Of a stretch of 64,000 nt of DNA, positions 1 through 64,000 are shown in pieces. Below the pieces are notes generated by a model. It had not been told where the DNA came from. It did not search any database and saw nothing but the letters and a program-made list of their open reading frames with translations. How positions within the stretch are numbered: position 1 is the stretch's first letter; each line of letters opens with the position of its first letter. This DNA comes from a virus. The stretch spans positions 75,565 through 139,564 of the IMG/VR virus record IMGVR_UViG_3300024262_000015; one strand, written 5' to 3'. Position numbers and translations under genes: made by a program.

Positions 1-458
1 CAGACGTTAAAAAGATAGACTTAATAATTCAGCAATATGAAGCTGGATTGAAACCTAATAAGATTGTTGAAAACACTAATTATAATTTGGAAGATGTAAT
101 TCAAATTATAAAAACCAATCTTAAATGGGGGAAAAATAAGTATCTTTCTAATTTAACTCAAGCTGAAGTTCAAGAGGTAATAAAATTATTTGATAATGGA
201 TGGCGTTTGAAATGCAAATTTCTTTAAAGTGAGTTGTAATTCAGTTACCCAACTTCTAAGATCAAATAATCGTAACCCTAGCTTTGAGTTATAAAATAAT
301 GCCTGAATCCTCAACGACTAATACGTCAGACATCCGGGAAAAAGATAGAACCAAGGGGTTTTTATCTAACCCGGTAATGATAGAGTCTGGTCCTTACAAA
401 AATGTAAGGAGCTAAGCAGAAATGACTTAGCCAGTTCCCCTGAACTGTAACAAAAATG
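1..458 (+). mobile_element. Group I intron 1 of the major capsid gene (5' part outside window)
   Basis: R element CCTCAACGACTA 309-320, S element ATGATAGAGTCTGG 377-390, P9-type hairpins shared with introns 2 and 3, terminal G458 followed by capsid coding sequence. Confidence 0.85.
3..294 (+). pseudogene. 3' end of intron 1-encoded ORF with helix-turn-helix-like repeats, apparently frameshifted
   Basis: Frame 3 open from the window start to TAA 225-227 (..EVIKLFDNGWRLKCKFL*); the HTH-like pattern continues in another frame (ANFFKVSCNSVTQLLRSNNR..) to TAA 292-294. Confidence 0.5.
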
Positions 459-515
459 TTCGCCGTAACTTAGACTATCAGGGAGTGTTCCGTAGAGCAC
501 TAGTAGTCGATCCGT
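459..515 (+). CDS. Major capsid protein, 57-nt micro-exon (xRRNLDYQGVFRRALVVDP)
   Basis: Lies between intron 1 terminal G458 and the P1 helix of intron 2; joins in frame to 1552 to give ..VVDP-L-PQGAIPRYDRD. Confidence 0.85.
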
Positions 516-1551
516 TAAATTAGGCAGCGGATCTAAAAATTGGCTGTATGCTGGAAAACCTAAAAGCTTCAATACTTTAACCTTAAAGCCCTTGCACTAA
601 AGCAGGGTTAAATAAACTAAAGTAAAAATTTGAAGATGATATAGACAATCAGCAGGAAAAAGATGAAAAACCCTAGCCTGGACAAAAAGCTTTTGAGAAC
701 CTTGTATGTAGAAAAGAAAAAAACTGCATATGAAATTTCAGAGCTTTTACAAATAAAACAAGAAGTAGTTATCAACTCTTTAAAAGAGAATAATATTGAT
801 CACTCTCCTAAACTAAGAAAATATCGTTTAGTAAGAAAAGCCCCTTTAACTAGGGAACAAAAAGAAGCGATTATTGGGATGGTTTTGGGTGGAGGAAGAA
901 TTGTTTCTCATGGGAGTCGAAAAAAAACTTATCATTTAGAAACTTCTAATCTTGAAAAGGACAAAGATCTAATCCTTTATAAAAAAGGAACCCTCGGGAA
1001 TCTTTGTAATTTGATAAGAGAAGAAGAAAAAAAAGATAAGAAATTTTTAAAATTGATAACAGCTAATCACCAAGAGTTGAAATGGTACTCAGATTTATTT
1101 TATAACAACCATAAAAAAGTTATAAAAGAAAATTTATTATACCATGTGTCACCTCGTTCGGTGGCTTTTTGGGCTATGGACAAAAGTTATATGCGAACTG
1201 AAGATAATCAATTTTGGATGCGCTTCAGTACGTATGAATTTTCAAAAGAAGAACATAAGTTGCTTCAAGCTATGTTAAAAATAAACTTCAATATAAGAAG
1301 TAAGGTTTGTGAATATAAGTGGAAGGGTAAAGTTTGTAATTACCTTTCTTTAAATAAACGCAACACTTTATTAATGGCCGAATTAACCGAGCCATTTTAT
1401 AAAGAAGCTAACAGATACATAGTTCATCTTGATCCTCAACGACTAGAATGCCAATCTTCAGAAAATAAAAACTCTGAATGATGATACAGTCTGACCTTTA
1501 CTGAGAAGTAAAGAGCCAAGCAGAAATGACTTGGCCTTGTAACAACCCCTG
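516..1551 (+). mobile_element. Group I intron 2 of the major capsid gene
   Basis: P1: exon GATCCGT (509-515) pairs GCGGATC (527-533) with U.G at the splice site. P10: AGGCA (522-526) pairs 3' exon TGCCT (1552-1556). P TATGCTGGAAA 547, Q AATCAGCAGG 647, R CCTCAACGACTA 1434, S ATGATACAGTCTG 1481, terminal G1551. Confidence 0.93.
663..1481 (+). CDS. Intron-encoded two-motif LAGLIDADG homing endonuclease-like protein with degenerate active sites
   Basis: Motifs AIIGMVLGGGRI and SVAFWAMDKS align to the intron 3 ORF; N-terminal HTH-like segment; starts just after Q and runs through R. Confidence 0.85.
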   Translation: MKNPSLDKKLLRTLYVEKKKTAYEISELLQIKQEVVINSLKENNIDHSPKLRKYRLVRKAPLTREQKEAIIGMVLGGGRIVSHGSRKKTYHLETSNLEKDKDLILYKKGTLGNLCNLIREEEKKDKKFLKLITANHQELKWYSDLFYNNHKKVIKENLLYHVSPRSVAFWAMDKSYMRTEDNQFWMRFSTYEFSKEEHKLLQAMLKINFNIRSKVCEYKWKGKVCNYLSLNKRNTLLMAELTEPFYKEANRYIVHLDPQRLECQSSENKNSE

Positions 1552-2011
1552 TGCCTCAGGGTGCTATTCCTCGCTATGACCGGGACATTGATGTCGCTGC
1601 GGTTGTCGTATCCAGCAATGGTGCGCCTCCGGAAAGCCGCGTATTCGGTGACTCGGTTATTGTTCCTGAATTCGAGATCGTTTCTAACCCGACCATCCGT
1701 ACCTCTGAGGTTCGGCGTCGGCGCTTTAACGTAATCGACCGTGCTGTTCAAAAGGCACGTCAGGAAATCATGGCGCAGGAGGATGCGAATGGTTTTGCTT
1801 CACTCGATGCGGCAGCCGAAGTCGAAAATATCCCTCAGGATATTGCCGATAGCGGTCTTCTAAAGCGAGATCTTGCTGCGATTAAGCGGCAGGTTGACCA
1901 TTGGGACCTAGTGACGACCAAGTTCTTCATGAACATCAATGAGTTCACGGACATCCTTAACTGGGGTTCCGGTGGTGGTCAGGGCGCAACTGGTGGCGAC
2001 GTTGATCCTGT
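1552..2011 (+). CDS. Major capsid protein, internal exon
   Basis: PQGAIPRYDRD..FEIVSNPTIRTSEVRRRRFNVIDRAVQKARQEIMAQED..GDVDP(V); resembles HK97-fold capsid proteins of large phages; more GC-rich than the intron ORFs. Confidence 0.88.
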
Positions 2012-3057
2012 TGGAAATCACTATAATTAGTGATAGTGGCAGCCTTAAGAATGTGAATTCTTTTGGAAAAATTTGGCTATATGCTGGAACCTCCGAATAC
2101 CTAACAACTTTAAAGATATAGATTAGTCATTGAAGACAATCTTTAAAAGATAAAGCAAAAGGTTAGGATGAAACGGACAATCAGCAGGAAAGTTAATGAA
2201 AATTTACCAACTAGCGAAGTTAAAAAACTTTTCTTTGAGGAAAATAAAAGCCGCTTAGAAATTGCCGAGATTTTTAATACTAATAGTTCTTCTATTTCAA
2301 AAATTTTGGGTCGGCCTCCCTACCCAAAAAACAAAATAGAAGAAATAAAATCTTTGCATATTTCTCAGCTACAAAAGGAATTTATAATTGGCTCTACTCT
2401 GGGAGACGCTTCTTTACTTAAAAGAATTAATTTCAAAAATTGTTCTTTTAAAGTTAGCCATTGTGAAGCGCAAAAAGAGTACTTGTTATGGAAAGCTGAT
2501 TTTTTAAATCCTTTTGTAAATAGTGTGGCGAGAAGTAAAGACAAAAGAGGAAACTCTATAATGTATGGTTTTACTTCATTAAGTCATCAGGACTTTTATC
2601 CCTTAAGAGAAATGTTTTATAAAGATAAAATAAAAGTTGTTAAAAAAGATATTCAAGCTTATTTAACTCCTTTTGCTTTAGCTATTTGGTTTATGGACGA
2701 CGGTACGGTTTTGAGAAGTGATTGTAGGTTATCTACCGACAGTTTTACTTATCAAGAAAACCAACTTTTATCTCAAATGTTAAAAGAAAATTTTGGGTTT
2801 AATGTTAAGGTTAGAAAATATATTAGAAATAATAAACGTTTTAACTTCCTTTCTTTTACCCAACCTGACCGTCCTAAGCTTAGAGATCTCATAAAGCCTT
2901 TTTTGGTAGAATGTATGAGCTATAAGCTTCCTTAGCCTCCTCAACGACTATATGCCAAACATCTCGTTAAAGAGATGATGATATAGTCTGACCTTTACTG
3001 AAAAGTAAAGAGCCAAGCAGAAATGACTTGGCAGGGATTTATCCCTTAACAAAAGTG
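2012..3057 (+). mobile_element. Group I intron 3 of the major capsid gene
   Basis: P ATGCTGGAA 2081, Q AATCAGCAGG 2179, R CCTCAACGACTA 2939, S ATGATATAGTCTG 2978, P3 TTTGGC/GCCAAA, terminal G3057; removal restores DVDPV-TQREILQTG in frame. Confidence 0.92.
2168..2935 (+). CDS. Intron-encoded LAGLIDADG homing endonuclease
   Basis: Motifs FIIGSTLGDASL and ALAIWFMDDG with acidic catalytic residues intact; N-terminal HTH-like segment. Confidence 0.9.
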   Translation: MKRTISRKVNENLPTSEVKKLFFEENKSRLEIAEIFNTNSSSISKILGRPPYPKNKIEEIKSLHISQLQKEFIIGSTLGDASLLKRINFKNCSFKVSHCEAQKEYLLWKADFLNPFVNSVARSKDKRGNSIMYGFTSLSHQDFYPLREMFYKDKIKVVKKDIQAYLTPFALAIWFMDDGTVLRSDCRLSTDSFTYQENQLLSQMLKENFGFNVKVRKYIRNNKRFNFLSFTQPDRPKLRDLIKPFLVECMSYKLP

Positions 3058-3337
3058 TACGCAACGTGAAATTCTTCAGACTGGGCTTTATGCTCATCTC
3101 TGGGGTGCTGATATCATTGTTTCCAAGGTTGTTCCTCCGGGTACTGTCTTTGGTTGTGCTGACCCTGAGTTCGTAGGGGTTATGCCGATTCGTCAGGACA
3201 TTGAAGTAATGCCTGCCGATGAGCCGAAACAACTCAAGCTAGGTTGGATCGTTTCTGAAGAAATTGGTATCGCAATCGTCAACCCGCGTGGTTGTTCCAA
3301 GGGTCTAAAGAGCTTGGTTATTAACCCCGCTCCCTAA
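3058..3337 (+). CDS. Major capsid protein, last exon
   Basis: TQREILQTGLYAHLWGADIIVSKVVPPGTVFGCADPEFVGVMPIRQDIEV..LGWIVSEEIGIAIVNPRG..PAP*; absent from the ORF track; followed by a terminator. Confidence 0.88.
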
Positions 3338-3362
3338 GATCAATAGGTAAGAACGAAAGATG

Positions 3363-3400
3363 AAAAGGCCTGGGTGTTCCCAGGCCTTTTCTTTTGTTTT
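3363..3400 (+). terminator. Intrinsic terminator after the capsid gene
   Basis: AAAAGGCCTGGG-TGTT-CCCAGGCCTTTT followed by a T-rich tract. Confidence 0.9.
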
Positions 3401-3417
3401 CTGCAAACACCCAGGTC

Positions 3418-3430
3418 AATATAAAGGTAT
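3418..3430 (+). promoter_or_regulatory. Candidate late promoter AAT-N6-GYAT
   Basis: AAT ATAAAG GTAT, 9 nt before ATG 3440, just after the terminator; motif recurs before many genes. Confidence 0.55.
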
Positions 3431-3439
3431 AAAAAGGAA

Positions 3440-4210
3440 ATGGGAATTAAATTATCCTTGCCTGAAAAAGCCAAGCTGGCAAAATTAGCCGCTTCCGATT
3501 TTAAACAGTATGTTGATTGGGGACGAAAAGACTGTCCTTCACAACAAAGCTATGAACTCTCTTGCTCTCCTAATCCAGATTTTTCTGATTTAAGAATCGA
3601 GGCTTTTAATAAATTAGCTACCCCACAAACGCCCATTACCAAACTAGCTTTTGATACTCGTCGTATTGACCCTAAAGCTCGTAACCCTAGAGGTAACCTA
3701 CAAAATTGGAAACGCAGTGCACCGTTTGTTACCAATGATGATAAGGAAAAACTAGGCAAGTTTGGAAAAGTCTTTATAGCTACCAAAGAGTTAAAGACAG
3801 AGCTTGAAGGACAACAGGGGTGGTTTGATAGCTTTGCGCGGCTTCTTTACGATACATTACATAGAACTTTACGTAAAAAACAAGGAACAGTAGAGATTTC
3901 TCAACCTCAATTTTCTTATCTTGAACAGCTTCTTTTTAATAGATATCGAATAAGCATGGAAGATGTGGAAAGTTTATCTAATTCCGAACTTCAAAAACGC
4001 ATTCTATCTAAAGATGAAGAACTTTTGGAACAAGCTCAGAGCCTTAGAAAGGATGGCAAAATCCCTTCTGATTTGCAAACTTTCTCTAAGGAGATTAAAG
4101 AGGAATCTGCGTCAGCAAAAGAAATCGTAAACAACCTTTTTAAGAAAATAACCTCAGGAAATGGAACGAGAACAATAACAATAACCATTTCCAATCAAGA
4201 GGTTAAATAA
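3440..4210 (+). CDS. Hypothetical protein, possibly head-associated
   Basis: 256 aa ORF immediately after the capsid gene; repeated KLA motifs. Confidence 0.75.
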   Translation: MGIKLSLPEKAKLAKLAASDFKQYVDWGRKDCPSQQSYELSCSPNPDFSDLRIEAFNKLATPQTPITKLAFDTRRIDPKARNPRGNLQNWKRSAPFVTNDDKEKLGKFGKVFIATKELKTELEGQQGWFDSFARLLYDTLHRTLRKKQGTVEISQPQFSYLEQLLFNRYRISMEDVESLSNSELQKRILSKDEELLEQAQSLRKDGKIPSDLQTFSKEIKEESASAKEIVNNLFKKITSGNGTRTITITISNQEVK

Positions 4211-4211
4211 A

Positions 4212-4823
4212 ATGAGTGTTGGGTTTATTATATCTCGCGAGCCAGCGATTCTCTTTCCCGTTTGCCCAACTGTATTTATTGTTAGAAATATATCTAGGAA
4301 AACCTTATCTATTTTTACCTATCCTGTAAGCATTCAGCAAACCAGAGATCTAATGGCTATTCCATTTGTATCTGAAGCAGACATCAGAAACTCTCTTTTA
4401 AAAGGAGAGCTTTTTGTAAAGGCTAAAGCGGGAGAAATAATTGTAGTCAACAGCAACATTGATCTTCTTCAGTTTGATGATTGTCAAAGAGATTTTCTTG
4501 AAAGCATTGGAATCACTAAAGGCATTTCAGTTACTGACGGAGATCTTCCTTTTGCTTTTAAACAAAACATAAATTTAATTGGACCAACTGATGGGGTCAA
4601 TAGAACTTTTTTTACTCCTGATGTATTTATCAATGGTCCTGAGCCTGTAGACAACTCCTTTAAATTACAGCTTGACCATAATGGGCGGCACTTAATTGAA
4701 GGCATTGATTACGTTGTAGGAGAGTCTGGAGGTCCCGGAACAGGTTTTGATACTGTAAATCTAATTTCTTTGACTCCGACTAGCACCAGTAAATTAACTT
4801 GCAATTATACCATCCGAATCTAA
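4212..4823 (+). CDS. Putative virion structural protein
   Basis: 203 aa; C-terminal beta-rich module (GPTDGVNRTFFTP..NGRHLIEGIDYVV) of a type common in virion proteins. Confidence 0.65.
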   Translation: MSVGFIISREPAILFPVCPTVFIVRNISRKTLSIFTYPVSIQQTRDLMAIPFVSEADIRNSLLKGELFVKAKAGEIIVVNSNIDLLQFDDCQRDFLESIGITKGISVTDGDLPFAFKQNINLIGPTDGVNRTFFTPDVFINGPEPVDNSFKLQLDHNGRHLIEGIDYVVGESGGPGTGFDTVNLISLTPTSTSKLTCNYTIRI

Positions 4824-4962
4824 TTAAACGTAAAATTAAATACAAATCTTAGAATAAATACATATACAGTGAGACCGATAGTTTACTCAAAGGCCGGCCG
4901 AACCATTCAATAAAGCGCCGGATGACGTAAGTCAATCCACCCTCACAAATTTAAAGGAAAAA

Positions 4963-6462
4963 ATGGGTTTTTCACGTACTAATGCGCTTAATCAAGCGCT
5001 CGATGTAGCCGGCTCTTTTACAGTTAATTCGGCTAAAGTTCTTACCGACGAATCTGCAGGCTTAGGCCAATCGCAGCAAACCGGAGTTGATGGTTACCTA
5101 ACTGGTTCCTCACCGACTATTACTCTAACTGCAGCTTCTGCTACATTCACTGCAGCCAGTGTTGGTAACTTTGTTACTATTACTGGCTCAGGAACGGGTG
5201 CAAATAACAGCACTCACTTAATCGTAGCGTTTAGCAGCCCTACTGTTGTCGATCTTAGTATCGTTGGCGGCGCGGCTGATGCTTTACCGCTACCTTGGAC
5301 CGAACGCGCTCCATATAACATTGAAGATGACCTCAACTTTGAACGTACTGACCGTGCCGCAATTAAGGGTGTTGCCTATGATACGGCTGTAACTCCCTAC
5401 AGCCGTCCTTCTACCTCTACCACTCTTACGCCGATGAACCTTGAGCAAATCTCGGGCAAAACCCTTGATGCTAAAGCACTAATCGTTAACCGTACGGAAG
5501 AAAACGCTCCAGTTGAAGATGGTTATACCGTACTTGTTCTTTCTGGTGCCTTCCAATATGCCGATGCTGTAGATCAAACTGGTTATCCGATTAATGATGG
5601 ATTTGATGCGGGCAACCTTTCGGCTACCTATTGTGAAATCATCGACCCAAGTACCGAAGCTGGGGTAGTTATTCCGGATGGTTATGCAAATGCTGGTCAA
5701 CGAATTTATGGTATCGCTCAACAGGGGTCTCAAACTGAAGGCTTAGGCATTGAAATTGCTTTTTATCGAGTTGCTCTTGGCGACCCGATTACTACGGCAA
5801 ATCCCTACACTTGGAATGCTGGTCCAGAAATGCCTACACAGCTTGACCTTTTCCTCGGTTATCGTACCCAAATGGATGACATGGGGGAAGCAGACCTTCG
5901 TGTTACCATGGTTAATGGTCTTATCGGTGATTCTGGCGCACAGCTTGAGATTAATGATATTCGTCAAACCATTGGTACGGTTCAGGGCGATACGGATCTC
6001 GGCACCTATCTTACCAACCAAACGCCGTTTTATATCTTTGACGACCTAAGCCTTACGCCCACTGTTGTTGAAGCTCTAAACGTTCTTAACCTAGAGATTG
6101 GTAACCGAGATTATACAGGTGCTATTCTTACCGATGGTTATACAATCACCGCGTCTCTTCAACAGCTATCAGATGCTATTGCTGAGAATGCAGATGTTCT
6201 TCGTACGATTGAACGTTTGACTGTAAATGCTGCCGCTGGAGTAGCGCACACTGTTCCTGATTCTCTAACGTATGATATAGATGTCTCAAACAATGGTCGC
6301 GGCATGTGGCTTTACTGGCGAGGTGTTCTTAGAGATCCGGGCCCTGTTGTTGATGGAAATGACTATGAGGAAACAAGCACATCTTCATTCACTCCTTATG
6401 CTACTATTAATAGTGGCGATCACATCAACTACTTTATCATAACCGAGACTAACTCTCCGTAG
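4963..6462 (+). CDS. Putative virion structural or decoration protein (4 DGY)
   Basis: 499 aa, T/G/A/D-rich, RBS AAGGA; codon usage looks like that of the capsid gene. Confidence 0.7.
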   Translation: MGFSRTNALNQALDVAGSFTVNSAKVLTDESAGLGQSQQTGVDGYLTGSSPTITLTAASATFTAASVGNFVTITGSGTGANNSTHLIVAFSSPTVVDLSIVGGAADALPLPWTERAPYNIEDDLNFERTDRAAIKGVAYDTAVTPYSRPSTSTTLTPMNLEQISGKTLDAKALIVNRTEENAPVEDGYTVLVLSGAFQYADAVDQTGYPINDGFDAGNLSATYCEIIDPSTEAGVVIPDGYANAGQRIYGIAQQGSQTEGLGIEIAFYRVALGDPITTANPYTWNAGPEMPTQLDLFLGYRTQMDDMGEADLRVTMVNGLIGDSGAQLEINDIRQTIGTVQGDTDLGTYLTNQTPFYIFDDLSLTPTVVEALNVLNLEIGNRDYTGAILTDGYTITASLQQLSDAIAENADVLRTIERLTVNAAAGVAHTVPDSLTYDIDVSNNGRGMWLYWRGVLRDPGPVVDGNDYEETSTSSFTPYATINSGDHINYFIITETNSP

Positions 6463-6485
6463 GTCTAAATTGATATATATTAGCT

Positions 6486-6797
6486 ATGTTAAAGGCTGAT
6501 ATAATTCAAAGACAAGTAACTGCTCCACCTGGAGGCCATTGTGATTCTGGCCATCGGGTGGAGTTTTTATTTAAAGGCCGTAAAGAAGAGCCGGGCGAGG
6601 TAAGATTTTATCACGTAAGTGGAAAAGGTATTAATAATCCTGGAATATATTGTGAGCCTTGTGTTATTTTAATGAATGCTATGGCTGCGGAAAAAAGAAA
6701 AGGTACAATTCCTACATCTAAAGGAAATTTTCTTAAAGTTCCGGATATAAAAAATATTATAGAAGATCGGGTTAAGAAAGGAAAGAAGAATAAATGA
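6486..6797 (+). CDS. Hypothetical protein, possible Zn ligands
   Basis: 103 aa with CDSGH and CEPC; ATGA overlap with next gene. Confidence 0.65.
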   Translation: MLKADIIQRQVTAPPGGHCDSGHRVEFLFKGRKEEPGEVRFYHVSGKGINNPGIYCEPCVILMNAMAAEKRKGTIPTSKGNFLKVPDIKNIIEDRVKKGKKNK

Positions 6798-7264
6798 GCG
6801 ACCAAAAAGAAACAGCTTCTGCTTACAAAGAATCTTTACGAGGACTAAGAGCTATTGTTCAAGAAGCTTTAATAAATAATGTTATTGACGAAGACAACAA
6901 ACCTATCTATGAAGCAACTTTAATTCAGCTTCTTAATGAAACCGAAAAAAGGCGTCAGAAGCTAATATCCATTGCTGAAGATCATAAACGACGAGCCCTT
7001 CAAGCAGACTCTCAAGCTGAAGGTTTTGCTACCATGGGAGCTATTTTAGAAAATGTTGTTAGAGGATTTGTATTCCAAGCCCAAAAAGTAGCAGCCGAAG
7101 ATAAAGAACGAGAACAAGAAAACTTAGAAAAATCTGAGCGTATCCAACAAGCAGAACTACTTCATGAACCTAGCGTAGTAATTCCACCGAAGGACGAAGA
7201 AGAAGAGCAGCATACAGGTGAAGAAGAGAAGAAGTCTGCTCGTAGGAGTCGATCTAAAAGCTAG
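6794..7264 (+). CDS. Hypothetical coiled-coil protein (possible assembly chaperone)
   Basis: 156 aa, helical and charged. Confidence 0.7.
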   Translation: MSDQKETASAYKESLRGLRAIVQEALINNVIDEDNKPIYEATLIQLLNETEKRRQKLISIAEDHKRRALQADSQAEGFATMGAILENVVRGFVFQAQKVAAEDKEREQENLEKSERIQQAELLHEPSVVIPPKDEEEEQHTGEEEKKSARRSRSKS

Positions 7265-7309
7265 CGATATTTATGCGTAACAGTAGGGCCAAACTTTACT
7301 GGGACACAT

Positions 7310-8008
7310 ATGGTTGAAATTGACAGGTTTGACTTAGCTGATGTAGGAGTATCCGATCAAGTTGAGCTTCAGTCTGATTATACAGGATTTTATAAATCTG
7401 TAACTTTAGCTGATACAACCTCAGGTACCGCCACTATAGTTGTATCAACAGTCAGCGATAACCTTCTTCATGCAGATAATCCTGTGGAGTCAGGTGATAC
7501 TGTAGTTATTGCGGGTAATGCAGCAGCCGGAACATACACGATTGATGTCATGATAAGTGATACTCAATTTACTGTAGTAGAATCTCTGCCCGACTCTACT
7601 GGTGGTACTTCTAGTTTTAGATATCCTCCTGGGGCCCAAAAGGTTGGATTTTATGTTGCTCCATTAAGCTTTACATCTGATGCTCCTAATGTTCAAAAAG
7701 TTATGGAGGCCATGGACGGCTACAAGCTTGCTGAAGAGTCTTTATCTTTAGCCATTAATTATGTCCAAAACGGATTTGAGGAAATAACTTATTCGGGAAC
7801 CAAAGCTACAAATATAACACTTTGGGAAACGGCATCAAAACTAATTAAAGTACGAGAATCTCAACTAACCTATGATGGAAATAATGTATCTCAAGTTATC
7901 GATATTCAATACGATGCACTTGGAATAGAAAAGTACCGCTTAACTCAAACCTATGTCTATACTGGAAACATGATCACATCTTCTACCCAAACCCGCACTG
8001 ATGTATAA
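7310..8008 (+). CDS. Putative virion structural protein (1 DGY)
   Basis: 232 aa, T/S/V-rich beta composition. Confidence 0.65.
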   Translation: MVEIDRFDLADVGVSDQVELQSDYTGFYKSVTLADTTSGTATIVVSTVSDNLLHADNPVESGDTVVIAGNAAAGTYTIDVMISDTQFTVVESLPDSTGGTSSFRYPPGAQKVGFYVAPLSFTSDAPNVQKVMEAMDGYKLAEESLSLAINYVQNGFEEITYSGTKATNITLWETASKLIKVRESQLTYDGNNVSQVIDIQYDALGIEKYRLTQTYVYTGNMITSSTQTRTDV

Positions 8009-8054
8009 TAACGTTATATAATAAATAGCCCTGTTTAAGTTTTAAGGAAGAACC

Positions 8055-8369
8055 ATGCCCATAGTCGTACCCAAAAATACTGAAGGTTACAAGTACAACC
8101 AATTTGAATTACTTACTGTAGCTGATACGGTATTTCCTGAATTTGCACAATTTGGCATCAATATTCCTTTTCAAAGAGGACTGCTTTTGATCAATTATGG
8201 TCCTGGCATTGCCGAATATTCTTTTGATGGAATTTCTGTTCATGGGGATATGCGGCCCGGCACTCCTAGTGAGAAGTTAAACTTTTCAGTTGTAAGGGTT
8301 TTCAGCGGTATTTGGTTTCAATCAGCAGGCAGTCCAGAAATTCGGATAGAAGCATGGTCAGGAACGTAA
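8055..8369 (+). CDS. Small putative virion beta-sandwich protein
   Basis: 104 aa, RBS AAGGAAG. Confidence 0.6.
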   Translation: MPIVVPKNTEGYKYNQFELLTVADTVFPEFAQFGINIPFQRGLLLINYGPGIAEYSFDGISVHGDMRPGTPSEKLNFSVVRVFSGIWFQSAGSPEIRIEAWSGT

Positions 8370-8406
8370 CACAATTAATAGTTAGTAAAACTTGGAAAGA
8401 TGTTAA

Positions 8407-9342
8407 GTGAGAGCATTGATCCTCTCAGGTGGAGCCGGTAGAGGTTCGTTTCAAGTCGGAGTATTAAGAGGGTTACTAAAAAAAAATAAAGATTTAGATT
8501 ATGACATATATGTTGGAAGCAGTGTCGGAGCTTTCAATGCTGGGATTTTAGCTGGTGGACCTTTAAAAGAAACCGTACCAATTTTAGAAGATATTTGGCT
8601 TAAGAAAATCACTGGCAGACATTCTATTTGGCACCACCTTTTAGCTAAAAGATTATTAATATTTGTAGCTATATTTGCTGGATTTATAAACCTAGCTTTT
8701 TTTTCTTTCCTAGCAGACAACCCTAAATGGTTAACTACACTTCTTGCTTTAATTGCTTGGATTTGTATTTATTTGCCCTATAGGATGGTTAAACAAACAC
8801 GCTCTGTTTATACAGCCACACCCTTAAAGCGAGAACTTAGCAAGTACATTTTACAAGAACGAATTTTGCATGGTGGAAAGTCTTTAGTGGTAGCAGCTAC
8901 TTGTCTTAGGACGGGAGAGCTTTTTTACTTTACGGAAAGCGATGTAGATCTAATTGAAGGAATTCATGCCTCGATGGCTTTTCCGGTTTTCTTTCCTCCA
9001 GTTTTTGTAAGAAACGAATGGTGTACTGATGGAGGATTAAAAACTTATGCAGATATAAGTTCGGCTATAGATTTGGGAGCTACCGAAGTGGATGTAATTC
9101 TTACTGTTCCATTAGAAGAGTATAAAGATTTTAAGCCTACTATTTTTTCTCAAGTTATTCAGGTTATAGACGTTGTAACCATGGGAATTATCCAAAACGA
9201 TATAAAGAAACACCGCTTCTCCGATGTTAAAATTAATATTTACATGCCACCTAAAGGATTTTCTCATAAAAACCCTTTAAAGTTTGAACCAGCCTCTCTT
9301 AAAAAATCTTATAATGTTGGAGTTAAAGTAGGAGAAAAATGA
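8407..9342 (+). CDS. Patatin-like phospholipase with a two-helix hydrophobic insert
   Basis: LSGGAGRG glycine loop, GSSVG nucleophile elbow, ASMAFP, DGG motif. Confidence 0.9.
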   Translation: MRALILSGGAGRGSFQVGVLRGLLKKNKDLDYDIYVGSSVGAFNAGILAGGPLKETVPILEDIWLKKITGRHSIWHHLLAKRLLIFVAIFAGFINLAFFSFLADNPKWLTTLLALIAWICIYLPYRMVKQTRSVYTATPLKRELSKYILQERILHGGKSLVVAATCLRTGELFYFTESDVDLIEGIHASMAFPVFFPPVFVRNEWCTDGGLKTYADISSAIDLGATEVDVILTVPLEEYKDFKPTIFSQVIQVIDVVTMGIIQNDIKKHRFSDVKINIYMPPKGFSHKNPLKFEPASLKKSYNVGVKVGEK

Positions 9343-10412
9343 GCAAGCTTATTTATCTAGATGCAAATGCCCACGTCCCCATGAATAAGCAGGCCATCAA
9401 AGCTTATTGTGAATATCATGAGTCTATGGACGGTCATGGTCATCCACTTTCAATGACTACTCCTGGTATTGGGGCCTCAATTAAACTGGAAGAAGCTCGT
9501 GAAAATATAGCTAACTGTATTGGTAGCGAAGAGGCAGGAAACGTTGTATTTACTTTTAACTGCACTCAAGCATGTGAATGGGCTATCAAAATCTTAGCTG
9601 ATAATTGTCCTGTAACCTTTATTTCTGAGGGTGAACATTCTGCTGTTACTATGGCCTATAGAAAGTGGATAGGAGAGCCAAAATTTATAACTGAATATGT
9701 AGAAAACCATGATGGCTATAAAGACGCTGGCCTTGGGTGCATAAGAGTTCAAAACGAAACGGGATTAATTTATCCTGATTTAATCCACATGCCTTCCAAG
9801 TTATTATTTTGTGATATGAGTCAAGCTTTGGGCAAAATAAATGTAGATGTTACAGGATTAGATATTGCCGCTTTCGGAGGTCATAAATTTGGTGGAACTA
9901 ACTTAGGTTTCCTTTATTTTAAGGATCCTTCTTTATGTGAAGAACTTAATTCTGGGTCTAGATATTTCCTTGATGCTCCTGGTACACCTAATGTGGCGGC
10001 TGCTGTAGCTACTTCTGTTGCTCTTATGGATGCGATTCGAACTTTAGATGAACGCACCGAAAAAATGCGACAATTCCAAACTACTATTGAAGATTATTTT
10101 CAAAATAAAAACATTACAGTGGTTCATAAAGACAAGCCTCGTTCCCCCAATACTACTTTTATACACCTTCCTCACGCAATAAACCTTATCCATTCATTGT
10201 CTCAAAAGGGAATATTTGTAGGACTTGGCTCAGCATGCGGTGCTCTACATGAAGGGTTAAGTCCTTTTATGAAATACTCTGGATATAATAATTCTTCTTC
10301 TCAAGACTTTATGAGGATAAGTCAATTTGGAGAATATGGTATTGAGGAAGCCAAGCTGTTTATAGACCAATTTGATAAAAGCTTTGAAGAAGTTTTTCAT
10401 AAGCCAGCATGA
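9339..10412 (+). CDS. iscS: Cysteine desulfurase (IscS/NifS family, PLP-dependent)
   Basis: IYLDANAH, EHSAV, VQNETG, DMSQALGK, GHKFGG (PLP lysine), GTPNV, GSACG (catalytic Cys). Confidence 0.88.
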   Translation: MSKLIYLDANAHVPMNKQAIKAYCEYHESMDGHGHPLSMTTPGIGASIKLEEARENIANCIGSEEAGNVVFTFNCTQACEWAIKILADNCPVTFISEGEHSAVTMAYRKWIGEPKFITEYVENHDGYKDAGLGCIRVQNETGLIYPDLIHMPSKLLFCDMSQALGKINVDVTGLDIAAFGGHKFGGTNLGFLYFKDPSLCEELNSGSRYFLDAPGTPNVAAAVATSVALMDAIRTLDERTEKMRQFQTTIEDYFQNKNITVVHKDKPRSPNTTFIHLPHAINLIHSLSQKGIFVGLGSACGALHEGLSPFMKYSGYNNSSSQDFMRISQFGEYGIEEAKLFIDQFDKSFEEVFHKPA

Positions 10413-10729
10413 AAAAGCCGAAGAAAATAAAATGTGAAATTTGTGGTTTAAAACAGCCTAAAGCCTTGCACTTGCATCATCTGACAGAACGGGTTGAGGC
10501 TAACTGTACCAACCACCCTTTAAACCTTCTGGTAGCCTGTGGTTCTTGTCACAGCTTAATTCATCAAAAAATTATCGAGGTTATAGGTATATGGCCTAGC
10601 TCTAACCCCACAAACGGGCGTACTGTCGTTTTCAAGAAGGAGGGGAGGTGTAACATACCAGAACTTGAAAACGTCTCACCACCTCATATATCCCAAGCAC
10701 CAAGGATGAAAATTTATGGGAAAACGTAA
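10409..10729 (+). CDS. HNH endonuclease
   Basis: CEICG..LHLHH..NHPLNLLVACGSCHSLIH. Confidence 0.85.
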   Translation: MKKPKKIKCEICGLKQPKALHLHHLTERVEANCTNHPLNLLVACGSCHSLIHQKIIEVIGIWPSSNPTNGRTVVFKKEGRCNIPELENVSPPHISQAPRMKIYGKT

Positions 10730-11036
10730 TCCTAAGAAGTTAAATAAAAACAGAGTTCAATCAGAACCAGAAACTCGTGCTCAGCTTTATGAGATGATTC
10801 GGCTTTGGGGTGGAGATCCTAAAGAGGCAGAAATCATTATCACAAAATATGAAAAAGCAATGCAAAAATCCAGAGACCCTGTAGAACAAAAACAAATAGC
10901 CTATATGGGGCTTTTGGAGCTTCACAAACACTATGGAATCCGTAGCGCTTTGGTAGGGGACGGCATTGTTTTAGCTGAAGCTCGTGAAGGCTGGACTGAT
11001 CCTTTTGAAAATGAACGTAAAATTAAGCCTGTATAA
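10716..11036 (+). CDS. Hypothetical protein
   Basis: 106 aa ORF in a tightly packed operon; RBS AAGGA. Confidence 0.7.
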   Translation: MGKRNPKKLNKNRVQSEPETRAQLYEMIRLWGGDPKEAEIIITKYEKAMQKSRDPVEQKQIAYMGLLELHKHYGIRSALVGDGIVLAEAREGWTDPFENERKIKPV

Positions 11037-11054
11037 TCTCTCCGACTAAAGAGC

Positions 11055-11067
11055 AATATCACAGCAT
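11055..11067 (+). promoter_or_regulatory. Candidate late promoter AAT-N6-GYAT
   Basis: AAT ATCACA GCAT, 6 nt before GTG 11074, no SD. Confidence 0.55.
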
Positions 11068-11073
11068 TTATGC

Positions 11074-11316
11074 GTGAAACAAAAATTCATTGGCACAGTA
11101 GTCTGGTTTGATAAAGGACCAAACTACGGATTTATAGACGGCCCAGGAGGTGAAGCGGGCCAGGATGTATTCGTACACTGGAGTGATATTCAGATGGAAG
11201 GCTTTAAGATTCTCAAAAAGGGTCAAAGGGTTGAGTATTTTATTGGAGAAAATAACCAGGGTAAACCTAAAGCAATAGAGGTAGAAGTTGTGGAAGAAGC
11301 CGATAAAGAGACCTGA
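11074..11316 (+). CDS. cspA: Cold-shock domain protein
   Basis: GTVVWFD..YGFI (RNP1), DVFVHWSDI (RNP2), GFKILKKGQRVEY. Confidence 0.92.
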   Translation: MKQKFIGTVVWFDKGPNYGFIDGPGGEAGQDVFVHWSDIQMEGFKILKKGQRVEYFIGENNQGKPKAIEVEVVEEADKET

Positions 11317-11731
11317 GTTTTGGATAACTAACATTTCTCAGAGACTCAATGTATCTATAGATGACCTAGGAATTCGTTTGAATCCCTTACAGAGCATAGA
11401 TTTATTCTCAGGTCGATACCCTTTAATAACTGGTGAAGATATTAAAAATTCTGCTATAGCCGGCTCAATATATAAAAAGAGTAAATATATAAAAATTAGA
11501 GTAGAGCAGCCGCCAAAACTTATTCCTCCAGGCATTTATGTTTCAGATAAGCCCCGACAATATGATCTCAAAAACCTTACCCCCAATGCTCCTAAAAAAG
11601 AGTATGAGGAACTTGATGGCTTAGATAATTCTACAGATACACAATGGGCGGCAGATGAAGCAGAAATGGCCGAAGCTGACCGGACCGCTGGATTATCTCC
11701 TAAAGCAACTAGTGAAAAAGAAAAAGAATAA
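11288..11731 (+). CDS. Hypothetical protein, N-terminus similar to the 4212 product
   Basis: 147 aa; NISQRLNVSI..ITGEDIKNSAIAGSI. Confidence 0.7.
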   Translation: MWKKPIKRPEFWITNISQRLNVSIDDLGIRLNPLQSIDLFSGRYPLITGEDIKNSAIAGSIYKKSKYIKIRVEQPPKLIPPGIYVSDKPRQYDLKNLTPNAPKKEYEELDGLDNSTDTQWAADEAEMAEADRTAGLSPKATSEKEKE

Positions 11732-11774
11732 TCACCACCCTTATTCTCCAGGCATTTAAAATCATTTAAATAGT

Positions 11775-12110
11775 ATGACTACTTCTATGTTTGCCAACCC
11801 AGGCCAAACGGTTACATTAACTGTTCAAACTGTTGATGGTTATGGAGAAAGAGCTAATGTCGCTGCCCTTCCTAGAATAATGAGCGTTTTGTATCCTAGT
11901 CTCTCCCCGGTCTTAGGGTATCCACAAAACATGTCCAATGTTCAAACAGGGCTCTATGCTCATCAACTCACTCTTCCTACAGGGCCAGTTTCTTTAGGAA
12001 CCTTTGTTGTTAGCACACGCTATGTAGCTTTGAATGGCAGTATTGTTTGGGACACTTTTCTTATTCAAGTAGCTCTCCCATTTGGAAATAGTTCGCTTTC
12101 CCCTTGCTAG
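11775..12110 (+). CDS. Small Ig-like virion protein (1 DGY)
   Basis: 111 aa; aligns by eye to the N-terminal domain of the 12621 product. Confidence 0.65.
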   Translation: MTTSMFANPGQTVTLTVQTVDGYGERANVAALPRIMSVLYPSLSPVLGYPQNMSNVQTGLYAHQLTLPTGPVSLGTFVVSTRYVALNGSIVWDTFLIQVALPFGNSSLSPC

Positions 12111-12116
12111 GACCCC

Positions 12117-12587
12117 ATGAAACACGATCTTAAAGCTCAAATTGATTTGGTTTGGAAAAAGGTGGCCGCAGAACCTAAGCCTGTTGTTCCCAACCTTCCT
12201 ACCCGAAGCCCAGATGACCCAAACCCTAAAGTAAGACAAAAACTAATAGAATACAAAAAAATACTCGGCCTAGCTCACGAAAATGTAGATGTGCTAGAAA
12301 AACTTTTGCCACTAATTAAAGACGATAGGGAGCGTAAATACCGAGAAGACAATTCTTTAAGATCCGCTAAAGATAGAGTTAAGCTTTATAAACAATTTGT
12401 AGACCTGCTTCCTCAATTTAAACTATTTGAGGATAAATCTATTGAAACAGAACTGGATGATATCAATCCTAATTTAGCAGAATTATACACTACTGCTAAT
12501 CCTACAACTCTAAGAACCAATTTACGAGTTGAAATACAAATGAATAAACAAAGAATTGTAGATATTACATTAGGCCGAAGCGATTAA
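12117..12587 (+). CDS. Hypothetical protein
   Basis: 156 aa, charged and helical; KKVAA near the N-terminus. Confidence 0.7.
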   Translation: MKHDLKAQIDLVWKKVAAEPKPVVPNLPTRSPDDPNPKVRQKLIEYKKILGLAHENVDVLEKLLPLIKDDRERKYREDNSLRSAKDRVKLYKQFVDLLPQFKLFEDKSIETELDDINPNLAELYTTANPTTLRTNLRVEIQMNKQRIVDITLGRSD

Positions 12588-12620
12588 ACTTCTCTTCGCA
12601 TACATTCATATATTAGTGTT

Positions 12621-13568
12621 ATGGCTATTGTCTGCCCCCCAATCATACCTCCTCAACCAGAAATAGTAATCCCGACCCGAATTGTTCCAAGAAGTGAAAT
12701 AGCTCAGCCGGGAGATGCTATCGTTCTTTGCATGGAGTTTCGTGGACCCAATGGAGAACTAACCAATCTAGACGAGGTTCCTTCTATTGATATTGTTGAG
12801 CCTAATGGAAGAGTACGCACAAGCCAAAGCAAAGGCATTTACCAACAGGGTACAGGAAAATATGCTTTTAATTTTGAAGTTGGGATAGCTCCAGATCTGG
12901 GTGTGTGGACCGATATTTGGAAAGGTATTATTAATGGGTTTGAGGTCTTTGGGTCTGGAAACTTTGTAGTAGCCACCTCTCAAATGCCCGCTCTTAACAC
13001 AGATGGGTATAAACATTTAGGCGATGATCCGGGTTTTGACTACTCTCAAAATGCTATCTGTAATATAAATAGCTTAATTCAAATGCTTAGGGCTCGTTTA
13101 AGAAGCTCTGGAAAACGCCCTACTCACGATGAATATGGCAACACTATCTTTGAAAATTGTGACATTTTTACTGTAGAAGAAATGGTAACCTTCCTGTGTA
13201 CGTCTCTTGAACACTTTAATGCAGAGCCAACCTTCACGTTTTTTAGCTTTGAAGATACCCCAATTGTTCAAAACTTTGGCTCAGTCTTAGTTCAGGGCGC
13301 TACTGTTTTTGCTTTAGGCGCTCAAGCTCTAGTAGAAAAAGGCAGAGAGCTAAACATTACTGATAACGGAATTAGCTTTACTCCACCTCAAGTATCTGAT
13401 TTATTAAATACTCAATACTCCACCGAAATGACGCAGTGGATTGAAATGGTGCAGCGCGTCAAGAGAAATATGAAACCGAATCCTCTGGGGCTTGGTACAT
13501 TCAGACCTCTTTCCGCTGCACCTCAAGTATTACGTTTACGCTGGCTTCGAGCTAGGCGGATCTTTTAA
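12621..13568 (+). CDS. Putative head-tail adaptor/neck protein with N-terminal Ig-like domain (1 DGY)
   Basis: Helical C-terminal domain (LRARL..EHFNAEP..LVQGATVFAL..ITDNGISF) resembles connector proteins; position between head and tail genes. Confidence 0.55.
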   Translation: MAIVCPPIIPPQPEIVIPTRIVPRSEIAQPGDAIVLCMEFRGPNGELTNLDEVPSIDIVEPNGRVRTSQSKGIYQQGTGKYAFNFEVGIAPDLGVWTDIWKGIINGFEVFGSGNFVVATSQMPALNTDGYKHLGDDPGFDYSQNAICNINSLIQMLRARLRSSGKRPTHDEYGNTIFENCDIFTVEEMVTFLCTSLEHFNAEPTFTFFSFEDTPIVQNFGSVLVQGATVFALGAQALVEKGRELNITDNGISFTPPQVSDLLNTQYSTEMTQWIEMVQRVKRNMKPNPLGLGTFRPLSAAPQVLRLRWLRARRIF

Positions 13569-13579
13569 GGCTTGGAAAA

Positions 13580-13726
13580 ATGACAGACCAAGAAATCGAA
13601 GAATTAATTTAAGAGCATAAGAGGTTAGATAGGCGGGATGAAAAACGAACCTTCATCTTATATATGATTGCCATGGGTATCATCCTTACATCCTGTGTCA
13701 TTTCGTTTGTTTGTATCTTATTATAG
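13580..13726 (+). pseudogene. Small single-TM protein gene with internal stop
   Basis: MTDQEIEELI*EHKRLDRRDEKRTFILYMIAMGIILTSCVISFVCILL*; TAA at 13610-13612. Confidence 0.45.
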
Positions 13727-13746
13727 GGCTCTTTTCATATAGTTTT

Positions 13747-14262
13747 ATGTCACTGCAAAAAGAGTACTCAAAACTTCTTAGCAAGATAGCTAAATTAGAA
13801 GCACAAGCCCAAAGAATAAAATTAGCTTCCGATTTTAGAACTGAAGAAGACCGCAAAAGTTACGAGCGATTTAAAGCCAAAGAGGACTATATTAATTCTA
13901 AAGTAAAGAAAGAGGATTTTTCTGAAGTCGAGGAATGGCTTTCAAGCTCGGACTCAGACTTGAGAGCAGCGGCCTTTTACAATGTGCCTAAAGAAATAGT
14001 TCTAGATCTAGTGGACTTAAAAGATCTCGTCACCGATCCCAACCCTGATATTAGGCGGGCTGCAGCAGAAAATTTCTTTAAAGAAATTGGAGCAGACTCT
14101 GAACTTATGGAGATTGTTTTAGATGAAGAAGGTTATGGAATGCTTAGAGCACTAGGGTCAAAAGACTTTGCGTTTGATATTCTTGGCCCTTATAAAGACC
14201 ACCCTGAAGTAAGAAAAGAATTAGAGTCATTTAGAAATCCGCCTGAAGGTTTTTGGGACTAA
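13747..14262 (+). CDS. Hypothetical protein with HEAT-like repeats
   Basis: SSDSDLRAAAF and DPNPDIRRAAA repeats; ATG 13747 preferred over TTG 13711. Confidence 0.7.
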   Translation: MSLQKEYSKLLSKIAKLEAQAQRIKLASDFRTEEDRKSYERFKAKEDYINSKVKKEDFSEVEEWLSSSDSDLRAAAFYNVPKEIVLDLVDLKDLVTDPNPDIRRAAAENFFKEIGADSELMEIVLDEEGYGMLRALGSKDFAFDILGPYKDHPEVRKELESFRNPPEGFWD

Positions 14263-14382
14263 GACTCTCTTTGCAAGAACAGCCAAGCATCCCCGACAAT
14301 ATAGTTCTCCCTTTTCCAAGAATACTGTATTCGCATGACGTTTACATTGGGAGCATTGGGGGCGCAGGAGAACGGGATCCAT
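14227..14382 (-). CDS. Small CxxC..CxxC zinc-finger protein (51 aa)
   Basis: MDPVLLRPQCSQCKRHANTVFLEKGELYCRGCLAVLAKRV..; TGCTATCCT extended -10-like element just upstream; below the ORF-track cutoff. Confidence 0.55.
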   Translation of the reverse strand: MDPVLLRPQCSQCKRHANTVFLEKGELYCRGCLAVLAKRVLVPKTFRRISK

Positions 14383-14429
14383 AAAAGAGCAGGATAGCAC
14401 CGGTCAGCTTATATTCTCATATAAGATTC

Positions 14430-14609
14430 ATGGACCTTAAAAAAATTGGCGATGCGGTAATGTTATGTTGTGGAAGGAAGCGTTGTCCTATCCTCACCAA
14501 ATCTAAAGACGGTAGTTATGATCTTACTGATGATTTTGGTGGGAAGGTAAAGCTAAGCAGGGAACAGCTTTTATTAATTAGTGATGCTATAATTCAGTTA
14601 GATGATTGA
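14430..14609 (+). CDS. Small Cys-containing hypothetical protein (59 aa)
   Basis: MDLKKIGDAVMLCCGRKRCPILTKSKDGSYDLTDDFGGKVKLSREQLLLISDAIIQLDD*; overlaps start of next gene. Confidence 0.7.
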   Translation: MDLKKIGDAVMLCCGRKRCPILTKSKDGSYDLTDDFGGKVKLSREQLLLISDAIIQLDD

Positions 14610-14892
14610 ACTGCTTGCTTGCCTTGGTTTAATGTGGATTCTTAAATACGGAACCATTTTAGACACTCCCAGAAATATTATTAAATCCAAAAGCAAATTT
14701 TTAACTGAACTTTTGAATTGCAGTTTATGTTTAGGGTTTTGGTGTGGGGTTCTAATCACCCTTCCCCTTTGCCTTTATTCATTTACCATACAATATCTTT
14801 TGTTGCCATTAGCTTCGTCAGCAGTTTGTTGGTCACTGGATTCGGTAGTTGAGCTTATTCATGTAGCTACTAATAAAATTGAAAAATTATAA
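14602..14892 (+). CDS. Small membrane protein (DUF1360-like)
   Basis: Hydrophobic, with ELLNCSLCLGFW motif. Confidence 0.7.
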   Translation: MIELLACLGLMWILKYGTILDTPRNIIKSKSKFLTELLNCSLCLGFWCGVLITLPLCLYSFTIQYLLLPLASSAVCWSLDSVVELIHVATNKIEKL

Positions 14893-14934
14893 CTCAGCCA
14901 AAAATAAAAGATATTCATAAACCCATATGATAGT

Positions 14935-15366
14935 GTGGGCTTTCTTGACCAAACATTAAAAGTTTTTTCAGCTAAACTTAGAGTTCCCCAATTATTTATT
15001 GAAGGAACAGAAAAATTTAGTATTACCAATTCCTCCGTTTATCAGCGTGTAGGATTTGTACAACCTTATAAATATAACCAAATTATAATTAGAACACCTG
15101 GGCTTTATTTAGTCGAGGTATGCTTTGCTTTTGCACCAACCGACTTTCCTCCTGAATTTCCCGGCTACTCTATCTTTGCACAAATGCCTGGACAAAAGGC
15201 TATTGTTGTAAGCTCTGGATCAGTGTCTACCAATACTTCTCCCGATACAATTACCGTGTCTAAAAGCTTACAAATCCGAAAATCTACTGTTCTTTCTTTT
15301 CAATTCACTACCCAATTTGCTGGACGCTTGACTGAGGGTTCGGGATTCACCTTAATTTTAACTTAG
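14935..15366 (+). CDS. Putative C1q/BclA-like jelly-roll virion protein
   Basis: IIIRTPGLYLVEVCF and beta-rich pattern; precedes a fibre-like gene. Confidence 0.5.
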   Translation: MGFLDQTLKVFSAKLRVPQLFIEGTEKFSITNSSVYQRVGFVQPYKYNQIIIRTPGLYLVEVCFAFAPTDFPPEFPGYSIFAQMPGQKAIVVSSGSVSTNTSPDTITVSKSLQIRKSTVLSFQFTTQFAGRLTEGSGFTLILT

Positions 15367-15372
15367 GATCAA

Positions 15373-17781
15373 ATGGCTATTCAGGTAAAATTAACTAACC
15401 TAACAAATGAAGGCGTAGAAGTAGATGGCTATGGAATTAATCCTCCTGCTGGAACTACGTTAACTCTAGATTTTAGTGATACAGATTATGAAAACATTAA
15501 GCCCGCCCTAGAGACTGCTGCGGGGATGGGAGAGATTTCTGTAGGGATCAGATTTGTTCCAGGCTCCCCTCCTTTAATAACAAAAGAGGATGGTGTAATT
15601 ATTGTTCCAGCTACCTCTGCAATGAATTTAAGTGGAGGAGTAGATGTAGATCTTTCTTCTGATGGCTATACTGCTGATGTTTTTATTCCTGGGGTTAGGG
15701 CTACGGTTTTAAATTCCCCTTCTGGAGCAGATGAAGTTTTAAAAAGCCTGGATGCTAACACTGCTTCTTGGCAAGAAGAGGCAATAATAACCGAAGAATA
15801 TTTAGTTGGACTTCCTGGAAGTGGTGCTCCATATTCCTCTATACAAGCAGCTAATGACCAACGAATTTTAGATGGCCATGTAACAGTAAATAACTCTGCT
15901 CTAGTTAAAGTTTTGCCCGGTCGTTATGTAGAAGATGTTTCTATAAGAACCCCTGGAATTGTAGTTACCGCCGGATACACGGGCGATCCTAAGGGAGGGA
16001 TAACAAACAACGCTAATTTCTCTACCTTGGTTGGAACACTAACTATAGATCTTTCAATTAATCCCGGCACAACTATTTCTGAAAACACCATCCGATGGGA
16101 ACAGGTAGGATTAGAAAACCAAACAGGATATTGTGTTGAGTTTTCAGGGTCTATAGCCCAAAAAGTTATCTTTGTTAACGTCAGTGCTGATGGAAACGGG
16201 ATTCTACGAATGACCAATGGAGGCTTTGGCGGCTCCTTATCCAGTCCTTATTCTGACGACATTGAGGCACCTACTGCGTCTGCTTGGTATTCAAGTGTAT
16301 GGTGGTATGGGGGATGGCTGCGCACTGTGTCAGGGTCTACTAATCCAGTTCTTAAACACGAAGCAGGACAGTTTATAGGTACAGAAACCGCTCTATGGAG
16401 AGATGATCGTAGTTTAACTTCAATAGAGTGCTCTTCTACTCGCGCATGCCTTCTTACTGATGGTTCTGCCTTGGGCACCGTTCTTATGGCAGGCACTAAT
16501 GCTTTTATTTTAACTCGAAGTTCAATAACTGCTTTTGATGCAATAGCTATTGATTTCCAAACCGGAAGCTTAACCTTAAGTGATTGTAGTTTATCTGCTT
16601 ATAATGTCGTTAATAGTATTGCTGGTCCTTCTTCAGGACGCTTACGTTTTTTTAACCTAAGACAGTTAGATACCGCTCCTTTTACATTAGGAACAGCATG
16701 GGATGTTCCTAATGCAGATGTCCAAAGCCTTTATAATTCGGTTGGTGCGATACTAAATTTTAGTGATAGCTCCGCCCCTTATAAAGAACAAGATCCTAGC
16801 GCTCTTGTCCAGTTACAAAGCAAAGAACGAGGTTTTCTCCCTCCCGTAATGTCATCTTTTGATCGACTAAACATTGCTACTCCGGCTAGAGGATTAGAGG
16901 TTTATGACTCAGATATTAATTACCCCTTTCATTTTAACGGAATCCAGTGGTCTGGAGACGGTTACTATTCGCCCCTCGTTCCAAATAATTGGGCACCCCC
17001 TATTCCAAATAGCACATCTGAGGCTTTAGATGATCTAGCAGGAATACCATTTCCTAACCGGGTAAATATATCTGTTAACAAATCTACAATAGATAACTAT
17101 CAACGAGTAATACCTACCCTGCGTTCACAAACTGGACCCAATTTAACTGGAGCTTACAATGGCGGGGGAATCGGGAATAAGCCTATCTTAGGGCTTAGAG
17201 GATTTTCGGGCCTTCCTTTAGGAGATATAGATTCCATTGAATTTACATGGGAAGATCTTTTACCTGAAACAACTACTTTACTATTATCCTCAGGGCCTGT
17301 AGTAGGAGATCATGGAGAGCCTTTGGGATCTTCAGCCATTGCTTTACTTCCATTTATAAATTTAATTGTTGACCTTAATGGAGATGGCAGTCTAATAAAA
17401 ATCTTTAACATGTCCCAAACCCTACCGCCCACCAGTGATACAAACTTTACTGTTACCGCTCTTGGTCCTGATAAATACAACTATCTTTTTGACCCATTGG
17501 TAAATACCTTCGAGATAGTACTAGGCCTTCCTCCGGTTCCCTTTGTCGCGCCTTTTATTAATAATGGCCCGTCTTGGTTTGCCCAGGCCTTCCGAATGGA
17601 AGACATTATTGCTCTGGGTGCTTATCCAAACGCAACGCTCATAGATATAGCCAGTGGAGATGGTGGGATGCCTAAAGATGTTGTTACGCCTTCTATTGTA
17701 TTAGCTATGGGCGGATCTAGCAATGTAGATGCAGGGCTTAAGATAATAGAAGAAATAAAATTTAATGGAGTAAGGCAATGA
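15373..17781 (+). CDS. Fibre/spike-like protein with a pectin-lyase-like beta-helix (3 DGY)
   Basis: PYSSIQAA..VKVLPGRYVEDV beta-helix cap, plus SALVQLQSKERGFLPPVM..PARGLEVYD module. Confidence 0.65.
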   Translation: MAIQVKLTNLTNEGVEVDGYGINPPAGTTLTLDFSDTDYENIKPALETAAGMGEISVGIRFVPGSPPLITKEDGVIIVPATSAMNLSGGVDVDLSSDGYTADVFIPGVRATVLNSPSGADEVLKSLDANTASWQEEAIITEEYLVGLPGSGAPYSSIQAANDQRILDGHVTVNNSALVKVLPGRYVEDVSIRTPGIVVTAGYTGDPKGGITNNANFSTLVGTLTIDLSINPGTTISENTIRWEQVGLENQTGYCVEFSGSIAQKVIFVNVSADGNGILRMTNGGFGGSLSSPYSDDIEAPTASAWYSSVWWYGGWLRTVSGSTNPVLKHEAGQFIGTETALWRDDRSLTSIECSSTRACLLTDGSALGTVLMAGTNAFILTRSSITAFDAIAIDFQTGSLTLSDCSLSAYNVVNSIAGPSSGRLRFFNLRQLDTAPFTLGTAWDVPNADVQSLYNSVGAILNFSDSSAPYKEQDPSALVQLQSKERGFLPPVMSSFDRLNIATPARGLEVYDSDINYPFHFNGIQWSGDGYYSPLVPNNWAPPIPNSTSEALDDLAGIPFPNRVNISVNKSTIDNYQRVIPTLRSQTGPNLTGAYNGGGIGNKPILGLRGFSGLPLGDIDSIEFTWEDLLPETTTLLLSSGPVVGDHGEPLGSSAIALLPFINLIVDLNGDGSLIKIFNMSQTLPPTSDTNFTVTALGPDKYNYLFDPLVNTFEIVLGLPPVPFVAPFINNGPSWFAQAFRMEDIIALGAYPNATLIDIASGDGGMPKDVVTPSIVLAMGGSSNVDAGLKIIEEIKFNGVRQ

Positions 17782-18761
17782 AGATACAGCGAGTTGGAAG
17801 TAAAGCATTTATTGAAGAAGACGTTTACCGTTTTTTAAAGAAAGCACAAGAGGCTGAAGAAATAGAAGCAGAGTTCTCAACCGTTCTGGAGCCGGGAGAA
17901 GATTTAACTGAAGCACAAAAAGAACATTATAAAAAACATCCATGGCCGTCTTCCTCAGATAAAATGCGCTTAGAAAGACGAGATAAAACACCTCTTAATC
18001 GGGATCAGCCCCCTTCTCATGATGCCCCTATTGGTAAAGGACTACAGCCATTTGAAGAAGCAGAAGGGGATTTATTAAGCACAGAAAGAAAAAAAGAAAT
18101 TTTTGATGCTCTTGATAATTTAGATTCTGGAGTAGGAAGCAATGAGGAAGCTTATAAGGTTATTATAAATTACATAAAGAGCATCTGGCAACAGCTTTCT
18201 CCTAAAGAACAAACCAATCAACTTTCTTCATCTAACCTTGAAAATATTTTAGAATCAGTAGCAATTTTACATGGTAGCTCAGGTCTTAAAGAAAAGGGAA
18301 ATGAAAAAAGCAATGTTAAAGAGTTTATCTCTTCAGTTCTTAATAGTACTGAACTAGCTGGTCCATTTTCTTCAGAATCAAAAAAAATGTATGTAGATCT
18401 GCTTAGACAATTAGCCGATCCTTCAGCTTGGGAAGGAAAACAAAATAAACGTTTAGAGCAAGGAACACTTTTAGTTAAAGGGCTTGGATCCTTTATTCCT
18501 AAAATGTTAGACCGATTAATTAGTAAAGACCCAGAAAGTGCTCAAGCTTTTTGGCCAGAAATGCGCAAAACATTAGAACAAGCAAAGTCCTTAACCACTA
18601 ATGAGCTTTCTCCTACAGAAAGAAAAAATGTTGCTAATTTAATTACTTCCTATTTAAGCGATGTCTATTCGGCTCTACAAAAGGCCTATACAAAGGAAGA
18701 GATTATTAGACTAACTAAAAATAGGTACCTAAACCAATTCAAAAAACCTCGTGCGTTTTAA
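17778..18761 (+). CDS. Hypothetical helical protein (possible internal head protein)
   Basis: 327 aa, charged, FLKKAQ near the N-terminus; ATGA overlap. Confidence 0.7.
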   Translation: MKIQRVGSKAFIEEDVYRFLKKAQEAEEIEAEFSTVLEPGEDLTEAQKEHYKKHPWPSSSDKMRLERRDKTPLNRDQPPSHDAPIGKGLQPFEEAEGDLLSTERKKEIFDALDNLDSGVGSNEEAYKVIINYIKSIWQQLSPKEQTNQLSSSNLENILESVAILHGSSGLKEKGNEKSNVKEFISSVLNSTELAGPFSSESKKMYVDLLRQLADPSAWEGKQNKRLEQGTLLVKGLGSFIPKMLDRLISKDPESAQAFWPEMRKTLEQAKSLTTNELSPTERKNVANLITSYLSDVYSALQKAYTKEEIIRLTKNRYLNQFKKPRAF

Positions 18762-19169
18762 AAACATGTAAAATCTTTCTTTAATCTCATTAATAGATTT
18801 CGAACTATCTGTTTGACTTCTAACCAACACAACTGAATGGTGGTCCATAAGTTTATAAAAAGATTTTCTATATCTAATATTTAGATTATCATTACATCTA
18901 AAAATAGAAGCAATGCCAGACTCATACAATAAGCGAAAACTATAGATCTTTTCTAAGGACGATGTGGGCTCCTCTAGAGGACATTTCACACTAAGCTCTT
19001 TTTTTAAAAATGACTCTAAAAGAGATTCCTGTACTACCTTGTCAGAAAACGGTATTAAAGGTCGAATAAATTTATCCCTTTCTTCTTCAGTAAGATCTTC
19101 GGCCCAGGAGCTTACTAAAAAATATAATGTTGATTCAGGACATAACATAGACTTGCAATAGGTATTCAC
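18729..19169 (-). CDS. Hypothetical protein
   Basis: 146 aa filling the gap between + strand genes; sigma70-like promoter just upstream. Confidence 0.6.
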   Translation of the reverse strand: MNTYCKSMLCPESTLYFLVSSWAEDLTEEERDKFIRPLIPFSDKVVQESLLESFLKKELSVKCPLEEPTSSLEKIYSFRLLYESGIASIFRCNDNLNIRYRKSFYKLMDHHSVVLVRSQTDSSKSINEIKERFYMFLKRTRFFELV

Positions 19170-19175
19170 GAAAAA

Positions 19176-19204
19176 AGAATGTCAAAAAACAATATGAAAG
19201 TCAA
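19176..19204 (-). promoter_or_regulatory. Sigma70-like promoter, probably leaderless
   Basis: Minus strand TTGACT-N17-CATTCT with TG extension, 6 nt before GTG 19169. Confidence 0.5.
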
Positions 19205-19229
19205 GATCTTTTATTCTCTCCATTGATAT

Positions 19230-19242
19230 AATATTCGAGTAT
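19230..19242 (+). promoter_or_regulatory. Candidate late promoter AAT-N6-GYAT
   Basis: AAT ATTCGA GTAT, 7 nt before ATG 19250. Confidence 0.55.
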
Positions 19243-19249
19243 AGATACG

Positions 19250-19525
19250 ATGATCCCTGATGACCTCAAAAAGGCTGCTCTTTCTATCGGCGCTCGTCCC
19301 GTTACAGTTTCTTCAGAAAATTCACGGGCGTTTATGCTGTGGTTTGCCATCCTTATAGGAGTTGGAACCTTGTTTAACGCAGCATTCGTTTGGCTGGTTT
19401 CCATTTTTCTACCCGTCTTAGCACTCCCTCTTATGATGGGTCCCAGTGCTTGGATGATGTGGTGGGTAATTACACAAAGATCAAAAGGGCATCTTAAACT
19501 TGAAGATAAAGAAGGAGATTTCTAA
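19250..19525 (+). CDS. Small membrane protein
   Basis: 91 aa with two hydrophobic helices. Confidence 0.7.
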   Translation: MIPDDLKKAALSIGARPVTVSSENSRAFMLWFAILIGVGTLFNAAFVWLVSIFLPVLALPLMMGPSAWMMWWVITQRSKGHLKLEDKEGDF

Positions 19526-19526
19526 C

Positions 19527-19922
19527 ATGTACAAATACTCACAAACCAATGTTACTTCTACAAGTGACCTGGATCCCCCCTCCACCCAACTATTTTTAGA
19601 CAAGAATGAAGATAAAATCCGTAGAGCCGCTCAAGGAAAATCGGGCCAAGAGAATGTAATTGCTTTTCTTGATTGGGCAGATCATCTTCTGAATCCTAAA
19701 GAGGGTTTTGGGGCAGTTACTAGTGGACAACAAGCTGCAATTTCTGGTGGCGAAATGGTTAAGAAAATGTTTAAAGAAGACGAAATCTCTTTGCCTACTT
19801 CTGCACAGTCCCGAAGCGCAATAAGAATTGTAGATCACATTATTGACGCTATTAGAAATACTAAAACTGCCTCACTCCCTAAGTATGTTTACGACATGCT
19901 CAAGGTTGCTAGCCGATTCTAA
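19527..19922 (+). CDS. Hypothetical protein
   Basis: ATG 19527 with RBS GAAGGAG; contains KTAS and KVAS motifs. Confidence 0.7.
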   Translation: MYKYSQTNVTSTSDLDPPSTQLFLDKNEDKIRRAAQGKSGQENVIAFLDWADHLLNPKEGFGAVTSGQQAAISGGEMVKKMFKEDEISLPTSAQSRSAIRIVDHIIDAIRNTKTASLPKYVYDMLKVASRF

Positions 19923-19943
19923 TTAGAAAATTTTCAAACTTAT

Positions 19944-19980
19944 ATTCCTAGCTATTTTAAATAGTTAGGAATGTTTGTTT
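19944..19980 (+). terminator. Probable intrinsic terminator
   Basis: ATTCCTAGCTAT / ATAGTTAGGAAT stem followed by GTTTGTTT. Confidence 0.55.
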
Positions 19981-20002
19981 ATAAGTCATTAAAAGTGAAC
20001 CT

Positions 20003-20015
20003 AATTTTGGTGCAT
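20003..20015 (+). promoter_or_regulatory. Candidate late promoter AAT-N6-GYAT
   Basis: AAT TTTGGT GCAT, 7 nt before ATG 20023, no SD. Confidence 0.55.
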
Positions 20016-20022
20016 TTTATAT

Positions 20023-20301
20023 ATGACTGAAGAGTTTATTGAACTACTAGAAGCTTTAATTGTTAGTTACATTGCCGATGAGGGAGAAAAATTACAAGAG
20101 GTGTATAAAGCTATAGCCTACAGTCTAGGAAAAATCGAAACATTAGCGAAACAAAAAGATGTAGATATAGAAATTTTGGAACGCATTTTTAAAGCTCACT
20201 ATCAAATTGGAAAAGATGATGCTTTAGATTATGTAAACAAAGATGAAAATATAAAAATAAAAGATGAAAAAATAAAAGATCCAAATAAGTTAATGAATTA
20301 A
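20023..20301 (+). CDS. Hypothetical protein
   Basis: 92 aa acidic ORF. Confidence 0.65.
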   Translation: MTEEFIELLEALIVSYIADEGEKLQEVYKAIAYSLGKIETLAKQKDVDIEILERIFKAHYQIGKDDALDYVNKDENIKIKDEKIKDPNKLMN

Positions 20302-20330
20302 ACTACCTTGGGTTTTGAAAAAGATATCAG

Positions 20331-20542
20331 GTTGTTTCTCCAAAACCAATGAAGGCTCGAATATAGGACTCTAAGTTTAGCCGTACCCCTAAACAGCGCT
20401 ATACTAGGGGTACGTTCTACCATCTCTGTAAAAAGAGAGCGCGTTCCCATCAGTGAGCCTTCAGTCTTACACAACTGGGAGAACTATTAGGAAATACCTA
20501 ATAGTTGAGATCATATAGCTGAAGTATGGAGTTTTGAGCAAC
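20331..20542. ncRNA. Candidate structured non-coding RNA, family unknown
   Basis: Nested perfect stems 20350-58/20455-63, 20382-91/20405-14, 20482-91/20497-506 and an imperfect closing stem 20331-46/20531-42 in a 620-nt gap. Confidence 0.5.
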
Positions 20543-20920
20543 CCCGCCCTCTCTAGATCAAACAGAATGCAACGAGAGTACACCACAACCAGGACAACCT
20601 CGCTCTAGCACGGGTTCTGGGCTCTGGCGCGATTCAAGGCTACATCAAAAAGTAATCAAGATCCTAATTACTGAGAAACGTTTAGAAGGAACGACTGGGA
20701 ATAGAGGTAACCTTTCTTCGTTTAACTATCTCTTTAATTGATTACGCTTCATTTAGTAAGATCAGGAAACAGTAGAAGAGTCTGAATTAGCATCTATTAG
20801 GCCTATAGAGTTCTGTATTAGATCTATAAGGTACCTAAGGTAGGCTACGCAGAGCATCTCCAGAACGCAGACCCCCTCCCCACGAGGCAGGTTAGTGCTA
20901 GCTTTAGAAGGGTAGATAAA

Positions 20921-21622
20921 ATGGAAACAAAGGTAGATCCTCAAGGAAGAAAGGTTTTTACACAACCTAAGTTAGAAATCGTAGATGATGATGGCAAAAT
21001 AAAAAGAAAGAGTAGTAAGTTTAAAAGAGTAGAGTGGGCACAAAGAGTAGGTAAATCTCCTGATGTTTTGGGAATAGATTGGGGACCAAAGTATTTAATA
21101 ACAAGTGATGGTAAAAAGATTAATAATTATGAAGCAGGAATTTCCGAGTTAGACTTAAGGAAATATTTTAGAGAAGTGGGGAAAGAACTCTTTACAGAAA
21201 AGAAGGTAGTTGTTTTAGAGAGTTTAAATCATCCTAATTCTAAAATATTAAATAATGTTTTTTCTGCAGTAGAAGATGGAAAAGTATTGTTTGCACATAC
21301 ATGGTTTCCTTCTACACAAACATGTAATTCGTGTCTTTATAGGGGCTTTCCTCTTCAGGGCTCAACACGAAGCTGGACTTGTACTAGGTGTAAAGCTAAG
21401 TTGGATAGAGATATAAATGCAGCCCAGAATTTACAGCTTCTTGGGTCTTTGTATGAAAGCCAGGGAAAGACGGATAAACATATTCCTATTTCCTTTTGGT
21501 ATCCTCCCTCTACAGAAGCACGGAAAAAATTTGATAGGAAGTTATGCAAAAAAAGAAAAAAAGAACGAAAAAGAAAAGCAAATTCTCGGGTAAGAAGCAA
21601 TCCAAGTTATCAAAGGTTTTAA
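20921..21622 (+). CDS. tnpB: Miniature TnpB-like RuvC/zinc-ribbon protein
   Basis: VLGIDWG (RuvC-I), VVLESL (RuvC-II), FPSTQTCNSC..WTCTRCKAKLDRDINAAQNL (Zn ribbon and RuvC-III); only 233 aa. Confidence 0.8.
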   Translation: METKVDPQGRKVFTQPKLEIVDDDGKIKRKSSKFKRVEWAQRVGKSPDVLGIDWGPKYLITSDGKKINNYEAGISELDLRKYFREVGKELFTEKKVVVLESLNHPNSKILNNVFSAVEDGKVLFAHTWFPSTQTCNSCLYRGFPLQGSTRSWTCTRCKAKLDRDINAAQNLQLLGSLYESQGKTDKHIPISFWYPPSTEARKKFDRKLCKKRKKERKRKANSRVRSNPSYQRF

Positions 21623-21723
21623 AGCGGAAGGTTTCTAAATATGCTTGGGAGACAACTAAGACGGCTATTGCTCCATCATTTAGAACGGAGGATTTAGAAG
21701 AGATGAAGAAAGGAGTTTTATGA
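21544..21723 (+). CDS. Small very basic protein (59 aa)
   Basis: [40 protein letters not shown]; RBS AGGAAG; ATGA overlap with the Nudix gene. Confidence 0.45.
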
Positions 21724-22112
21724 AAGAGGAAAAGGTATCAGGAGTTTTATTTTATTGTCCCGAAGACCAAACTGTATTCCTTGTTCTCCGAGGGCCTGGT
21801 GGCGACTATGAGAACACTTGGGGCGTACCAGGAGGGCACATCGAAAAGGGCGAAGGGAGCTTAGAAGCGGCGCTGAGAGAGGTTAAGGAGGAGCTTGGAG
21901 GTATGCCGGCTTGTACCCTTAGAGGTAGCTGTTTAACCCATGTTCCCAAACTCTACAGGACATTTAAAGCTGATTTAGATAAAGAAGCAAAAGAAAAATG
22001 GCGACCCAAGCTTAATAAAGAAAACTATGAAGGAAAGTGGTTTAGCATTAAAGATCTTCCTAAAAAAAAGCATCCTAGTTTAGAAGATATTGTGCAGAAG
22101 CTGGTATCTTAG
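21720..22112 (+). CDS. Nudix hydrolase
   Basis: Nudix box [23 protein letters not shown]. Confidence 0.93.
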
Positions 22113-22114
22113 GT

Positions 22115-22594
22115 ATGGGTCATAAAGAAGATCTTGTAATTATTATCCGCGTGAAGGAAAAAATTAAAGATCATCCTGTTGTTAAAAGGATGTTTAGGAA
22201 GTATAAAGTTCCTGATGATGAATTAGATTATGTACCAATGGCTTTTAAAGAGGGCCTAGATGTGTCTGCTAGAACTGCTCATGGTTGTATATTCTTTAAT
22301 CCTGATTTAAAGAATGCAGATGAAGAAGAACAAGAGCATTATATGATTCATGAGCTTTTACATTATCTTGATCAAAGCACAGGAACCGAGCCAACTAACG
22401 GCTCAGAGCATGGAAGCTATCTTGATAATCCAGAAGAAGTTGAGGCTTTTCAAAATCAAATAGCCTATATTCACGATTCTCAAAGCCCTCGTGATGCTCA
22501 TGAGTATGTTGAAAAGGTTGTGAATCATCATGACTTAAAGGGCAAGAAAAGACACAAGAAGAAGGAACAGCTTTTAGATAAGTGTGATGATTAA
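22115..22594 (+). CDS. Putative zincin-like metallopeptidase
   Basis: HELLH motif and downstream YLDNPEEVEAF. Confidence 0.65.
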   Translation: MGHKEDLVIIIRVKEKIKDHPVVKRMFRKYKVPDDELDYVPMAFKEGLDVSARTAHGCIFFNPDLKNADEEEQEHYMIHELLHYLDQSTGTEPTNGSEHGSYLDNPEEVEAFQNQIAYIHDSQSPRDAHEYVEKVVNHHDLKGKKRHKKKEQLLDKCDD

Positions 22595-22667
22595 GGACTA
22601 TTGATCGTGAGCTTTTAGATAGTCATCGCATTGAAGCCCGACAAAGGAGTTCGCTTAATGCCTTATC

Positions 22668-22680
22668 AATGTTTTAGTAT
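22668..22680 (+). promoter_or_regulatory. Candidate late promoter AAT-N6-GYAT
   Basis: AAT GTTTTA GTAT, 8 nt before ATG 22689, no SD. Confidence 0.55.
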
Positions 22681-22688
22681 TTCTTTGT

Positions 22689-24284
22689 ATGTCTCCTTGT
22701 TTTCCGCCTCGACCAGTATATGCCAACCCTCCGCTTAGAGGCATAGATCTAGCTGCCTCTATTGGTGATGGCGATCATATTAAATTACGTTGGTTCCGAG
22801 CTTATTCTCCTGACCCAGCTTATCAGGTTGTAAACAATATTTATTATTCCACAAGATATGAAGATGTGTTTGCCGAGGGGGTTAAGTATGTTGTTATTGA
22901 TCCTTTAGAGTTAAAGATTATTTTTGGAGACTTTAGGCCAGGCGATACATTTTATTTTGGTGTGAAATCCGCTCTTCATCAAATTAGTCTTAATGATATA
23001 AATGGCCTTCCTTTAAGTATTGAGGGTTGTCGTTTTTATCCTGAAGAGCCTCTAGTCTCAACCATATCTGCTACAGCTTTAGTGGTACCGATTTTGGATG
23101 TAACTGATTTTCCCCCGTATGGAGTTCTGCAAATAGGGGCAGAGCTAATGAGTTACGAAAACAAAAATGCTGTTGATAATACTCTTTTGATTGGTGAAAG
23201 AGGACTGTATGGGACGTTTCCTAGAGAGCATACACCCGATGGATATGATGGGTATCGGTTTTATGATAACCCGTTAGTTAGATTTTTTATCGGATGGCAA
23301 GATGATAATATTGGTTTAGATCTTTCTACCAGCACTTTTATTTATCCGCATCAAATATGGACGCCTTCAGATGGGTATGCCAAAGTTACACAGGATTTAG
23401 TTACAACTCCTTTGGGGGCGGTTGAAGTAGAGGAGGAAGGGTTTAAGCCTTTTGATTATTCGGGTTATCGAAGAACTGATTTTATTAAAATGTTAAATGG
23501 CGAGTGTGTTGCGTCTTATTATGGTGGGGACATTTATTGCGATGATGGTTATGGAAAGTGTGTGCGAGTTCGCGGGTTGCCTATTAATGAGTTCAATAGT
23601 CAGCGTGAAGAGCTTTTGTTGAGCTTGACCGGAGAACCAGTTGTTTTGGTTCGTAGAATGTGGACCGGGATAAGGTGCGATTGTGTAGGAATAGATCGAG
23701 AAACCCCTGAATATCGTTGCCCAAATTGCTATGGAGGAGGGTTTGTTACCAGCTATAATCAGTATTACAATCCTAGGAGAAGTGATAGAAGAATAATGAT
23801 GAGGTTTGAGCCGGCGGTTGATGACTTAATTCCGATTGAGTCTGGTTTAGAATTAGATTATAAACCGAACTCTTGGACCCTTATTGTTCCGACTCTTAAA
23901 GAACGAGATTTTGTAATTAGATTTAATGTTGATGGTACTGAAGAATTTCGTTACATGATTATGAATGTAACAAGAAATAAAATTCTTCTTAATCATTATG
24001 GTGCTCAGAAAATGGCTTTGGCTCGGATTAGAAAAACTGATCCGATCTATCAGTGGAACGCCCTTCCAGATGCACAGAACTTTCCAGAAAATCTTATTAC
24101 TTCTATTGGGTTTGTTCCTGGCCCTGAAGGAATCCCACCTCATACTCATAGATGGGTTAAGTCCGAAAGAATGGAAGATGATTGCTTAAATCAGACCACT
24201 AGTATTTCTCAAGACCACAATCATCCAATACGTGGAAATGAGGTAGTGCCTGTATTAGGACATACACATCGATTAATATTTTAA
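22689..24284 (+). CDS. Putative neck/head-closure protein with FN3-like N-terminus (4 DGY)
   Basis: GEPVVLVRR..RCDC..RCPNCYGGGF pattern seen in myovirus neck proteins; His-rich C-terminus. Confidence 0.6.
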   Translation: MSPCFPPRPVYANPPLRGIDLAASIGDGDHIKLRWFRAYSPDPAYQVVNNIYYSTRYEDVFAEGVKYVVIDPLELKIIFGDFRPGDTFYFGVKSALHQISLNDINGLPLSIEGCRFYPEEPLVSTISATALVVPILDVTDFPPYGVLQIGAELMSYENKNAVDNTLLIGERGLYGTFPREHTPDGYDGYRFYDNPLVRFFIGWQDDNIGLDLSTSTFIYPHQIWTPSDGYAKVTQDLVTTPLGAVEVEEEGFKPFDYSGYRRTDFIKMLNGECVASYYGGDIYCDDGYGKCVRVRGLPINEFNSQREELLLSLTGEPVVLVRRMWTGIRCDCVGIDRETPEYRCPNCYGGGFVTSYNQYYNPRRSDRRIMMRFEPAVDDLIPIESGLELDYKPNSWTLIVPTLKERDFVIRFNVDGTEEFRYMIMNVTRNKILLNHYGAQKMALARIRKTDPIYQWNALPDAQNFPENLITSIGFVPGPEGIPPHTHRWVKSERMEDDCLNQTTSISQDHNHPIRGNEVVPVLGHTHRLIF

Positions 24285-24298
24285 ATATAAACTCCATT

Positions 24299-24311
24299 AA
24301 TGAAACAGCAT
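24299..24311 (+). promoter_or_regulatory. Candidate late promoter AAT-N6-GYAT
   Basis: AAT GAAACA GCAT, 7 nt before ATG 24319, no SD. Confidence 0.55.
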
Positions 24312-24318
24312 TCTTCTT

Positions 24319-24684
24319 ATGGAAGATACATTAGCTCAGGTTTTAACTCTATCAAATGTGGTTTTTTGTTTAATGATTTCGGTCCTTGTCTTTGTTATTA
24401 GACGTGGAGTAAATGCATTTTGGAAAAGCGCCAAACAAAATAAAATATGGAATGAATTAATTCTTCCTATTCTTCCTTTGGTAACTGGAGGATGTTTGGC
24501 TGCATCCATTTCTGCGTGGCCCTACCCAGAAGACTTTCAAACCTTCGGGGCCAGAGTAATTTTTGGATGTGTGGCCGGGCTTTTTTCCGCACATACTTAT
24601 AGAGTAGTCCACAATATGATTAAGAAAAGGGAAGAGGAAAAAGGAGTGGAGAAATCGTCCGAAAATTTAGGTGGGCCCCTATAG
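24319..24684 (+). CDS. Holin-like three-TM membrane protein
   Basis: Three hydrophobic helices, LPILPLVTG, GCVAGLFS, charged C-terminal tail. Confidence 0.6.
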   Translation: MEDTLAQVLTLSNVVFCLMISVLVFVIRRGVNAFWKSAKQNKIWNELILPILPLVTGGCLAASISAWPYPEDFQTFGARVIFGCVAGLFSAHTYRVVHNMIKKREEEKGVEKSSENLGGPL

Positions 24685-24699
24685 TTTTTATCACCCACC

Positions 24700-24734
24700 A
24701 AAAAAAGCCCAGACCCCTCATAAGAGGTCTGGGC
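24700..24734 (-). terminator. Intrinsic terminator of the minus-strand gene
   Basis: GCCCAGACC / GGTCTGGGC stem with an A7 run at 24700-24706 (U-tract on the minus strand). Confidence 0.8.
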
Positions 24735-24758
24735 ACAACCTGGAAAGGGAGAGGGTTG

Positions 24759-25337
24759 TTAGACGGTGAGATTATTGAGCCACTCTTTGTCGGAATCAGT
24801 AAGCTTGTTGCTGATTACGCGCCAGTTAAGAGCGTACATGGGGTTGATGGAAAGCTGCTCTGCTTCCAAACCGTTTTGACGAGACTGGATGGAGGGGAAA
24901 GCAATGGCCTGGATTTGGTGCGTGTAGCCCTGGCCCGAGATGGTAAGGTTGGCGTTCCACTGCGAAAGAGTCATCACAGTGTTAGCAACAGCGGCTACGG
25001 GCAGGTTCTTGAGGGAGACAAGGTTGCCATCACGAAGAGCCGAAAGAATCTCTCCGATTGCTGACGAATGGTCCGGGTCAAATGAGGTGGCGGGGATTTC
25101 GAGGTTGCCCATGATGAGAGTGCCGTTGTCCAATTTGCGAGCAGCACCGATTTCGTTAGCACCAAAAAATGCCTCGTCCGTTCTTTCCTCTAGGTAATTG
25201 CGGTCGATGCTGGTTGCTACAGTAAACTGAACTCCAAAAATTTTATTGAGACCTTGTACTACCGGATTGAGAAAAGCTTCGGTGGGCTGAGAGGAAGATC
25301 CGTTGGTTTGTTCTTGATTGTTTTCAGTGGTTTCCAT
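24759..25337 (-). CDS. Hypothetical protein
   Basis: 192 aa with its own terminator and an upstream TGGACA-N16-TAGATT element (25411-25384). Confidence 0.75.
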   Translation of the reverse strand: METTENNQEQTNGSSSQPTEAFLNPVVQGLNKIFGVQFTVATSIDRNYLEERTDEAFFGANEIGAARKLDNGTLIMGNLEIPATSFDPDHSSAIGEILSALRDGNLVSLKNLPVAAVANTVMTLSQWNANLTISGQGYTHQIQAIAFPSIQSRQNGLEAEQLSINPMYALNWRVISNKLTDSDKEWLNNLTV

Positions 25338-25577
25338 GATTTAAATCGCTTTCTATAGAGTCCGACCGGCTGATCGGATGGCCAATCTACTCTCTTCTTT
25401 TACGGTGTCCACTCTTTTTTGTCATAGCGCGTAATTTTTGTTCAAGGACAATGAGAGCGAAAAGTTTTGGTCTATATCAAATTCTCGCTATTTGGTTTAG
25501 CTAATTAAACTCTACCTAAAATCGCACTTTATTTGGATAGTAGGAGCGGTTTGTTTAAAGAAGATAGAAGAGGGTAA

Positions 25578-28500
25578 ATGACAAGATATCCTAATGGAAT
25601 TGATGATGACGCTACATTACCTCGTGTTGACAATAACTTAACTCAGATCTCAGGACTAGCAATTAATTCATTGCGGTCTGCCGTTTTTGCAATTGAGACA
25701 ACTCTTGGAGCAAATCCTCAGGCATCTGCTGCGAGTGTAGCTGCACGTTTAAACAAGTCCCTTAACCCTGATGGATCTATTCGGGGCTCAGCTTTACAGA
25801 GTGCTGGGCTGGCCAGTCTTCCGATTGATAATAATCAGGTGGGAGTTAATGCTGGAATTGAAGAAAGTAAACTTAAACTAAATTTTAGTACTATTAGTCT
25901 TCATACTTTAATTTTAGCCAACATTGCTTCTATTGATTCGGTTAGTGATCTTTCTGAAGAGAATAGATGCAATCTCCGACTTCATATTCAAGGTGCTGTT
26001 CATCTTCTTGATGGAATTACCTTGGCTCGTCATGTAGCTAGCCAAATTGATTTAAATGCGGTTCCGTTTGATCCCCGTGATCCGAGTTATATTTGGCCGG
26101 GGCTTAGAAATAGATATGGAGATTTGCGTCCGGCCACTCAGGTAGCTTCTGCTTTATTAGAAATCAATGAAGATTTAATTGATCACCTAAATAGAATTTT
26201 AGATGCTCATCCGGCTACAGCCATTGTGGTGGATACGAGCAATTTTTCTGAGATACCTAAGACCGCGACTAATGCTCAATTAGCTTTTCAGGCTTTGGAT
26301 GATCAAGATCGTTTAACCATGGGAGTTCACCGTGCCAATATGCATGTGAATGGAATTCCTCGTTGGACTCGTTCTACTACTCTTGAAGAAGACTCGCTTA
26401 ATTTTGATGGGTACAATGTTTTAATTGTCCCTCCCACAACTGTCCAAGCTTATCTTTATGGTCCGCCTCCTTCTGCTAACCCTGTAGATAGCACTACAGA
26501 TGGTGATGATGTAATTGAATTCTTTCCGGATAATACTGGAAATGAATTTGATGAAAAGTTTACTAAGGTTAGAAGCGGAGACATTCTTTATATTAATTAT
26601 GGAAATGGTTTAAGCGCTCGGTGGATTGTTGAGTCTTATAGGTTTGTTCCTGGCTCTCAATGGTTTGCGAGAATTAATGGTGTAAACCTAGCAGAAGCTG
26701 AAGGGATTGCGTCCATTTATAGGCCAAAATTTGATCGCAATGTATATGGGGTTTTAGCTGTAGCTCCGGCTAACAATGATATTACCACTTCTGTAAGGGC
26801 CAGTGCAATTGTTGGCGATCCTCGTGGCGCGAATGTTTTAGGAAATGGTTTTGAGGCTTCTGAATTAGATGCCGAGCATTATAATCTTTGGCTTGTTATT
26901 TATCCAACTGGAAATCCTGAAGATTTAACCATACCTTTATCAGCCATTGATGTTACTGGAAATGCGGGCGCTACTCCTGGTGCTTATACTTTAGATAGCG
27001 TTGTAAGAACCACAAATAATGCTTTAAGAGCAAAGGGTTTTAATTATAGGTTTATAGCATATGAACGAGATGGAGAGTTTGGTCTTATGTTGGCTGACTC
27101 TATTAATTCTGTTTCCTTCTCTATAATTAGTGGTGAGGTTGTTGGTGGGGTTTTGGTTGAAAGCTCATTTGTTAAAAATGTAATTGGTGATGCGTCACGA
27201 GGCGGGAACCCTTCAGATGGTTTTGATGCTTTAGGTTTAGGTTCGGCTAAGGGTGGGTTTGCGGGGGTTCCTTTTGGTCAGCCTTATTCTTCTGCTCTTG
27301 AGGCGGCGAGCTTTCCTACTGAGGTAATTCCGGCGCTCAAGTTTAGAAACTATGTGGTGAATGGGATTCGAAGAGATGATTTTGCTCCTACTCCATTTGC
27401 AGGCTATTCTGAAGATGATGGTTACTTTGCAATTGAAGATGGTTATTGGGTAGGCACATTAATTTCTAGGAATGCGATTAGTGGTTCTGCTACGTATGAG
27501 ATACCAATTGATTTACGTTCTGTAGAGCTAAGGCCTGGAGGAACCATTGTTATTCAGCCTACGGTTCCTTGGACAACAGGCGGGCTTAACAACGCAGATT
27601 ATGGCCGCTTTATACTTGAATCTGTTACCTATGGAGATCCGTGCCCTCCTGTAGTAGCAAAGATGACCTTGACCGTTTTGAATGCGGATATGGATGGTGT
27701 CGGCTCTGATCCCACGCTTCCTGTTCGCATTTATTGGAATGAGAGCACGGTAGGTTTTGATGCTCTTAATATGGTGGACACTGCTTCGGTTATTGTATAC
27801 AAGAGGTGGTTTCAGATATTTATTGATGATGAAGGAAATACTTTTAGTCATGAAAGGTGTCGCTTCCCCATTCAAGTAGAGGGGGCAGTTTTAGCAGAAG
27901 ATTTGGGTACGGCCTTGTGGAAAACGGAAGATGTGTCTGCCAAATTGCGAGGATTTAATTCTGGAGCAGCACAAGCGAAATTTTTTGTTAGATTCCAAAT
28001 CACCGCATACGATAATGCTACGGGAGAATTTTCAGGATGGCTAGGTGAACCTGATGGAGCTACAGGTATTAAGAACACTGGCCAATTGGTTACTAGTAAA
28101 AAGAATACTAAGACAAGATTTTATGATAACTCCAATGTAGATTTTATTGAACTTGAATATGTAGATGTGGCTGGCTCCTCTCCTGTTACAACTGGGGTTC
28201 CAAGATTTGTTGACATTGAGATATTTGATTCTCTTTCAAGGGATCAAGAGGTCTTTTATATAGGAAGTTGTGAACTTACTGATGGCAATAATAGAATTGA
28301 TGCTGCTCAGGATCAAAGAGAGCTAGGCAGTGTAAGTGAAGAGAATTTTACCGATTCAGCAGTAGCGTTTGTAGAAGCTGGAGATAGAGTTCTTCATGAT
28401 AATGGTATTATTAGAGGTTTTGCTGCTGTTCAAGATTTGGTTGAGCCTACACAAGTAAAGGCTGATGGTGGGTTTGCGGTAGTTAACGGAAGTGTGGTTG

Positions 28501-31037
28501 CTGGAAATCCTTCGTTAGTTGTGATTCCGGAAATTGTAGAGGCTTCTGTAGGGTCTGGAGATATCATTGATTGGGCGATATGTGTGAACCAAGAGGGCAA
28601 CTTCGAGACTCATATTATTACTCCTACCAAGCAACAATTCTTAGCTTCTTTGCCTGCTGGTGGGCCTTCATTTTATGTTCAATCTTTTACCTTTAGTGAA
28701 TTGGTTGATACAAGAAGGGATTTGGTACCGATTGCAATTGTTAATGTGACCATTGCATCTACAACTATCAATTCGGTTTCTGATGCTAGACGGTTTGTTC
28801 ATACAGAAACGTTCAATATACCTTTTACATTTAGTACAGAAAATGGGTCTAGCAGTTTTAATAGTTTGGAGCAGCTAACAACATGGTTACGGATTTATAC
28901 TGCTGGTCATCGTGAGGTAAAAATAGTTGGCAAGCATTTGATTACAGACCATTTGAATTGGACCAACCTTCCGCCCTTTACGATTGTGGGAGAAGGGATT
29001 GGGCTATATGCGGATTCTGGATCTGGCTATACGGTATCTGATTTTTCTCAATTAAAGTTTGCTAGTGGCAAGATTTTGTTTTTAGATGGAACGAGTATAA
29101 CGGCTAGGAATTTGACTTTTCAGTTTGATGTTGAAACCCCTGTAGCTGTTGATCTTGGGGCTGGAAGCGAAAATAGACCTGTGCTTTTTGAAGATGTAGA
29201 ATTTGTTTTCTTGGGTTCAAATATAGGGGTAAATTTAGCGAGCTATTCTGAGTTTAACCGATGTCGTTTTGATTGGAGCATGAGCAGTCCAAGTGGGGGC
29301 GGCTTTATTGAGGCGTTAGGTGGGGGTTGTTTATATAGGAGAACAGATAATCAAGAGGTTTTTGATGATGCTAGCATAACTAATTGTAGATTTATAAGCA
29401 GAGTTCAAGATCGTTATCCGTTTATTTCTTTAATTCAAAATAGTGTTGGGATTGCTACAACTACAATTTTTAATTCTAATATTGTAATTACTGGAAACTA
29501 TTTTGAAAGCAAGGGAGTATCAGTTAGTCGGGCTGCGGTAGCTCTCGTTCGCCCTCTTTCTAATAGTGCTAGGGGCGGGTTTAGAAGTTGCATTATTTCT
29601 AATAACGTTGCGGGTCAAGATCAGGGAATTTACATTACTAGTACTTTCCAGCTTAATGGAAACTTTGGATACCTTCAAGCGCAACAAGTTACGATAGATG
29701 GTAACAGGTGTGGTCGTATTGGATATTATGTAAGAAATCTAGATCAGGGCCATGATCTTCTTAGGATAGCCAACAATTTTTGTACCTTTATTGGCAACCT
29801 TGATGCTGATGGGTTGGCGAGCATAGATTTATCCAACAATACTTCTGCCCTAGGTGTTGTGAGGATTGAGGGTAATGCTTGTAATTGGATTCAGTGTTTT
29901 AATGGAGGTGGCCAGGCTGGGGATCAGATAAGGAGCAAGGTTATTATTACTGATAACTCGCTTAATGCCGCCGACCCAGCTTATTTAATTAATCTTAACA
30001 GCGCCACAGTTACTCTTCTAAATGATGGCATTTCTATTCAAGACACGAATGATGAGATAGCATTATTGGGAACCAATGCTATTGTTCAAAACAACCAATT
30101 ATCAACAGGTCAGGGAGGGTTGTTTTTTACAGATCAGTATTATAAGCGAGGAATATTTTGCAGTGGCGCGTATATAAAGAATAATATTGTTGATGGTTTT
30201 TCGGCCGAGAGTGGTGCAGTAGGGATTCAAAACATGGCGTTCGGCGCAGTTATTGGAAATGAGGTTCGATTTGGTGCGCCTTCAAATAATGAGACAATTG
30301 GAATTCTATCATTTGTTTTTGTTCAAATTTCTGACAATCAGCTTTTTAGAGGAACACAAGATATCGAGCATTATATTAATATAGGCGGTCTTTGTAATGT
30401 AGTAGATAATGCTTTTGATAGTCCTTATATTAATATTCTTAATACAGATCTTAATGTTATTGGGATAGTGGGGGCGCCTGGTGGAAGTATAGTTGAAAGA
30501 AATATAAATCAAACAGTTAATGCATTTATTAGTGGGTCGTTAGGAACCAAATCAATAGGGTTTGTTTCAGGTAATGTTTTGTTTGATACTATTACTGGGT
30601 TACCATCAGATGTTCAAATAGAATTAATTCCCCCTACAGTTAGTACCTCAGAAACTTTAACTTTTCAGGTATCTTCAGGTAGTAAGCGCACTTTTGATTG
30701 GACTATTCCATTAAGTGAAGTTATCCCGTATGAAGTCAAATTGTTGAGCTTGCAGTTAACTTATACCCTTTCTACCATTTTGGATGCGGGAGAAATTAAA
30801 GTCACCCTGGCTCCAGCAAAAGGGGGCACGATTATACAATCAACCTTGGACCTGGCTGGGTTGCCTGCGGGTACAGCTACTTTTGATGTACCAACTCCTC
30901 CTGCTTCTTTTGTTTCTTCGTACCACAAGTTGGCAGATCCTTATGTTCTTAAAATTTCTGCTCAAACAGATCACTCTATAGGAATGACCTTAACCTTACG
31001 CAATGTATCTTTTACTTATAGATGGACGCCTGTATAA
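25578..31037 (+). CDS. Large fibre-like virion protein with C-terminal right-handed beta-helix (3 DGY)
   Basis: 1819 aa; N-terminal MTRYPNGIDD..AIETTLG; repeated I-x-x-N ladders (IVITGNYF, IISNNV, TIDGNRC, RIANNF, IITDNSL). Confidence 0.7.
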   Translation: MTRYPNGIDDDATLPRVDNNLTQISGLAINSLRSAVFAIETTLGANPQASAASVAARLNKSLNPDGSIRGSALQSAGLASLPIDNNQVGVNAGIEESKLKLNFSTISLHTLILANIASIDSVSDLSEENRCNLRLHIQGAVHLLDGITLARHVASQIDLNAVPFDPRDPSYIWPGLRNRYGDLRPATQVASALLEINEDLIDHLNRILDAHPATAIVVDTSNFSEIPKTATNAQLAFQALDDQDRLTMGVHRANMHVNGIPRWTRSTTLEEDSLNFDGYNVLIVPPTTVQAYLYGPPPSANPVDSTTDGDDVIEFFPDNTGNEFDEKFTKVRSGDILYINYGNGLSARWIVESYRFVPGSQWFARINGVNLAEAEGIASIYRPKFDRNVYGVLAVAPANNDITTSVRASAIVGDPRGANVLGNGFEASELDAEHYNLWLVIYPTGNPEDLTIPLSAIDVTGNAGATPGAYTLDSVVRTTNNALRAKGFNYRFIAYERDGEFGLMLADSINSVSFSIISGEVVGGVLVESSFVKNVIGDASRGGNPSDGFDALGLGSAKGGFAGVPFGQPYSSALEAASFPTEVIPALKFRNYVVNGIRRDDFAPTPFAGYSEDDGYFAIEDGYWVGTLISRNAISGSATYEIPIDLRSVELRPGGTIVIQPTVPWTTGGLNNADYGRFILESVTYGDPCPPVVAKMTLTVLNADMDGVGSDPTLPVRIYWNESTVGFDALNMVDTASVIVYKRWFQIFIDDEGNTFSHERCRFPIQVEGAVLAEDLGTALWKTEDVSAKLRGFNSGAAQAKFFVRFQITAYDNATGEFSGWLGEPDGATGIKNTGQLVTSKKNTKTRFYDNSNVDFIELEYVDVAGSSPVTTGVPRFVDIEIFDSLSRDQEVFYIGSCELTDGNNRIDAAQDQRELGSVSEENFTDSAVAFVEAGDRVLHDNGIIRGFAAVQDLVEPTQVKADGGFAVVNGSVVAGNPSLVVIPEIVEASVGSGDIIDWAICVNQEGNFETHIITPTKQQFLASLPAGGPSFYVQSFTFSELVDTRRDLVPIAIVNVTIASTTINSVSDARRFVHTETFNIPFTFSTENGSSSFNSLEQLTTWLRIYTAGHREVKIVGKHLITDHLNWTNLPPFTIVGEGIGLYADSGSGYTVSDFSQLKFASGKILFLDGTSITARNLTFQFDVETPVAVDLGAGSENRPVLFEDVEFVFLGSNIGVNLASYSEFNRCRFDWSMSSPSGGGFIEALGGGCLYRRTDNQEVFDDASITNCRFISRVQDRYPFISLIQNSVGIATTTIFNSNIVITGNYFESKGVSVSRAAVALVRPLSNSARGGFRSCIISNNVAGQDQGIYITSTFQLNGNFGYLQAQQVTIDGNRCGRIGYYVRNLDQGHDLLRIANNFCTFIGNLDADGLASIDLSNNTSALGVVRIEGNACNWIQCFNGGGQAGDQIRSKVIITDNSLNAADPAYLINLNSATVTLLNDGISIQDTNDEIALLGTNAIVQNNQLSTGQGGLFFTDQYYKRGIFCSGAYIKNNIVDGFSAESGAVGIQNMAFGAVIGNEVRFGAPSNNETIGILSFVFVQISDNQLFRGTQDIEHYINIGGLCNVVDNAFDSPYINILNTDLNVIGIVGAPGGSIVERNINQTVNAFISGSLGTKSIGFVSGNVLFDTITGLPSDVQIELIPPTVSTSETLTFQVSSGSKRTFDWTIPLSEVIPYEVKLLSLQLTYTLSTILDAGEIKVTLAPAKGGTIIQSTLDLAGLPAGTATFDVPTPPASFVSSYHKLADPYVLKISAQTDHSIGMTLTLRNVSFTYRWTPV

Positions 31038-31133
31038 AATTAGCCAAGGAAACCTGTGAACTGGAAGATAACTAGTCTTGTGCTGTAGGTAGTCACAAAG
31101 CTATGCAACTAAGACTTATAAAGCATCGTATAG

Positions 31134-31925
31134 ATGGCTACCGGCACTCTTTATTATACGGATTTATTTCAGCTAAATAATGTCGTCCAAAACACTCTTC
31201 TTACTTTTCCAAAAGAAGTGGCTATCGATCTTTTAAGAGATGAATTTAATAAAGATAGCTACTTTCATTTTGTAAGAGATGAGTGGGGATTTGTAAAAAC
31301 CCCAAGCCTTCTTGGTGTTCCATCTGAGGCTGGGCTTCATGATGATGAGACAACAAGAATTTTTATTGCAGAGAAATGGCGGTTTAACACAATCTTTTAT
31401 CCGGCTGTTTTAGTTTCTATGGGCAACATGGATTCTACTCCTCTTTCTTTTAATAGGGATAGAGGGACTGTTCAATGGGAGGCAGTAAGGGTTTATGATG
31501 GGTATGGGAATTTTAAAAATATTTTTACTCCCAAAGCTTTTCTTTTTAATGGAGCTTGGCAGGGATCAATTAATGTAGATGTTTGGACGCGAGGAATTCG
31601 GGCCAGAGATGAAATTGTAGAATTTATTTCTTTAGCTTTTGTAGATATTCTTGAAAAAAGATTATGGAAAGCTGGTGTTTTTATTAGGGGTCTTAAAATT
31701 AGTGCACCTTCGGAAGGGGATGATTTAAATGAAAAACTTTATAAGCAAACAATTACTGTAGATATTCGAACAGAATGGGCTAGAGCCATACCTGTTCAGA
31801 GTGTTTGTGATGCAATTGCCTTGTGTGTGGAGTTTGGAGTTCTCGATCCACCACCCCCAAGAATAGCGCCTAATTTGACTATTAGAACGGATGTGAATTT
31901 GCTTGATAAACTTGAAAGTCTTTAA
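31134..31925 (+). CDS. Putative tail terminator/completion protein (1 DGY)
   Basis: YPAVLV..GSINVDVWTRGIRARDEIVEFI..LYKQTITVDIRTEW pattern; directly before the sheath gene. Confidence 0.65.
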   Translation: MATGTLYYTDLFQLNNVVQNTLLTFPKEVAIDLLRDEFNKDSYFHFVRDEWGFVKTPSLLGVPSEAGLHDDETTRIFIAEKWRFNTIFYPAVLVSMGNMDSTPLSFNRDRGTVQWEAVRVYDGYGNFKNIFTPKAFLFNGAWQGSINVDVWTRGIRARDEIVEFISLAFVDILEKRLWKAGVFIRGLKISAPSEGDDLNEKLYKQTITVDIRTEWARAIPVQSVCDAIALCVEFGVLDPPPPRIAPNLTIRTDVNLLDKLESL

Positions 31926-32013
31926 ACAAAAAAAATACATGCACTAACAAGACATTAGATTGGTTAGTAGGAATATTAACGTATTTTTTCGAACTTTGTA
32001 AGCGAGGAGAGGT

Positions 32014-34494
32014 GTGGGCGCAAATTTCCCAGGAGCCGGAAATGCATTACCTGATAGTTATGTAGAAATTGTTACTCGAAGTCGGGGCGCTAGTGTTCCC
32101 AGTGGAAACCGTTTTGCGGTTATCATGGGGGAAGGGCAGCGAGAACTGATTTTAGTAACATCTGCATTGGGTGGTGGCAATGATGGTCTTGACGGTCCCG
32201 GTGGCTTAGCGCCGCCTTGTACAACCGAGAGTGGTTCAGATGGGCGTCACTTCCTTCTTCCGGACGCACCTCTTATATCTAACAGAACTTCTATTATCAA
32301 AAATGGAATTCCTTTAGCAGTCCTTGAAGGGCCAATTAATACTCAAGGGTTTGATTCAGATTTTGGAGCTAAAGTAGATATAGCTACTGGCTGTGTTGAG
32401 CTTCAAGCTGCTCATATTGTTGATCAGGGCGGCCAAGAGTTTCAACCTGCTTCTAACAACATTGGCAATGGAACGCTTAGTGCCCTTGAGCTAGTAGATG
32501 ATAATGCTCCTACTGAAACTTGGACTGTTCGGTGTTCTAGTGTACGAAGAGATGGGTACGGCAATCCCATTGATGGCTATGCTAAGTTTATTGCTAATGG
32601 AACCGTGTCTGGTTTCATTTTAGATGGTTATGGACAACAGATTGTTTGGACCTCTAACGGCTCTCTTCTTTCTAATGGCATACTAGAATTTGCGGTGGAT
32701 GAAGGCGCAACTCCTTTTGAGGAAGGAGATAGTTTTGTTATTTTTGTTCAAGGAGGAGCTTTAAATGAGGGAGATACTTTATCGGCTCAATACATAGCGG
32801 TCATAGATATAAATGATCCGGTGTTTTTTACCGACATGGATAACTTTAGAAGTTTCCATGGTGCTCCAACAATTAACAATACTTTAGCTTTAGGGGCTCA
32901 GATTCTTATGCAAAATGGAGCCCCTGGTTTCTTTGCACTACAGACTGCCCCTCCATTGCCTCGGCGTCAGTCTGTTGTTTTAGTTGAGGATGCGCCAGGA
33001 GAATCTGATCTAGAAGATTTAGAGTTTCCGTTGCCGTTAAATCTTGTACCGGATGCGGACTTAAATATTAACTTCTTTATTACTAATCCAGTAACAAATA
33101 AAGAGACGCAGATTATTCCTAATAAAGTTCCTTTTTATAATCCAATTTATAATACTACTCCTGCAGCCTTTGTTTTTGGACCAGACGTGTTCTCTTATAC
33201 AGTAGTAGAAACCGTTCAGGTTACAAAGCAAGGGGTAGATGGAGTTCTTACTACCTTAACCCCCTTAACTGCCAAGATGTCGTCAGTAACGGTAGGGTTT
33301 GATGCGGGGGATACTGGCTTTGATATCCAGCTTTTCAATTCTACTAACCCCGCTAATGATGGTGTCTTTACAGTTACTGGAGTTCTAAATGGTGAGCTTC
33401 AGATCTCTAGGACTTCAGGAAGCTTTATAGGAACTGAGACGAGTGTTGATTTCCGTCTCATTAATCCTAATCCGCTAGTTAAGAGCACAAAGATTTTGTT
33501 TACCCAAGATTTGGCTTTGGACGCGGGTGAAAAGCTTAGGGCCACAATTGTTGATGTTAAAGATGCAGATTTCTTTGATGTAGGTTGGACTAACGCTTAT
33601 GCTTCGGCTGAAAAGATTGAGGTGGACATGGTTGTTCCCCTTCCTCGCCAAACCATAAGTGCTATTTTTCAGAACGGCAAAACCCACGTTCGTAAAATGA
33701 GTACCATTAAGAATAAGCATGAACGAATGCTTTTCATTGGTGCCATTAAGGGACTGGATCCGGCTGAGATTATCGGAACCCAGTTAGCAGCAGTAGAAGA
33801 TATTGGTATTCTTGAAGGAATTCAGGGAGATGATATTGCTGAAATTCTGGCTGGAGATAATGAGGATTTAACCAATTATAGTATCTACGATAATTTTGGA
33901 AACACCTTTCGCGTTGTTTACATGTATCCGGATGAGGTAGTGGTTCAGGCTGGGGCAAACCGTCTATTGCTGGATGGTTTTTATATGGCTCCAGCAGCAG
34001 CAGGGTTTTTTGCTGGAACATCAAATGTAACCATTCCACTAACACGCAAAAACTTAACGGGCTTCCAGCTTCTTAGGAACATGATTTTCCCGCCCATTAT
34101 TCTAGAAGAAATTGCTGCAGCGGGCGCGTGTCTTATGCAGCCTATTGCAGGTGGTGGGGTTTGCTTGTGGGGAAGAACTACAACCGCCAGTGGGTTTGCT
34201 GAAGAGGAAGAAATTAGCATTGTCTTTATTCGTGACCGCATTGCTAAAATTCTACGGGCTGCCTTTAGAGGCTTTATTGGTCAGCCAGAAAGTCCAGATT
34301 TTGGTTCAACCTTAGCGGCCAGGATTAATAGTGTCCTCATTGCGCTGACCACTCGTAGGCTTATTACTCGATTTACAGATGTAGTTGTTCAAAGAGATCC
34401 GGTTGAGCCAAGGCAATGGAACATAGGGGTAAGCGTCCAACCGACCTACCCTGTTAACTGGATTTATATAAGGGTAGATCTAGGGCTCATCTAA
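32014..34494 (+). CDS. Tail sheath protein (3 DGY)
   Basis: N-terminal LPDSYVEI; C-terminal WGRTT..EEISIVFIRDRIAK..FIGQP..VQPTYPVNWIYI; RBS GAGGAG. Confidence 0.9.
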   Translation: MGANFPGAGNALPDSYVEIVTRSRGASVPSGNRFAVIMGEGQRELILVTSALGGGNDGLDGPGGLAPPCTTESGSDGRHFLLPDAPLISNRTSIIKNGIPLAVLEGPINTQGFDSDFGAKVDIATGCVELQAAHIVDQGGQEFQPASNNIGNGTLSALELVDDNAPTETWTVRCSSVRRDGYGNPIDGYAKFIANGTVSGFILDGYGQQIVWTSNGSLLSNGILEFAVDEGATPFEEGDSFVIFVQGGALNEGDTLSAQYIAVIDINDPVFFTDMDNFRSFHGAPTINNTLALGAQILMQNGAPGFFALQTAPPLPRRQSVVLVEDAPGESDLEDLEFPLPLNLVPDADLNINFFITNPVTNKETQIIPNKVPFYNPIYNTTPAAFVFGPDVFSYTVVETVQVTKQGVDGVLTTLTPLTAKMSSVTVGFDAGDTGFDIQLFNSTNPANDGVFTVTGVLNGELQISRTSGSFIGTETSVDFRLINPNPLVKSTKILFTQDLALDAGEKLRATIVDVKDADFFDVGWTNAYASAEKIEVDMVVPLPRQTISAIFQNGKTHVRKMSTIKNKHERMLFIGAIKGLDPAEIIGTQLAAVEDIGILEGIQGDDIAEILAGDNEDLTNYSIYDNFGNTFRVVYMYPDEVVVQAGANRLLLDGFYMAPAAAGFFAGTSNVTIPLTRKNLTGFQLLRNMIFPPIILEEIAAAGACLMQPIAGGGVCLWGRTTTASGFAEEEEISIVFIRDRIAKILRAAFRGFIGQPESPDFGSTLAARINSVLIALTTRRLITRFTDVVVQRDPVEPRQWNIGVSVQPTYPVNWIYIRVDLGLI

Positions 34495-34521
34495 TAGGGG
34501 CGTATCTAATAGAAGGATAAA

Positions 34522-35163
34522 ATGGCCATAACTGCTAATACAGGATCGATAGTTCAAGGCCCCGAGGGGGAAAGCGTTACACGTACTTCTGTAAGTACAA
34601 ATATAATTATTGAAGTAGATGGAAATAAAATTGGCGCTGTTAAAAACCTTTCGGTGACGGAAGCTCGAAGTGTATCAATGATTGATGAAGTAGGAACAGA
34701 TGGTCATATAGACTCTGTGCCGAATAAATCAACTGACATTAGTGGAAGCTGTAAGAGAACTCGTTTTGGTAACTTAAGAATTGCCGCCGCATTTAGCAGG
34801 CCTTTTATTCATGCGGCCTCTCAGCGTATTCCTTTTGATATTATCATTAAGGATATTTTTGCGTCAGAGGCAGATTCCACTACCTTGACTACTGTTATCA
34901 AGAATGTTTGGATTACTCAAATTAGTTATCAGTATCAAGATACAGACTTTGTTATTGTGGATGATATGAATTGGCAGGCTGAAGCAATTTACTCTACAAT
35001 GGGTCCGAATAGTGGTGCCGTTCCGATTCCGGGTGGCCCGATTGGTAGTCGAGACATGCCGCTTACAGATCTTAATCCGATTGAACAGGCAACTGATAAG
35101 GGCGATTTCCGTGGTGCTCTTACGGCTGGTGGCCTTTTGTTCGCAATTGACGAAACTGCTTAA
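34522..35163 (+). CDS. Tail tube protein
   Basis: Follows sheath; IIIEVDGNKIGAVKNLSVTEARSVSMIDEVG..PFDIII..TVIKNVWITQ. Confidence 0.85.
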   Translation: MAITANTGSIVQGPEGESVTRTSVSTNIIIEVDGNKIGAVKNLSVTEARSVSMIDEVGTDGHIDSVPNKSTDISGSCKRTRFGNLRIAAAFSRPFIHAASQRIPFDIIIKDIFASEADSTTLTTVIKNVWITQISYQYQDTDFVIVDDMNWQAEAIYSTMGPNSGAVPIPGGPIGSRDMPLTDLNPIEQATDKGDFRGALTAGGLLFAIDETA

Positions 35164-35201
35164 GGTCGTCTGATATATCCTTTAAGTAGAAAGGAATATC
35201 T

Positions 35202-35840
35202 ATGGCCGGTATCAGAAGCACACTAGGAACAACCAAAGGAACAGGAACGTCTATGCCCAATTTTCGGGTGGAGGATGAAACTGAGGCGCTAGATGAAATA
35301 TCAAAGCCTCTTCCTGCTAAAGCCGTCCAACAGCCTCAAGAGTTTAAGAGCTATGAAGAGGTTCAGAGGTTTAGAGAACAGCATACGAGCCAGCCTTCTG
35401 TTGCGCCTGATGCTAGAAAAAGAATTGAGCTTTTATTAGGCATTGGAAAGCTAAACAAAGAGGTTGTTGTAGGGAGTGGCAAAGAGAAAATTACATTTTC
35501 TCTAAGGACATTAAAAAATAAAGAGAACGCATCTTTAATTGGGCTAGGTACGAGGGTTCAAGATGGAGATATTAAAGCCTTTTTAGAGCTTAAGATTAAT
35601 ACCTTGGCTTTTGCTATTGAGAGCGTAGAGGGTATTCCTTTAGATGTGTTCCTAGGACTTGCGGGACAGACGGAAGAAGATAAGCTTGCTATTAAGCTAG
35701 GTTTTTTTGATGATATGGAAACCAGTATTGTGAGCCATTTATATGAAGAGTTTTCTGCTCTATCTCAAGAGAGCGGAAAACAATATGGTATTACGACTCT
35801 TGAAGATGCCGAGCAGGTTAGCGGTGACCTAAAAAAATAG
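35202..35840 (+). CDS. Tail assembly chaperone (G)
   Basis: Between tube and tape measure genes; ends in slippery A AAA AAA TAG. Confidence 0.8.
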   Translation: MAGIRSTLGTTKGTGTSMPNFRVEDETEALDEISKPLPAKAVQQPQEFKSYEEVQRFREQHTSQPSVAPDARKRIELLLGIGKLNKEVVVGSGKEKITFSLRTLKNKENASLIGLGTRVQDGDIKAFLELKINTLAFAIESVEGIPLDVFLGLAGQTEEDKLAIKLGFFDDMETSIVSHLYEEFSALSQESGKQYGITTLEDAEQVSGDLKK

Positions 35841-36205
35841 CCAAGGAAACCGAGCAGCAATTTCTCTTTTTCCTATGTCAAGTATTCAGAAAATTGCCAA
35901 GTGATCCGTTCATTCAGGATATGGATCCGCTTATTAAGATGTGGTTCTTGGAATGTTGGCGTGGGGAACAGGAAATACAGGCTGATAAAAGGCGAAATTT
36001 AGGCATCCTTGTAGGCGCATTCACTAATCCTGAAATGGCTCGCAAGATGACCGAAGAGCCTATTACTACTTCAGATGAGGATTTTGAGGCGTCTACTCAG
36101 GAGTTCCTTGATGATGAAAAGCGCGTTAAAACCGAGGCTCTTCTAGAAAAAGAGAAGAGCAAAAAACGGATTTCACGACGTAAGAAAAGAAGAAGAGTAA
36201 TATAA
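35837..36205 (+). CDS. Tail assembly chaperone -1 frame extension (GT)
   Basis: -1 frame open from the A7 run: IAKETEQQFLFFLCQVFRKLPSDPFIQ.., continuous with track ORF 35894-36205. Confidence 0.8.
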   Translation: MAKETEQQFLFFLCQVFRKLPSDPFIQDMDPLIKMWFLECWRGEQEIQADKRRNLGILVGAFTNPEMARKMTEEPITTSDEDFEASTQEFLDDEKRVKTEALLEKEKSKKRISRRKKRRRVI

Positions 36206-36206
36206 A

Positions 36207-38243
36207 ATGGCAGAAATACCCCCCGGTACAAAGGTAAATGTATCTCCAGATCTTTTGAAAACGCTTCTTGGCACCACCAAAGAAGCAAAAGCATCTACCG
36301 ATGCGATCAAGGATTTAAATGATGCGGTGGGGCAGTTCAAAAATGTGTTTAGCGTTTTGGGGTTGGAAAAGTTTACTTTAGGTTTCGAAGATTTAGGAAC
36401 GGCATTAAAAAGTATACCAACTGTTATCGGACATCTTGATGCTGCCTTTAAGCTGCTACCACGTCATGGGGCTGAGATTGGAAACCTGACTACTGGAATA
36501 AAAACTTTTGGCACAAGTTTAAAGGGGGCAGGAGATGATGTAGCCTTTACTCTACAAAAAATAGGAGCCCTTACAGGTTTGGGCAAAGAACTGACTGATA
36601 ATTATATTGAAGCAGCCGATCATGCGAATCAATTTAAACTAATGCAAATCAGTTTAGCAGCAGCCAGTGGGACTACAGCAGAGTTTTTTGGTAGAAATAA
36701 TGACAATCTTAAAACTTTAGATCAAACTACCCAAGGATTTCTTAACTCAACTATAGAGGTAGCTGCTGCTCAAGGATTACTTGCACGAGATTTGCAGCCA
36801 GTAGCGGCTGAGCTTTATAAAATTCCGGGAGCCCAAGAGGAAGGCATTAGGGTTGGGAATGCTTTTAAATTTAATCAATTAGAAATGGCAGCCTCTCTAG
36901 GACAAGCATTTGGACAGGACCCTAAAAGTTTTGCTAACCTTATGGTAAAGTATCATCGAACTTTGGGGACTACAGGAAAGGATGCGGTTAAGATTTTTGG
37001 TTCCATGGCCAAAGCTGCGAATGAGGTTGGTATTCCAATGGAGCTACTAATTAAGCAGGCCGACGATATGACTGTAGGAATGGAGTATGTAGGAGGATCT
37101 TTTGAAGATGCCGCTGAAATGGCTGCTCTCTTTAAAAAAGGTATGCCAAATCTGAGCGTAGAAGCGGCAGTTAATTTTGGGAAATCCCTATCTTCCGGAA
37201 TTGCTAAGCTTGACATGGATCAGTTATTTGAGCTTTCGGGGTTGTTGGGGCGATCTACAAGCGCTCGTTCTACTCTTCAATTAAGAGAAGACCTAAGAGG
37301 ACCCGAAGGTTCAGCGGGCAGAGTAAAAATCTTGGAAGAAATTCAGTCCCGGATAACTCAGATGGGCCCCATTCTGACCGGTAAGGAAGCTATTGATGCA
37401 GGAGAAGGGGCCTCACAGCTTTTAAATCAACAGCGCTCTTATTTATTGAAGATTGCTGCCCTCACCAAACAAGACCCTCTCCAGGTTGAGGCTTGGTTAG
37501 AGCTTATGGCTAAAGGAAAAACCTTTGCCCAAGCCGTGGCGGAGGCGAAAGAAGGCACTGAAGAAGGAGGCCGAGATAAAGATATTCTTGAGTTTATGGA
37601 GAGAGGAAAGGCTACTGGGGCAGCGATGGCTACTGTGCTAACGACCGGAGCCCAAGAGCAAGAGCGCCAATACTATGCCCATATGATGGAGGCTAATAAG
37701 GTCTTACAAAACCTTACAAAAAGTTTTTTAGATTTGGGGGGTGCGACTAACTCTTTGGTAAAAGGTTTAACCCGAGAAGGAGGGATGACGGTAGATTCAG
37801 GTGTAACTTATGGGAAGGGCGCCAAGTCCATGGAAGATGATCTATGGAAGGAGAAGACTGCTGGGGGAAAAATAATTGAAGCCGTAATTAACGCTTTTAA
37901 AATTCCTGGTTTGGAATCTAAAACACCTTCTACTACCGCTGCTTCTTCTGATCAAGATGTGACAAGACAGGCTCTTACTCAATCTATGAAAGATCAAGAG
38001 GCTAATGCTGCTGCTATTGTTGCTGCTCAGTCTTCCCTTCCCCAAGGAAACGCAGTGGTTTCAGAGCTACAGAATTTAACAAAGGCTTTTCAGACAGCTT
38101 CAACCCAGCCTATTATAGTAAAGGTAGAGATTACAAATGCAGACGGGACGGTTACTCGAAAAGAGGTTCAGGGAATGATTGAACAGAATGCTGCTGGAGC
38201 GGATAGTCAAAACCAAGCTGGAACAAATGCAGGTGCGCAATAG
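36207..38243 (+). CDS. Tape measure protein
   Basis: 678 aa, A/G/L-rich helical protein directly after the G/GT chaperone. Confidence 0.75.
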   Translation: MAEIPPGTKVNVSPDLLKTLLGTTKEAKASTDAIKDLNDAVGQFKNVFSVLGLEKFTLGFEDLGTALKSIPTVIGHLDAAFKLLPRHGAEIGNLTTGIKTFGTSLKGAGDDVAFTLQKIGALTGLGKELTDNYIEAADHANQFKLMQISLAAASGTTAEFFGRNNDNLKTLDQTTQGFLNSTIEVAAAQGLLARDLQPVAAELYKIPGAQEEGIRVGNAFKFNQLEMAASLGQAFGQDPKSFANLMVKYHRTLGTTGKDAVKIFGSMAKAANEVGIPMELLIKQADDMTVGMEYVGGSFEDAAEMAALFKKGMPNLSVEAAVNFGKSLSSGIAKLDMDQLFELSGLLGRSTSARSTLQLREDLRGPEGSAGRVKILEEIQSRITQMGPILTGKEAIDAGEGASQLLNQQRSYLLKIAALTKQDPLQVEAWLELMAKGKTFAQAVAEAKEGTEEGGRDKDILEFMERGKATGAAMATVLTTGAQEQERQYYAHMMEANKVLQNLTKSFLDLGGATNSLVKGLTREGGMTVDSGVTYGKGAKSMEDDLWKEKTAGGKIIEAVINAFKIPGLESKTPSTTAASSDQDVTRQALTQSMKDQEANAAAIVAAQSSLPQGNAVVSELQNLTKAFQTASTQPIIVKVEITNADGTVTRKEVQGMIEQNAAGADSQNQAGTNAGAQ

Positions 38244-38251
38244 TATAGTAT
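38239..38251 (+). promoter_or_regulatory. Candidate late promoter AAT-N6-GYAT
   Basis: AAT AGTATA GTAT, 6 nt before ATG 38258, no SD. Confidence 0.55.
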
Positions 38252-38257
38252 ATTGTT

Positions 38258-39178
38258 ATGGGTTTTCCTCCGTCATTACCATTAGATCCATTTGAAAGAG
38301 CTGGCCAGAATTTGGGAGATGCTACTCAGCTTCTTCCAGGTTATAATCCTATTCCTGCAAACATAGGATCGTCAAGTGCTGCTGCAAGACAGGTTCCTAG
38401 AAATGCTAGTGTTTTAGGAAGCTTTACTAGAGATTTAATTCGTTGGTATGTGCCAGAGCAAGGCACAGTAGAGATGTATATTAATCCTGAAAATATTAAT
38501 TATAAGTTTTCTAAGGTTGTAAATGAAACGCGCACTAAGGGTGGCTATATACTTCAGTATTGGGGAGAAGAGCTTGTAAGAATAAGTCTTTCTGGTACCA
38601 CAGGAAGCTCTGGAATTGAAGGCATTAATGCTTTGTTTGGAGTGTATCGTGGAGAGCAGCTTGCGTTTGATCCTTTTGCTTTGGCAGTAGCGGCTCAAAA
38701 TGTCCCTGATAATTTTTCTGATGTATTTGCTGCTGATGGGATTCAGTCGGTAGATAACTTTTTAGATATTGCTACCGACCTTGCTACCTTTGGAGGGGCG
38801 TTAACACCAGGAGAAATTCCTACCTTAGCTGCATTAGCATTTTCAGTAGAGATGTATTATTCTGGATGGATATTTCGTGGCTATTTTAAAAGCTTTGGAA
38901 TAAAAGAAAGCGTCAGCCATCTTGGTTTATTTAATTATGATATTGAGTTTGTGGCTACTCAAATGAGCGGGAGCCGACGCAACTTTTTGGGTTGGCATAG
39001 GAATCCTGGATATGGTCCTTCGAATTCGGATCCGAATTTTGGTGTTCCCTTTAGTTATAGTGGATTAGAGGAGAGGGGCACTATAGCTCCTCCTTTGGGT
39101 CCCCGTCCTAGAACTCCGGCTGAAAACTTTGAAGATCGATTGGAGTCTGGGGATTCAATTTTTGACCTTATTTTTTAA
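38258..39178 (+). CDS. Baseplate tube-initiator-like protein
   Basis: MYINPENINYKFSKVVNETRTKGGYILQYWGEELVRISLSGTTG..FRGYFKSF..FNYDIEF. Confidence 0.7.
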   Translation: MGFPPSLPLDPFERAGQNLGDATQLLPGYNPIPANIGSSSAAARQVPRNASVLGSFTRDLIRWYVPEQGTVEMYINPENINYKFSKVVNETRTKGGYILQYWGEELVRISLSGTTGSSGIEGINALFGVYRGEQLAFDPFALAVAAQNVPDNFSDVFAADGIQSVDNFLDIATDLATFGGALTPGEIPTLAALAFSVEMYYSGWIFRGYFKSFGIKESVSHLGLFNYDIEFVATQMSGSRRNFLGWHRNPGYGPSNSDPNFGVPFSYSGLEERGTIAPPLGPRPRTPAENFEDRLESGDSIFDLIF

Positions 39179-39193
39179 TAAGGAGAGGAAAGA

Positions 39194-42100
39194 ATGGGTG
39201 CGTTTAGTGATCTTGGAAACTGGCTTGATGATGCCGGATCTTCTGTTAGGGGTTTTCGGGATCTGATTTCTCGTGATACTCCTGATCCTACTGGAGGGCG
39301 CACCTATTTAGAAGATGGTTTTATACGAAATGTGCGACCACAGCTTAGAGAGGTTTTGTGGCAAGCTCCTAATACCACTATTGTTATTAAAAAGAGAGCG
39401 TTCTCGTCTTTAGCAGAGAATTATAATCTAGATCTTTTAGAAGAAAAAGAAAAGCTATTTTATAGAGCTACTAAAAAGCTTTTCCAAAACAAAGCAAAAG
39501 CATTGGCGGCCTATGAACGTCTTACTAAAATAGAAAAGATTTCTTCTGTAACGGGAAGAGTTAATTCTCATTTAATGCCAACCATTTTGAATTCGGTTGC
39601 AGAGCTAGAAGACCAAGGACTATTTAATATTTTTGATAACAAAACCCAATGCGCAATTCAAAGATTAAGAAACATTGACGCCTTTAGTGATCCTACTGAG
39701 TTCTCTCAATGGTGGGTTGAGCCAGGTCAGCCTTTTAATGGAACCCTAGGTGCTGGCACAGGGTCTTTTGATTTAACCGTGTTGTCTAGTGTAAGAACAA
39801 CCACGTCTGTAAAGCTTGGGGGTGGTGGCTGTTCTATAGAGCTTCAGAATCCCTATGATATAATGCTTATAGGTCAGGCAGATATTACGCGGGCTATTGT
39901 TGAGGCTACCAACTTTACCGAAAATTCTGGGGCTGAATTAGAAAGAACAAATGATAATTTAATTCAAACCTTAAATAACCTTAGGCTTGGGACTCGACAG
40001 GGAGATTCGGAAAACAATCTTGATCTTTCTTTGATAGGAGGACAAGGAAATGTCTTTAGTTCCAGTCTTCCCAACCAGCCACCGATTACGTTTACTGTTC
40101 AGCCTACCTTTCGAACGAGACCGGTAAGAGCCTTTATTGAGCAGCTAGGAATAGTAATTCCTTATACTTATGTTCCTGGTTTAGTTCCTGTTGTAGAGGT
40201 ACAGGACATTCCACAATTAACAGCCGAAGAAAGAAGGCTAGTAGAAATTATTATTGGAAATTACATAACTCTAATAGATTTACAAACGGTTCAAAGATTT
40301 GATACAATAACTTTTAATAAAAATGTAAATTATGTTCGAAGAAAAATGACTTTACATTATGATAGCAAATCTATGATTCAGCCAATGGACATAGTAAATA
40401 TATTTATGACTTCTAATACCCAAAGCGATGGCGCTCTAACCAGTGGTATGGGTCAAGAATCTACTGGATCAACTTTAGCAGGAAAGATTAATGGGATTCT
40501 TGGTCACATGAAAACAACTTATGGTCGTCTAGATGAAAAGAATGGGACAACCGGAAAGTTTGTCACTCAAGATGAATTAGAAAAGATAGCAGTTGCAGGT
40601 CCTGGGTTTCCTAATTGGATGTGGAGAGAGTATAAGGGTGCGCTTACATCTCAACCTGAGGGACTAGCGGTATTTGTAGGGGTAGTTAAAGAGGCAGAGA
40701 GTTCGTATAGAGATGGTGAGTTTCAGTTAAGCGTTTCATGTGGAGACAATTCTGAATATTTTGATCATACTCAAGTAAATATTAATCCTTCTTTAAATGT
40801 TCCCAATGGTGATTTGCTTGATCCACTTACTCCCTTTAATGTGAGTTTTGATGCTGTTACTGGCTTGGCTCCTGGAGGGCAACCTGAAGTGCTTCCAGAA
40901 AACCAAACCCTTCTCGACACAAAAGTAGCGAGGGTTTATAGTGGGCGATGGCGGGGGTATGGGGCGATTACTCAAGATATCTTTAATTCTAGAGATGGAG
41001 ATATATCCGGCTCTAGTCTTCAAGAGATATTGGCTACGCCCGCAGGATTTGTTTATAGATGGAAAGAAGGAATTGGTGGCTGGGTAGGGAGTGGTCCATC
41101 TACAACCTTAGGTTCTAGGTCAGTTCAGCCACGCATAGTAACTGATCCCTTTGCGGGACAGGATGTAATGAATGCTTTATCTTTATTGGTAACAGCACAG
41201 CCATACAACTTTAATTTGTTTTTACAGAATGCTATGCAGAGCACTCTTACCTCTGCTGATGCTCAAGGCCCGGATTCTAATACCGGAGATTTTTCTGCGA
41301 AGACATTTTTGGAAAGTCTTTTGGGAGAAGTTCGGAGACTTAATTCAGTTTGGGGCGGCTTTCTTCCGTTCAAGTCTTTGGTAATAGGGTCAGCCGCCGA
41401 GACTGCTATCCTTACCCAACAGGCTCAGCTTGTAACAGAAAGTTTGGAGATAAACCGCCTTCTTACTCAACAGGCCGCGTTAATCCAGGCATTAATAGTA
41501 GGGAGCCCTAATCCTACACAAATTTCTAATCAGCTTAAAGGTAAGACTCCAGAAAATGTTCCTACTATTGCTACATCTCAGGCTACATCTGAGGCAAAAA
41601 TTAAGCTTGGGTTGGTACAAAATAAGCTGGATGAAAGAACGGCTCAATTTGTACGAATGCAGCGGAACCTAAATGAAGCAAACCTTCAGGGTGGCTTTAA
41701 GATTTTGGGAAACAATATTCTTTATGATCCTGTTCTTTCCCCTGCAGAAGATACAAACGATTCAGTACAAAAAGAAAAGAGCCAGTCTGCCTTTAGAGAT
41801 AGGTTGGGGTTCCTTACTTTAAGAAGGATTTGGCAGGTACGAGCAAACTTTGACAAGAATTATTTTGTTGTTGACGATCAGTATGATAAAAACGGAGAGA
41901 TACAGGCTTTTGAAAGAAAAGTAAACAGTTCCAATATGAAACTGTTTGAAAGTGAGTATACAGATCTTAAACAAAAAATGATTAAAGCCGCAGAGGTTTT
42001 GGGTCTAGAAGTTTTTGCTAGCACTCAAGGTCACATTGTTGCGCGTCCACCTTTATATAATCGCATCCCTAGTAGTGTTTTAAATGATTTGTTTTTACAA

Positions 42101-44410
42101 ACTGAAGAGACTGGTATCCAATTTTTCCCTGAGTTTTTTCAAAATCTTTTCGTAAATCAAGGCCAAACTCTTCTTAGAGATATTGAAGTTCTAGAGACGC
42201 AGATAAGAATAATTGGAGTTATTTTAGGGTTTGCTAGGGATGCCCAAACGTTAGATGTTAAATTAAGTAAATTTTTATCTAAGTCTGTTGCAGATGGGTC
42301 GTTGTTTGCTTTTATTACTACAGTAAGCGGGAACCTGGCTGATTTTGGATTAGAAAAGCTTTTTACTCTTACCAATCCAGATATGTTGGATCCTAAATTG
42401 ACCGATTCTTTGGATGCATTATCAAGGTTAAGATTCCAGGCTGGGGCCAGAGAGATTTTTCCTGTAACTAATCAGGTAGAGGCCTTTACTGAAACGCTAA
42501 ATATACGTGCTTTGAGTGAAACGCTTCCTTCAGAGTCAGAAGAGATTATTAGAGTTTTATCTAATAAATATCTTCTTCTTACTCAGCAACAGGCTCCTAT
42601 TGATGAGTGGGTTAAAGAAGCTAGTACAGCGCCGGGGCGAAGGCATCTTATTTCGAATTTGGCTGAGTTTATAAATACTCGTCAAACGTCAGCGGTGTCG
42701 GCAGCTAATGTGGTTAAGAATATTCAAGAGCTTGCTGACTTTAATCGAAACCCTTCTAAAGCAATTCAAACCGCATCTTTTCCTAATCTAAATTCTAAAA
42801 GCACTCTTCCTTCAGTCATTGAACATATGATTGAAAAAGAGAATAATGATGAATTAGGTCCAGGATCAGGTCAGAGATTTATAATTAAAGATGTGGAAAT
42901 TATTTCTTGGAGTTTAGAAGAAAAGGCTCCAGATTACAATACGGTTTTGGTTACTGGGAAGATTGATACAATTACTGGGCGGATCGGCGGCCAGGTGGAG
43001 GCTCCTCCAGGGTTAGCATTTAAATCATCACCAGGAAATGTTGGTGGCAATCTTATGACCACCGCAATGGCCGTAGATTATGACATGTGGAGGATGTATG
43101 GGCTTAAGACTTCTGAAGGGATAGAGGCTCCGTTCTTTGGAGACGCAGAAAGCCAATGTCTTCCTTATGCTGTCTATCTTTTGAATCTTCAGCGTAGAAA
43201 TATTTTTAGAGGCAGCATTACTTTACGGGGAAATGAATATTACCAGCCTGGAGATGTGGTCTTTATAGAGAGCCGGGGGATGCTTTTTTATGTAGAAAAA
43301 GTTTCGCATTCCTTAGGGTTTAATAGAAGCTTTCAAACTACTTTGACTTTGACATATGGAAGGAAGCCAGGCGAATTTATTCCTACTATGCTAGATATGG
43401 TTGGTCAGCTTTTGTATGCTCCTGCTAAGCGTGGTCAGTTTCAGCGAAGCTCGCGCTTTAATGCTGAAGGGAAAAATGTACCATTGGCCTTAGGAGGAAT
43501 TGCCATTTCGTTGGCTGGGCTTCCATCTGTAGAGGAGGAGAAGAGCGCTGGAAGAACTACAACTACGAGAACTGTTACCATTGTTACAACTACCCCTCCG
43601 GGTGTTACGCCGCCACCCATTGTGCCATCCACCGCTGCACAGAAGACTGAAGCCGAATCCCGCGCTCTTGTTTCCGGTCAAATATTAAATGGTCCATTAG
43701 GATTAAGAAATCAAAATATTATGCAGGGTGTATTATCGGCATTATCTGGTGAGCTAGGCGTAACAAATAAAACTAAAAATATTGTTATTATAAGAACTTT
43801 TACGACGAAAAGAGTAACTCCAGAAAGAAAAGAAATAATTGAGAAAGGTCCCGAGGTTGTTAAGCAATGGCTTCTTAATCCTACGACTTTTTGTGAAGAC
43901 GGCACTTCTCCAGTCACTAGCGATACCCTTGCTCCTTTAAGGCTGAGTCCAGATAATATTCAAATAGTAATAACTGATTTAGATGCAGAAGGTGCTGGTC
44001 AAACCACTAAGGTTGGAGCAAGCATAGAAGAAGCTGCAGAAGAGGGAGAGCTAAGCAAATTTCGTTTTTTTGCTCCGGTCTCGGCTCAAGCTTGGGGTGC
44101 GGCTCGGTTATTGTCTACACAAGGATCTTTTGCGCGTGTAACTCAGGCTGCTTCTTGTGAAGGAGATATTCCGTCAGCTAATGAGCTTCTGAAAACTTTA
44201 GTTTCTCAGGTTATAGAGTTATGGTTGGTTAAGGAAGCGGTTATTCCTTCTATTGAGCGACCTCAAAATCAGTCTAATCCTAGTCAAGCTTCACAAGATG
44301 ATAACTTGGCAATGAATGAGGCGGGACTAGCGAGGGCTGAAGATAAGCGAGTAGACGATGCTGCCGCGCTTCCTGAGGTTAATGAAAGCACCGCAGGAGA
44401 GCCGCTATGA
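39194..44410 (+). CDS. Baseplate hub (gp27-like) protein with large insertions
   Basis: 1738 aa; LEVFASTQGHIVARPPLYN and GSITLRGNEYYQPGDVVFI..FYVEKVSHS..TTLTLTYGR. Confidence 0.7.
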   Translation: MGAFSDLGNWLDDAGSSVRGFRDLISRDTPDPTGGRTYLEDGFIRNVRPQLREVLWQAPNTTIVIKKRAFSSLAENYNLDLLEEKEKLFYRATKKLFQNKAKALAAYERLTKIEKISSVTGRVNSHLMPTILNSVAELEDQGLFNIFDNKTQCAIQRLRNIDAFSDPTEFSQWWVEPGQPFNGTLGAGTGSFDLTVLSSVRTTTSVKLGGGGCSIELQNPYDIMLIGQADITRAIVEATNFTENSGAELERTNDNLIQTLNNLRLGTRQGDSENNLDLSLIGGQGNVFSSSLPNQPPITFTVQPTFRTRPVRAFIEQLGIVIPYTYVPGLVPVVEVQDIPQLTAEERRLVEIIIGNYITLIDLQTVQRFDTITFNKNVNYVRRKMTLHYDSKSMIQPMDIVNIFMTSNTQSDGALTSGMGQESTGSTLAGKINGILGHMKTTYGRLDEKNGTTGKFVTQDELEKIAVAGPGFPNWMWREYKGALTSQPEGLAVFVGVVKEAESSYRDGEFQLSVSCGDNSEYFDHTQVNINPSLNVPNGDLLDPLTPFNVSFDAVTGLAPGGQPEVLPENQTLLDTKVARVYSGRWRGYGAITQDIFNSRDGDISGSSLQEILATPAGFVYRWKEGIGGWVGSGPSTTLGSRSVQPRIVTDPFAGQDVMNALSLLVTAQPYNFNLFLQNAMQSTLTSADAQGPDSNTGDFSAKTFLESLLGEVRRLNSVWGGFLPFKSLVIGSAAETAILTQQAQLVTESLEINRLLTQQAALIQALIVGSPNPTQISNQLKGKTPENVPTIATSQATSEAKIKLGLVQNKLDERTAQFVRMQRNLNEANLQGGFKILGNNILYDPVLSPAEDTNDSVQKEKSQSAFRDRLGFLTLRRIWQVRANFDKNYFVVDDQYDKNGEIQAFERKVNSSNMKLFESEYTDLKQKMIKAAEVLGLEVFASTQGHIVARPPLYNRIPSSVLNDLFLQTEETGIQFFPEFFQNLFVNQGQTLLRDIEVLETQIRIIGVILGFARDAQTLDVKLSKFLSKSVADGSLFAFITTVSGNLADFGLEKLFTLTNPDMLDPKLTDSLDALSRLRFQAGAREIFPVTNQVEAFTETLNIRALSETLPSESEEIIRVLSNKYLLLTQQQAPIDEWVKEASTAPGRRHLISNLAEFINTRQTSAVSAANVVKNIQELADFNRNPSKAIQTASFPNLNSKSTLPSVIEHMIEKENNDELGPGSGQRFIIKDVEIISWSLEEKAPDYNTVLVTGKIDTITGRIGGQVEAPPGLAFKSSPGNVGGNLMTTAMAVDYDMWRMYGLKTSEGIEAPFFGDAESQCLPYAVYLLNLQRRNIFRGSITLRGNEYYQPGDVVFIESRGMLFYVEKVSHSLGFNRSFQTTLTLTYGRKPGEFIPTMLDMVGQLLYAPAKRGQFQRSSRFNAEGKNVPLALGGIAISLAGLPSVEEEKSAGRTTTTRTVTIVTTTPPGVTPPPIVPSTAAQKTEAESRALVSGQILNGPLGLRNQNIMQGVLSALSGELGVTNKTKNIVIIRTFTTKRVTPERKEIIEKGPEVVKQWLLNPTTFCEDGTSPVTSDTLAPLRLSPDNIQIVITDLDAEGAGQTTKVGASIEEAAEEGELSKFRFFAPVSAQAWGAARLLSTQGSFARVTQAASCEGDIPSANELLKTLVSQVIELWLVKEAVIPSIERPQNQSNPSQASQDDNLAMNEAGLARAEDKRVDDAAALPEVNESTAGEPL

Positions 44411-46416
44411 GTTTAGGTCCGGTTTTTCTTTCTTCGCGTACAGGAACAATCTTGGGGTTTAATCCCCAGAAGAAAACTATTCGCATTGCTCTTAACTCTG
44501 CCCAAGTTCCATTTAGTAAAGCGGGATTAGAGATTGAGACCGATCTGCCGTCCTCTTGGTTTGGAGCCAATGGAGAACTGGGAGGAATGTATCCGGTTAC
44601 AGGCTCTACGGTTAATGTAGTTATTGGCCAGGGTGGAGAGTGGAGGTGCTTGGGTTATGCCAACTCTAGCAATTATACTACCAACAATGATGCTTTTCCA
44701 AAGAGTTATTTTGAAAAGAATAAATTAGCCGCATTTGTTCCTGGCGTTTCTTTAAGTCAGGTCGAAAATAATGTACAGCAAACGATAAGTGTTGCTGGTA
44801 TCATGACCGGCAATCCAGTTAATCAAACCTGTGCCGACCCAGAACAGAATATCTTTAGTGTAAATTTTGGTCAGTACTTGGGATTTTCTGAGGCCTCTAC
44901 TTTAGTTTCTGGCATTGTGTTTAGGGATTTGGGGTCTAATGTAACTAGAAATTTGGCTGGGTCTGCACGCACCTCTCATGTTTATGGTAAATCGCTCACG
45001 CCTATTGGAATGGATCCGCGTACGACTCCGGGGCTTGGCTTTGTAAGAAACCCTCCCTTTGTAGAAAATCGGGAGATGGTCTACGAGTTTGCTTATGACT
45101 TTGGTTTTACTGAAGATGATAAGGAGACTGAGCTTTATCAAAAAGAAAAAAACCCGGCTCTAGCAAACTACTTTGATAGAAATGAAAGCCGAGCTAACAC
45201 TTTAAACTTAAATCTTACGGCACCCAACTTTTTAATTGAGCAAACTAAAGGGACGGTTGTAGATACTTATGGGAACGTCCTAGATTTAAATAGGCTACCT
45301 TTACCTGTTGGAAGCGGAAACTTATCTTTAAGAGAAACAGAGATTGATTTATCGGAGACTTTTAAACAGATAAGAAAGATAGAACGAAAAAGTATAGCTT
45401 ATCATTTCGAAATTAATGCTCGTAAAGAACTTCCATTACCCAATCTTCAAAGCACTACGGATTATTCTAGATCAAAGAGTCGGTTTTCTTTAGACATAGA
45501 TAAAGAGGGGCAGTTTAAATTAAATGTTCCCAGTTCTAGTCCAGAAGGAAACGTTTCATTGCCAGTTAGGTATGAAAATTATTCTTGTATTAAAGCTGAT
45601 CTGGATGATACTGGCCGCCCAAATGCTTTTATTAGAAATACAACTAACCAGGATATTTTTGTTAATAGCTTTGGTGTTGGGGCAATAGATATTTCCGATG
45701 AAGACCAGAAAGAAGGAAAGGCTGCTCCTATTGATTGGATTAAAAAAACCAATATAAAATTAGGAACTCCTTACCATAATATAACTACAGCAGGTTTAGC
45801 GCAACAAAGACCGGACCCAATTGAGAACTGGGCGCCCAATAGTCTTTTGAATAACCCACTAAACACACCTGTTCTAACGGATGTAGTAAATACAAATATT
45901 ATTGTAGGGGGAAAGGATTCTAATGCTGGAGGGCGAAGTGGGTACATCAATATGGATGGGTTCATGTCCTTAAGCTTGGGCGCCAATACCTCAGATAGAC
46001 AATCTCTTTGGATAGATTATGCAGGAGGGGTAGTGGCCAACATAGGAAGAGATTTAAGGGGACGCAGTTATGTTGGGACTATGAATGGAGATCTTTTTCT
46101 TACTATAGGTGGGCCGGGGGTAACTACTGACTCTCGCTTCCCCGCTGAAAAGGACCCAGCTAGAAATGGCGTTTACGATGGGACGTTGGATATACGAGTG
46201 GTACGTAATGGAGAGCTTTCAATATTTAGAATTGGTCCCAAAGGAGTTAATGTAGCTACTCCTGGTCGTATAACTTTGGAGGCGGGCCAGGATATATTAA
46301 TAAGTACTCCGTCTAATCTTTTTCTTAATGCAGATAATATTTATATGTATGCGAATGAGGTTGGTGATGTTCAAACCGGCAGATTGGTTGCAAGAAAGCC
46401 CAAGCTTACTATTTAG
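44407..46416 (+). CDS. Central spike (gp5/gpV-like) protein
   Basis: OB-fold-like N-terminus (GTILGFNP..MYPVTGSTVNV) and beta-repeat C-terminus; follows the hub gene. Confidence 0.6.
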   Translation: MSLGPVFLSSRTGTILGFNPQKKTIRIALNSAQVPFSKAGLEIETDLPSSWFGANGELGGMYPVTGSTVNVVIGQGGEWRCLGYANSSNYTTNNDAFPKSYFEKNKLAAFVPGVSLSQVENNVQQTISVAGIMTGNPVNQTCADPEQNIFSVNFGQYLGFSEASTLVSGIVFRDLGSNVTRNLAGSARTSHVYGKSLTPIGMDPRTTPGLGFVRNPPFVENREMVYEFAYDFGFTEDDKETELYQKEKNPALANYFDRNESRANTLNLNLTAPNFLIEQTKGTVVDTYGNVLDLNRLPLPVGSGNLSLRETEIDLSETFKQIRKIERKSIAYHFEINARKELPLPNLQSTTDYSRSKSRFSLDIDKEGQFKLNVPSSSPEGNVSLPVRYENYSCIKADLDDTGRPNAFIRNTTNQDIFVNSFGVGAIDISDEDQKEGKAAPIDWIKKTNIKLGTPYHNITTAGLAQQRPDPIENWAPNSLLNNPLNTPVLTDVVNTNIIVGGKDSNAGGRSGYINMDGFMSLSLGANTSDRQSLWIDYAGGVVANIGRDLRGRSYVGTMNGDLFLTIGGPGVTTDSRFPAEKDPARNGVYDGTLDIRVVRNGELSIFRIGPKGVNVATPGRITLEAGQDILISTPSNLFLNADNIYMYANEVGDVQTGRLVARKPKLTI

Positions 46417-46422
46417 GAATGA

Positions 46423-48471
46423 ATGCCCTGCGATCCTGGTGACAATAATTTAAATCCTCCGGTTCTCCCGCCGCCTCCTTTGGTACCAGGATTTGGGATC
46501 CCTTTTTCTCCTATCCAGATTCCTTATCCTGATGTTGCTATCCCTGAAGGAATTCCTGAAGATGTCCTTGCATTAGTAAATTCAATTTTTGCATGGCTTC
46601 CTGGAGGATTCAATTTAAAAGCTGTAACCAGTGAAACCCTCCAAAACACATTGGACGCGGTAGCTAGCGTTCTAGGTAGTATTCAGCCTTGGCTTAGTTT
46701 ATATACTTTTTTTCAACCAGTTCTAGATATTATTCTTTGTATTTTGGATATTATATGTGCATGGCCAAATCCATTTAAAGTAATTCGAGCTACCAAGAGA
46801 TTGTTTAAAGAATGCATTCCGGCTTTTCTAAGCTTGTTTCCTTGGTTTGCGTTGGTGGCTTTAATTTATAGTTTGCTGCTTCTTTTAATAGAGCTTTTGT
46901 TATTTATGATTCAAAAGCTTACTGAGTTTATTGAACAGCTTATAGCCAACCTTCTTGTTTTGGCCCAAGCCGCTGCTCTTAAAAGCGAAGAAGCGGTTTT
47001 AGCCGCAACGCTTAAGATTGCTTATTTGTTTTGCATCTTTGAACAACTGTTTGCGGTACTGGTGATGTTCCAAGTAATCTTTGGATCAATTAAATCAGTT
47101 CTTGGGCTGTCCGGAAAGTTTGTGTGTTTTGGTTCAAGCTCAGATTGTTGTGATGAATGTCCGACGTTTCCTGAGGAGGGAATTACAGGAACATTAGGGG
47201 CTCTGTTTTATCTTAATGAAGTGGAACAAAACCCTCCAGCCTTTCCACCATTAAGAAATGAATCATGGCAGTTTGGTGATGCATCTTCTCCTCCACAAGC
47301 ACCGGACGAGCAAATAATAAGCATTGTAACTCCAATAAACTTTTGGCCAGAGGGGATAACCTTTACGGCTGACTCTACTCCGGCCAAGGTTCCTTATACT
47401 GTGGATATGAAATTAACTTTAGATCCGCATGTGTTTCATCCTTTATCACCAGCCGGTCTTAAAACGTTTAATATTACTAACTGCATTGTAAGTCAGCAGC
47501 CTGTACCTGGGGTAGAGGGTGCAACTCCTACCTCTACTATTTCTTCAGGAGTTGTAAAGCTGGTTGGTGGGTTAGTAACAAACGCCGATGGTACTCCCTT
47601 TATGGTTCCGGTTGGTGCTCCTGCGGCTGACCAACAACAAGCTACCTTAGAAACATTTATCCATCTAAGCCCTTCTATTTTCCCAGGAGGAAAAGAAGAG
47701 GTAATTCAAGATATTTCGTATACTCTTAAGATTAATTATGAAGCTCTTTTGTTTTATCAACTTATTACAGTTGGTTGTGTTCCTGAAATAGCTTATGAGG
47801 CTGAACTGCTTAGCTTAAGGCTTCCAAATCTTGTATCTTTAGAAGAAAAGATTGGTGGGCCGTTGCCAGATATGGATGCGGGCCTTTTGTGTCTGCAAAC
47901 CTCTCTTAATAACCTTAGGAAAGATGTGTCTTTTGCTAAGGTGGGAGAGTTCCAGTTAGAAACAATTGCCTGTATTGATGTGATGAGGGCAGATGCGTGT
48001 CGAGGTCTTGTAAGCGCTTTAGAAAGCAGTATAGATGTTTTCCATTCTACTATAGAGGTAGATCCAGAAACTCAGTTTATTAATCTGCCTATAAAAGCTA
48101 CGGTTCAACTATATGATGCTAACAATACCCCATTGGCATTTCAAATACCTGAAGACTGTCCAGTGGATCTTGATTTGCAAGGACAGGTTACTTTGGGAGA
48201 AATATCGGACTTTGTTTTTGATCCTGGTACGGGTACGTTTAATGCGGACATTAATAGTGCCAATGAGGGAGATGGGTATCTAAGCGTTACCTTTAATGGT
48301 GAAGCGTTTTCGGATGTAGAGGGGCTGGATGTAGATGATCCTACTTCCATTGTTACCCGACTAGTTCCCTATACCTTTATTGGAATTGGTGGACTGACTG
48401 GAACAAGCGGTCAAGATCCATTACCACGCAGAGATGTTACCGATACTTCAGCTCTAGAGGGAGGTGATTAG
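46423..48471 (+). CDS. Baseplate-region protein with hydrophobic helices and Ig-like C-terminus (1 DGY)
   Basis: 682 aa; long hydrophobic stretch FPWFALVALIYSLLLLLIELLLFMI. Confidence 0.6.
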   Translation: MPCDPGDNNLNPPVLPPPPLVPGFGIPFSPIQIPYPDVAIPEGIPEDVLALVNSIFAWLPGGFNLKAVTSETLQNTLDAVASVLGSIQPWLSLYTFFQPVLDIILCILDIICAWPNPFKVIRATKRLFKECIPAFLSLFPWFALVALIYSLLLLLIELLLFMIQKLTEFIEQLIANLLVLAQAAALKSEEAVLAATLKIAYLFCIFEQLFAVLVMFQVIFGSIKSVLGLSGKFVCFGSSSDCCDECPTFPEEGITGTLGALFYLNEVEQNPPAFPPLRNESWQFGDASSPPQAPDEQIISIVTPINFWPEGITFTADSTPAKVPYTVDMKLTLDPHVFHPLSPAGLKTFNITNCIVSQQPVPGVEGATPTSTISSGVVKLVGGLVTNADGTPFMVPVGAPAADQQQATLETFIHLSPSIFPGGKEEVIQDISYTLKINYEALLFYQLITVGCVPEIAYEAELLSLRLPNLVSLEEKIGGPLPDMDAGLLCLQTSLNNLRKDVSFAKVGEFQLETIACIDVMRADACRGLVSALESSIDVFHSTIEVDPETQFINLPIKATVQLYDANNTPLAFQIPEDCPVDLDLQGQVTLGEISDFVFDPGTGTFNADINSANEGDGYLSVTFNGEAFSDVEGLDVDDPTSIVTRLVPYTFIGIGGLTGTSGQDPLPRRDVTDTSALEGGD

Positions 48472-50153
48472 TGGCGGATAATGAGGTAATTCCTGAGCAA
48501 GTTCCCGTTAATGATCCAAGGGATGATACCAATACTGTAGAGACCAATATTCTTTATTTGTTTAACACTATTTTGGCTCCGATTGCTTTTAAAAGAAGCA
48601 AATCTAGTCCTGCTGCTATTGAAGAAGTTCCAAAACAAAAGGGCCAATGTGGAACTGTTTTGGCAGATCGATTAGCTATTGCTGGATTTTCTCCCGAGCC
48701 ACAAGAAAGCCTCGCACATACTTTTTATAGGATGATCGGGCTACCAATTATTGGGCGTGATGGAAATTTTTATAATCCCGGCTTTGACCCTACAAGAAAT
48801 GTCAAGACGGCCGAAGCTCAGATTTCTATTTCACAAAATATTGACCAAACGTTAAGAGACATGGCGCGTCTAAGAGAAAATGCTGCTAGGGAGCGTTTGA
48901 GCATATTTAAAAAGAGAGGTCTTAATGCGGCTATCTATGGAATGGTGATGGGAAAGGTGCCAATGCCTTTTCAAAATATGGACGCAAACAAAGAATTTAA
49001 TGAATTAGACAAACAGATTTTTACTTTGCCAAGTCGTAAATCTTTTATAGAAAATAATTTTGAGGCTGCCGATCCAGAAAAAGAAATAACTAATTTTTTT
49101 GCTTCAGGCAATCATATGCTTAAGCCGTTTGTGTGTGACCCCATGATTTCGGATACTGTGATGCCAGGAAGCAGTTTGTTTGCTGCCCCATTTTTGAAGG
49201 ACAAAACTGATCAGTATTGGGATAATGATATATATTTGGACCGTCCTATTTTAGAACAGGTGTTGCGTCAAAGGATTGAGCAGCGAAATCTAATAGGTGT
49301 TCTAGAAAGGGTGACGGGCCTGGTAGGAGGCAGTGAGTTCTTAGCTAATCTACAAGGTCTGAGTATAGACCAGCAACGCAATGTTGTATCTGCTTTATTA
49401 GCTAAAAAAGAAATAGATCCTGACCTTATTCCTGAGCTTCTTAAGTCTAATTCTGGCTTTGAGTTATCTAAAGTTACAGAAACAATACAAGCATTAAAGG
49501 GGATTATAACTAGATTGGTAGCTGCAGTGCAAGAGATTGCGGCCGTTAACAAGACCTTGATTTGGACCCCTCTTGCAACCACCCTTGGTCCAGTAGGGGG
49601 AGTGGCTGAATTATCCAAACTTGTAAGAACTAAAGTTCAGATTGCCGAGCTAACACGTCAGATTGAGGCGATGCGTTTGGCTAATGTTGCTGCGGACTTT
49701 CAAATCCCTACAAGCCTAAATGAAATAGGTCCTTTTGCGTTGTTGGTTGCTGATCAAATTAGAAAGACTTTTAATGCTGATTTACATGCCTTAACTCAAA
49801 AGGAATTGGAATGTGTTAGAAAGGGAAGCGATGCCCTTAGAGATATTGAAATTATAACTGGAGAAATTTCAGGGTTTGGACTCGTTGATTATTTTGCTAT
49901 TATGGCGACTCTTTGGTCACTGGATTTAAATGTTGTAATTAGTCTTTTGGATGAGTCATCTTTTGCGCGTCTTTATTCTAATAACATTGAGCTTATAAAT
50001 CCTGAAGTTCAAGCGCGGAAGTCAGCGAAGAAACCGGTTGTTGAGATTAAGGAAGCAATAACACAATTTCAAAATAGGGTCGTTAATATTTTGGCATTTT
50101 GTGATGGGCTTAAGGCAGACGCATTGGGCCTTAAGAAACCGCAACAAAGTTAG
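48471..50153 (+). CDS. Hypothetical baseplate-region protein
   Basis: 560 aa; RBS GGAGGT; overlaps the upstream stop. Confidence 0.7.
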   Translation: MADNEVIPEQVPVNDPRDDTNTVETNILYLFNTILAPIAFKRSKSSPAAIEEVPKQKGQCGTVLADRLAIAGFSPEPQESLAHTFYRMIGLPIIGRDGNFYNPGFDPTRNVKTAEAQISISQNIDQTLRDMARLRENAARERLSIFKKRGLNAAIYGMVMGKVPMPFQNMDANKEFNELDKQIFTLPSRKSFIENNFEAADPEKEITNFFASGNHMLKPFVCDPMISDTVMPGSSLFAAPFLKDKTDQYWDNDIYLDRPILEQVLRQRIEQRNLIGVLERVTGLVGGSEFLANLQGLSIDQQRNVVSALLAKKEIDPDLIPELLKSNSGFELSKVTETIQALKGIITRLVAAVQEIAAVNKTLIWTPLATTLGPVGGVAELSKLVRTKVQIAELTRQIEAMRLANVAADFQIPTSLNEIGPFALLVADQIRKTFNADLHALTQKELECVRKGSDALRDIEIITGEISGFGLVDYFAIMATLWSLDLNVVISLLDESSFARLYSNNIELINPEVQARKSAKKPVVEIKEAITQFQNRVVNILAFCDGLKADALGLKKPQQS

Positions 50154-50159
50154 GGATGA

Positions 50160-50600
50160 ATGTCATTTGACCTAAGAATATCCGAAGGTGATCTTTCACT
50201 TTCAGCAGAAAACGATTTAGCTACTGTAGAGAATGGAGACAAGCTCATTCAAGATATATTAAAAATAATTCAAACCCCTATTGGAGGGAATGCCTTTTTT
50301 CCTTGGTATGGCTCTCCTGTGGCTAACACTTTAATCGGTACCTCTTTGGATACAGGATTTATTTCTTCGGTAGCATCTTCCCAATTGCGTGCCAGTTTGG
50401 ATAATTTAAAGACGCTTCAGAATGCACAGTTAAGGGAGTTTGGCCAAAACGTTACTCCTCAAGAACAAATAGCTGCAATAGAGGGCGTTTCTGTAGAGCG
50501 TAATGCTATTGATCCCCGCTACTTCTCTGTTTATGTTTCTATTATTTCCAAAGCCAGAACACGAGAACAGGTAGAGATTCAAATAGATCCCACCTTGTAA
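50160..50600 (+). CDS. Baseplate wedge/sheath initiator (gp25-like)
   Basis: DLATVENGDKLIQDILKIIQTPIGGNAFFPWYGS. Confidence 0.8.
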   Translation: MSFDLRISEGDLSLSAENDLATVENGDKLIQDILKIIQTPIGGNAFFPWYGSPVANTLIGTSLDTGFISSVASSQLRASLDNLKTLQNAQLREFGQNVTPQEQIAAIEGVSVERNAIDPRYFSVYVSIISKARTREQVEIQIDPTL

Positions 50601-50716
50601 ACTCTTTAACTGCCGGCTGTAGGCTTTCTTTAATGTAGGCTATTAAAATCGGATGCATTATTACGCATTTGGGTTGGGTATAGTGTTAGTTAAGCCTTTT
50701 TTAGCAAGAGTGGTAC

Positions 50717-53700
50717 ATGGTAAGAATCCGAACTCAAAACGAGATTGTTCTGGATACAATCGATTTTTTTAGGAAAGCTAAGCCCCAGCTTGATACCAAA
50801 CCAGGAACTGTAGCGCGGGATTTAGTTATTAATGCTCCTGCCTCTCAGCTTGCTCCATTATATGAAGCGCTAGCACAGGTGGAATCTAGCCAGGCCTTGA
50901 TAAATGCTATTGGCCAAAACCTAGATAGACTAGGACAAAACTTTGGAGCTTCTCGATTAGATGGTAGCCGATCTTCGGGAGAGGCGTTGCTGACTTTTGC
51001 AAGTTTAGAAGCTGACATAGTTATTAATGCCGGCAGTAGTATTGCTTCTAATAATGGGTCAACGTTTCAGGTTTCTCAAGGAATTACGATCAGTGTTATT
51101 CAAAAGAATTTCTATCGTTCCTTGGCTTCTAGGTTTAGGCAGGATTTAGATTTCGTTGGGATTACAGATGAGTTTGCGGCATTGGTTCCGGCGCAAGCAA
51201 CTCAGCGTGGCTCCAGCAGCAATATATCTCGCTTTGCTTTAACTGCCACTGCTATACCGGGGGTCGATAACGTAACCAATCCCAATGCTTTTGGTGGTGG
51301 TACAGATTCAGAAACAGATGCGGCGTACAGACAGAGGATTTTAGGAGTTTTCTCAGGCGCTAATACAGGAACCACTACAGGTTATCGGCAGGCCATCCTT
51401 GGTATTGCAGCCGCTTTAGATGCGAGGGTAGTTGGTCCAGGCAATCCCCTAATGACGCGCGACGGAACGGATGTGGTTGACGTAGATGGGGTACGGATAA
51501 TTGTGTCTGAGGGTACGGGTGGCAAGGTAGATATATACGTGTTCGGATTAAGAATTCAATCTATTCTAGATACATATATTTACCGAGATAAGAGCAATAC
51601 CGGAGATGCTACAGCTACGATTAATGACTTTGTGTTGGGACAGATTGATGGTGATGAGGGCAAGACTGTTTCTACTCGAAGGGTAGAGAACTTACAAAAT
51701 GAAACACTGCCAGATCAACCGGTTAACAATATTGTTTCTGTGGTTGGCTCGGCTAGTGGGGAAAACTTTTTGCCTATTTCCATTAACGAATTTGGGGTAA
51801 TCTCGGGTAACTATCAATTAATAAGAGATACCGGAGCGTTTGGTGGAAGTCCTTGGGGTTTTGATAAGCTTCATTGGATCTCTAATCAGATAATAAACTT
51901 TAAGGAAGATCTTACTAAGGGAATTTTTAATGGCCAAGATCCCCTTTCGTTTACTGATGCTACTAGAATAGGGGGAGCGACTCAGCCTTACTCGGTAGCC
52001 AATGAAAATAGCGATGTAAATCCAGTAGATAGATCCTCTATTCAGCTACTACATTATCCCGTTACCAATGTAAGCCGAGTTTTTAATGTGACAACCGGAG
52101 AGAGGTATGTTGTATCTAATCAGAACCCAGATGGAACAGGGGCACAAAACAATACTGGTAGAATAACAATCCGGGGAAATACTCTTCCTACAACTACAGA
52201 TATTTTACAAATAGATTATACTTGGCTTTATAATTACGATCCTAATTATGATTTTTATAATTTGGAGAGTGGAGAAAATATACGCCCTGCTGTGGATGTT
52301 ATAGACTGGGGCTTTTCTAATGATGTACGGCAAGAAAGAGAGCCGGTTGAAGATGGTTATTTAAATGTTATTCATCCGGTAAGTTCTGTTATTAGCGTTA
52401 ATACTTTTGAAGAGGTTCTTTCAACAGTAACTTCCGTTTCAGGTAGACTGGCTGTTGTGCTTACGGTGCCTGTTAATAATGTAGTTTCTATTCGGCGTGT
52501 TTCTGATGGGGCAGAGCTTTTTGGAACAGCCCGTGATGATGGGTCTATAAATGGCCTAGTCATTTTTCTTCCTACTGATACTGTGGGAAAGATTGGGCAA
52601 GCGGTTGATGTGACCTTTAATGCGGTAAATGTTTTTGTTAGAGATGGTGTTCAAGGAAGCTTTAGTGGCAACACCATTACTTTACCAGCGAGCGTGTTTT
52701 TGCCTCCCGATCCGCTGCCTGTAGGAACAATTGTTCAGGCTAACTATATTGCGAATGTTCGTACTCTTTTGCCAGCTACTACGCTTTCATCATTACCAGC
52801 CTGCGAATCTGGTAATGGCTTTATAACTACCACCTCTAACGGCACAATAGGGTTTCAGCCGTTTACTAATACCTTTTCTAGTCCTGGAGTTGTAGATGAA
52901 AACCTCCGTCGCGCACCCACACGTTTATCTATGGTAATTGGGGGGACTGTTTCGGCGGGCGTTTTAACGGCCCAGGGAACAACTATTAAAGGTGTCTTTG
53001 ATGTTGTTTTTACGGCCACGCAAGCAAGTCTTACCCAAGATTTATCATCAGTTATTCGAAGCTCCCTTGGACTGGCCAGCAATGCTTCTATACCCTCAAC
53101 AGTAAGGATTGGGCGGTTAGTATCAGTAGAGAAAGTAAATACTGCTTTTGCCAATTCCCAAGTCGTTACTCAGGTGTTAAATGATTATGATATCCTGGGC
53201 TATGGGATTAGCAATAATGAATTTACAAAAAACCAAGCGGTGGCTGAAACAGATTTATCCTCAACTCAGTTTACTTTACCTTCTACCTTTTCTAATTTAA
53301 ATTCTGTTCCTAAAGTGGGAGATAGGTTGAGGGTAACCTTTTACTATGTGACCACGGATGATTCAGAAAACATATTCTTTAGTAGAGCAGGTACTTTGGT
53401 AACCCAGAAGAGGTTTGCTCATATTAAGGCCATTATTATTTCTAGCGGGTTTACATCTTCTCCTTCTCAAAGCGCTACTCTTACTGTTAATAATCAGAAT
53501 CAGCCTACTGGAGGAGCGAGATATAGTCCATCGTATAATTATATTGCGCCTAAATCTAATGAGAGAATTTCTATTCGCTATAACTTAAATCAGTTAATTA
53601 AAGATGAAACTCTTGAGATTGAAAGAGTACGTCCGGTTACTGCTGATGTATTGGTAAAAGCCAGCATTCCTGTGTTGGTAGATGCAAGTATGGTTATTGT

Positions 53701-53968
53701 AGTGCTTCCGGCTTTTGTTACTTCATCAAATATTGTTGTACAAAATGTAAAGGATGTAGTCGTCTCGGCTTTAAACGCTACTGCTCTAGGGACTACAATT
53801 GACCAGTCAGATCTTGTTGCAGTGGCTATGGGAGTGGAAGGGGTGGATAGAGTTAGGATAACAAAGTTTAATTTACCGGGGATAGTAGGAAATGTTTTAA
53901 GCATTAGGGCAGGCGAGAACGAATACTTGCAAGCCAACAATGTTCAAGTAACAACAGAAACGAGGTAA
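50717..53968 (+). CDS. Baseplate J / gp6-like wedge protein (1 DGY)
   Basis: PGTVARDL, LDRLGQNFGASR, VTNPNAFGGGTDSETDAAYRQR, C-terminal SDLVAVAMGVEGVDRV. Confidence 0.88.
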   Translation: MVRIRTQNEIVLDTIDFFRKAKPQLDTKPGTVARDLVINAPASQLAPLYEALAQVESSQALINAIGQNLDRLGQNFGASRLDGSRSSGEALLTFASLEADIVINAGSSIASNNGSTFQVSQGITISVIQKNFYRSLASRFRQDLDFVGITDEFAALVPAQATQRGSSSNISRFALTATAIPGVDNVTNPNAFGGGTDSETDAAYRQRILGVFSGANTGTTTGYRQAILGIAAALDARVVGPGNPLMTRDGTDVVDVDGVRIIVSEGTGGKVDIYVFGLRIQSILDTYIYRDKSNTGDATATINDFVLGQIDGDEGKTVSTRRVENLQNETLPDQPVNNIVSVVGSASGENFLPISINEFGVISGNYQLIRDTGAFGGSPWGFDKLHWISNQIINFKEDLTKGIFNGQDPLSFTDATRIGGATQPYSVANENSDVNPVDRSSIQLLHYPVTNVSRVFNVTTGERYVVSNQNPDGTGAQNNTGRITIRGNTLPTTTDILQIDYTWLYNYDPNYDFYNLESGENIRPAVDVIDWGFSNDVRQEREPVEDGYLNVIHPVSSVISVNTFEEVLSTVTSVSGRLAVVLTVPVNNVVSIRRVSDGAELFGTARDDGSINGLVIFLPTDTVGKIGQAVDVTFNAVNVFVRDGVQGSFSGNTITLPASVFLPPDPLPVGTIVQANYIANVRTLLPATTLSSLPACESGNGFITTTSNGTIGFQPFTNTFSSPGVVDENLRRAPTRLSMVIGGTVSAGVLTAQGTTIKGVFDVVFTATQASLTQDLSSVIRSSLGLASNASIPSTVRIGRLVSVEKVNTAFANSQVVTQVLNDYDILGYGISNNEFTKNQAVAETDLSSTQFTLPSTFSNLNSVPKVGDRLRVTFYYVTTDDSENIFFSRAGTLVTQKRFAHIKAIIISSGFTSSPSQSATLTVNNQNQPTGGARYSPSYNYIAPKSNERISIRYNLNQLIKDETLEIERVRPVTADVLVKASIPVLVDASMVIVVLPAFVTSSNIVVQNVKDVVVSALNATALGTTIDQSDLVAVAMGVEGVDRVRITKFNLPGIVGNVLSIRAGENEYLQANNVQVTTETR

Positions 53969-56900
53969 ATGGCCAACCTTCGCCTTGTTCAGTTAAGAGT
54001 TAATAACAGTCGAACTATTCGGTCTAGTTGGACTGAAGACCTTGATCCTAATATTGGTACGGATAATGTTATTATTCGTTCTATTAATCCAGGAGTAGGA
54101 GATAGTCTTGTTCAGACTGTTTCTATTACAAAACGCTTTCTTACAATTACTTGCCTACCTTTGATTCCATTTGCACGATACGAGGTTGTGTTTAGGTCTA
54201 CTCTTGCTCAGCCTTTTCAATCTAAGAATCACAGATCTCACTTATTAGAAGATGCTAAGACAAATGTTGCCCCCATTCTTGGCGCTGAGAATCCTGTTAA
54301 CGCTGCCAGAAATAACATTCTTTTTCTCTTAGCTAAAAATATTTATGATCTCCAACAAGGAACATTTGTAAGAACAGTTTTAGATAGGATTGGAGGAGGA
54401 ATACAGGGAGCTAACAATGATATTGGCCAGCTTAGAAACAGTACATTTTTAGATGCCCCTGTTATTGATGAAAGGAAAGTAAGGGGTTATGGTCCCTATG
54501 ATAAATTAAGCGAGGGTAGTGCGTATGATATTATACGTGTTGGTCAAACAGAAACTAATACTACTTTATCTGGATCTATTTCTTTGGCTTCTTTTCCTTT
54601 CGACCCCATTTCTCTTCAAGCTCGAACAGTTATAAATGAAGGGCTAGAGGCAGGAACGGGAGCCGGAACCTTTGATCGATTTATATTAACAGTCAATAAG
54701 GGCCCGGTTATTATTGTTGAATCTATTCGAATAACTTATGCAGATACTACAACCTTTGATTATCCCATCAATAGTTTGGGCTATAGACTTCAAAACTCTA
54801 GATATGATTCCCCTCATGCTTCTACTTTCTTAGGTTTGGAGCCAAATCAAATTGAGCTTAACGATGATGTAATTGATTTGCCGGGGTTTAAGATTCCTGC
54901 TGTTGGTGATTTTATAAGGATCACCTATCAGTTTAAAGCTCTAGGCAGGTATGTTGAAGCTGAGTCTGTGGTGGTATCTAGGGTATTGGTTCAGCTTAGA
55001 GAATCTACTCCTGCTCTTATTAATCAATTTAGTTTACAACATGCTCCTATTGTAAATAATAAAGATGAAATTCCACAAACTGGTGGGGTACAGTTTTTAG
55101 ATCCTGAGTCTGATACTCCTTTTCAAACTGTTCATCCAGCTTTTATTACAGAAATTCCGTTTGTTTTTGAAAACATTCCTAGGAATCCTGGCGAGTACAG
55201 TGTGGACTATGCAACGGGTAGAGTTTTTGTGTTCGGAGCCAATAAAGAACAAGAGGGAACGGGCTTCTTTCCTCCGGCTGCTACTTATAAGTATCGCAAA
55301 GTTTTTCAAAATGATTTAGATTATATATATAATCCAGAAGAACAAGAGATTGTTCAGTCTCCGCTCAGAGATCTTGCTACCCAACCAGTAAAGATTACAT
55401 TTAATTATGAAGAAGCGCTAATACCTTATACAGATTTTATTCCCCAGGTTCATCAAGAGGTTTTAGATGAACGCATGGAAAATAGATTGGTGGCATCTAA
55501 TGCATTACAGGTTACTAATAGCCCAGTAACAAATGTGTTTCGGATCTTTAATGAAACATCCGGAGAGATTTATAGTGTGACTCGCTTTGAGGGAGACACT
55601 ATTTTTTATTCTTTTGACTTTCCTCCTGCTGTTGGAGAAGAGAATAGAGAAAGGGCTTCATTCAAATTCTTTAATGGAGAAACGCTAATCCTTTCTAAGG
55701 AATTTCTAAATGCTAAGGGAGTAAGGGTCTTTAAGGTTCCTCTTCAAAGCTTCCCAGTTATTTCAGCTACTCAGGATCTGATTGGAAGTAGCTTTAACTC
55801 AAGCGCTACCTTTAGTCGAAATGATTTATTTGAGCTAGAGCTTTATTATGATGACTTCTTATCTGAAACATTTAATGTAAATAGATTAGAAATAGGTTTT
55901 TATTCTATAAACTATGAAGAGGGTTTAGTTTATGTAGGGGTAGCGTCCTCTCAAATAGCTGATGTTGGAACTATTACTTATGCTGGTCCAATTATTGTGC
56001 CAAACAATCCTCATGTAACTGGGGTTGCAGATATTTTCTTTAGTCTTTCTCCCAATCTTCTTCCGAGCAAAAGGTTTAATTATTCAGGCTTTCAAGAGGC
56101 AGAAATATTTCCTCTTGGCCTAGATTTTTCCAATGAGAGATTTTTTAATGGCGATCCCACTCAGCCGTATTTTGTTAATGCCGGAACCATTGAGGTTACC
56201 TATGACATTAGGGCTATCCAAGGAATCTATGATGGTTATGATTTAGACAACAACCTGATTCCTACCAATTTTGCTCCGGGGGCCACATTCTTAGGAACAC
56301 TGATTACTTTGGATCCTACTGGTATTCAGAAACAAACAAATGGGCTGGTGGTTCAGCCAGGGTTAGAGGTAACGGTTCCTACTATCGCTCCGGGGATTAA
56401 TCTCAACCTTGCTCTTTCAGTTATTCGAGTGAGTGATGGGGCCGAGCTTTTAGATGGTTATGAAACCATTATTGGTAATACAATTAACTTAAACATTGGT
56501 ACAGTTGGGGATGTGGTTAATGTTGTGTATACGGTAGAGCTTAATGGTGCGGCCACTCCCATAGTTGATTATGATCATGGAGGTCTTTATATAAATTATT
56601 CTTATGTGGCTGATGAGATTTTAATTAGCTATGAACATGGCAACAATCAATTAGATTTCTCACAAAGCTCTACATTAGATCCGGGTGATGTCTATTATGT
56701 CTCGTACAAAATAGGTGCGCTAAGAGATGCTTTGTTTAATAACTTTGGAAGCTTGGTTGCCATCCCTGACTTCGAGTCTTTTGATACGGATTTTTCTAGA
56801 GAGAGCTATAGAGATGCGCTTATTGGGGCCCTTCAGTCCTTTACTAAAGGCCCTACAATTCCTGCGCTTAAGGAGTTGGTCTCTGCAGTAACAAAGATTT

Positions 56901-59900
56901 CGCCCCGTATTACAGAGGCTATCTTTGAAGTATGGTCACTAGGCGTTAGTTTTCTTCAACCTGTAGAACCACAAGTTTTAGGGGAACCAATACTAACCCC
57001 AGGTAAGTTTGATCAAGGGATTTTGTGTACCAAGGTTGGCCAGGCTGTTTCGTTTCCTGTATCTAGCAATTTGAGGTTGGACGAAGGAACGATGCAGATG
57101 TGGGTTGTTCCGCAATGGGATGGTCTAGATAATGATGCTGAGCTTTTGTTTTGTGACTTAAAGCTAGATGGATATCTTCTTCCAGCAAACAAGATTTTTA
57201 TAGGAGCAGCGAGTACCAATCCTATTTACGATGCTCAAAATAAATTTAAGGTTAACCGCAATTCTGATGATTGTATTCCTGGAGGTGTTCCAAGTAAGCT
57301 TTTTACGGAGCCCAAAGGAATGTTTATTTACTTTGATGAAGATATTTCTCGATGGAATATGATTGTTAAAGATGGGTATGTTGCACCACCTGATGGATAT
57401 GTTTATAGTGGAAAGATAACTGCTACTGGTGAGTTTTATGATGTTAAGTATCTTCCCAATATGGGTGAGGGAACGGATCGTTTACAGAGTGCAGAAGGAA
57501 ATATTGAGTTTCGGTTAACAGTTGATAATGATGGATATTGTTTTAATGGACCTGTGGATGGTTATTCGTGTGATGGAATAACCTTTATGGCTGACGAGTT
57601 TCATTACTTCTTTGACTTTGCTGAGACGGCTACAACTAATCGGATGTCTCTTTATAAGGATGGATCTGGTTATTTAAATTTTGAAGTTTGGGATCGTGGA
57701 GGTCGTATACCAAATAGACCTACACGAAAGAATAGGTATTCAGTAAGTGCTGATATTCAATCTTGGAGAAAGGGCGAAAAGCATAATATAGCAACAGCAT
57801 GGCAAGTAAATACTTCTGATAACAGAGATGTTCTTCATTTGTTCATTGATGGTTTTGAAGTCCCTAATATTCTCAGGTATGGTGGTCGCCCTATAGCCAC
57901 ATCTTCGGATCGGTTTAGGACTGTTCAACCGGAAGTTGTAGCAGGAACATTGCCCGTTCCTATTGTTGGAGGCCATGATCTTGTCACGATAGCTGGGCAA
58001 CCCTTTGTTTCTTCTCCCACAATAGACTTTGAAGATAGAGGGGTGACTGGCGGGTTCATTCGTATTTTTGAAAGTGGGTTTGGAGACTTCTTAATAAACT
58101 CAGTAGCAGGAAATGTTATTACTCTTTCTTCCCCAATGCCTGCATCGTTATTGGATGCTCGCTTTTCGGTTAATCCCTTTACAGCAGTGGTATCTGATCA
58201 AGTAGGCATTGCTCCTAATGTAGAGGTGTCGATGCTAAGCGGTGGAGAGGAAGTAGAGATTCCTGGAGTCCGGGCTGAAAACCCTGCTTATGAAATTGGT
58301 AAGAATGCATTTAATGAAACTACCCTAACTATTTTGAATGATGGCTATACGGGAGATCAGATTCTTATTAGGACTCTAGGTCTTAACAACCGGCGGTGTA
58401 AGGAGCCCGTTTTTATCTGGGGGAATACTCAATCTATTCTAAAAACCAACCTTCCTCCTCCTATAAATGTTCAGGAAACTTTAATAACCAAAATTATTGT
58501 TCCATTGGTTCCTATTGGTCCAGCTAATTCTATTATTGTTGGGCCAAATTATGATGGTTACGTTGATGGTTATTTCCAGCCATCTAATGTTGTTGAAGGA
58601 CGAAAGTTAGCGGTTCGTATTACTGGAGATAATATTGATTTTACTACTCCTACTACGGTAACCATAAGCGGAGCAACGACTGGTGGGCCTTTGAGTGAGA
58701 CCTTAGTTTTTACTCAAGTAGAGACATTGCCTACAGTAGCAAGGTTTACACAGATAGATGAAGTAAATGTTGTAACCCGTCCTGTAACCTTTTTGAGAGA
58801 CGGTACTGCAGTAGAGATAACTGAACTGTTCCCTATCACTGTAGCCGATACAAATGCCATTTATCCTGTTATTAGGTATGCTTTAAAGACTGGCCAAGGA
58901 GATACGCTTCAAGGAGACGGAAGTGATATTGTAACTGATCCTGATGGAGACTTTGCCCTATCTGATGTCGGAAATCTAATTAAGCTTACTCTTCCTTTAA
59001 TAGTAAGTGGGGTATATGAAATAGTAGAGAGGATTTCTAATACAGAAGTAAGGCTTTCTCCAGCCCCACCAGTTGCATTTGTAGGGGGAGACTATGAGAT
59101 TTATCAAATTACTCCTTCTACTAATGGTTTCCAAAACGGATTTTTCTTTTTGCTTGAGGCGGGGACTGCGAATACACCATTTGAATTAACGGAAGGGTTT
59201 TATGAGTTCAATTATTCTGCGTATCTTGAAATACCTTTTGACCCTCTCTGTCAACAAGCTTTTATCGGTAATAATTTCCTGGGCGATAAACCAGCTAAAG
59301 CTATTATTGATGAGTTTAGAATCCTCTCAAGACAACTCACTGATACCCGTGTGGGAGAAGATTTAGACGCAGGGCAAGAGTCTATTACTACAGGATATAC
59401 TGCTATCCGTCCCTTTATTAAAAACCCTCAGACGCTGGTGTTAATTCATTTTGATACTCTTCCATTAGATAATGATTCAGATTTTTATGTTTTTGCAAAT
59501 AAAGATTTTATCCAATCAGCCAATAGTGTAAATGAGCGCTTTGAACAATCTATTGTTATTAAAGAAAAAGGCTTGGAGTTTCAAAACGAAGGACGCTTAG
59601 ATACCAGAAATAGTGGAACCATTGAGTTTTGGATTAGCCCTAGGTTTGATACTCTTAATGATCCAAACCTAAGGTTTTACTTTGATGCCGCCGCTGCTGT
59701 TACGGAAGATACAGTAAGTGATACTAAAACTCAGTTAAAGGTTTCTAATCGTATTTTTGAGATTATAGAAATAAGAGAAATAGGCAACCCCAATTCTCCT
59801 AACTTTGCTGATGGGGCGCTGGTATCTGATGACCGAACTACTATAAATCTAAGCAAAGCATTACCCGGATCTAAAACTCCAGTGACAGTTACCTTTGTTC

Positions 59901-60613
59901 CCAGTGGTTTTGTGGGAGATCGGGTCTCTATTTTCAAAGATGTAAATGGAGAAATTGTGTTTAATGCTCGGGCTAAGGGACAGGATTACCAGCTTCGGCG
60001 TCAGGTTTTATGGGCTAGAGATACGTGGCATAGGGTTATGGCCACCTATAAGTTTAATAGTTTAAATAATAAAGATGAATTGCGGCTCTTTTTGGATGGG
60101 GAAGAGTGGGGAGAGATAAGGTTTGGAGAAGGTCTAATATATGGAACTGGTTATGTTTATGGTGAGGCTGCTGTAGGGATTGGGACGACGTTAATAGCAG
60201 ACATAAACTTTACAGATACTCTTTTTCAATTTTCCATAGGGCAAGATTACCGTGGATTTTTCCCGGCTCAAGCTAGGATGGATAATCTTAAGATAAGTAA
60301 TCTAGCTCAAAACCCAAGAATAATTTTGGGCCAGCCGTTTGATGTTAACTACAATAGCAATCTAAGTATGGTGTACCCCGTTATAGAAGATGCGTTCACT
60401 ACCTTTTTATTGAACTTTAATAGCTTGCTCGCAAAAAATGAAGACTTTGCTATTTTAAGGGATGCAGCCTTCGGGGTATTCAACTTTGATATAGACATCA
60501 TAGATTCTTTTGACATTGTTTTGGATAACGAACGTTTGAAAAAGCTATTAGAAAGCGCGATTCTTGCTTTAAAGCCAGCAACTGCAAAGGTAGGAATCAA
60601 ATATTTCCAGTAA
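53969..60613 (+). CDS. Very large baseplate wedge protein with LamG/concanavalin-like domains (10 DGY)
   Basis: 2214 aa; YRDAL..KGPTIPALKELV wedge motif; GTMQMWVVPQW, GTIEFWISP, WHRVMATY..LFLDG, MDNLKISN; ends ALKPATAKVGIKY. Confidence 0.7.
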   Translation: MANLRLVQLRVNNSRTIRSSWTEDLDPNIGTDNVIIRSINPGVGDSLVQTVSITKRFLTITCLPLIPFARYEVVFRSTLAQPFQSKNHRSHLLEDAKTNVAPILGAENPVNAARNNILFLLAKNIYDLQQGTFVRTVLDRIGGGIQGANNDIGQLRNSTFLDAPVIDERKVRGYGPYDKLSEGSAYDIIRVGQTETNTTLSGSISLASFPFDPISLQARTVINEGLEAGTGAGTFDRFILTVNKGPVIIVESIRITYADTTTFDYPINSLGYRLQNSRYDSPHASTFLGLEPNQIELNDDVIDLPGFKIPAVGDFIRITYQFKALGRYVEAESVVVSRVLVQLRESTPALINQFSLQHAPIVNNKDEIPQTGGVQFLDPESDTPFQTVHPAFITEIPFVFENIPRNPGEYSVDYATGRVFVFGANKEQEGTGFFPPAATYKYRKVFQNDLDYIYNPEEQEIVQSPLRDLATQPVKITFNYEEALIPYTDFIPQVHQEVLDERMENRLVASNALQVTNSPVTNVFRIFNETSGEIYSVTRFEGDTIFYSFDFPPAVGEENRERASFKFFNGETLILSKEFLNAKGVRVFKVPLQSFPVISATQDLIGSSFNSSATFSRNDLFELELYYDDFLSETFNVNRLEIGFYSINYEEGLVYVGVASSQIADVGTITYAGPIIVPNNPHVTGVADIFFSLSPNLLPSKRFNYSGFQEAEIFPLGLDFSNERFFNGDPTQPYFVNAGTIEVTYDIRAIQGIYDGYDLDNNLIPTNFAPGATFLGTLITLDPTGIQKQTNGLVVQPGLEVTVPTIAPGINLNLALSVIRVSDGAELLDGYETIIGNTINLNIGTVGDVVNVVYTVELNGAATPIVDYDHGGLYINYSYVADEILISYEHGNNQLDFSQSSTLDPGDVYYVSYKIGALRDALFNNFGSLVAIPDFESFDTDFSRESYRDALIGALQSFTKGPTIPALKELVSAVTKISPRITEAIFEVWSLGVSFLQPVEPQVLGEPILTPGKFDQGILCTKVGQAVSFPVSSNLRLDEGTMQMWVVPQWDGLDNDAELLFCDLKLDGYLLPANKIFIGAASTNPIYDAQNKFKVNRNSDDCIPGGVPSKLFTEPKGMFIYFDEDISRWNMIVKDGYVAPPDGYVYSGKITATGEFYDVKYLPNMGEGTDRLQSAEGNIEFRLTVDNDGYCFNGPVDGYSCDGITFMADEFHYFFDFAETATTNRMSLYKDGSGYLNFEVWDRGGRIPNRPTRKNRYSVSADIQSWRKGEKHNIATAWQVNTSDNRDVLHLFIDGFEVPNILRYGGRPIATSSDRFRTVQPEVVAGTLPVPIVGGHDLVTIAGQPFVSSPTIDFEDRGVTGGFIRIFESGFGDFLINSVAGNVITLSSPMPASLLDARFSVNPFTAVVSDQVGIAPNVEVSMLSGGEEVEIPGVRAENPAYEIGKNAFNETTLTILNDGYTGDQILIRTLGLNNRRCKEPVFIWGNTQSILKTNLPPPINVQETLITKIIVPLVPIGPANSIIVGPNYDGYVDGYFQPSNVVEGRKLAVRITGDNIDFTTPTTVTISGATTGGPLSETLVFTQVETLPTVARFTQIDEVNVVTRPVTFLRDGTAVEITELFPITVADTNAIYPVIRYALKTGQGDTLQGDGSDIVTDPDGDFALSDVGNLIKLTLPLIVSGVYEIVERISNTEVRLSPAPPVAFVGGDYEIYQITPSTNGFQNGFFFLLEAGTANTPFELTEGFYEFNYSAYLEIPFDPLCQQAFIGNNFLGDKPAKAIIDEFRILSRQLTDTRVGEDLDAGQESITTGYTAIRPFIKNPQTLVLIHFDTLPLDNDSDFYVFANKDFIQSANSVNERFEQSIVIKEKGLEFQNEGRLDTRNSGTIEFWISPRFDTLNDPNLRFYFDAAAAVTEDTVSDTKTQLKVSNRIFEIIEIREIGNPNSPNFADGALVSDDRTTINLSKALPGSKTPVTVTFVPSGFVGDRVSIFKDVNGEIVFNARAKGQDYQLRRQVLWARDTWHRVMATYKFNSLNNKDELRLFLDGEEWGEIRFGEGLIYGTGYVYGEAAVGIGTTLIADINFTDTLFQFSIGQDYRGFFPAQARMDNLKISNLAQNPRIILGQPFDVNYNSNLSMVYPVIEDAFTTFLLNFNSLLAKNEDFAILRDAAFGVFNFDIDIIDSFDIVLDNERLKKLLESAILALKPATAKVGIKYFQ

Positions 60614-60620
60614 GGGATGG

Positions 60621-63533
60621 ATGTCGAGACTACCAGTAGATCCGTTAAGGCCTAAATGGCATGACTCACAAAGAGTAGATGTTGATGACATGGATAGCGA
60701 GCAAGATAGTTATCTTGGTCAGGATGCTGCCATTGTTAATAATCATTTTGGATCCGGTGTGGTTCCTAGTTCTCCGGTACCTATTGTTTTATTTAATACC
60801 GATGAGCTTTCTAATGAACAAAAAGCACTAATAGATTCCAACGAATTTGATGGAACAGGCATTCACCCAACCCTTCAACCATCAGATCCGGTATTGGGAA
60901 ATCAAATTCAGGTTAGGCTTGAAGGATCTTCTGTGTTTGGCAGGCAGAGCGTAAGGGTAGCCATTATTGGTGTAAACTTTAATGGTGATACCCAATTTGA
61001 TACATTTGAGTTTCACCGTAATGAGCGCCAAATTACTTGCAATCATTATGTAAGAATTTTGGCTATATTCTTTAATAACTTTAAGGGTAATACTAATTGT
61101 TCAAGAGAGTATGGAGGTACATTAGTTTTCACCGAGGCTGCATCCTTTGAGCTTTCACGAGATCCAATTGCTATTTCCCAAGATGTTTTCCCTAATATAT
61201 TTTGGAGAGATTATAAGGTAGCTAATCCAGCCCTGACTCTATATGAGACTTTACAAATTGGAATTGGTCCTGAGTATACCGTTGATTCCCTTTTAATAAA
61301 CACTACTCCTAAGTTAGTGAGATCTTTAAATGCTGATGATACTGTAACTAGGTATGGCGAAAAGTTTATTGCTACCACTAATAATATCCAAAAAATAACT
61401 CTTCTCTTAGGTGCCACTCCAGATTTGACTGTGCCCATTGGAAATAAGTTTGATTGGAGTGGTGATATTGTAGTTAGTATTTTCCCTCTTCAAACAACTG
61501 TTAATTGTCCTACTGATATTGTGCCGGGTCTTCAAATTGGTTTTGATCCAGAGTTTGAGCCGCTTGTTCAGCTTACGTTTAGTCAGGTTGAATTATTTAA
61601 TGCAGGCTATATTCTAACTGATATTTTTCAGCCAGTAGATTTTGTTTTTAGTACTACCAAAATAGCCAACCCTCTTAACTCGCCTATTGTCCCTGGTCGG
61701 TATTATGCTGCCACCATTGGGCGAACGGGTAGCACAGGGACAGGAGATATTTTGGTGGCTGTTGGTGGAGATAGAACTCCAGATGCAAGAGCTACTATTT
61801 ATTCTGGCGTTTGGACTGATGTTCCCGATGACGACCTATGGTTTCAGGTATGGACGGATGCAGCAAAGGTAGCAGACGGAGAGGCTTACGACCAAGGTAA
61901 GGGTATACAGATTCCCAAGAAGATAACAAATGAGTTGGGGGTCGAAGAGGATTATTGTTTTGGGCATAAAAATTTTGTTAATGTTTCTAATGCTTTAAAT
62001 ACTGGAGTTATCGAAGCGGCAGTCAAGGAAAGCGATGTTGAGCAAGATGAAAGAACGGGCAATCCAGTTTTTGCTCGTCAACAATACGAACCTATTTTTA
62101 GTTTCGTAGACGATCCATCTACTCTTGATGAAGAAACAGATCCACTTATTATTGGGTGTGGTCAAGACAAAAATCCTCGAAATAATCCTTTGCTATTAAA
62201 GAGCATGACCCTTCCTGGTCTGGTTAATGACGATAAGTTTATTATCGTTGCTCCTGACGCAGACATTCTTTCTTTTAACTTTATAGATACAGTACTGAAG
62301 CCTAACGTGTTGGACTGTCTTCATGAGTATAGGATTTTTAGAGTAACCCAATGTGTTGATGGGTATGGCGATGTAAATGGTGATGGGGTTATTACTGAAG
62401 AGGATGCTTGTGCTGCGGCTCTTTTAATTGGAGAGGATCTTTCTTCTCCCGCTACTCAACAAAAAATTCTAGACGGTTACTTTACAACTCTTCAGTTCCT
62501 TCGCACTGATGTAACTGGAGACGGTGTAATATCCGAAGAAGATGTTGATCTAATTAGAAAATTTGCCAACCATGAAGATGGCTACGTAAGTTTTCCTGTA
62601 GGATCATCCTTTCGGCATACTGAATTTCAGGTTCAAAGACTTACTGGTCGTTACGATGGATACTTTACATGTACTGATGGGTACATGGATATCAATAATG
62701 GTAAGGTTCCATTCTCGGCTCTTTCTCCAGAACAGCTTTTATATGATGGGTATGACGCGCCTCCTTGCATTCAGTGTGAGGATCCGATTTTTATTACTAT
62801 TCCCTTTCCTGGTGTAGACTTTGAGCTTCAGCCTCAAGCCTTTTGGTCAGCGGATATGGTGCCGTTTAGTAGCGATGCCAGATTGACTCCTGCCGCTTTC
62901 ACTTATCCAGATGCTCTTCCTCCGCTTTGTGAACCGGCCTTGAGCCCATTCTTTTGTGAAGATACGATTGATGCTCCTTTGGCTTGTAATCCAGGTAGGA
63001 ACGATTTCTTTGTTCCAGCAAATTTGATTCTGGGTGGAGATATTATTCGACCAGATGGAAGACATTTTGGTGGCGATTACGAGATGGGAATAATCATCTT
63101 GGAGCTACCAGAAAATCCTTTGGTTGAATCGGTTTTAGATATCTTTAATGTCTTTGTGGCTGATGTAGGAAATGGCTATACCGCCTTAGGGTATCGGGCT
63201 ATGAGGTTTGCCAGTTGTGATACGGTAAAGCCTGATGGTCTTGAGAAAAATCAGATAAGGTTTGATGTAGCGCTTCAAGCATTCAACCCAAATCTAGATG
63301 GTTACGATGGATATGCTGATGGCTATGGGGTAATTGTAGACGATATTATTGGGGTTCATATAAATCCGTTAACCGGAGTCTTAACCTTAAATATTAGTGA
63401 TCTAGAAGTAAACATTTTACTACAGACTTTGGTTACTAAGATTCAAATTATAATTCATCTTAAACAAGGAGGATGGATTAATCCCACTCTTGTTGTTCCT
63501 CCAAGTCAGGCTGCCGCACTTTTGTCTAGTTAG
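60621..63533 (+). CDS. Tail/baseplate-associated protein with dockerin-like Ca-binding repeats (9 DGY)
   Basis: 970 aa; GDVNGDGVITEED and TDVTGDGVISEEDVDLI. Confidence 0.65.
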   Translation: MSRLPVDPLRPKWHDSQRVDVDDMDSEQDSYLGQDAAIVNNHFGSGVVPSSPVPIVLFNTDELSNEQKALIDSNEFDGTGIHPTLQPSDPVLGNQIQVRLEGSSVFGRQSVRVAIIGVNFNGDTQFDTFEFHRNERQITCNHYVRILAIFFNNFKGNTNCSREYGGTLVFTEAASFELSRDPIAISQDVFPNIFWRDYKVANPALTLYETLQIGIGPEYTVDSLLINTTPKLVRSLNADDTVTRYGEKFIATTNNIQKITLLLGATPDLTVPIGNKFDWSGDIVVSIFPLQTTVNCPTDIVPGLQIGFDPEFEPLVQLTFSQVELFNAGYILTDIFQPVDFVFSTTKIANPLNSPIVPGRYYAATIGRTGSTGTGDILVAVGGDRTPDARATIYSGVWTDVPDDDLWFQVWTDAAKVADGEAYDQGKGIQIPKKITNELGVEEDYCFGHKNFVNVSNALNTGVIEAAVKESDVEQDERTGNPVFARQQYEPIFSFVDDPSTLDEETDPLIIGCGQDKNPRNNPLLLKSMTLPGLVNDDKFIIVAPDADILSFNFIDTVLKPNVLDCLHEYRIFRVTQCVDGYGDVNGDGVITEEDACAAALLIGEDLSSPATQQKILDGYFTTLQFLRTDVTGDGVISEEDVDLIRKFANHEDGYVSFPVGSSFRHTEFQVQRLTGRYDGYFTCTDGYMDINNGKVPFSALSPEQLLYDGYDAPPCIQCEDPIFITIPFPGVDFELQPQAFWSADMVPFSSDARLTPAAFTYPDALPPLCEPALSPFFCEDTIDAPLACNPGRNDFFVPANLILGGDIIRPDGRHFGGDYEMGIIILELPENPLVESVLDIFNVFVADVGNGYTALGYRAMRFASCDTVKPDGLEKNQIRFDVALQAFNPNLDGYDGYADGYGVIVDDIIGVHINPLTGVLTLNISDLEVNILLQTLVTKIQIIIHLKQGGWINPTLVVPPSQAAALLSS

Positions 63534-63557
63534 TTTTTGTGCGCTATAATTAAATGC

Positions 63558-64000
63558 GTCAACTGCCTACAGCACAAGGCTGTAGGCTTGTTCCTGTACC
63601 GGAACCAAAGCAAGAGCTTTGGTTCCCTCCGAAACCTTGAGGCTTGTTGACGTAGCCCTGGCAAGAAACTTTATGTTTCTTGCCGCGTTTATGTCCGCAT
63701 GCTCGCTATGCTCACATGCTAAACATCTAAACTTATCTTGAGTTTTTCTATTGTTTTTATCCACCATCCCGCATCTTGAACAAGTGCGGGATGTATTCAT
63801 AGGATTAACAATCTCAACCGGCAGTCCTGCAAGGACTGCCTTATACTCAATAAACGAACGTAATTGAAAGAAACTCCATCCTGCCATTTTCGCTCGCTGC
63901 GCTTTGCGAAACCGGGTACCTTTGCGAATGCCCTTGAGATTTTCAAGGGCAATTCCGCAATCTGTGTCTTTAGCCAAACAAACAAGTTTCTTTGACAGGA
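63558..64000 (-). mobile_element. IS200/IS605-family element, right end (rest outside window)
   Basis: Subterminal hairpin GCCTACAGC/GCTGTAGGC (63565-63587) followed on the minus strand by AGTTGAC; tnpB inside. Confidence 0.8.
63567..64000 (-). CDS. tnpB: TnpB RNA-guided nuclease, C-terminal part
   Basis: IALENLKGIR, WSFFQLRSFIEYKA, NTSRTCSRCG..FRCLACEHSEHADINAARNI; frame open to the window edge. Confidence 0.93.
   Translation of the reverse strand, partial: LSKKLVCLAKDTDCGIALENLKGIRKGTRFRKAQRAKMAGWSFFQLRSFIEYKAVLAGLPVEIVNPMNTSRTCSRCGMVDKNNRKTQDKFRCLACEHSEHADINAARNIKFLARATSTSLKVSEGTKALALVPVQEQAYSLVL

Follow-up and report, generated by a model that had tools for sequence, protein, structure and literature searches.

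Bacterial glycosylation systems recognize short sequons in their protein substrates: Campylobacter PglB uses D/E-X-N-X-S/T, and the general O-glycosylation motif of Bacteroidota is D-(S/T)-(A/I/L/V/M/T). In the case of the chlorovirus PBCV-1, the glycosylation machinery is virus-encoded. Its major capsid protein Vp54 is glycosylated at the atypical sequons NTXT and NIPG (PMC9614988). Mycobacteriophages are reported to encode glycosyltransferases that modify their own virions (Freeman et al. 2023, as summarized in PMC12582341 and PMC12619734), with glycans on the C-termini of capsid and tail-tube subunits (PMC12619734). Tyrosine-linked glycans occur on S-layer proteins of the Firmicutes Paenibacillus alvei, Thermoanaerobacter and Thermoanaerobacterium, attached by an O-glycosidic β-Glc or β-Gal; the excerpted text of that report gives no sequon for them (PMC2943079).

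Here we analysed a 64,000-nucleotide window (positions 75,565 to 139,564 of IMG/VR record IMGVR_UViG_3300024262_000015) of a contig that represents about one third (about 33%) of an uncultured huge-phage genome. A first-pass annotation had proposed that the tripeptide D-G-Y (DGY) is a modification or docking code on outer phage proteins; our search of the literature found no account of such a tag. Our results indicate that DGY is a clade-wide, positively selected tag on outward-facing virion proteins of a large group of uncultured huge phages. That it is a selected surface tag is almost certain; that it is, as a whole, a tyrosine-centred surface tag serving as a glycosylation sequon is a tentative proposal, to which we give somewhat less than an even chance.

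DGY is strongly over-represented in the structural module

The 45 ORFs of the window (19,201 aa) contain 43 DGY in 14 proteins, and our recount reproduced the first-pass total as well as the count of every ORF. Per-protein composition predicts 2.67 (z 24.7; Poisson P 3e-36), and 2,000 per-protein shuffles gave a mean of 2.67 and a maximum of 10. A first-order dipeptide model predicts 6.5–8.8 (P 1e-16), which is conservative because the DG and GY counts are themselves inflated by DGY; the enrichment thus survives shuffling as well as composition and dipeptide correction. DGY lies ~16 times above chance in the proteins of the neck, outer tail, baseplate and fibres. It is the most over-represented tripeptide, the runner-up being WHR (2 observed, z 6.7). 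The enrichment does not extend beyond the contig's structural half: the remaining 24,102 aa hold 4 DGY vs. 2.9 (2.89) expected, so that non-structural proteins, a comparison proposed at the outset, are not enriched.

The motif is exact. Variants are at or near chance (observed vs. expected: NGY 1 vs. 2.5, EGY 2 vs. 2.3, DAY 0 vs. 2.3, DGF 7 vs. 4.7, DGW 0 vs. 0.8), the order D-G-Y is strict, as the permuted orders YGD (3 vs. 2.7), GYD and DYG are at chance, and flanking preference is near nil, comprising just G at +1 and avoidance of P at +1. Pairs of the form DGYxxxxDGY (spacing 7) were found repeatedly in four different proteins. The enrichment is a protein-level signal, as had been claimed from codon variation: in-frame matches to GAYGGNTAY number 43, with a further 4 in the remaining two ORF frames, two outside the listed ORFs and none on the minus strand; Asp is encoded by GAT (40) or GAC (3) and Tyr by TAT (31) or TAC (12); and all four Gly codons are in use (GGT 18, GGC 8, GGA 6, GGG 11), which argues against a DNA-level bias. 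The DGY-bearing proteins share no detectable homology with one another, and the earlier view that the carriers are non-homologous, rather than copies of one repeat domain, is upheld.

Distribution of DGY among the genes of the module

The genes described here lie on the plus strand except where stated. Just after the capsid gene, 4963..6462 encodes a 499-aa protein without a Pfam or PHROG match and with four DGY (residues 43, 186, 239 and 391); its orthologues in relatives have 1–3, mostly in other alignment columns. Single DGY are carried by a 232-aa protein (7310..8008; 2–3 in orthologues), a 111-aa protein (11775..12110; residue 21, kept in 5/5 genomes), a 315-aa protein (12621..13568; found in 3/5 genomes) and a 263-aa protein (31134..31925; kept in 4/5). 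An 802-aa protein with three DGY (15373..17781) has no orthologue in the regions of four relatives. The 531-aa protein of 22689..24284 has four, including a DGYDGY tandem, with two sites kept in 4/4, and its family in other phages contains the DGY domain of the sheath as an inserted copy. Upstream of the sheath, 25578..31037 encodes a 1819-aa protein with three DGY, whose orthologues have 4–7 across 16 alignment columns. The carrier at 9339..10412 is a class-V aminotransferase (Pfam Aminotran_5, E 4e-25); its single DGY is probably due to chance because the enzyme is not a virion protein, and its orthologues in G001–G003 have none. The claim that all carriers are virion proteins therefore stands for the restriction to the structural module, but not for this enzyme.

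The 826-aa tail sheath (32014..34494; PHROG tail sheath) has DGY at residues 180, 187 and 204. Foldseek and VIA-align match it to phage and pyocin sheaths over ~320 of its 826 residues, and the DGY sites appear to belong to the additional region outside the sheath core, on the outer side. The seven ORFs of 34522..46416, tube to hub/spike by position, have no DGY, and neither do the capsid pieces, as first noted; for these ORFs together with ORFs 48471 and 50160, the zero signifies absence of enrichment and not avoidance, because only 0.42 are expected. Across five genomes, seven tail/baseplate families contain no DGY in 18,658 aa (2.62 expected).

Farther downstream, a 682-aa baseplate-region protein (46423..48471; 1–3 DGY in orthologues) and the 1083-aa Baseplate J-like protein (50717..53968; Pfam Baseplate_J, E 1e-17; 0–2 in orthologues) have one DGY each. 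The 2214-aa fibre-like protein of 53969..60613 has ten, all within residues 755–1535, and a ConA-like (Laminin_G_3) module close to its C-terminus; its orthologues have 3–6 over 16 columns. The 970-aa baseplate/fibre protein of 60621..63533, for which the top Foldseek matches are phi812 baseplate chains, has nine within residues 580–902, and its residues 582–647 form a dockerin-like module. In these last two proteins, 10/20 and 9/15 DG dipeptides are followed by Y, in agreement with the initial count of about half. Most functional labels (tube, tape measure, hub, spike, neck) reflect gene position; our searches recognized only the sheath (PHROG, Foldseek, VIA-align) and Baseplate_J.

The sites were predicted to lie in loops, and they do fall outside regular secondary structure: two AF2 models place 11/12 DGY tyrosines in coil, vs. 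13/34 other tyrosines, and all three sheath DGY are in loops of an AF2 model with pLDDT 84.4. The DGYDGYADGY of the 60621 protein is in a low-confidence loop, and the loop that holds three of the DGY tyrosines has a pLDDT below 50. However, any Asp-Gly dipeptide is expected in loops.

Conservation, gain and loss in relatives

The tag extends across relatives: 30 sheath loci contain 183 DGY vs. 20.3 expected; four syntenic regions of 80 kb contain 57, 32, 48 and 37 vs. 4.9, 4.4, 4.8 and 4.4 expected, respectively, with the same families bearing or lacking DGY; and the 60621 family contains 1051 vs. 26.3 expected in 120 relatives. Among 120 relatives, the three sheath sites are retained in 113, 114 and 118 at ~55% identity, and ten fibre sites of the 60621 family in 56–119. 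By contrast, 46/83 DGY columns in 12 families are occupied in one genome only, the others having unrelated residues or gaps. Gain and loss, suggested at the outset as a check, thus yielded both outcomes: conservation at some sites, and at many others a gain confined to one lineage. Substitution patterns indicate that the tyrosine hydroxyl matters, with Phe barely tolerated: Phe is found at 15/1312 (1.1%) of majority-DGY column positions vs. 648/4168 (15.5%) at other majority-Tyr columns. Replacement of D by N or E is likewise rarer at majority-DGY columns.

The two nearest cultured phages do not have the tag (Eggerthella phage LE2-3, 5 DGY vs. 4.39 expected; Bacillus phage G, 3 vs. 2.04). A sister lineage has a much weaker one, with 32 DGY vs. 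19.2 expected around the sheath, and one complete genome (335 kb) has 17 vs. 4.5 within its 80-kb structural region but 15 vs. 11.0 elsewhere.

A glycosyltransferase cluster adjoins the fibre gene in relatives

The contig ends 467 bases past gene 60621, within a TnpB-like fragment (63567..64000, minus strand); by translation and synteny, relatives have a GT4 glycosyltransferase in this position. GT4 lies downstream of the 60621 orthologue in 64/65 relatives' loci (those of at least 20 kb among 80 fetched, duplicates still included), with 43–70% identity across the four relatives studied in detail. The earlier statement that no modifying enzyme is recognizable is thus an artefact of the contig end, and the search for co-occurring enzyme genes, recommended with it, led to this cluster: in 4/4 relatives, the gene after the 60621 orthologue opens a soluble set of glycosyltransferases (GT4/GT1, five GT2, GT10, GT11, Glyco_trans_1_2) and two methyltransferases, one of them FkbM. 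None of these proteins contains DGY, and a crude hydropathy scan detected no polytopic membrane protein among them, which fits stepwise cytoplasmic glycosylation.

In the contig itself, no glycosyltransferase Pfam match was obtained for 39/78 left-half ORFs (at least 200 aa) or 36/45 window ORFs, and the six-frame translation gave no match to PF00535, PF00534 or the GT4 profile; the link between DGY and glycosyltransferases therefore rests on relatives. As every fibre-gene lineage has GT4, the co-occurrence is explained equally well by common descent and by function. The sister lineage has GT4 in 5/5 records despite its weak tag, so that glycosyltransferase presence does not predict DGY density. 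LE2-3 and phage G have no GT4 orthologue and no GT2 above the Pfam cut-off; both of these glycosyltransferase-less phages are only distantly related to the DGY phages. Phage glycosyltransferase clusters can glycosylate DNA instead (PMC12619734), and one GT2 of the relatives has a sub-threshold match to a TET-associated DNA glycosyltransferase family.

Discussion

Our results suggest a model in which the reader of DGY would use the tyrosine hydroxyl together with the Asp two residues ahead: the phage's own soluble glycosyltransferases would act in the cytoplasm late in infection; the exposed D-G-Y turn would serve as the sequon, with a sugar placed on the Tyr oxygen; this sugar could be built up stepwise into a fucosylated, methylated oligosaccharide; and virions would leave the cell with a glycan coat on the neck, the outer sheath, the periphery of the baseplate and the fibres. 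The genes for the glycan would be those that in relatives start right after the last DGY-rich fibre gene, just short of which the contig stops. We infer that proteins are the substrates of the glycosyltransferases, with Tyr as acceptor, and that the glycan serves in shielding or adsorption. To our knowledge, no glycosyltransferase is known to use a D-G-Y sequon.

Selection on both the Tyr hydroxyl and Asp could also mean that the unmodified tripeptide is itself a micro-site, whose exposed Asp carboxylate and Tyr phenol bind a host glycan or a metal (Ca2+, Fe3+), the many sites giving weak multivalent adhesion along tail and fibres. The highest DGY density is indeed in fibre and baseplate proteins, the spaced DGYxxxxDGY pairs recur in four different proteins, and the DGYs of the 60621 protein interleave with dockerin-like Ca-binding loops in which DG is followed by Y in 56 and 109 of 120 relatives. 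However, a simple ligand site made of two groups would hardly need a strict order, the flanks have no DxDxDG-type acidic pattern, sheath, neck-region and head-proximal proteins bear the tag although adhesion is less obviously useful there, and the conserved glycosyltransferase cluster is left unexplained; we regard this explanation as unlikely. Slightly less likely still is docking of a phage protein (decoration or cement protein, whisker or assembly chaperone): loops of many unrelated virion proteins and several small ORFs without assigned function in the module would suit it, but the sites are too many and too varied in geometry for one folded partner (the triple motif in a disordered loop; ten on one fibre), they turn over rapidly, and we found no candidate reader.

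Improbable, too, is a modification of Tyr or Asp other than glycosylation, i.e. phosphorylation, sulfation, nucleotidylation, oxidation, cross-linking or isoAsp formation at Asp-Gly. The selected hydroxyl and Asp would be accounted for, Asp-Gly is a classic isoAsp hot spot, and a PTP-family phosphatase domain (Y_phosphatase2, E 3.5e-14) is encoded among the head-region genes of the contig; but this family is broad and the gene is in the DGY-poor half, isoAsp formation needs no following Tyr, the scanned ORFs (part of ~33% of the genome) include no kinase, sulfotransferase or radical-SAM, and the sole conserved enzyme set beside DGY-rich genes is the glycosyltransferase cluster. We give as little credence to a merely favoured turn (Asx-Gly plus aromatic anchor) that has no reader and arises by mutation bias or drift in β-rich proteins. 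Every site is at a turn or strand end, distant sheaths have ordinary turns at the same positions (DANG, DSNG, DAYG), and many sites show the conservation typical of structural residues; against this, NGY and DGF/DGW, which are classic turn formers, are at chance or mildly enriched, Phe hardly ever substitutes for Tyr, seven other tail/baseplate families lack DGY and non-structural proteins have no more than chance predicts, new sites arise at non-homologous positions and as disordered-loop insertions, and the free use of Gly codons leaves no bias in the DNA.

As a candidate glycosylation sequon, DGY resembles those of PglB and Bacteroidota in being very short, with an acidic residue just ahead of the putative acceptor (Asp at −2, as for PglB), and in decorating exposed parts of many unrelated surface proteins while being freely gained and lost. 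It differs in that the putative acceptor is Tyr rather than Asn, Ser or Thr, and in that the bacterial systems use lipid-linked glycans and membrane enzymes outside the cytoplasm, whereas the clusters here lack polytopic membrane proteins and phage virions are assembled inside the cytoplasm. The mycobacteriophages are reported to share phage-encoded cytoplasmic glycosyltransferases acting on virion proteins, here only proposed; but their system shows no sequence relationship to the DGY phages and no defined tripeptide, and DGY is found in internal loops, in proteins of the sheath, baseplate, fibres and neck region, the capsid and presumed tube having none. PBCV-1 is a large virus whose own structural protein bears complex glycans with abundant fucose and methylated sugars, and the relatives' clusters likewise hold fucosyltransferase-family (GT10, GT11) and FkbM methyltransferase genes; PBCV-1 glycans are N-linked to Asn on the capsid protein of a eukaryotic virus, whereas a putative Tyr on phage tail and fibre proteins would be used here. 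S-layer glycans are built up on a lipid carrier, from which a membrane O-oligosaccharyltransferase passes them to 2–4 sites per protein in the course of secretion (PMC2943079). Nevertheless, these S-layers offer the likeness of Tyr-linked glycans on surface proteins of Firmicutes, and a few proteins of the relatives studied here are binned with Clostridia MAGs.

Results

The DGY tripeptide is strongly enriched in the structural module

The Asp-Gly-Tyr tripeptide (DGY) occurs 43 times in 14 of the 45 ORFs of the window (19,201 aa), against 2.67 expected from per-protein composition, and no other tripeptide comes close to it in over-representation (z of 24.7, the next reaching 6.7). Every DGY count of the first-pass annotation was reproduced, including those for the last two proteins, in which Tyr follows DG in 10 of 20 and 9 of 15 instances. 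The dipeptide-corrected expectation is 6.5–8.8, and none of 2,000 per-protein shuffles gave more than 10 DGY; together with the z value, these figures rule out an artefact of composition or of dipeptide usage.

The signal resides in the protein and not, as a DNA repeat would, in the nucleotides: of the occurrences of the degenerate nonamer encoding DGY, 43 are in frame, 4 are out of frame and 2 lie outside ORFs, and the minus strand has none; Gly is encoded by all four of its codons, and third positions vary. The earlier claim of protein-level selection is thus upheld and a DNA-level repeat or motif is ruled out. The tripeptide is also exact: none of NGY, EGY, DAY, DGW, YGD, GYD and DYG exceeds chance, and DGF does so only slightly. 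With single-residue variants unenriched and Phe rare, DGY behaves as a short linear motif selected as a unit.

The rest of the contig (24,102 aa) holds 4 DGY vs. 2.89 expected; it is thus the structural module alone that is enriched, which agrees with the assignment of the motif to virion proteins. One of the presumed virion proteins has to be withdrawn: 9339 (proteins are named by ORF start) is a class-V aminotransferase by its Pfam match, and its single DGY is missing from its orthologues. All-against-all BLASTP of the 45 window proteins gave one match involving a DGY-bearing protein, a weak one (E = 5e-4) between the DGY-free N-terminal part of 60621, the last fibre/baseplate gene before the contig end, and DGY-free 39194. 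The DGY-bearing proteins share no detectable domain, as first proposed, and a single homologous repeat domain carrying the motif is ruled out. The zero counts reported for inner proteins stand, but they do not amount to avoidance: the DGY-free tail block (34522–46416, 48471 and 50160) would be expected to hold only 0.42, and the seven DGY-free tail families over five genomes hold 0 vs. 2.62 expected, which is lack of enrichment and not proven avoidance.

Organization of the record and the window

The record comprises 139,564 bases without a terminal repeat and has a CheckV completeness estimate of 33%, which makes it part of a phage genome of roughly 400 kb. A Pfam scan of ORFs places replication and head-region functions in its left 75 kb (topoisomerase, SbcCD, Pol III alpha, RecA, primase, trigger factor, DnaJ, terminase, intein-bearing proteins and a PTP-family phosphatase). 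The phosphatase is a 396-aa protein among head-region genes (L003:18749–19936; genome 54749–55939); its PTP/dual-specificity phosphatase domain (Y_phosphatase2, E = 3.5e-14) is N-terminal. Large head-region proteins (L004:2725–7479, 1585 aa; L003:8971–11985, 1005 aa) contain Hint/intein and LAGLIDADG homing-endonuclease domains.

The window, the final 64 kb of the record, contains a capsid gene split by LAGLIDADG ORFs (663–2935), followed by a long plus-strand structural module. ORF 1551–2030, which matches a portion of an uninterrupted 338-aa ORF of the relative G004 at 75% identity, sits between two related ORFs, 663–1481 and 2168–2935, mutually 27% identical, the latter matching LAGLIDADG_2 (E = 5e-38); Rfam at gathering threshold returned nothing for window 1–5000, and no group I intron. 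Inside the structural module, a patatin-like phospholipase (E = 1.6e-24), the class-V aminotransferase (E = 4e-25) and an HNH endonuclease occupy 8407–11036, and three of four relatives have an aminotransferase orthologue (38–39% identity) at this position. At 21720–22594, a NUDIX hydrolase (E = 5e-15) lies just 5′ of DGY-rich 22689 and adjoins a protein with a weak eCIS_core-like match (E = 5e-4, below cut-off).

Profiles recognized two structural proteins only: the sheath 32014, by a PHROG family match together with Foldseek and VIA-align matches to phi812 and pyocin sheaths, and 50717, by a Pfam match to Baseplate_J. As PHROGs run on 20 window proteins recognized only the sheath and one “virion structural protein”, most functional labels stay positional; the sheath label given earlier is confirmed, whereas those of tube, tape measure, hub and spike are positional.

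DGY sites are conserved and repeatedly gained in relatives

Among the candidates scored, 584 are relatives of the sheath (E up to 1e-3). The best 120 of them (54–84% identity) hold 351 DGY vs. 16.2 expected and keep the three sites of the window's sheath in 113, 114 and 118 cases, and 30 viral-contig loci around the sheath hold 183 vs. 20.3. The 120 relatives of 60621 hold 1051 DGY vs. 26.3 expected, with ten columns kept in 56–119 of the 120 and 17 sporadic columns. In the 80-kb syntenic regions of four relatives, observed and expected counts are 57/4.9, 32/4.4, 48/4.8 and 37/4.4; the same orthologous families bear the motif, and the same families are without it.

Alignment of 12 families in up to five genomes yielded 83 DGY columns, a few of them alignment-dependent: five are present in all five genomes, and 46 are confined to one genome, where they stand opposite unrelated residues or gaps, some being tandem insertions. 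Homologues thus show conserved sites plus many lineage-specific gains: purifying selection acts on established sites, and new ones are gained repeatedly.

The small DGY-bearing domain of the sheath (residues about 130–250, window 32401–32763) is inserted in 22689-family proteins of other phages (P0339, P0355, P0357, P0360, P0364 and P0367; copies 40–56% identical), which, judged from sequence, is domain shuffling between two virion proteins.

The nature of the DGY site

Two AlphaFold2 models, of the sheath (pLDDT 84.4) and of 60621 (pLDDT 82.2), place 11 of 12 DGY tyrosines in coil vs. 13 of 34 other tyrosines, in line with the loop location first predicted; three of the DGY tyrosines belong to the run DGYDGYADGY, a loop with pLDDT below 50. 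In both models, coil location would give a sequon the accessible loop it requires. About 320 of 826 sheath residues align to minimal sheaths and, by the usual sheath topology, the DGY triad at residues 180–206 would lie in extra, outward domains. Coil location, and the ordinary turn sequences (DANG, DSNG, DAYG) that distant sheaths have at the same positions, would also fit a purely structural turn. The choice of aromatic residue speaks for more than a turn: majority-DGY columns of two alignments contain Phe at 15 of 1312 residues (1.1%), vs. 648 of 4168 (15.5%) in the other majority-Tyr columns, a tenfold contrast, albeit one in which rows are related sequences and not independent. In these alignments, the tenfold deficit of Phe indicates that selection acts on the hydroxyl and not just on the aromatic ring. 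Replacement of the Asp by Asn or Glu is rare as well.

Selection on the hydroxyl leaves several ways of reading the site. One is a direct ligand- or metal-binding micro-site. Two loops of a dockerin-like module in 60621 fit a DxDxDG/dockerin-type context; they are the only ones that do, and across 196 non-redundant sites there is no D/N/E enrichment at −8 to −1, so that such a Ca-binding context is rejected as a general explanation. The flanks of these 196 sites show only Gly at +1 (37 vs. 17) and no Pro at +1, and the distance between sites peaks at 3 and at 7. DGY could also be a protein-docking site, a purely structural turn or the mark of another modification of the Tyr or the Asp; these are the rivals of a Tyr glycosylation sequon.

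The dockerin-like module (residues 582–647 of 60621, window 62364–62561) has paired Ca-binding loops, scores 22.7 bits against Pfam Dockerin_1, just below the 22.9 cut-off, and is a precomputed match in most of the 120 relatives of 60621; it could dock to a cohesin-like partner on virion or host.

A glycosyltransferase cluster follows the fibre gene in relatives

The first-pass annotation recognized no modifying enzyme. This holds for the present contig: none of the Pfam-scanned ORFs (39 of 78 in the left half, at least 200 aa, and 36 of 45 in the window) is a glycosyltransferase, the matches being the topoisomerase, SbcCD, Pol III alpha, RecA, trigger factor, DnaJ, primase and terminase, then inteins, PTP-family phosphatase, patatin, class-V aminotransferase, NUDIX and HNH; and six-frame searches of the record for PF00535, PF00534 and a profile of GT4, the glycosyltransferase that follows the 60621 orthologue in relatives, were empty. 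However, the contig end hides the expected spot. The contig stops 467 bases after 60621, inside a minus-strand TnpB-like fragment recognized by translation (63567–64000) and cut by the contig end. Because the record covers only about 33% of the genome and stops at the point where the cluster lies in relatives, the empty search is not read as absence. Another TnpB/Cas12f-like piece lies on the plus strand at 20921–21622 (233-aa ORF, Cas12f1-like TNB domain, E = 2.4e-11), and a repeated mobile element may be the reason for the assembly break just before the expected cluster.

Immediately downstream of the 60621 orthologue, all four relatives examined encode a GT4/GT1-family enzyme, followed by five GT2, GT10, GT11, Glyco_trans_1_2, an FkbM methyltransferase and another methyltransferase. 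GT4 (43–70% identical among the four) and the next two GT2s are common to all, and the cluster proteins contain no DGY. A search with the 60621 alignment found 80 viral-contig loci, duplicates included, of which 65 were testable (at least 20 kb). GT4 was present in the downstream flank of the fibre gene in 62 of 65 at first pass, and in these 62 the upstream 10 kb plus the fibre gene hold 812 DGY vs. 57.0 expected. Two of the other three were GT4-positive on second look, one of them with GT4 split in two frames; overall, GT4 lies downstream of the fibre gene in 64 of 65 loci, and the one remaining contig breaks off 7 kb beyond that gene. Searching with GT4 gave 22 loci; in these, the upstream 10 kb contain 9–26 DGY vs. 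about 0.85 expected, and GT4 plus the downstream 10 kb contain 0–2 vs. about 0.5, with one locus (L074) mis-binned by the fixed locus boundary.

The split orthologue (G010:C1:51722–52730; L246, L247) comprises 129 aa and 236 aa, which could reflect a frameshift, a sequencing error or recent inactivation; the fibre region of this genome is still DGY-rich (20 vs. 1.18).

A crude hydropathy scan of 55 ORFs from four clusters detected no polytopic membrane protein, and at most one marginal hydrophobic window, in 4 ORFs; this fits stepwise cytoplasmic assembly of a glycan rather than a lipid-linked, flipped one. Complex prediction from alignments for GT4 of the relative G001 and its 111-aa DGY protein, run without controls, gave no answer (score 0.00).

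GT4 and DGY co-occur across lineages

A tblastn search of a phage collection with the sheath and Baseplate_J found no cultured member of the tagged clade and matched only Eggerthella phage LE2-3 and Bacillus phage G. These nearest cultured phages are both without the tag (5 DGY vs. 4.39 in 15,798 aa for LE2-3; 3 vs. 2.04 in 9,202 aa for the tail module of phage G) and have neither a GT4 orthologue nor a GT2 above the Pfam cut-off, a contrast that is weak because both are distant relatives. A sister lineage (sheath about 42% identical) holds 32 DGY vs. 19.2 around the sheath in 20 loci and keeps GT4 in five of five long records. Its complete genome G005 (L148–L164; 335,169 bases, terminal repeats, GC 34%) retains the fibre-GT4 synteny; DGY numbers 17 vs. 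4.5 in the structural 80 kb, only about 4-fold enriched and concentrated in the same fibre families, and 15 vs. 11.0 in the rest. Among lineages all of which have GT4, the density of the tag thus differs by a factor of about four. Since no lineage with fibre genes but without GT4 was found among the 65 loci and the sister lineage, and the weakly tagged sister keeps GT4, the natural test by loss of the glycosyltransferase neither supports nor refutes the link. The co-occurrence is consistent with a functional link between GT4 and DGY, but it is not independent of shared ancestry, and phage glycosyltransferase clusters can also glycosylate DNA (PMC12619734).

Discussion

Our analysis leaves little doubt that DGY is a selected surface tag, and it is probable that something reads this tag through the Tyr hydroxyl. 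The Tyr would be the acceptor residue; its O-glycosylation in the cytoplasm by the phage's own glycosyltransferase cluster is a serious candidate, to which we give slightly less than even weight. A fuller scheme is offered tentatively, as one that leans to the doubtful side: huge phages would encode sequon-directed cytoplasmic Tyr O-glycosylation, with D-G-Y as the first strict Tyr-glycosylation sequon in any organism; synthesis of a fucosylated, methylated glycan on the DGY Tyr would begin with the conserved GT4 whose gene neighbours the fibre genes, and this glycan would cloak the entire exterior of tail, baseplate and fibres; and each lineage would have its own tuned sequon density, from about 4 to about 20 times chance.

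If DGY is a sequon, the tails and fibres of hundreds of uncultured huge phages, which come from many habitats, would carry a sugar coat made by the phages' own enzymes, and this would bear on host recognition, on resistance to proteases and adsorption traps, and on particle persistence; glycobiology would gain a defined three-residue Tyr sequon, and protein engineering a soluble enzyme set transferable to E. coli. Should DGY instead serve in binding or hold a metal, selection of a three-residue code over a dozen unrelated virion proteins would still be unusual. G005 would be a useful low-density comparator.

Our literature search found no paper describing a DGY motif in phage or as a sequon. 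Among known analogues are bacterial sequons in which an acidic residue precedes the acceptor. Others are the chlorovirus protein Vp54, glycosylated at atypical sequons, and the Tyr-linked glycans of S-layers (PMC9614988 and PMC2943079, respectively); none of these, nor mycobacteriophage glycosylation, uses D-G-Y. S-layer type Tyr O-glycosylation is lipid-linked, with a membrane oligosaccharyltransferase/flippase in the locus, whereas the crude hydropathy scan of the four clusters detected no polytopic protein. In mycobacteriophage-type virion glycosylation, as described in PMC12619734, the glycans are on the C-termini of capsid and tail-tube subunits; here, in contrast, the capsid pieces and the presumed tube (34522) contain no DGY, and the DGY sites are internal.
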